A DNA stretch of 25,354 nucleotides from Pseudomonadota bacterium. GTDB taxonomy: Bacteria; Desulfobacterota; Desulfobacteria; Desulfobacterales; JBDRRP01. The notes beneath the pieces were generated by a model. The model did not search any database. It saw nothing but the letters and a program-made list of their open reading frames with translations, and was not told the origin of the DNA. Positions 1 to 25,354 of the stretch are shown piece after piece (the first letter of the stretch is position 1; every line of letters starts with the position of its first letter). The position numbers were made by a program, and so were the translations under genes. The stretch is from positions 62,001 to 87,354 of the forward strand of contig JBDRRP010000158.1 in assembly GCA_043825735.1 (NCBI GenBank), given 5' to 3'.

Positions 1-1
1 G

Positions 2-538
2 GTGGGGCTGGTCTGGTCGGGCAACCCGGATTTTGTGGACAACGCCCGCCGCGCCTGTCCCCCCGATCTCCTGCGGCCCCTGGTCGATTGCCCCGGTGCC
101 ATCTTTTACGCCCTGCAAAAAGGCGCGGCAGCCGAGTCGGCCGGCAAGGCCGCTTTGGGAGATCGGGTGCACGATCTGGCACCCGGGCTCAACGATTTCG
201 CCGATACCGCCGGCGCCATCGCGCGTCTTGAGATGATTGTTACGGTGGATACGGCCGTGGCGCACCTGGCCGGCGCCATGGGAAAACCGGTCTGGGTGAT
301 GCTTCACCATGCGCCGGACTGGCGGTGGCTCGGCACCGGCGAGACCACGGCCTGGTATCCCACCATGCGGCTGTTTCGCCAGAAAACCCCTGGGGACTGG
401 CAGCCCGTGATCAGGGAGATCCGGCGGGCGCTGGCGCTGAAGGCCGGACCCGGGATGGCGCGCTGCGGTGTGATTCATGATCGCGTATCGACGCCCGCCG
501 CCCCGGTGCCACAAACCCAAGGACGCGGCCATGAATAA
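2..538 (+). CDS. Partial (5'-truncated) GT9-like GT-B glycosyltransferase C-terminal domain, probably of a TPR-containing protein
   Basis: The open frame runs from the window edge to TAA 536-538. Motifs GLVWSGNP, LQKG, DFADTAG, VTVDTAVAHLAGAMGKPVWVML, DWRW, WYPTMRLFRQ are the same module that occurs twice in 8949..12515. Confidence 0.85.
   Translation: MGLVWSGNPDFVDNARRACPPDLLRPLVDCPGAIFYALQKGAAAESAGKAALGDRVHDLAPGLNDFADTAGAIARLEMIVTVDTAVAHLAGAMGKPVWVMLHHAPDWRWLGTGETTAWYPTMRLFRQKTPGDWQPVIREIRRALALKAGPGMARCGVIHDRVSTPAAPVPQTQGRGHE
245..297 (+). repeat. Direct repeat copy 1 (GT9-like coding segment; copy 2 at 12300-12352)
   Basis: 53 bp with 3 synonymous mismatches. The core ACGGCCGTGGCGCACCTGGCCGGCGCCATGGG (251-282) is identical to 12306-12337. 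Confidence 0.8.
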
Positions 539-2957
539 AAGACCAACACCGATAACGAGGGAAAGCACGCGCGCGTGCGACGCCCTGCTGGCCCGGGCTT
601 TGGAAGCCCACCGGCAAGGGCGGGCGGCGGCGGCCCGCGAGGGCTACCGGCAGGTGCTCTCGCACCATCCCGACCATGTGGACGCGCTCAATTTTCTGGG
701 CGTGCTCGAACAGGAGACCGGTGACATCACGGCGGCTCTGGTTCATCTGGAACGGGCGGCCTGCTGTGATCCGGGCAACGAGATTGTACTCAACAACCTG
801 GGCAACGTTTTGAAAGCGGACGGGCAGGCGGCGCGTGCCGAAGACTGTTACCGGCGTGCCGTCGCGCTCGACCCGAGCGACCCGGATCCTCACTACAATC
901 TGGCCGTGCTGCTTCAGTCCCAGGGACGACTTGACGAGGCCATGGCCGGGTATGAACGTACCCTTGGCCTGAACCCCGACGATGCCGGGGCCCTCAACAA
1001 CATGGCCGGCATTCTCAACGACCGCGGGGACGCGGCGGCGGCCGAGGCCGCTTACCGGCGCGTTTTGGCAAGCCGGCCGGACCACCCCCGGGCGCTGGTG
1101 AATCTGGCCGGTCTGCTGCTGGCACAGGGGCGACACGATGCGGCCGTCGAATGCTGCCGGCGGGCCCTGGCGGGTGCGCCCGACTACCTGGAGGCCCTTC
1201 TTTGTCTGGGCCGCGCCAGCCGCGAGGCCGGCCGTCTCGAGGACGCCCATGGCGCCTTGCAGCAGGCCGCCAAGCGGCATCCTGACTCAGTGGAGGCCCA
1301 GTTCAACCTGGGCAATGTCCTCAAGGACCTGGGAAGCTTTCCGGCGGCGGCGGCGTGCTACCGACGGGCCATCGACATCGCGCCGGACTATGCCAAGGCC
1401 TGGTGCAATCTCGGATCGATCCACCGGGAAGAGGGGAGAAACGCCGAGGCCATGACCTGCTACCAGCAGGCCGTCGCCCTGGACCCGGAATTCGCCGCCG
1501 TCTACAACAACATGAGCATCCTGCTGGCCGAAACCGGCCGCATCGGCGAGGCGCTGGCGTGCTGCCGCAAGGCCCAGCAGCTCCAGAAAGACTTCGCCGA
1601 GTCCTTCAACAACACGGCCCGGTGCCTCAAGTACAGCGGCCGGGCAGAGGAGAGCCTCGACTGGTATCGCAGATCGTTGGCCCAGTCGCCGCAGACCGCT
1701 TTCGTGCATTCCAACCTGCTCTACTGCCTGGCCTATCTGCCCCCCCGGTTGGCGCCGCCCGAGGCGGTAAGCCGCGAGCATCGCCAATGGGCGGCGATTC
1801 ACGGCGCACCGGCCCACCGGGTGATAGACAGCCACCCCAACACCCCGGACCCGGACCGGCCACTGCGGGTGGGCTACCTGTCGCCGGATTTTAGGCGGCA
1901 CCCGGTGGCCACCTTCATCACACCGGTACTGGCCGGACATGACCCTGCGCGGGTTCAGAGCGTCTGTTTTTCCGATGTGCGCAAGGCAGATGCGGTCACT
2001 GCCTCCCTGCGCGGGCTCGCCGGCGACTGGGTCGATACGGCGGGCCTGTCCGACGATCGCGTCGCCGAGACGATCGGCCGCCACCACATCGACATTCTGG
2101 TGGACCTGGCCGGGCACACGGCGGGCAACCGCATGCCGCTATTCACCCGGCGGCCGGCGCCGGTCCAGGTCACCTATCTGGGCTACCCCAACACCACCGG
2201 ACTGCCGCAGATGGACTACCGCATCACCGACGCCTGGGCGGATCCGCCCGGCGACACCGAGGCCCTCCACAGCGAAACGCTGATCCGGCTGCCTGAAGGG
2301 TTTCTCTGCTACGCGCCGCCGGTGTCAGCACCACCGGTGAGTGCACCCTTTCACACGGCCTCCGGAGGTGTCACCTTCGGTTCTTTCAACAACCTGGCCA
2401 AGTTAAATGCCGATGTTGCTGAGCTCTGGTCGCGGATTCTCGCCGCAGTACCCGGTTCTCGACTGCTTCTGAAGTTCAAAACCTTGTCCGATTCCTCTGT
2501 GCAGCGACACGTGGAGAGACTTTTCGCCGCCTGCGGCACCGGTCGGGACCGGCTGGTCTTTCACGGCTTTCTCCCCTCGGCAGGAGATCACTTCTCCCTG
2601 TATCATCAGGTGGATATCGCCCTGGACACCTTTCCCTACAACGGCACCACCACCACCTGTGAAGCGCTGTGGATGGGGGTTCCGGTGGTCGCCCTTGAAG
2701 GAAAGACCCATGCCGCAAGGGTCGGTGTCAGCATATTGACGGGGCTGGGGCTGTCCGATTTGGTCGCCCGGAGCCGGGAGGACTATATGAAAAAGGCCGC
2801 GGCCCTGGCCGGTGACCCGGCCCGGCGCGCTGCCTTGCGATCCGGCCTGCGCCCGCTCATGGAAAAGTCCCCGCTGACCGACAGTGCCGGCTTTACCAGC
2901 CGCCTCGAAACCGCCTATCGCGACATGTGGCGGCGGTGGTGCCGCAGCCATTCCTAG
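531..2957 (+). CDS. TPR-repeat O-linked glycosyltransferase, GT41 family, SPINDLY-like
   Basis: ATG at 531 has AAGGA about 7 nt upstream and overlaps the previous stop (the ORF track starts at 477). About 10 TPRs (e.g. NNLGNVLK..G....A...YRRA) precede the catalytic motifs GYLSPDFRRHPV, DILVDLAGHT, PAPVQVTYLGYPNTTG, FGSFNNLAKL and DTFPYNGTTTTCEALWMGVPVV. Confidence 0.9.
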   Translation: MNKRPTPITRESTRACDALLARALEAHRQGRAAAAREGYRQVLSHHPDHVDALNFLGVLEQETGDITAALVHLERAACCDPGNEIVLNNLGNVLKADGQAARAEDCYRRAVALDPSDPDPHYNLAVLLQSQGRLDEAMAGYERTLGLNPDDAGALNNMAGILNDRGDAAAAEAAYRRVLASRPDHPRALVNLAGLLLAQGRHDAAVECCRRALAGAPDYLEALLCLGRASREAGRLEDAHGALQQAAKRHPDSVEAQFNLGNVLKDLGSFPAAAACYRRAIDIAPDYAKAWCNLGSIHREEGRNAEAMTCYQQAVALDPEFAAVYNNMSILLAETGRIGEALACCRKAQQLQKDFAESFNNTARCLKYSGRAEESLDWYRRSLAQSPQTAFVHSNLLYCLAYLPPRLAPPEAVSREHRQWAAIHGAPAHRVIDSHPNTPDPDRPLRVGYLSPDFRRHPVATFITPVLAGHDPARVQSVCFSDVRKADAVTASLRGLAGDWVDTAGLSDDRVAETIGRHHIDILVDLAGHTAGNRMPLFTRRPAPVQVTYLGYPNTTGLPQMDYRITDAWADPPGDTEALHSETLIRLPEGFLCYAPPVSAPPVSAPFHTASGGVTFGSFNNLAKLNADVAELWSRILAAVPGSRLLLKFKTLSDSSVQRHVERLFAACGTGRDRLVFHGFLPSAGDHFSLYHQVDIALDTFPYNGTTTTCEALWMGVPVVALEGKTHAARVGVSILTGLGLSDLVARSREDYMKKAAALAGDPARRAALRSGLRPLMEKSPLTDSAGFTSRLETAYRDMWRRWCRSHS

Positions 2958-3055
2958 TGAAAACAAGGAAAAGCGCATCGGAGGGAGGAGATCTCTTTCG
3001 GCAAGAACCCATATGAAAAAATGTTCTTAGGCACCAGTTAAGGAAAGGGCCCATA

Positions 3056-4000
3056 ATGAAGATTTTAGTAACAGGCGGCGCAGGATTTATCGGCAGTTCA
3101 TTGGTAAGGAAACTTTTTGAAATGGGCAATGAAGTATCTGTAATTGATAATTTCCGAAGAGGAAATAAAATTGATCGTGATATTCAGCGAAAAATACAGA
3201 TTCACAATATAGATATTAAAAATAAACTTGCCGTTGAAAATGCATGCTTAAATATTGATATAGTATTTCATCTAGCTGCAGTTTTAGGTGTTGATATCGT
3301 TGCTGACAATCCTGTAGAAACGATGGAAACAGAAGCACTTGGCATGCTTAACATCGCAAATGCCTGCATTGTAAATAGGGTAAGAAAAATTGTTTATGCA
3401 TCGACAAGCGGAGTTTATGGACAATCGGCCATATATGATGCAGTGAAAGAAGAATATGATGTATCCCCAAAATCAAGTTACTCTATAGCAAAGCGATATA
3501 ATGAGATTTATCTCGCATCATTATACGAAGAAAAGAAATTGGAATCCGTTTCTATTAGATACTTTAATGTATATGGGCCGAAACAGGATAATCGCATGGT
3601 TATTCCGAGGTTCTTTCAGCAAGCGATGAATAATAAGCCGATCACCGTGTATGGTAATGGAGATCAGACCAGAGACTTCACTTATATAGATGATGTGGTG
3701 AATGCAACAATTTTACTTGCAAAAAAAAGTAAGGGTAGTCAGATATATAACGTTTCAAGCGAAAAAGAATACAGCATTAATCAAGTTGCTGAAAAAATAG
3801 TTGATGTTTGTGAATCAAAATCAAAAATTACATTTATCAATGCACCTAATAGTCGTTATGATTTTGAGGTGGAAAGAAGATTCGGTTCTTCTGAAAAATT
3901 GTTTGCCACTACCGGTTTTAAACCAATGACAAATTTTGATAATGGCTTAAAAAGTATACATGATTATGTATTGGCAAGCGATCAGCCTATCGAATTTTGA
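3056..4000 (+). CDS. NAD-dependent NDP-sugar epimerase/dehydratase (extended SDR); AT-rich
   Basis: Motifs ILVTGGAGFIG (Rossmann), HLAA, ASTSGVYG, YSIAK (YxxxK), RYFNVYGP and GDQTRDFTYIDD. A purine-rich RBS (AAGGAAAGG) lies upstream. Confidence 0.92.
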   Translation: MKILVTGGAGFIGSSLVRKLFEMGNEVSVIDNFRRGNKIDRDIQRKIQIHNIDIKNKLAVENACLNIDIVFHLAAVLGVDIVADNPVETMETEALGMLNIANACIVNRVRKIVYASTSGVYGQSAIYDAVKEEYDVSPKSSYSIAKRYNEIYLASLYEEKKLESVSIRYFNVYGPKQDNRMVIPRFFQQAMNNKPITVYGNGDQTRDFTYIDDVVNATILLAKKSKGSQIYNVSSEKEYSINQVAEKIVDVCESKSKITFINAPNSRYDFEVERRFGSSEKLFATTGFKPMTNFDNGLKSIHDYVLASDQPIEF

Positions 4001-4155
4001 AAACATTCGTTGGTCGAAAATATCCTGGATCGCGATGCCTATGACCGGGTTCGTCTGAACGCCGGCGGCGAGTCGGTTGTCGTTTTCCGACGCGTCCGCG
4101 TGTAGTGCGTCATCCAAACCAAGATCGGCCGATTTCCGGCTACCGTCGAAGGAAA

Positions 4156-4172
4156 CTGGCCTTGATTTTGCA
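4156..4172 (+). promoter_or_regulatory. Putative sigma54 (RpoN) -24/-12 promoter
   Basis: CTGGCCTTGATTTTGCA has GG at 4158-4159, exactly 10 nt, then GC at 4170-4171 (TGGC-N7-TTGCA). It is intergenic, about 28 nt before the ATG at 4200. Confidence 0.65.
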
Positions 4173-4199
4173 ACGATCGGTTCCGGAAAGGAGCGGTCC

Positions 4200-5834
4200 A
4201 TGCTGCACACCATTTATCGCATTTGCGATCTGCGCGACGGTCTGACCAAGATCGCTCGGATTACCAAGCGACAGTGCTTTGAGAACTTTATTGAGGTCTT
4301 CGGCACCGGCAATCTCACCGTGGTGGCGGACAACTGCCGCCCCGATACGCTGGATTTTCTCAGGGGCCTCGTTGGCGATATCCATGAGACCGCTCTGGGC
4401 AATTCGGCAAGCTTTCTCTATGCTCTGGATCTGGCCCTCAAACGATCCGACACCGACACGGTCTATCTGGTGGAAGACGACTACCTGCACCAGGCCGGGG
4501 CGACCGCCTTTCTTGCCGAAGGGCTGGAAAGGGCCGACTACGTCAGCCTCTACGACCACCCGGACAAGTATTTGGATCCCAGTCCCAACCCGCTGGTGAA
4601 ACAGGGCGGTGAGGCCACCACGGTGCTGCTCACCCGCTCCTCCCACTGGAAGCGCACCAATTCCACCACCATGACATTCGCCGCCCGCATCGGGACGCTG
4701 CGCCGGGACGCCGAGGTCCTGCGCCGGTACTGCCAGGCGCCGGTGCCCGCCGATTTTTACCTCTTCTGCGAACTGATGAAGCGCGGGCGCACCCTGATCA
4801 CCCCCATACCGGGCCGGGCGACCCACTGCGATCATTTTCCCAGCCCCTTTATCTTCGACGCCCCGCTGCCGGGTCTTGAGACCGGTAAGGCGCCCGGAGC
4901 CTGCAGCGCCGCCGTGGGCGTCGACAGGCTGTCAGACACCGCCCCCGGCAACGGGACACCGGGGCGGTTTCAGGCCCCGGTGCCGGTGATCATCCCTTTT
5001 TACAAGCGGCAGGACCAGCTCAACAAATGCCTCGCCGCCCTCAAGGCCCAGAGCTGGCCGGTTGAGATCTTCGTGCGGGACAACACCGACGACAACATCT
5101 ACTTCACCGCTGCGGTCAACGAGGGCCTGGCCCGGTTTTTGGACCGGCCCGTCGACTATCTGATGGTCCTGAACCAGGACATGTACCTGGCCCCGGACGC
5201 TGTCGAACAGATGGTGCGATTCATGGACGCCCATCCGCGCTGCGGCATCGGGGCGCCCCTCCAGCTCGCCGCCGACGATCCGGATGCGGTGATCTGGGCC
5301 GGCGGATTCGAGGCGTTTCCGGCGGGCCGCCATCAGACCGGACGGCTGGCCGAGTTCCGGCAGGACGCATCCATCGGCTGGGCCAACGGGGCCTGCATGA
5401 TGCTGCGAAAGCGCATGGTCCGGGAGATCGGGCTGCTGGACGCCGGTATGGCCTTTATCGGCAGCGACAGCGACTACGCCTTCACCGCCCGCTCCCGCGG
5501 ATGGGAGATCTGGCGGATCGCCGCAGCCAGGGGCGTCCACGCGCACGGTGCCTCGGGACAGATCACCGATCTGGCCATCGAAGCCGTCAAGCTGGACGAT
5601 CTGATGCATTTCGGTCGCAAATGGCTCACCGGCGCGCTTTTCGGGGAAATGGCCCACGAAAAGGACCCCTCGCCGCAGCAGGCCCGCGCGATCCTGGACG
5701 AGGCCCGCCGAACCCGGGCGCTGCTGAATCGCTACCGGGCCGAAGGACGCGCCGCCGGCGAGGTGCTCGACGGCGGCCGCCTGCGCCGGCCCGACGAACT
5801 GGCGCCCGCGGCCGGCGGGGCAGGGCGCCCATGA
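4200..5834 (+). CDS. Two-domain glycosyltransferase: uncharacterised GT-A-like N-terminal domain fused to a GT2 domain
   Basis: ATG at 4200 follows AAGGAG (the ORF track starts at 4077). The N-domain has YLVEDDYLH and YVSLYDHPDKY. After a Pro/Ala linker, the GT2 domain has VIIPFY, FTAAVNEG, LNQD, WANGACMMLR and DSDYAFTA. Confidence 0.8.
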   Translation: MLHTIYRICDLRDGLTKIARITKRQCFENFIEVFGTGNLTVVADNCRPDTLDFLRGLVGDIHETALGNSASFLYALDLALKRSDTDTVYLVEDDYLHQAGATAFLAEGLERADYVSLYDHPDKYLDPSPNPLVKQGGEATTVLLTRSSHWKRTNSTTMTFAARIGTLRRDAEVLRRYCQAPVPADFYLFCELMKRGRTLITPIPGRATHCDHFPSPFIFDAPLPGLETGKAPGACSAAVGVDRLSDTAPGNGTPGRFQAPVPVIIPFYKRQDQLNKCLAALKAQSWPVEIFVRDNTDDNIYFTAAVNEGLARFLDRPVDYLMVLNQDMYLAPDAVEQMVRFMDAHPRCGIGAPLQLAADDPDAVIWAGGFEAFPAGRHQTGRLAEFRQDASIGWANGACMMLRKRMVREIGLLDAGMAFIGSDSDYAFTARSRGWEIWRIAAARGVHAHGASGQITDLAIEAVKLDDLMHFGRKWLTGALFGEMAHEKDPSPQQARAILDEARRTRALLNRYRAEGRAAGEVLDGGRLRRPDELAPAAGGAGRP

Positions 5835-6553
5835 CGCCGGCTTTGGCAACCCCCTTACGAGCGCGCAGCTACTACGCCCAGTCCCGGCTGGAAGTGACCG
5901 CGCTCGTCGACCCGATCGCGGGCCGGTCCTTTCTCGACATCGGCTGCGGTGAAGGCGGTCTCGGGCGGGCCCTCAAAGATGCCGGCAGCGGACCGGTGGT
6001 GGGCATCGAAGTGGACCCCCGGGCGGCCGCGGAGGCGGCCCGGTACTACGACCGGGTCCACACTGCGGATGTGGATTCGATTTCGCCGCCCTTTTGCGCG
6101 GAAACCTTCGACCATCTGGTCTGTGCCGACATTCTGGAGCATCTGAAAGACCCCTGGGGCGTGCTCGCTCGGTTTCGCCCCGTGCTCAAGAAGAACGGGA
6201 CCCTGGTGGCCAGCATACCCAACATCGGCAACGTCCGGACCGTGACGGACCTGCTGCAGGGGCGCTTCGACTACCTGGACTGGGGAATCATGGACCAAAG
6301 CCACCTGCGGTTTTTCACCCGCGGGGGCATCGAGAAAATGCTCGCCGGGGCCGGATACACCATTTGCGACATTCGACCCAAGTGCGATCCGAATGCCGAA
6401 GGGATTATGGATCTGTGGCGGCAGCACGACATGCACCGGCGCCTGCGGGATCTGGTGATCCTCATGGGCGGGGGGCCGTTCTCGCCCACCGACCGGCACC
6501 TCGAGGAGATGCTGGTGATCCAGTACCTCGTCGTGGCCCAGCGGAGCGCGTGA
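5831..6553 (+). CDS. Class I SAM-dependent methyltransferase (probable glycan O-methyltransferase)
   Basis: ATGA overlap with the upstream stop. Motifs LDIGCGEG, GIEVD, FDHLVCADILEHLKDPW, SIPN and GIMDQSHLRFFT. Confidence 0.88.
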   Translation: MTPALATPLRARSYYAQSRLEVTALVDPIAGRSFLDIGCGEGGLGRALKDAGSGPVVGIEVDPRAAAEAARYYDRVHTADVDSISPPFCAETFDHLVCADILEHLKDPWGVLARFRPVLKKNGTLVASIPNIGNVRTVTDLLQGRFDYLDWGIMDQSHLRFFTRGGIEKMLAGAGYTICDIRPKCDPNAEGIMDLWRQHDMHRRLRDLVILMGGGPFSPTDRHLEEMLVIQYLVVAQRSA

Positions 6554-6557
6554 GCTT

Positions 6558-8927
6558 ATGACCACCATCGGCACCATCATCAATTTTTGCTCCCTGGACT
6601 ACCGGTTTATCGGTCCCTGCATCCGGGCCGTGGCCCCGTTTTCAGCCGCGGTGGTGGTCCCCGTCGCCGATCATCTCTTCGACAACACGCCCGAAGACAT
6701 GGATCTCATCGGGCGGGCCGAGAATGAAAACCCCGGTGCCGAATTCACCCGCTTCGATTACCACCACAGCATCACCCAAATGCTCCGGCCCCGGTTCTGG
6801 CACAATTACGCCCGGTGGGTCGGTCTTTCCCGCCTGCCCGAGGGCTGCGACTGGGTCCTATTTCTCGATGCCGACGAGATCGTCGAGACCGACCGGTTCA
6901 CGGCGTTTCTGGCCCGGGCCGATCTGGCCGGCGTCGACCATCTGTACTTTGCCAACTACTGGTACTTCCGCGAGCCGCGGTTCCGTGCCCGGCAGATCGA
7001 AGACAGCCCGGCATTGATCCGCCGGCCGATCATCACGGTGAACCGGATTTTTCACGAACGGGAACGGGCCACGTTCAGAAGTCTTCCAAACGGTCTCCGG
7101 TGTGTTGCCGGCCTGGACGGAAAGCCGATGTTCCACCACTACAGCTGGGTGATGGACAAGGCGCGGATGCTGCAGAAGGTGCGCACCTGGGGACACAGCC
7201 GCGACACGGACCGGGACTGGGAGCGGCTGGTGGAAGCCGAATTCAGCGGGCCGTTTTCCGGAAAGGACTTTGTTCACGGGTACGATTTCGACACGGTGGA
7301 TCCGCTGATAGCATGGGGCGAAGACACCCGCACACAGCCATCGCCGTCGATAGCCGCTGGCCTAACGCAGCAGCGGATCGCCGGTATCGACCTGACGCCG
7401 TTGGCGCGGCATGTGGCATCGACCGGGGACCTGGCTTATTTTCTCGACACCGATTTCAAGGAGCACTACCGGCTGCTGGCCTATCTGGGTACGCTGTATT
7501 CGGGCCAGACCCTGTTCGACATCGGCACCTACCGGGGATACTCCGCTCTGGCGCTGGCCTACCACCACGCCAACCGGGTGGTGTCCTACGATATCGAAGA
7601 CCGCCTCTCGGTCAACGACCGCACGGCACTGGACACCATCGAATTCGTCATCGGGGACGTCCTCGCCGATGACCGCTTGCTGAACGCCTCGTTGATCCTT
7701 CTGGACATCGGCCATGACGGGGCTTCGGAGCGGCAGATCTACGATCACCTGGACCGGCGCGGGTACCGGGGAGTGCTGGCGCTTGACGACATCCATCTCA
7801 ACGCGGCCATGAAAGCCTTCTGGGGGGATATCACGAGGCCCAAGCAGGATTTGACCCGTCTGGGGCACGTCACCGGCACCGGACTGGTCTTCTTCGGCGG
7901 GCGGCCTGCGTGGGCCGAGGGGGGGGCGGCACCACGGCCCGGCAGGGCGCCGGCCGCGATACGCCCGGCAAAGGGGCTTCGCATCGGATTTCACTCCAAT
8001 CAGCTCGGCCTGCGGGGCAGCGACGTGGCCGTGTACGACTACGCATTCTTCAGCCGCAAGCTGCTGGGAGCCGACCCGGTCATCATTGCCGACGGCCGCG
8101 GCGATCTTTCGGGGCTGGAAAAGTTCCGACAGGCGTTTCCGGTAGTGCTTTACCGTGATTTTGGCGAGGTGGCGGACATGGCGGCCGCCCGCGGGCTGGA
8201 TGCGCTCTACTTTCTCAAGGCGGGCGCCGATGACGGCAGGACGGTGCCCGGCGTCAAAAACCTGGTCCACGCCGCCTTCCAGGTCTGCGAGCCTCACGGC
8301 GACGTCTATGCCTACGTTTCCCAGTGGCTGGCCGGCCGGATGGACGGCGGACGGCACCCCTGGGTCCCGCACATGGTCCATCTGCCCGAGACCGACCACC
8401 ACTTCCGGCGCGAGCTCGGCATTCCCGACGCGGCAATGGTCTTTGGCCGTCACGGCGGCCGTGATCAGTTCAATATTCCTTTTGTCCGGGACGTCGTGCA
8501 AAAGGTGGCTGCCGCCGCCCCGGACATCTATTTTCTGTTCATGAACACCGACCGGTTCTGCGCGCCCCGGCCCAACATCATCCACCTCAACCCGACCTGG
8601 GACCCCATGGCCAAGACGGGTTTCATCAACACCTGCGACGCCATGCTCCATGCCCGGATCCAGGGGGAGAGCTTCGGGCTGGCCATCGCCGAATTTCTCC
8701 TGCGGGACAAACCGGTGATCGCCTGCGGCGAGGGCATCGATCAAAACCACCTGGCCATGCTGGGCGAGCGGGGTCTGATCTACCGTGACCCTACCGAGCT
8801 GTTCGACCTGCTCACTGGGTTTGGCCGAAGCGCTCCCCAGGGGTGGTACCGGGAGCGGGTGGCGGACTATACACCGGAAAAGGTGATGGAAACCTTCAAG
8901 TCCGTCTTCCTGGGCGACATCATCTGA
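6558..8927 (+). CDS. Three-domain fusion: GT-A/GT2-like domain + SAM methyltransferase-like domain + GT4-like GT-B domain
   Basis: The N-domain has WVLFLDADE (DxD). The middle domain has DIGTYRGYSA, LLDIGHDG and LDDI. The C-domain has FHSNQLGLRG...YDYA and ESFGLAIAE (ExxxxxxxE). Confidence 0.78.
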   Translation: MTTIGTIINFCSLDYRFIGPCIRAVAPFSAAVVVPVADHLFDNTPEDMDLIGRAENENPGAEFTRFDYHHSITQMLRPRFWHNYARWVGLSRLPEGCDWVLFLDADEIVETDRFTAFLARADLAGVDHLYFANYWYFREPRFRARQIEDSPALIRRPIITVNRIFHERERATFRSLPNGLRCVAGLDGKPMFHHYSWVMDKARMLQKVRTWGHSRDTDRDWERLVEAEFSGPFSGKDFVHGYDFDTVDPLIAWGEDTRTQPSPSIAAGLTQQRIAGIDLTPLARHVASTGDLAYFLDTDFKEHYRLLAYLGTLYSGQTLFDIGTYRGYSALALAYHHANRVVSYDIEDRLSVNDRTALDTIEFVIGDVLADDRLLNASLILLDIGHDGASERQIYDHLDRRGYRGVLALDDIHLNAAMKAFWGDITRPKQDLTRLGHVTGTGLVFFGGRPAWAEGGAAPRPGRAPAAIRPAKGLRIGFHSNQLGLRGSDVAVYDYAFFSRKLLGADPVIIADGRGDLSGLEKFRQAFPVVLYRDFGEVADMAAARGLDALYFLKAGADDGRTVPGVKNLVHAAFQVCEPHGDVYAYVSQWLAGRMDGGRHPWVPHMVHLPETDHHFRRELGIPDAAMVFGRHGGRDQFNIPFVRDVVQKVAAAAPDIYFLFMNTDRFCAPRPNIIHLNPTWDPMAKTGFINTCDAMLHARIQGESFGLAIAEFLLRDKPVIACGEGIDQNHLAMLGERGLIYRDPTELFDLLTGFGRSAPQGWYRERVADYTPEKVMETFKSVFLGDII

Positions 8928-8948
8928 AAGGAGCGGGCACCGATCCAC

Positions 8949-11900
8949 ATGGACACGCTGTCGACGACATTGGCACGGGCCGGAAAAGCACTGGGAGAAG
9001 GACGCCTGGCCGAAGCCGAGGATTTGTGCGCCCGCGTGCTGGCCGAGTCGCCGGAGTGCATCGATGCGCTAACCATCGGGTGCGCTCTGGCGGCCCGCTG
9101 CGGAGACCGGCCCAGGGCCCTTTCAATGATCCGTCGGGCCGTGGCCCTCGCCCCGGAGCGGGCCGATCTTCACAACACTCTAGGACAGGCGCTGGCCGCT
9201 ACGGGCGATGCGGACCGGGCCATGGCCGCATTTGAAAAAGCACTCCTTCTGAATCCCGATTTTGCCGAGGTGCACTACAACCTGGGACTGGCCTTGCGTG
9301 CCCGGGGAAGAGACCGGCAGGCGGCCGAGCGGTTCGAGGCCGCCGCGACACTGCGTCCGGACTGGGCCGAGGCCCATTTCAGACTGGCCGCCGTCCTTTC
9401 CTCTTTAGGAGACTGGGCGGCGGCGGAGGAGCGCTACCGGTGCGCCCTGCAGCGACGCCCCGATGACGTAGAGATCCGCTACAATCTCGGTGGCGCTCTC
9501 AAGGCCTTGGGGCGGCTTTCCGAGGCCGAGGCGGTTTATGCTGAAGTCGTGCTCCGGCGGCCGGATTTCGCCATGGCGCTGAACAACCTCGGGGTGGTGC
9601 GCACGGCGCTGGGTGATCTGGACGGCGCCATGGACTGCTACCGCCGGGCCCTGGTGGTGGAGCCCGACAACGCTGAAACCCACAACAACCTGGGCAGCCT
9701 GCTGGAGCGCTGCGACCGCATGGCAGATGCCGTGGATCATTGCCGGCGGGCTGTTGCCCTCAAGCCGAGTTTTGCCGAAGCCCACAACAACCTCGGGGTG
9801 GCCCTGAGCGGCGCCGGACGGCCTGCAGAAGGCGATGCCGCATTTCTGCGGGCCCTGTCGCTGCGGCCTGATTTCACGGCGGCGCGGTTCAATCATGCCG
9901 TGACCCGGCTGCTGCTGGGTGATTTCGAGCAGGGATGGGCCGCCTACGAGAGCCGGTTCGAGCGGCCCGAGTGGACCCACATTCACCCCCACCGGTACGA
10001 CCGGCCCCGATGGCGGGGGGAGTCTTTCAGGGGCCGGCGGCTCTACGTCCACGACGAACAGGGGTTTGGCGACACCATCCAGTTCATCCGGTACCTGCCC
10101 AGGGTGAAGGCCCTGGGCGGCACGGTGATACTGGAGACCCGCGCGCCCTTGATGCCGCTGCTGGCCGGGATCGACGGGGTGGACGAACTGGTGGCGCGTC
10201 CGACGGGCCCCGCTCCGGCTGTGGACTGCGATCTGGTGGTGCCCCTCATGAGTCTGGCCGGGATCTTCGGTACCGATGAAAAAAGCATCCCGGCGCCGAT
10301 CCCCTATATTGCGCCGGATCCTCAGCGGGTTTCCCGCTGGCGTTCGGTGCTGGGAGACGCCGGGCTGCGTGTGGGGCTGGTCTGGGCCGGCAGTGCCAAC
10401 CACGAGCAGGACCGTCGCCGGTCAATTCCCCTTGCCGCCCTGGCGCCCCTGGCCGGTATCGGCGGGGTGCGTCTGTTCGGATTGCAGAAAGGGGCCGGGG
10501 CCGAGGCGGCGACAGACTCGGGAATTCTCGAAGCGAACCTGGGAGATACCTTTGCCGATTTTGCCGATACCGCGGCGGCCATGGCCGCTCTGGATCTGGT
10601 GATCACCGTGGATACGGCCGCAGCCCATCTGGGCGGCGCGCTCGGAGTGCCCGTCTGGGTCCTGCTGCCCCGAAGGCCGGACTGGCGCTGGCAGTTGGAC
10701 CGTGAGGATTCGTCCTGGTACCCCGGCCTGCGGCTGTTCCGCCAGGGCGAGGACGGCGACTGGGAACCGGTGGTGGCGCATGTGGCCGACGCGCTGAACC
10801 GATTCGCGCAACAACAACCCGCATCATCGGCCCAGGCAACGTCTGCCGGTGATGCCGTTCAGATGGCCTACCGGCTTTTCCGTGACGGCAATGCCGATCA
10901 GGCGCGGGAGATACTGACGCCGCATCTGCAACGGCATCCCCAGGATGCCCGCGCCCTGAACCTCATGGCCGCTGCGCACTACCAGCAGGGGCGCATTGCC
11001 GATGCCCTCCGGCATGCCGAAGCCGCAGTGGCGAGCGCCCCCGGCGACGCCGATATCCGGGTCAACCGCGGGCGGATTCTGGCGGCACTGGGGCGCTCCG
11101 GGCCCGCTGTCGAAGACTTCGAGATCGCGCTGTCAAACCGCCCGGGTCACCGGGCGGCGGCACTGGCGCTGGCCGATGTCCTTGCCGATTCGGACCACCC
11201 CGAAGCCGGCATCGCGCCGCTGGCATCGCTGCTGGCGCTGACGCCTTCAGACGCTGCCGCGCGGCTTGGCCTCAGCCGCCTGTTCAGGACTTGCGGCCGC
11301 ACCGGCGACGCCGTGAAAACCTGCCGGGAGGGCACTGCGCTGGCACCGGAGGATGCGTCGCTGCAGGTGGCGCTGGGCGTGGCCCTGGCCGCCGACGGGC
11401 GGGCGGGTGAAGCCGAACAGGTGTTTGAAGACGCTCTGGCGAAAGACGGCGGCAATGCCGACGCCCTGCACAACCTGGGCGTGTTGCGGATGGCGGGCGG
11501 CCGGTTGGCAGATGCCGCCGCCGCATTCGAAAAGACCATCACCCTTAATCCAGATCATGCGGACGCCCGCTTCAACCTGGCCCAACTCCATCTGCTGGAG
11601 GGCCGCTTCGCCGCCGGCTGGGCCGGTTATCAATGGCGCATGAAAAAGCCGGCATGGCGCCGGCGCTACCCCATGGGCGCCCACCAGGAGCTGTGGGTCG
11701 GTCGTCCCTTTCACGGACGGCGCCTGTGCCTGCGTCACGAGCAGGGCCTGGGCGATACCCTGCAGTTCGTCCGGTACCTGCCTATGGTGAAAGCCCTGGG
11801 CGGCGCCGTGGTGCTGGAGGCCGCGCCGGTGCTGCACGGCGTGCTCCGGGACGCGGCCGGCATCGACCGGCTCGAGGCCCCTGCCGGCGACCGGCTGCCA

Positions 11901-12515
11901 CCGGCCGATTGCGACCTGGTGGCACCACTCATGAGTCTGCCGCTGATCTTCGATACCCGGGAGACCACCATCCCGGCCGAGGTCCCTTATCTGTGGGCGC
12001 CTGAACCGCTCCAAAAGAGTTGGCACGGCCGCATCCCGGCCCGCGGTCGGTTGCGCGCGGGGCTGGTCTGGGCCGGCAACGCGGCCCACGCCAACGACGC
12101 CAATCGGTCTCTGCCGCTGGAAGTCCTGGCCCCGATACTGGCGGCCGCCGCGGTGCACTGGGTGGGGCTCCAGCACGGACCGCATGCAAGTGACCTATGC
12201 CGGATCCCCGAAAACCTGCGGTTCGACAACTTCGGAGCGGCGTTCGTTGATTTTGCCGACACCGCCGGGTGCGTCGCCAACCTGGATCTGGTGGTCACCG
12301 TGGACACGGCCGTGGCGCACCTGGCCGGCGCCATGGGTAAACCGGTGTGGGTCTTGCTGCCATTCGTACCCGACTGGCGCTGGATGCGGAGTCGGGAAGA
12401 TTCCCCTTGGTATCCGACCATGCGCCTGTTCCGGCAGGCGCGTGCGGGGGACTGGCCGGGCGTTGTGGAAAAACTGGCCGGGGCGTTGAACACGGCCGTT
12501 AAGGAGATCCCATGA
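8949..12515 (+). CDS. Tandem-duplicated TPR + GT9-like glycosyltransferase (two complete modules)
   Basis: Two copies of a TPR array followed by GW..Y..R, EQG(F/L)GDT(I/L)QF.RYLP, PLMSL, GLVWAG, DFADTA, VDTA.AHL.GA.G.PVWVLLP and DWRW...WYP..RLFRQ. Confidence 0.88.
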   Translation: MDTLSTTLARAGKALGEGRLAEAEDLCARVLAESPECIDALTIGCALAARCGDRPRALSMIRRAVALAPERADLHNTLGQALAATGDADRAMAAFEKALLLNPDFAEVHYNLGLALRARGRDRQAAERFEAAATLRPDWAEAHFRLAAVLSSLGDWAAAEERYRCALQRRPDDVEIRYNLGGALKALGRLSEAEAVYAEVVLRRPDFAMALNNLGVVRTALGDLDGAMDCYRRALVVEPDNAETHNNLGSLLERCDRMADAVDHCRRAVALKPSFAEAHNNLGVALSGAGRPAEGDAAFLRALSLRPDFTAARFNHAVTRLLLGDFEQGWAAYESRFERPEWTHIHPHRYDRPRWRGESFRGRRLYVHDEQGFGDTIQFIRYLPRVKALGGTVILETRAPLMPLLAGIDGVDELVARPTGPAPAVDCDLVVPLMSLAGIFGTDEKSIPAPIPYIAPDPQRVSRWRSVLGDAGLRVGLVWAGSANHEQDRRRSIPLAALAPLAGIGGVRLFGLQKGAGAEAATDSGILEANLGDTFADFADTAAAMAALDLVITVDTAAAHLGGALGVPVWVLLPRRPDWRWQLDREDSSWYPGLRLFRQGEDGDWEPVVAHVADALNRFAQQQPASSAQATSAGDAVQMAYRLFRDGNADQAREILTPHLQRHPQDARALNLMAAAHYQQGRIADALRHAEAAVASAPGDADIRVNRGRILAALGRSGPAVEDFEIALSNRPGHRAAALALADVLADSDHPEAGIAPLASLLALTPSDAAARLGLSRLFRTCGRTGDAVKTCREGTALAPEDASLQVALGVALAADGRAGEAEQVFEDALAKDGGNADALHNLGVLRMAGGRLADAAAAFEKTITLNPDHADARFNLAQLHLLEGRFAAGWAGYQWRMKKPAWRRRYPMGAHQELWVGRPFHGRRLCLRHEQGLGDTLQFVRYLPMVKALGGAVVLEAAPVLHGVLRDAAGIDRLEAPAGDRLPPADCDLVAPLMSLPLIFDTRETTIPAEVPYLWAPEPLQKSWHGRIPARGRLRAGLVWAGNAAHANDANRSLPLEVLAPILAAAAVHWVGLQHGPHASDLCRIPENLRFDNFGAAFVDFADTAGCVANLDLVVTVDTAVAHLAGAMGKPVWVLLPFVPDWRWMRSREDSPWYPTMRLFRQARAGDWPGVVEKLAGALNTAVKEIP
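12300..12352 (+). repeat. Direct repeat copy 2 (copy 1 at 245-297)
   Basis: It shares a 32-bp exact core (12306-12337) with 251-282. Confidence 0.8.
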
Positions 12516-13183
12516 GCCGGCGCGGCATTTTGTATATCACCTGGGGAGACAAGCCCGATGCGGTCCTGCAGCGGGCCATGGACTCGGCGGCCCGACACCA
12601 CGGGGAACTGCCGGTGCATGTGGTGCGCTTGCCCGCGGAAGCGACCCTGTTGGAGAAGGCCGCGATGTTCGACATGACGCCTTTTGAGGAAACCCTTTTT
12701 CTGGATGCCGATACCGTGGTGCTGGGGCGACTCGATTTCGGCTTCGACAAGGCGGTGCGCCACGGTATGGCCTGCGCCATTTGTGAGTGCCCCTGGGCCC
12801 GGCGCTACACCGGCCTGTCAGGGGACCTGGTGGAGTACAATACCGGCGTGATCTTTTTTACCGCCGCCGCCCGGCCGGTGTTCGATGCCTGGCGCGCGCT
12901 GGCGGCGGCCGTGGATTCGTCAACCCCCATCTTCGTGAAAGACCGGCTGGCGCACATGCCGCTCAACGACCAGGCCGGTTTTGCCCTGGCCGTGGAGCGC
13001 ACCGGTTTTTTGCCTTTTGTCCTGCCCCTCAACTGGAATTTCCGGCCCCGGTGGCACAAGTCCCTTTTCGGGCCTGTCAAGATCTGGCACGACTACCGGG
13101 AGGTCACCGACGACATCCACGAGTGGAACCGGATCCAGGCAGATGAACGGCAGGTGATTCAATACACCGAACTGCTGAGCTGA
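12512..13183 (+). CDS. Putative nucleotide-diphospho-sugar transferase (GT-A fold, GT8-like)
   Basis: ATGA overlap with the upstream gene. Motifs PFEETLFLDADT (DxD), EYNTGVIFF, NDQ.GF, LPLNWN and KIWH. Confidence 0.72.
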   Translation: MSRRGILYITWGDKPDAVLQRAMDSAARHHGELPVHVVRLPAEATLLEKAAMFDMTPFEETLFLDADTVVLGRLDFGFDKAVRHGMACAICECPWARRYTGLSGDLVEYNTGVIFFTAAARPVFDAWRALAAAVDSSTPIFVKDRLAHMPLNDQAGFALAVERTGFLPFVLPLNWNFRPRWHKSLFGPVKIWHDYREVTDDIHEWNRIQADERQVIQYTELLS

Positions 13184-13224
13184 TGTCACTATCCGGTGAC
13201 CGGCGCCCCAGGGAGGGATCGACC

Positions 13225-14316
13225 ATGCTGCATTTTTTCTGGACGCCCTATGTATTCAAAAAAGGCTGCTACGAGCGCTACGAATCGGCCAACAACGAGA
13301 TCGTCAAGTATGCCCGCAGGCATTTGGGACAAAAGACGTCGGTCCATGTCGCCGGTTTCAACAGCGGCCGGGTGACCGAGCGGGAAAAAGACATCCTGCT
13401 GGGGCACCCCACCTGGGACGCTTCCTGGAGACCCGGCGACGACACCTGGCAGGTGCAGGACGACTGGGTGCGCGACAACGCCCTGTCACCGGCGGCCCCC
13501 TGCCATCCCAACACCTATATCATGATGCCATGGGTGCCGATCATGTCCCCTGAATTTCACACGCCGTTCATTGAATCCCAACTCAGCGCGGCACGGCGTA
13601 TCTTTGCCATCTGCGGCGACATCTGGATCCAGCGGACCCGGGCACTGGAAGGTGACAGCATCCACGGCGCGGTCAAAGACAAACTGGTTCAGGTGAACCT
13701 CGGTTGCGACGGCCGGCATTTTCCCTTCAAGACGGTTTTCGGCACCGAAAATCGGCGCAATTTTCTGCACATCAGCAACCTGGCCAAATACAAGAATTTG
13801 CCCCTGCTTTGTCAAAGCCTGGACGGCATCGGCGCGACCTTGATGGTCGCCTCCCAGAGCCTGAAGGAAACCGGATGGACCCAGGCCGCCTGCATCGATG
13901 AGTACGGCAAAAAGAGAATGTATCCGTTTTATTCACTGGGGCGAATCTCCAATTCCGACCCGAAGCTCAACGCATTTCTCATCGAAAATTTCGATTTTTA
14001 TATCCACACCAGTACTTTCGATGCCCAGGCAACGGTCATCCTGGAAAACTGCCTCCGGGGCCTGGTGCCGCTGATCACGCCGGAATCGGGTTTTTCCTGC
14101 CCCTATGCCGTTTACCTCACCCAGGACCCGATCAAAAACCGGGAGATCATCCGAAAGGCCATTGGCATGCCCGAAGAAGAATATGCCGAACGCAGTCGGG
14201 GGGTGAGGGCCCACGTGCTCGAACATCACGACTGGGGCGGCATCTATGATCGCATCTGGTCAGTGATCCAGGCGGATCAGGAAAGCGGGGCCGCTCCTGG
14301 CGCAGTGCTTGCATGA
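13225..14316 (+). CDS. Putative GT4-like (GT-B) glycosyltransferase
   Basis: ATG at 13225 follows GGAGG (an alternative ATG at 13183 overlaps the previous stop). Motifs FLHISNLAKYKN, FDFYIHTSTFDAQATVILE (D in place of the first E of ExxxxxxxE), GLVPLIT and HDWGGIYDRIW. Confidence 0.68.
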   Translation: MLHFFWTPYVFKKGCYERYESANNEIVKYARRHLGQKTSVHVAGFNSGRVTEREKDILLGHPTWDASWRPGDDTWQVQDDWVRDNALSPAAPCHPNTYIMMPWVPIMSPEFHTPFIESQLSAARRIFAICGDIWIQRTRALEGDSIHGAVKDKLVQVNLGCDGRHFPFKTVFGTENRRNFLHISNLAKYKNLPLLCQSLDGIGATLMVASQSLKETGWTQAACIDEYGKKRMYPFYSLGRISNSDPKLNAFLIENFDFYIHTSTFDAQATVILENCLRGLVPLITPESGFSCPYAVYLTQDPIKNREIIRKAIGMPEEEYAERSRGVRAHVLEHHDWGGIYDRIWSVIQADQESGAAPGAVLA

Positions 14317-14365
14317 TCATTGCCGCAGACATTCGGACCCGCTGATTATCGCCAGGAGTCGACCC

Positions 14366-15298
14366 ATGACGGCGCCCCATATCGTATTTGTCCATATCGG
14401 CTCCCGTCTGCCGGATCACCTGTTGACCGCCGTCGCCCAGGCGCGGCGCTTCAATGCTGGCGGGATCTGGCTGGTGGCGCCGGCCCTTGCGCTGCAGGAG
14501 GCAGTGGCAATCACCGGCCACGGCTTAAACACCGTGGCCTGCGAAGAACTGGGGCTCTCCGACGTGCACCGCCGGTTTCTCGCGGTGGCCACCCTGGACC
14601 GCAGCTTCCGGGACGGTTTCTGGCTGCATACCACCGAGCGGTTTTTCTACCTGGAAACCCTCATGGCGTGGGCCGGGCTGACCCATGTGTGCCATCTGGA
14701 AAACGACGTGATGCTCTACGCGGATCTGGCGGTGCTGGCGCCGGTCTTTGACCGGTGCTACCCGGCCATGGCCGCCACCTTCGATGCGCCGGGCCGGTGC
14801 GTGCCCGGATTCGTCTACGCCCGGGACCGGGCGTCGCTGGGCCGGCTCACCGCTTTCATCGTCGACGTTTTTGCCGCTACGGACCGTACGCCCAACGACA
14901 TGGCCCTGCTGGCCGGGTTCCGGGCCACTTTCGGCGCCGGCGCCATGGACACCCTGCCCATCGTGCCGGAGGGTTGCCCCCATCTGATTGCGGAGCGTCT
15001 CGGAAGCGGCCCGGGCGGGGCCGCTGCCTTCTGGAACCATTTCGCGGCATTCGGCGGCGTTTTCGATGCCGCGGCCATCGGTCAGTACCTGGGGGGCGTG
15101 GACCCGAGAAACAGCGGCGGGAAAGACACGTCGGGGTTCGTCAACGAGACCAGCGTCTTCGACCCTTCCCGGTGCCGGTACGGGTGGGAAACCGATGACC
15201 GGAGTCGGCGGTACCCGGTGGCCGAGGACGCCGTGCGGCGATGGCGGGTGAACACCCTGCACATCCACAGCAAGGCCTTGGAGCGGTTCACTTCGTGA
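14366..15298 (+). CDS. Hypothetical protein, possible GT-A-type glycosyltransferase
   Basis: ATG at 14366 follows AGGAG. Codon usage matches the host. Motifs IVFVHIG, FW..TTERFFYL, HLENDVMLY (ExD), DM.LL, FDAAAIGQYLGG.DPRN and LHIHSK. Confidence 0.6.
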   Translation: MTAPHIVFVHIGSRLPDHLLTAVAQARRFNAGGIWLVAPALALQEAVAITGHGLNTVACEELGLSDVHRRFLAVATLDRSFRDGFWLHTTERFFYLETLMAWAGLTHVCHLENDVMLYADLAVLAPVFDRCYPAMAATFDAPGRCVPGFVYARDRASLGRLTAFIVDVFAATDRTPNDMALLAGFRATFGAGAMDTLPIVPEGCPHLIAERLGSGPGGAAAFWNHFAAFGGVFDAAAIGQYLGGVDPRNSGGKDTSGFVNETSVFDPSRCRYGWETDDRSRRYPVAEDAVRRWRVNTLHIHSKALERFTS

Positions 15299-15368
15299 CG
15301 GCGGCCGGTCGATCAGTTCGAGGTGGTTGTGGCCGAGTTTTTCCCCGATGCTCGCGGAAAGGTTTCTC

Positions 15369-16331
15369 ATGAACACCCCGATCGACGCTGCGGAGATGAT
15401 CTCCGGGGAACGGATTCAGCAGCTGACGGATGTATCGGTCCTGACCGATCCCATCCTCCGGTTTCACAAGAATCTACCCCGGCTGCCGATCCGGTGGTGC
15501 CGGTTTAGCGGCGATATGCGATCGTTCGCAGTGGATGATGCCGGGCAGATCGCCGCCGTGGCTTCGGCCGAGATAATTTTCGTCTACACCCACCTGGTGG
15601 CATCGTTCGCAGCGCAGATTCTTCCCCGGCTCGATAGGCCGTTTATTCTCGTGACCCACAACAGCGACGATGCGGTTGACGCGCGGTTCACCGATTTGCT
15701 CGGCGATGACCGGCTGTTCACATGGTTTGCCCAGAACGTGGCTGTGGATCACCCGAAACTGGTCAGTCTACCGCTGGGTGTCGCCAATTCCCAGTGGCCT
15801 CACGGCAGGCCGGATCTGATCAACAAGGTGGCCGTACGGGGGGCTCCCAAAACCGGGTTCGTCTACATGAACTTCGATGCGCGCACCAACCCGAAGCGGC
15901 GACGGCCGGTTTTCGAGCGGCTCAGCGATCATCCCCTGGTCACCGTGTCCGGGGGTTTGGGCTACGAAGACTACCTTGGCGAGCTGGCCGCCCACCATTT
16001 TTGTGTCTGCCCCCCCGGTAACGGGTTGGACTGTCACCGGATCTGGGAATGCCTTTATCTGGGCGTCGTGCCGCTGGTGTCGGCCGATGCGCGGCTGCGG
16101 GGCTTTGACGAGCTGCCCATCGTCACCGTCGACGACTGGGACCGCCTCGACGCCGGGTTTTTGCAGGACGCCTACCAGGAGCTCGCCCGACGGCGGACCG
16201 GTCAGGCAAAGATGCGCCTGTCATACTGGCAATCGGCCATCGACGTTGCGCGGCATCGGCTCCGCCAGGCCAGCGGGCGCAGCCGGTTGCCGGCCGCCCT
16301 GGCGCCGGCAGGCGGGGGGCGGGGACGATGA
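15369..16331 (+). CDS. Exostosin/GT47-like glycosyltransferase domain protein
   Basis: ATG at 15369 follows GAAAGG. Motifs FILVTHNSD, WFAQN, LPLGVAN, YMNF and FCVCPPGNGLDCHRIWECLYLGVVP, the last typical of the exostosin-like C-terminal segment. Confidence 0.75.
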   Translation: MNTPIDAAEMISGERIQQLTDVSVLTDPILRFHKNLPRLPIRWCRFSGDMRSFAVDDAGQIAAVASAEIIFVYTHLVASFAAQILPRLDRPFILVTHNSDDAVDARFTDLLGDDRLFTWFAQNVAVDHPKLVSLPLGVANSQWPHGRPDLINKVAVRGAPKTGFVYMNFDARTNPKRRRPVFERLSDHPLVTVSGGLGYEDYLGELAAHHFCVCPPGNGLDCHRIWECLYLGVVPLVSADARLRGFDELPIVTVDDWDRLDAGFLQDAYQELARRRTGQAKMRLSYWQSAIDVARHRLRQASGRSRLPAALAPAGGGRGR

Positions 16332-17482
16332 AAGAACTTGTGGTGGAAGGCTGGCGCGGCATCGCCCACTCATATGCCGTGGTCAACCAGTTCCAGCTCC
16401 TGGCCCTTGGCCGGCAGCCGGAGCTGCGGCTGTATCATCGGGACCTGCCCTTTTACGGGGGGCACTGGCGAAGCATTTCCGGTCTGTGGTCCGCGCCGGA
16501 TGAGGCCGTATTGGCACAGCTTCCCGAGCCGCCGGATCGCTGCGTGCCCGCGCTCTACCGGATCGGGTTCCCCTACGATCTTACCCCCGCCCGGGCCGAC
16601 CGGACAGTGGTTTACGGCACCTCCGAGATGCTGTCGGTGACCGATATCATGCTGGCCAGACCCGGCACTCTGGCCAGCCAGATGGCCGAAACCGACACCG
16701 TCATCACCACCCCCTCGCGGTGGTCGCAGCAGGGCTTTGTCCGCAGCGGCGCACCGGCCGAACGCGTTGCGGTGGTGCCCCACGGGGTCGACCCGGAGAT
16801 ATACCGCCCACTGGACGACACGCCGCGCGCCGCATTGCGGCAGCGGCTGGGGTGGGCACCGTATTTCATCTTTCTGAGCGTGGGCACCATGAAAGGCAAC
16901 AAGGGGCTGCGGCTGATGCTCAGGGCCCTGGCCGCATTGGCGGGCCGGTATCCGGACGTACGGCTCGTACTCAAGGGCAGCGACGCGTTGTACGGCTCTC
17001 AGCGCCTGGTGACCGAGATGGCCGACACGCTGACCGAACGCGAAAAGCAGATCGTACTGGACCGGATCTTTTATCTGGGCGGTTCCCTGTCGTTTCAGGC
17101 CATGGCCCAGCTCTACCAGGCGGCCGACGCTTACGTGACGCCCTACCTGGCAGAAGGGTTCAACCTGCCGGCGCTGGAGGCTGCCGCCTGCGGCCTGCCG
17201 GTCGTCTGCTCCCGGGGCGGGCCTACCGACGATTTCGCCCACCCGCACTATTTTTTGGGCATCGACAGCCGCCTTCAGCAAAAACGGGTGTCCGCAGTGG
17301 AGACCAACGTGTTTCTGGTACCCGATCTGGATCATCTCATCTCGCGCATGATGCAGATTGTCGACGACGCCGACCTGAGGGACCGGGTGCGCCACCATCT
17401 GCCGGCCTGGATCCATGATCGGTTTTCCTGGGGCGCGGTGGCCCGGCGTCTCGAAGCGGTCCTGTTTACCGGGCTTCTCTGA
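16328..17482 (+). CDS. Glycosyltransferase family 4
   Basis: ATGA overlap with the upstream gene. Motifs HSYAVVN, TPSRWS, VVPHGVD, FLSVG...NKG, LYQAADAYVTPYLAEGFNLPALEAAACGLPVV and FSW. Confidence 0.88.
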   Translation: MKELVVEGWRGIAHSYAVVNQFQLLALGRQPELRLYHRDLPFYGGHWRSISGLWSAPDEAVLAQLPEPPDRCVPALYRIGFPYDLTPARADRTVVYGTSEMLSVTDIMLARPGTLASQMAETDTVITTPSRWSQQGFVRSGAPAERVAVVPHGVDPEIYRPLDDTPRAALRQRLGWAPYFIFLSVGTMKGNKGLRLMLRALAALAGRYPDVRLVLKGSDALYGSQRLVTEMADTLTEREKQIVLDRIFYLGGSLSFQAMAQLYQAADAYVTPYLAEGFNLPALEAAACGLPVVCSRGGPTDDFAHPHYFLGIDSRLQQKRVSAVETNVFLVPDLDHLISRMMQIVDDADLRDRVRHHLPAWIHDRFSWGAVARRLEAVLFTGLL

Positions 17483-17568
17483 ACCCGAAGGCCGTGAAGT
17501 GACCGGCGGTGGTGACTTTGGAGATCGCCGCGATCACCGGTTGCCGGAACGACTGCACCAGGCACTCG

Positions 17569-17585
17569 CAGGCACAACAATTGCT
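17569..17585 (+). promoter_or_regulatory. Putative sigma54 (RpoN) -24/-12 promoter
   Basis: CAGGCACAACAATTGCT has GG at 17571-17572, 10 nt, then GC at 17583-17584, matching GGCAC-N5-TTGCT. It lies in the largest intergenic gap of the island. Confidence 0.6.
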
Positions 17586-17895
17586 ATTTTCCAGGGTATT
17601 GGCCCAAATGCCCGCGGCAACCGCAACAAACGCGTTGCCGGTAGATGCCGTTATCGTTTTCAACATGCTGAAAATTTAGAAAAAAACGCTATGGTTCTCC
17701 AAATTTCTGCCACTTCAGGCCCTGGTTCCATGGACCGGGGCAGCGTCAATGAAATGACCCGAATGGGGGGATCTGTTTGCAATCGGCAACGACTCGGATA
17801 CGACCCTGCGCACGGCAGGACAACCGGAGGCCCTGTGAGCGCGCTCGCGCTGCGACCTCATCGTGGCCCAGGATGCGGTTTCAATGGAGTGTATC

Positions 17896-19644
17896 GTGAC
17901 TGACGTTACGGAACAGGTTCTCGCCGAGCGCCTGGCGCGGGGCATCGATGCCCACCGTCGCGGCCGAACGGATATCGCCGAGGCCGACTATCGGGCGGTG
18001 ATCGCCGACGGGGATGCGGCGGCCGGCGCCATCCCTGTTTTGGCTGTCGCCCATGCCAATCTGGGTGCGCTGCTGCTGGACCAGGGGCGCTGTCAGGCCG
18101 CCGGTGATTATCTGGGCCATGCCGTCACGCTGGCGCCGGCGCTACCGGAGTCCCACTTCAATTTGGGCCGGATCAGGGAAATGGCCGGTGATACGTCAGC
18201 GGCGCTGATCCACTACCGCGATGCCCACCGCCGCGCGCCGAACAACGCCAAATTTCTCAGCCAACTGGTCCACGCACAGATGAAGACCTGCGACTGGGAT
18301 GCGCTGGGGCAGCGATGCCGCTGTCTGGATCAGCTCAACCGCCAGGCGCTGGCCCAGGGTCGGCCGGTGGCCGAATCGCCGTTCAAAAGCATCGCCCGAA
18401 CCGATGACCCGGCCCTCAATCTGGCCATCGCCCGCTCCTGGGCCGCCGATATAAAGCGCCGGGCGACGGCAGCGAAGGTTTCTCTGCCCCCTCGGCCCAG
18501 CCGGCGCGATGCGCGGATCATCACCGTTGGCTATCTTTCGGACCGGTTCCGTAACGCCGCCACCGCCCATCAGATGCTCAGTGTCTTCGGGCTTCACGAC
18601 CGCCGGCGGTTTCGCATCCATGTCTATTCCTACGGTGCCGACGACGGCAGCGTGTACCGGCGGCGCATCGCAGCGGACGCCGACCGCTTCGTGGACATTG
18701 TCGGTCTAAACGACGCCGCGGTGGCCCGGTTGATCCGCGAGGACGGGGTCGACATCCTCGTGGACCTCAAGGGGCATACCTACAACCACCGGCTGGGCAT
18801 CAGTGCCCTGCGTCCTGCGCCTGTGCAGATGGCCTACCTCGGTTTTCCCGGATCCACCGGTGCGGATTTCTTCGATTACATTCTTCTCGACGCAGTGGTG
18901 GCACCACCCCAGATGCGGGAGAATTTTTCCGAAGCGCCCATTTATCTGCCTCACTGCTACTACCCCACTGACTATCAGCAGCCCGTGGATTCGTGCATCC
19001 CTCGGCGCAGTGACCTGGACCTTCCCGAGTCGGCCATCGTCTTTTGCTCCTTCAACCAGGCCTTCAAGATCGATCCGGTGATGTTTGGATGCTGGATGTC
19101 GGTCCTGCGAGACGTACCGGGCAGCGTGCTCTGGCTGTCGGACGGCGGTGCGGTGGCAGCGGCCAATCTGCGCAGGGAGGCGGCGCGCCAGCAGGTGTTG
19201 CCGGAGCGATTGATCTTTGCCGGGCAACTGCCCAAAGCGCAGCATCTGGCTCGGCTGCGGCAGGCCGATCTGTGTCTGGACACGCGGGTCTACAACGGAC
19301 ACACCACAACGGCGGACGCACTCTGGGTGGGCGTGCCGGTGGTTGCCATGGCCGGGCGGCATTTCGCTTCCCGGGTCTCCGCCAGTCTGCTCACCGCACT
19401 GGGGCTCCCCGAACTTGTCGCCCGGGACTTGGAGGCGTTCCGGGAACTGGCCTTGTCTCTGGCGTGCAATCACGCGACCAGAACGGCCTTGAGGCATCAC
19501 ATCGAGCGCCTCCGGGACTGCATGCCATTGTTCGACACGCCGCGCTTCGTGCGGTACCTGGAGGCGGGGTTTGAGCGGGTGTGGCAGATTCACCACCAGC
19601 AGGAGCCACCCCGACCCATTAACATCGAAGGGGAAATGCCATGA
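17896..19644 (+). CDS. Short-TPR O-GlcNAc-transferase-like protein, GT41 family (OGT/SEC-like)
   Basis: The start is uncertain: GTG 17896 (preceded by GGAG), ATG 17884 or GTG 17863. About 3 TPRs, then CDW, GYLSDRFRNAATAH, DILVDLKGHT, PAPVQMAYLGFPGSTG, FCSFNQAFKIDP and DTRVYNGHTT.ADALWVGVPVV. Confidence 0.87.
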   Translation: MTDVTEQVLAERLARGIDAHRRGRTDIAEADYRAVIADGDAAAGAIPVLAVAHANLGALLLDQGRCQAAGDYLGHAVTLAPALPESHFNLGRIREMAGDTSAALIHYRDAHRRAPNNAKFLSQLVHAQMKTCDWDALGQRCRCLDQLNRQALAQGRPVAESPFKSIARTDDPALNLAIARSWAADIKRRATAAKVSLPPRPSRRDARIITVGYLSDRFRNAATAHQMLSVFGLHDRRRFRIHVYSYGADDGSVYRRRIAADADRFVDIVGLNDAAVARLIREDGVDILVDLKGHTYNHRLGISALRPAPVQMAYLGFPGSTGADFFDYILLDAVVAPPQMRENFSEAPIYLPHCYYPTDYQQPVDSCIPRRSDLDLPESAIVFCSFNQAFKIDPVMFGCWMSVLRDVPGSVLWLSDGGAVAAANLRREAARQQVLPERLIFAGQLPKAQHLARLRQADLCLDTRVYNGHTTTADALWVGVPVVAMAGRHFASRVSASLLTALGLPELVARDLEAFRELALSLACNHATRTALRHHIERLRDCMPLFDTPRFVRYLEAGFERVWQIHHQQEPPRPINIEGEMP

Positions 19645-20438
19645 CAACGGCCCGAATTGAGGACCGGGCCGCGCAGTACCGCAGGCTTCTCGGCGACCAG
19701 CACCAGCGCCAGGAGGGGCTGCGAAGGGGATCGGCCGAGCGGATCGTAGGAGTGCTCCGGGAGTACGTCATACCGGTTTCGGCCCTCGACGTAGGATGCG
19801 GGACCGGATCGTTTCTGGCCGCTTTAGAGGGTTCCGGTGTTACGGACCTTCAGGGGATAGAAGGCCCCTGGATCGATCCGGCCATGCTGTGCATTGCGGC
19901 CGACAGGGTCGGGACATGGGATCTGGAAAAACCCTTCGATCTGGGACGGCGCTACGATCTGGTGGTTTCCATGGAGGTGGCCGAGCATCTTGCCCCGGAC
20001 CGGGCCGACGGATTTGTGGCCGATCTGGTCCGCCATGGGGACGTGGTCCTTTTTTCCGCCGCTGTCCCGTTTCAGGGCGGCGCAGGACACGTCAACGAGC
20101 GATGGCCTTCCTGCTGGGCAGAGAAATTCGCGGGCCACGGGTTTGTCCCCGTTGACCTGTTTCGGCCGCGACTCTGGGAAGACACAACGGTGTTGTGGTG
20201 GCTGCGTCAGAACCTGCTGCTTTATGTCCATTCGCGGCGGCTTTCGTCCAATCCCCGGCTGGCGGCCGTTTATCGGGAGGGGCGGGGGAAAATGCCCCTG
20301 GACGTGGTCCATCCCGTCCTCCTTGCGCAGTACGCGCTACGAGCTGAAAGTTCCGCAGACCCGGTCCAGAGGGTGACCTCCGGCCAAGCCGGTTTCTCCT
20401 CGGCCGCCGGCTCGGCATCGAAGGAAGGAGCAATATGA
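19641..20438 (+). CDS. Class I SAM-dependent methyltransferase
   Basis: ATGA overlaps at both ends. Motifs LDVGCGTG, YDLVVSMEVAEHL and FSAAVPFQGGAGHVNE. Confidence 0.88.
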   Translation: MTTARIEDRAAQYRRLLGDQHQRQEGLRRGSAERIVGVLREYVIPVSALDVGCGTGSFLAALEGSGVTDLQGIEGPWIDPAMLCIAADRVGTWDLEKPFDLGRRYDLVVSMEVAEHLAPDRADGFVADLVRHGDVVLFSAAVPFQGGAGHVNERWPSCWAEKFAGHGFVPVDLFRPRLWEDTTVLWWLRQNLLLYVHSRRLSSNPRLAAVYREGRGKMPLDVVHPVLLAQYALRAESSADPVQRVTSGQAGFSSAAGSASKEGAI

Positions 20439-23400
20439 ACAAGGCGCGTCAACGCGATGGCACAGATACCGAAATCGCCAACTGGCTCCAGGAGTCAGTG
20501 AGCTGCCATCAAGGCGGCGATCTGGACCGGGCAGCGGCAGGCTACCGGCGGATCCTCGCCGCAGCGCCCGATCACGGGGACGCCCTGCACCTGCTGGGGT
20601 TGATCCACCTTAACCGCGAGGCGTACGAAGCCGCTGTCGATCTCATCGAACAGGCCCTCCGGCATTATCCCGACACGGCCCTTTACCACAACAGTCTGGG
20701 GATGGCGCTGATGGGCCAATCCGTGCCGGCGCAGGCCCGGAAGCATTTTGATCGCGCACTGGAACTTAAGCCCGACTACCTGGAGGCATGGTTCAACCTG
20801 GGGCGACTGCTCCGCTCGGTGGGAGAGGCGGGCAGGGCGGTGAGCTGCCTTCAAAAGGTCATCAGCATTGACGCCGGTTCGGCAATGGCCCATGCCGAGA
20901 TGGGTGAACTGCTTCTGGAGACCGGCCATGGGGGTGAGGCTGCCGAGTGTTTTAAACGTGCCCTGGTCCTGGAGCCGGAATATTTAGAGGCGCGGCACAA
21001 TCTGGGCATCGCCCTACACGATTCAGGGCGGCTCGAAGCCGCGGTATCGGTTTTCGAAGAAGTGATCGCCCGCCGCCCCGGGGAGGCTCAAGCCTACAAT
21101 CACCTGGGGGTGGTGCTTCACGATCTGGGTCGTAAAGACGCCGCCAAAGCGCGCTACCAGAAGGCGCTCGAGATCGACCCCACGCTCACCGCAGCCCACA
21201 ATAACCTGGGCAATCTGCTTCAGGACGCCGGTCACATGGCCGCCGCTGCCGACTGCTATCACCGGGCCATCGCCATCGACCCCGGATTTGCCGTCGCCCA
21301 CAACAATCTGGCCATGGCTTATCAGGAAACCGGCCAGGCCGGTGACGCCATCGCGCATTTTCAAAAAGCCATCACCCTGCGGCCCGGCTATGCCGAAGCC
21401 TGCGCCCACCTGGTGCACCAGCTTCAGCGGGTCTGCGACTGGGACCGGCTGACGGCGGCGGAACAGCGGCTCGATGCCCTGACCGGCAGGGCGCTCTCAG
21501 CCGGCCAACCCGTGGCCGAACAACCTTTTGTGAGTCTGGTCCGCGGTGCGGCGCCGGATAGGCAACTGCACATTGCCCGCTCATGGGCCGATCGCGCGGC
21601 CCGACTGGTTTCAGGTTCATGCAAGCAGTTCTCCCATTCGCACCGTACTCGGACAGAGCAACCGATTACCCTCGGATACCTGTCGGCCAATTTCCGCAAC
21701 CATCCCATGGCCCACCTGATGGCGAGCCTGTTTGAACTCCACGACCGCAGCCGGTTCCGGGTTCACGCTTACGCCTTCGGCGCCGACGATAACAGCGACT
21801 ACCGGCGGCGGATCGCTGCCGGCTGCGACCGGTTTATCGACATCGAGACCCTGGATCACGGCAAGGCCGCGGCAAGAATCCATGCCGACGGCGTCGATAT
21901 CCTGATCGACCTGATGGGCCACACCAAGGGAAACCGCATGGCCATCTGCGCCCTCAGGCCGTCGCCGATACAGGTCCGGTATCTGGGACTGGCCGGCACC
22001 AGCGGTGCGACGTTTTTCGACTACATCGTCTGCGACCGGACCGTGGTGCCGGAAGCACTGGCCGCCCACTACAGCGAACATCCCATTTACATGCCCCACT
22101 GTTACCAGGTCAACGATCACCGCCAACCCGTTTCCGAGCGGCCCTGGACGCGTCAGGAGGCGGGGCTGCCGGAAAACGGCCCGGTGCTGTGCTGTTTCAA
22201 TCATACCTACAAAATCGATGCGAGGGTTTTCCATGCGTGGATGACGGTGCTCGACCGGGTTCCCGATGCCGTGCTGTGGCTCCTGGAGACCACGACGCTT
22301 GCCAGGGAAAACCTGCTGAGGCATGCGATCTTGCACGGGATCAGCGCCGATCGTCTGGTATTTGCGAAAAAGGTGCCCAAACCCGAGCATCTGTCACGGT
22401 TGAAACTGGCCGATCTGGCGCTTGACACCCGGGTGGTCAGCGGGGCGGCCACCACCAGCGATGCCTTGTGGGCCGGTGTTCCGGTAATCACGATCCGGGG
22501 GCGCCAGTTCGCCGAAAACATGTCGGCAAGCATCCTGGCGGCCGTGGGATTGCCCGAGTTGGTCACCGAAGGGCTCGATGACTTCACGGCATTGGCAGCC
22601 AGATTGGCGTCGGACCCGCCCGCGCTGGGAGTGGTGCGTGAGAAGCTGGCGCGAAACCTGAAAACCGCGCCGCTGTTTGACACCCGGCGCTTCGCCCGCA
22701 ACCTGGAAGCCGGTTTCCATCAGATCTGGCATCGTCATGTATCCGGTCTGGCGCCGGAGCCGATTTGCATTCTCGAACCGGCCTCACCGGTGCCGTTGAG
22801 CGACAAGCAGGCAGGCGGCGACCGCGACGCCGCAACGAAAGCCGGAAAATGCGCGCAAACGTCGGCGCATCGGCAGCGGCTGGCCGTATTCTGCCGCACC
22901 GGCGCTCATTTTCTCTCCGATATTATGGGCCACTTGAAGCGGACCCACGAGATCCGCATATTCGAGGGGAACAGTGTGGGGGAAATGGCCGATCTGATGA
23001 AATGGTGCGATATCGCCTGGTTCGAGTGGTGTGATGACGCCGTGGTCAAGGCGTCGGCGCTGCCCAAGCAGTGCCGCATCGTGTGCCGGCTCCACAGCTA
23101 TGAGGCCTTCGGAGATGTGCCGTCCCGCGTGACCTGGGAAAACGTCGACGCCCTCATCTTCGTCGCCCCCCATGTTCGCGAGATCGTGGAGGCCCGGGTG
23201 CCGGACCTGGCGCGTCGGGTTCCCATACATGTCATCTACAACGGCGTGAATTTGGCGCGGTTCACTTTCCGCAATCGGCAGCGGGGATACGATATGGCAT
23301 CGGTCGGGTATATCAACCATAAGAAAAATCCGTCGTTGCTGCTGCAGTGCATCCGCGCGCTGGTCGATGTGGAGCCGCGCTTCAGGCTCCACGTGGCCGG

Positions 23401-23803
23401 CACCCACCAGGAAGAGCGTTTTCGGCTCTATGTGGATCATATGATCCTCGAGATGGGATTGACCGAGCATGTGCTCTTCCACGGCTGGGTGGAAGATATG
23501 AATGAATGGCTGGCGGACAAGCATTATCTGGTGAGCACGAGCGTTTTCGAATCCTTCGGCTACGGCATTGCCGAAGCCATGGCCGCGGGGATCAAACCGC
23601 TGATCCATAATTTTCCGGGGGCCCGAAGGCTCTTCCCGGAAAAGCTGCTGTTCAATACGGTGGGGGACATGGTCCGCATGACCCTCGAAGACGACTACCA
23701 ACCCGCCGTCTACCGGCGGTTCATCGAGGACCACTATCGGGTCGACGGTCAGCTGAAAGAAATCGAAAAAGTCCTCGCCGAGATTACTGATCGAAGAAAT
23801 TAA
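20435..23803 (+). CDS. TPR + GT41 (OGT-like) + C-terminal GT4 fusion glycosyltransferase
   Basis: AAGGAG RBS. About 9 TPRs, then CDW, GYLSANFRNHPMAHLM, DLMGHT, FNHTYKID and DALWAGVP. After a linker, a GT4 domain (about 22875-23803) carries WFEWCD, RLHSYE, NGVN, KKNP and ESFGYGIAE. Confidence 0.9.
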   Translation: MNKARQRDGTDTEIANWLQESVSCHQGGDLDRAAAGYRRILAAAPDHGDALHLLGLIHLNREAYEAAVDLIEQALRHYPDTALYHNSLGMALMGQSVPAQARKHFDRALELKPDYLEAWFNLGRLLRSVGEAGRAVSCLQKVISIDAGSAMAHAEMGELLLETGHGGEAAECFKRALVLEPEYLEARHNLGIALHDSGRLEAAVSVFEEVIARRPGEAQAYNHLGVVLHDLGRKDAAKARYQKALEIDPTLTAAHNNLGNLLQDAGHMAAAADCYHRAIAIDPGFAVAHNNLAMAYQETGQAGDAIAHFQKAITLRPGYAEACAHLVHQLQRVCDWDRLTAAEQRLDALTGRALSAGQPVAEQPFVSLVRGAAPDRQLHIARSWADRAARLVSGSCKQFSHSHRTRTEQPITLGYLSANFRNHPMAHLMASLFELHDRSRFRVHAYAFGADDNSDYRRRIAAGCDRFIDIETLDHGKAAARIHADGVDILIDLMGHTKGNRMAICALRPSPIQVRYLGLAGTSGATFFDYIVCDRTVVPEALAAHYSEHPIYMPHCYQVNDHRQPVSERPWTRQEAGLPENGPVLCCFNHTYKIDARVFHAWMTVLDRVPDAVLWLLETTTLARENLLRHAILHGISADRLVFAKKVPKPEHLSRLKLADLALDTRVVSGAATTSDALWAGVPVITIRGRQFAENMSASILAAVGLPELVTEGLDDFTALAARLASDPPALGVVREKLARNLKTAPLFDTRRFARNLEAGFHQIWHRHVSGLAPEPICILEPASPVPLSDKQAGGDRDAATKAGKCAQTSAHRQRLAVFCRTGAHFLSDIMGHLKRTHEIRIFEGNSVGEMADLMKWCDIAWFEWCDDAVVKASALPKQCRIVCRLHSYEAFGDVPSRVTWENVDALIFVAPHVREIVEARVPDLARRVPIHVIYNGVNLARFTFRNRQRGYDMASVGYINHKKNPSLLLQCIRALVDVEPRFRLHVAGTHQEERFRLYVDHMILEMGLTEHVLFHGWVEDMNEWLADKHYLVSTSVFESFGYGIAEAMAAGIKPLIHNFPGARRLFPEKLLFNTVGDMVRMTLEDDYQPAVYRRFIEDHYRVDGQLKEIEKVLAEITDRRN

Positions 23804-23879
23804 ATTATAATTTTTTCTTGTTGCGCTTGGCGAGAGGATTGTTTTTTTACGAGTTTGTCAAGTTGCATGCGGGTGAATT

Positions 23880-23924
23880 AAAAAACCAATGGCCCGACGC
23901 AGTTGCGGCGGGCCATTGGCTTTT
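23880..23924. terminator. Bidirectional rho-independent terminator
   Basis: Perfect 11-bp stem CCAATGGCCCG (23886-23896) / CGGGCCATTGG (23909-23919), with extra internal pairing CGCA/TGCG. It is flanked by A6 on the left and TTTT on the right, between convergent genes. Confidence 0.85.
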
Positions 23925-23967
23925 ATAGGGGGAAAAGCCCTTGACGGATGGGCGTTGCGCTAACGCG

Positions 23968-24390
23968 TTAGGCTACTGCCGAGGCGCGCGCCCCGTGATC
24001 GGTGGCTGGCTCCGGCGCTGTAGCGCGGAGGCCTGCGGCGATGTTGTTGTTGATATCAATGAGAATGGTCACCTTTGCAGGCTCCGGAAAAGCCATGATC
24101 TCAAAGGTGCGCCGGTCGATGAAAGCACTCAGCTGGAGCAGATCGCGTTTTAGCTTCTTGGGCAGGGGGTTGGCTTCATCGGCCAGTTCCCCCTGGAATA
24201 TGGTCCAGATGCGCTGGTTGTATCTCAGGGCATCGTCCAGCAGCCGCTGCTGCGCGGGGGTGTTCATCCAGTTGCCGATGCTGTTTTTAAGCCGGACCGC
24301 GGCCTGATTGAGGACGGCGGCCTCTGTCTCTTTGCCGGGCATCGTCGACTTGTTGACGGTCTGGTAGGCTTTCAGCGGGTTCGGATACAA
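23968..24390 (-). CDS. flaF: Flagellar biosynthesis regulator FlaF
   Basis: TTG start with AAGGAG 7 nt upstream. Motifs AYQ, ETEAAVL..AA, DAL.YNQRIWTIFQ.EL....NPLP..LK..LL.LS.FI and LIDINNNIAAGL are characteristic of FlaF. It lies directly downstream of flagellin. Confidence 0.9.
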   Translation of the reverse strand: MYPNPLKAYQTVNKSTMPGKETEAAVLNQAAVRLKNSIGNWMNTPAQQRLLDDALRYNQRIWTIFQGELADEANPLPKKLKRDLLQLSAFIDRRTFEIMAFPEPAKVTILIDINNNIAAGLRATAPEPATDHGARASAVA

Positions 24391-24447
24391 TCGGTTTCTC
24401 CTTTTCCGAGCGGCACTCAGGGCCGATGAGAGGGTCCCAATCCTTTG

Positions 24448-24497
24448 ACCGGTGCGGCCGACGCGGGCCAGGAGCCGCGCGTCGGAGTCGCACCGGT
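24448..24497. other. Long GC-rich stem-loop in the flagellin-flaF spacer
   Basis: ACCGGTGCG (24448-24456) / CGCACCGGT (24489-24497) and CCGACGCG (24458-24465) / CGCGTCGG (24478-24485), plus GGC/GCC. There is no U-tract on the coding (minus) strand. Confidence 0.6.
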
Positions 24498-24510
24498 TAT
24501 GGTCTGATTA

Positions 24511-25353
24511 TTAGAACAGTCTCAGTACTGACTGCGCCGCCTGGGAGGCCATGCTCAGCGAAGAGGTGCCCAGGGCCTGACGGGTCTGGAGCATCAGCAT
24601 GTTGGCGCCTTCCTCGTTCATGTCGGCGTTGACCAGATTGGCCGCGCCTTCTTCCAGGGTGTTGATCATTTTTTCTGTGAAGGACTGGCGTGTGGTGATG
24701 GTGGACAGCGCGTTTGAGAGCTCCTTGCTCTTGGTGCGCAAGGTCGAGCGGGCGGTATCCAGGTCGGCGATAGCCGCGGTGACCAGCGCGTCGGTGGTCC
24801 AAATGCCGGAGGCCGAGTCGATGGACAGGCCGCCGGAATCGCCGTCAAAGCCGATCACTTTCAGGTTGGCGTCGCCGGCGTTCTCGGCGAACTCCACCGT
24901 CATGGTGGACTGCTGGAGGAAATTGAGGCCTTTGTAACCGGCATCCTGGGCCAGTTCGTCGATCTGGCTGCGCAGGGTCTGAAACTGCACCAGCAGGGCG
25001 CTGCGGTCTTTGTAGTCCTGGGCCGTGGTGGTGGCCGTGGCGTCGATGGCCAGAGCGGACTGGGCGGTGGACTTGGCCGAGGCGATGAGGTCGGTGATGG
25101 CCTCGATACCGTTGTTGGCCGCCTTGATGGTTTGAATCGCTTCGCCCATTTCATCCTTGCGCTGACCAAGGTCGGTGGCCCGCTGACGGTGCCCCTGGGC
25201 GGCAAAGAAATTGATGGGATCGTCCAGGGCGGACTGGACCCTGAGCCCGGAGCTCAAACGGCTGGACGTTTTGTCCATGAGTTTGCTGGTTTCCTGGCTG
25301 CTGAAAAGCGACTGCCGCATGCCTGCCGTTAAAGAAATGCTGTTGATTGACAT
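24511..25353 (-). CDS. fliC: Flagellin (short, 280 aa, alphaproteobacterial-type sequence)
   Basis: N-terminal RLSSGLRVQSALDDPINFF and C-terminal LVNADMNEEGANMLMLQTRQALGTSSLSMASQAAQSVLRLF, ending in a double TAA. The ATG sits at the window edge, so a longer N-terminus cannot be excluded. Confidence 0.93.
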   Translation of the reverse strand: MSINSISLTAGMRQSLFSSQETSKLMDKTSSRLSSGLRVQSALDDPINFFAAQGHRQRATDLGQRKDEMGEAIQTIKAANNGIEAITDLIASAKSTAQSALAIDATATTTAQDYKDRSALLVQFQTLRSQIDELAQDAGYKGLNFLQQSTMTVEFAENAGDANLKVIGFDGDSGGLSIDSASGIWTTDALVTAAIADLDTARSTLRTKSKELSNALSTITTRQSFTEKMINTLEEGAANLVNADMNEEGANMLMLQTRQALGTSSLSMASQAAQSVLRLF

Positions 25354-25354
25354 G

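Follow-up and report, generated by a model that had tools for sequence, protein, structure and literature searches.

The window, meaning the whole stretch of 25,354 nucleotides analysed here, is the right-hand end (the last 25 kb) of a 64,214-bp island of 42 genes on one strand (C158:21590-85803), with which a sulfate-reducing bacterium most likely coats its flagellar filament with complex sugars. In the model that we consider reasonably probable, this is a flagellin O-glycosylation island in which a GmaR-like GT2 would act first, FlmG-like and GT41 enzymes would contribute further layers, and extension and capping would follow. The model rests on gene content, homologies, intact motifs, the absence of membrane proteins, and gene linkage. 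Islands of this type are known; the stacking of three kinds of protein-attaching enzymes distinguishes the present one.

Island boundary and flagellin

The island runs approximately 40 kb further left than window base 1. The main ORFs of the window (1-23803) are all encoded on the + strand; most of them abut or overlap, and every window ORF is intact. The co-oriented block of more than 23 kb described in an earlier, sequence-only reading is thus confirmed, and the island which that reading delimited by the window is real, but it is larger (64 kb) and differently built. Its right-hand boundary contains the following features.

23881..23924, no single strand: two-way intrinsic terminator-like hairpin at the island/flaF boundary
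23968..24390, - strand: flaF (PF07309 E 2e-30; NCBIfam FlaF over cut-off)
24511..25353, - strand: short Caulobacter-type flagellin, 280 aa, with a Thr-rich loop at residues 106-110

The island and the flagellin-flaF pair converge at the hairpin, which is preceded by an A-run and followed by a T-run. Its folding z-scores are -5.7 (+) and -7.4 (-), and none of 200 shuffles is as stable on either strand, in accordance with the proposed terminator common to both units; a simple terminator scan did not pick up this hairpin. The flagellin is the likely acceptor. Its Thr 106-110 loop aligns with the T103/T107 region of Caulobacter FljK, in which T103 is surface-labelled and surface threonines carry apparent glycans, according to the available part of 10.1101/2020.07.27.223248.

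The end of C158 and that of C55, which contains the main flagellar cluster, share 141 identical nt, which puts fliF approximately 6 kb upstream; overlaps of this sort are frequent in the assembly graph, with 56 matches between contig ends. The overlapping C55 end carries a sigma-28-like promoter and a ribosome-binding site for the flagellin; the read depth suggests that the C55-C158 break holds one more, nearly identical flagellin copy. C55 also contains pilin-like genes (C55:46665-50505), which lie past the distal end of the flagellar cluster and are named by N-terminal motifs only.

Predicted protein-attaching enzymes

All GT41, FlmG-like, and GmaR-like domains of the genome are confined to the island.

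C158:59051-61069 (L003:1051-3069): GmaR-like TPR-GT2-TPR protein, candidate priming enzyme, directly upstream of the 490-aa FlmG-like gene
1..538, + strand (start at C158:61066): TPR + FlmG-like GT-B, 490 aa, only the 3' end in the window (PF01075 E 6e-5)
531..2957, + strand: TPR-GT41 a, SPINDLY-like, 808 aa (PF13844 E 1.6e-50)
8949..12515, + strand: double (TPR + FlmG-like GT-B) protein, 1188 aa, with two full-length FlmG matches
17863..19644, + strand: TPR-GT41 b, OGT-like, few TPRs (PF13844 E 3.3e-95)
20435..23803, + strand: TPR-GT41 c, OGT-like, fused to a C-terminal GT4 (PF13844 E 3e-100)

The GmaR-like enzyme is located 931 bp left of the window. Its GT2 domain, with the DxD motif and TPRs present, is closest to GmaR/SunS, and its closest solved relatives are protein/peptide initiators. 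The best of these is GmaR (E 1.4e-21; PDB 22ao), whose match spans residues 7-96 of the 225-aa GT2 query, i.e., the first 90 residues of the domain.

The three FlmG-like modules are situated in two proteins. Compared with Caulobacter FlmG, the 490-aa protein is 27% identical over 444 aa (E 5e-27), and the modules of the double protein, which have the W-x-G...EQGxGD motif in common with FlmG, are 29% identical over 512 aa (E 2e-35) and 26% over 497 aa (E 8e-28). Including the TPRs, the modules are listed at E 5e-27 to 2e-35, and the GT domains alone match at E 3e-15 to 6e-17; the Pfam match of the domain at 9870-10830 is weak (E 0.0085), whereas its match to FlmG reaches E 3e-15. Identities of 26-29% fall short of the orthologue level, approximately 43% between the two tested FlmG enzymes as given in the available text of 10.1101/2022.03.25.485807. 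The GT41 profile has no match to FlmG. These "GT9-like" modules, previously regarded as ordinary chain extenders, are homologues of a known flagellin initiator.

All three GT41 proteins possess N-terminal TPRs and PF13844 matches over cut-off, and the genome profile search finds these three only, as the sequence-only reading had recognised; one is SPINDLY-like and two are OGT-like. GT41a scores 354 bits to Arabidopsis SPY versus 164 to OGT, and its motifs (FRRHP, FNNLAK, LDTFPYNGTTT) are SPY-type at RHP and NGTTT. GT41b scores 294 bits to OGT versus 175 to SPY, and GT41c 307 versus 161, with the GT4 part of c matching at E 7.5e-17; this part is a separate ORF in G001. GT41b contains NAA instead of the NHP motif while retaining NGHTT, and GT41c contains SGAAT instead of NGHTT. 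These changes are kept in orthologues, the His-to-Ala change of b being found in those of G001 and G016. The Lys of FNxxxK is catalytic in GT41 enzymes and is kept by all three (FNNLAK in a, FNQAFK in b, and FNHTYK in c). The available part of PMC9306852 likewise describes a catalytic role for this Lys.

Distribution in the order

The survey comprises 201 genomes of the order, 41 FlaF-positive and 160 FlaF-negative; since related genomes have traits in common, their counts are not independent. The GmaR-like GT2 occurs in 33/41 FlaF-positive genomes and 1/160 others, with no match to the GT2 query in 8/41. It lies on the contig of flaF within 43 kb in 30 of the 33 and within 7 kb in 23; most relatives carry the domain as part of fused multi-GT proteins of 1,000-3,600 aa. 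GT41 is present in 21/41, within 55 kb of flaF in at least 16 of the 21. The TPR-GT9-like family is very large and is present in 12/160 FlaF-negative genomes, Maf (MAF_flag10) is matched in 8/41 FlaF-positive ones, and fliF is 9-40 kb from flaF in 5/5 near-complete relatives. The synteny check suggested earlier for GT41, flagellin, and flaF thus finds linkage of the glycosylation genes to flagellin/flaF that recurs across the order. A set of three GT41s beside flagellin recurs in G001, G016, and G114.

The most conserved protein-attaching enzyme type of the island is the GmaR-like GT2, not GT41. Because this GT2 is found in 33/41 FlaF-positive genomes and 1/160 others, and GT41 in only 21/41, the GmaR-like TPR-GT2 appears the likelier flagellin primer and GT41 an accessory. 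The sequence-only reading had the GT41s as primers of flagellin; applied to the whole island, this reverse arrangement would leave extension or capping to the TPR-GT2, the FlmG-like modules, and the rest. Proteins are direct substrates of GT41 enzymes, at Ser/Thr or Asn, and the catalytic Lys is present in all three. In G011, G053, G089, and G161 the gene that first follows flaF is a GT41, and in G064, where the GT2 query has no match, two GT41s are located near flaF. Furthermore, GT41 is the sole GT family of enterobacterial islands in 198 strains, as far as the available account goes (PMC4875605). However, 20/41 FlaF-positive genomes have no GT41 match, the closest solved relatives of the GmaR-like GT2 are initiators on proteins or peptides, and FlmG, whose homologues accompany a putative nonulosonate pathway here, is itself sufficient for initiation in the available text of PMC7591256; a priming core of GT41s is therefore rather unlikely.

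Slightly less credit is given to a shared cytoplasmic depot, in which the GT2 and FlmG-like enzymes would serve flagellin and the GT41s would modify type IV pilin, hook, or cytoplasmic proteins. The best-characterised bacterial GT41 found in the literature acts on pilin (PMC9306852, available part), GT41 directly follows a pilin-like gene in G109, and the genome has its own pilin-like genes on C55. GT41s also occur in 32 FlaF-negative relatives, 8 of them without a flagellin match, several of these with the largest GT41 arrays and one with GT41 beside a pilin-like gene. Since GT41s are found, often expanded, in these eight, the presence of GT41 by itself does not make flagellin the substrate. 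In flagellated relatives, however, GT41 adjoins flagellin in two different flagellar lineages. In 9 of the 15 FlaF-negative flagellated genomes with positions listed, no more than 6 kb separate GT41 from a Flagellin_N match, and G019 contains a TPR-GT41-Maf fusion beside NeuB and flagellin.

Sugar-pathway genes and the absence of export genes

C158:28230-29318, left flank of the window: NeuB+SAF synthase
C158:29315-30370, left flank of the window: PseG-like protein
C158:36326-37168, left flank of the window: cytidylyltransferase

This set lies 25-34 kb left of the window, and the left part of the island also holds two DegT aminotransferases and other sugar-tailoring genes. The absence of Pse/Leg genes noted earlier applies to the window only, the island having candidate genes of this kind. 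The NeuB, PseG-like, PseC-like, and cytidylyltransferase genes all score below the NCBIfam Pse/Leg cut-offs, and no PseB/LegB over cut-off is found in the window and left flank.

The hydrophobicity scan finds no multi-pass membrane protein among the 42 island genes, each with at most one hydrophobic window versus 4-5 in the FlhA, FliR, and FliP controls. Profile searches detect no flippase, polymerase, or ABC exporter families in the 17 window ORFs, as first noted, or in 28 left-flank ORFs, among which the LPS/capsule export genes once envisaged just left of the window do not occur. No lipid-carrier, flippase, or oligosaccharyltransferase-type family is found in the window or left flank in these searches, and the island pathway is soluble in gene content. 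The 64-kb island yields no initiating phosphoglycosyl transferase in the family search, and the reported absence of Maf extends to the whole genome, where MAF_flag10 (PF01973) has no match. The search for a conserved flagellar promoter in the island also found none, which counts against the flagellin model.

The three flippase and five ABC-2 matches of the genome all lie on other contigs, and these would suit LPS O-antigen, capsule, or exopolysaccharide synthesis with exporters encoded elsewhere and only incidental proximity to flagellin, as would the nonulosonate pools shared between LPS and flagellin in some bacteria (PMC7591256, available part). Such a role is very improbable for 64 kb without a membrane protein, initiating phosphoglycosyl transferase, or exporter family, given that C62 has its own NeuB adjoining a flippase and that TPR-fused transferases and order-wide flaF linkage are unexpected for a polysaccharide locus. 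The earlier proposal that the island glycosylates protein in the cytoplasm and is linked to flagellin is supported by the lack of multi-pass proteins, the flippases on other contigs, and the recurrent flagellin/flaF link.

Remaining window genes

3056..4000, + strand: NAD-dependent epimerase/dehydratase (GC 0.34, GC3 0.26)
4200..5834, + strand: two-domain GT-A, putative GT (EDD motif) + GT2
5831..6553, + strand: SAM methyltransferase (PF13489 E 9e-16)
6558..8927, + strand: three-domain protein, GT2-like + weak methyltransferase + GT4-like
12512..13183, + strand: putative GT8-like GT-A (DAD motif; weak glycogenin matches, E 0.28-1.2)
13225..14316, + strand: GT4-like GT-B (Atlas feature score 0.98 to Glycos_transf_1 clusters)
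14366..15298, + strand: hypothetical protein, GT assignment unsupported
15348..16331, + strand: GT47/RXYLT1-like (PF03016 E 3.5e-5, below cut-off)
16328..17482, + strand: GT4 (PF00534 E 2e-17)
19641..20438, + strand: SAM methyltransferase (PF13489 E 6e-8)

The window alone contains 15-16 GT domains of several families. Of the 16 counted previously, 11 have direct family support, 4 indirect or weak support, and 1 (14366-15298) none: this protein, with a 72% identical homologue in G016, has no family match in profile searches and a model pLDDT of 33. In the putative GT domain at 4200-4940, 2/8 aligned sequences match GT2; the C-terminal third of 6558..8927 is GT4-like at NCBIfam E 9e-4; and the low-confidence structure model of 12512..13183 gives no fold match at E<=0.001. 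Two of the three methyltransferase domains reported earlier (5831-6553 and 19641-20438) are clear, and the third (7341-7910) is weak (E 0.006).

The low-GC epimerase/dehydratase is absent from this position in G001 and G016 and is probably a recent insertion. That the island is largely cargo which has piled up or is decaying at a hot spot for insertions, its extra GT41s inactive scaffolds, is the least probable reading, for which this recently arrived gene, the missing NHP His of GT41b, the SGAAT of GT41c, and a GT41 in pieces in G156 could be cited, but all window ORFs are intact, and the substitutions and gene order are common to G001 and G016 at 64-79% identity.

Proposed pathway

In the favoured flagellin model, the left half, judged by its gene families, would make activated sugars in the cytoplasm (CMP-nonulosonic acid, amino/deoxy sugars, and possibly UDP-xylose) and tailor them by methyl, formyl, acetyl, amide, and radical-SAM chemistry. 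Homology and conservation suggest that unexported flagellin would be held by TPR domains, that surface Ser/Thr most likely receive their first sugar from the GmaR-like TPR-GT2 found throughout the lineage, and that the three FlmG-like modules most likely transfer nonulosonate to flagellin or glycan. OGT transfers GlcNAc and SPY transfers fucose to protein Ser/Thr. By homology and conservation, the three GT41s, belonging to two clades and probably using different donors, would form an accessory layer at further sites or branches. The non-TPR GT2/GT4/GT8/GT47-like enzymes and the methyltransferases would extend and cap the chains. In other flagella, the export machine of the flagellum releases flagellin that is already glycosylated; flagellin would take this exit here as well, so that a flippase or ligase would be unneeded.

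Comparison with known systems

FlmG of Caulobacter crescentus and Brevundimonas subvibrioides resembles the island modules in its TPR + GT-B organisation, EQGxGD-type domain, and FlaF-type short flagellin, and its loci likewise contain a NeuB-family synthase and a cytidylyltransferase (PMC7591256; 10.1101/2022.03.25.485807). In the available text of both, FlmG transfers just one nonulosonate and does not depend on another GT; the island has three modules in two proteins in place of one enzyme. Listeria GmaR, a flagellin O-GlcNAc transferase (PMC9638930, available part; PDB 22ao), also combines GT2 with TPRs, but the island enzyme has TPRs on both sides of GT2.

Arabidopsis SPINDLY (PDB 7Y4I), metazoan OGT (5A01, 3PE3), and XcOGT (2JLB) have the TPR-GT41 fold and the catalytic Lys in common with the island proteins. 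In contrast, b and c of the island carry conserved active-site motif changes, and c is fused to GT4. FlmQ (BCAL0111) of Burkholderia cenocepacia is said to be TPR/OGT-like; if so, it would be a precedent of GT41 type that has been tested. Deletion identifies FlmQ as a flagellin glycosyltransferase in the available part of PMC4462625. Synechococcus elongatus Ogt is similarly a bacterial cytoplasmic TPR-GT41 encoded beside a filament subunit and needed for its glycosylation, but the acceptor is type IV pilin, and the available account describes one enzyme with no large sugar island around it (PMC9306852).

GT41 in flagellin islands is not new: De Maayer & Cowan 2016 predicted it by genome comparison in 198 enterobacterial strains and 14/42 island types (PMC4875605, available part). 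Those islands likewise place GT41, methyltransferases, aminotransferases, and formyl/acetyltransferases adjoining flagellin. However, each is described with 1-3 GTs of a single family, whereas the present island extends over 64 kb, with 15-16 GT domains of several families in the window.

Gene Content of the Island

The window occupies the last 25 kb of contig JBDRRP010000158.1 (C158), and the co-oriented glycan genes reach left to C158:21590, forming an island of 64,214 bp and 42 genes (counted with our own gene-calling program, to which two low-GC ORFs were added). Fifteen genes of the window are located on the + strand from 1 to 23803, the partial gene at 1-538 counted, and are followed by flaF and the gene of a 280-aa flagellin on the - strand. 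The three TPR-GT41 proteins described in the sequence-only reading are all present, and a six-frame search of the source genome (G000) reveals no further GT41:

531-2957, + strand, GT41a, TPR-GT41 protein
17863-19644, + strand, GT41b, TPR-GT41 protein
20435-23803, + strand, GT41c, TPR-GT41 protein with a C-terminal GT4 domain

Of the 16 glycosyltransferase domains originally counted, 11 have direct family support, four have indirect or weak support, and one (14366-15298) has none; two of the three claimed methyltransferase domains are clear and one is weak. The single-sequence structure model of 14366-15298 is unusable (pLDDT 33), and that of 12512-13183 (pLDDT 42) gives no fold match at E ≤ 0.001. 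Viral scans for relatives of three orphan proteins found 0, 1 and 8. The terminator said to be shared with flagellin-flaF is real as a sequence feature, a hairpin at 23881-23924 with an A-run on one side and a T-run on the other. It was missed by a consensus terminator scan and detected by folding, with z-scores of -5.7 and -7.4 on the two strands and none of 200 shuffles as stable on either.

Three local features accompany this arrangement. The epimerase gene at 3056-4000 has a GC content of 0.34 (GC3 0.26), compared with approximately 0.65 in the surrounding genes, and is not present at the corresponding position in the relatives G001 and G016; it is probably a recent single-gene insertion. 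A 380-bp gap with an AT-rich stretch (17483-17862), possibly an internal promoter, precedes GT41b; G016 has a weakly similar stretch and G001 does not. Finally, flaF and the flagellin gene are neighbors without an intervening gene (24390-24511), and in most relatives a gene of approximately 130-140 aa lies in between.

The left part of the island contains predicted genes for the synthesis of a sugar:

C158:28230-29318, NeuB+SAF synthase
C158:29315-30370, PseG-like protein
C158:36326-37168, cytidylyltransferase

Two DegT aminotransferases, a formyltransferase, a deacetylase, a GNAT protein and an amidotransferase are also found there, together with five radical-SAM domains, methyltransferases, and additional TPR-glycosyltransferases. 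All Pse/Leg matches fall under the NCBIfam cut-offs (NeuB 276 bits, PseI 205, PseG 79, PseC 353); hence, the island sugar would be a nonulosonate of unassigned type. No Maf match exists in G000, and dsrA exceeds its cut-off, which makes G000 a sulfate/sulfite reducer, probably of the Desulfobacterales.

A 3,045-aa Ig-like/beta-helix surface protein with an export-signal-like N-terminus (C158:118-9255, equal to L004:118-9255), 12 kb beyond the left end of the island, was considered as an acceptor and set aside. No counterpart ORF is present in approximately 28 kb beyond the matching boundary in G001.

Linkage to the Flagellar Gene Cluster

The end of a second contig, C55, and the start of the flagellin gene share an exact 141-nt overlap; this assembly has 56 end matches, so overlaps of this kind are common and the C55-C158 join calls for caution. 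C55 contributes a ribosome-binding site and a sigma-28-like promoter matching 14 of 16 consensus positions. Further on, it carries a flagellar gene cluster with fliF approximately 6 kb away, in which most genes were named from N-terminal sequence and scans were limited to fliF and the regulators. In all five near-complete relatives, fliF and flaF are separated by 9-40 kb.

In its first 372 nt, the flagellin gene has a read depth of approximately 50, compared with approximately 30 elsewhere, and a second variant is present there that is not the paralogue on contig C107; another near-identical flagellin copy therefore probably lies at the C55-C158 break. Depth and variant indicate this third flagellin copy across window positions 24640-25354; it is approximately 94-100% identical and missing from the assembly. 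The paralogue itself (87% aa identity) stands alone at C107:86595-87437.

Within the island, no convincing sigma-28 site was found. Sigma-54-like sites with two mismatches exist upstream of five island genes, and the one compared with a relative is not conserved.

Three Classes of Putatively Protein-Directed Enzymes

GT41a is SPINDLY-like (354 bits, versus 164 for OGT), whereas GT41b and GT41c are OGT-like (294 and 307 bits, versus 175 and 161 for SPY). Their mutual identity of 33-48% indicates that they are not recent duplicates, and each ortholog trio is recovered as a clade (99-100% support) in a quick tree built from 54 domains, with partial domains of fewer than 270 profile columns excluded. 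The FNxxxK lysine is kept in all three. Simultaneously, NHP is altered to NAA in GT41b and NGHTT to SGAAT in GT41c, and both alterations are kept in the G001 and G016 orthologues. With these conserved active-site changes, the two OGT-like enzymes may accept new donors, or may extend a glycan on a TPR-held protein, which is not a known role for GT41.

The second class comprises three modules first described as GT9-like. These align with FlmG across both the TPR and GT-B regions (29% over 512 aa, 26% over 497 aa, and 27% over 444 aa), and their GT domains alone match it with E values of 3e-15 to 6e-17; the alignment of GT41c with FlmG is confined to the TPRs, and FlmG itself does not match GT41 in Pfam. 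The FlmG reference is that of Caulobacter vibrioides OR37 (L050:3154-4950), adjoining flaF and flagellins, identified by a match to published flmG primers in a degenerate scan with the Caulobacter locus among 19 hits (an exact scan gave 0). A PDB sequence search with one FlmG-like domain returned nothing significant.

The third class is encoded 931 bp left of the window:

C158:59051-61069 (L003:1051-3069), GmaR-like TPR-GT2-TPR protein, 672 aa

Its GT2 domain has Listeria GmaR as the best solved relative (E 1.4e-21), followed by the peptide glucosyltransferase SunS, and its DADE motif is intact. Altogether, up to seven putatively TPR-guided catalytic modules (one GmaR-like GT2, three FlmG-like and three GT41) are present, and in G000 all three classes are confined to this island.

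Distribution Across the Order

The survey covers 201 genomes of the order with completeness of at least 90%, G000 counted in, of which 41 encode FlaF. The GmaR-like GT2 (single-protein query, E ≤ 1e-30) occurs in 34 genomes, 33 of them among the 41 with FlaF; in 30 of these 33 it is located on the contig of flaF within 43 kb, and in 23 within 7 kb. GT41 (whole Pfam family, E ≤ 1e-10) occurs in 53 genomes, 21/41 with and 32/160 without FlaF, and the FlmG-like domain in 12/41 and 12/160; query breadth differs by class, which makes the comparison with FlaF-negative genomes unequal and the FlaF-positive count favorable to GT41. At least 16 of the 21 FlaF-positive GT41 genomes have a GT41 within 55 kb of flaF, and the FlmG-like domain shares the contig of flaF in 10 of its 12 FlaF-positive cases. 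Nine of the 41 genomes have members of all three classes no more than 55 kb from flaF. The relatives are not independent, and Fisher values are descriptive only.

Furthermore, in 40 mapped flaF flanks (G050 was left out at a contig end, and several loci are too short for judgement), convergent TPR-glycosyltransferase genes are the usual neighbor. The unstudied GmaR-like TPR-GT2 probably acts as the core flagellin transferase in sulfate reducers of the FlaF type. Two flagellar lineages exist in the order: the flagellins read beside FlaF are short and Caulobacter-like, and other members have long FliC-type flagellins.

Proposed Mechanism

The readings taken together, flagellin is very likely the main target of the island. 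Judged from sequence, the best explanation, and a fairly probable one, is flagellin glycosylation in which the GmaR-like GT2 primes and the GT41s are secondary. Every catalytic step is one that we infer from the observed gene content, homology and linkage. Sugars including a CMP-nonulosonate would be made and tailored in the cytoplasm, where the TPR domains would hold unexported flagellin. The GmaR-like GT2 would prime surface Ser/Thr residues, the FlmG-like modules would add the nonulosonate, and the GT41s would supply additional sugars at different sites or branches. The non-TPR glycosyltransferases and methyltransferases would then extend and cap the glycan, with flagellar export afterwards. 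A candidate acceptor loop of the flagellin (Thr 106 and 108-110) aligns with T103/T107 of FljK; T103 is surface-exposed and FljK threonines bear apparent glycans (10.1101/2020.07.27.223248).

In a bolder version, possible though doubtful, up to seven TPR-guided modules from three unrelated initiator classes would act on a single short flagellin, with a separate donor and site for each. If true, this would constitute a multi-initiator flagellin glycosylation code and, within the literature searched, the first biochemical example of a GT41 that modifies flagellin.

Alternative Explanations

The observations of the sequence-only reading are confirmed in part, and its interpretation is partly supported. 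Its proposal that the GT41s are the priming enzymes is unlikely: the probable core transferase is the GmaR-like GT2. Some genomes without FlaF do place GT41 near flagellin. Among the 32 FlaF-negative genomes with GT41, 24 have a Flagellin_N match, and among the matches listed, GT41 lies within 6 kb of one in 9/15 genomes. One relative (G114) has three tandem GT41s adjoining flagellin; another (G019, L077:5617-11283) encodes, near NeuB and a flagellin, a 1,888-aa protein in which TPR and a SPY-like GT41, its motifs intact, are fused to Maf (PF01973). These arrangements support a flagellar role for GT41.

Counting against such a role, 8 of the 32 genomes have no flagellin match, including those richest in GT41 candidates. 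In G109, also without a flagellin match, a TPR-GT41 gene (L068:8986-12711) lies directly downstream of a prepilin-motif gene, resembling the cyanobacterial ogt-pilA pair. For the island, the possibility that the GT41s modify proteins other than flagellin is quite unlikely.

In G079, a one-contig genome without a flagellin match, a single open frame of 8,395 codons (G079:C1 ~6110236-6135404, - strand; L071:10236-19901, L072:2-15505) contains at least 11 TPR-GT41 modules in tandem, of which 10 are SPY-like and the one at the C-terminus is OGT-like. Multi-module GT41 proteins or 28-35 GT41 candidates are found in G010, G020, G031 and G196, all without a flagellin match; those on G196:C72 (L075:6397-19901) have 2,041 and 2,892 codons. 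In addition, a divergent GT41-like clade (L032, L030, L036, L025, L020, L074; ~25% identity) carries HTVG/HTIG and QSLFK motifs and is occasionally fused to a FlmG-like module or located beside Maf.

A polysaccharide locus is very improbable: G000 does have flippase and ABC-2 matches, but on other contigs, where one flippase has its own NeuB as a neighbor, and the 40 kb left of the window, where export genes had been named as a possible explanation of the cluster, contain none, while each of the 42 island proteins has at most one hydrophobic window, compared with 4-5 in three flagellar membrane controls. The RNA contigs (0 and 3 short pieces) give no evidence on expression either way. The gene order of the window is mostly common to G001 and G016, and inactive cargo is the least credible explanation of all.

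Comparison with Known Systems

For most bacterial GT41s, neither donors nor targets are, to our knowledge, established. Here, a small defined candidate acceptor is located beside SPY-like, OGT-like, FlmG-like and GmaR-like enzymes at one locus, and a single co-expression panel could separate priming from extending classes and test GT41 on flagellin. Soluble TPR-guided O-glycosyltransferases are, moreover, useful parts for glyco-engineering. A literature search, with most subscription journals outside its scope, turned up neither an experiment testing a GT41 on flagellin nor an island that combines the three enzyme classes; for the FlaF-type sulfate-reducer group, it also yielded no paper about flagellin glycosylation.

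FlmQ of Burkholderia is reportedly OGT-like. FlmQ is a flagellin transferase, as judged by deletion (PMC4462625), a cyanobacterial GT41 glycosylates pilin (PMC9306852), GmaR transfers GlcNAc to flagellin (PMC9638930), and FlmG alone suffices to place Pse or Leg on flagellin (PMC7591256; 10.1101/2022.03.25.485807). GT41/SPINDLY enzymes occur in flagellin islands of 198 enterobacterial strains, as described by De Maayer and Cowan (PMC4875605), where each island has 1-3 glycosyltransferases of one family. The general island type is already known, which limits the surprise; the unusual features of the present island, which has the GmaR-like GT2 as its conserved core, are its size and the stacking of three initiator classes.
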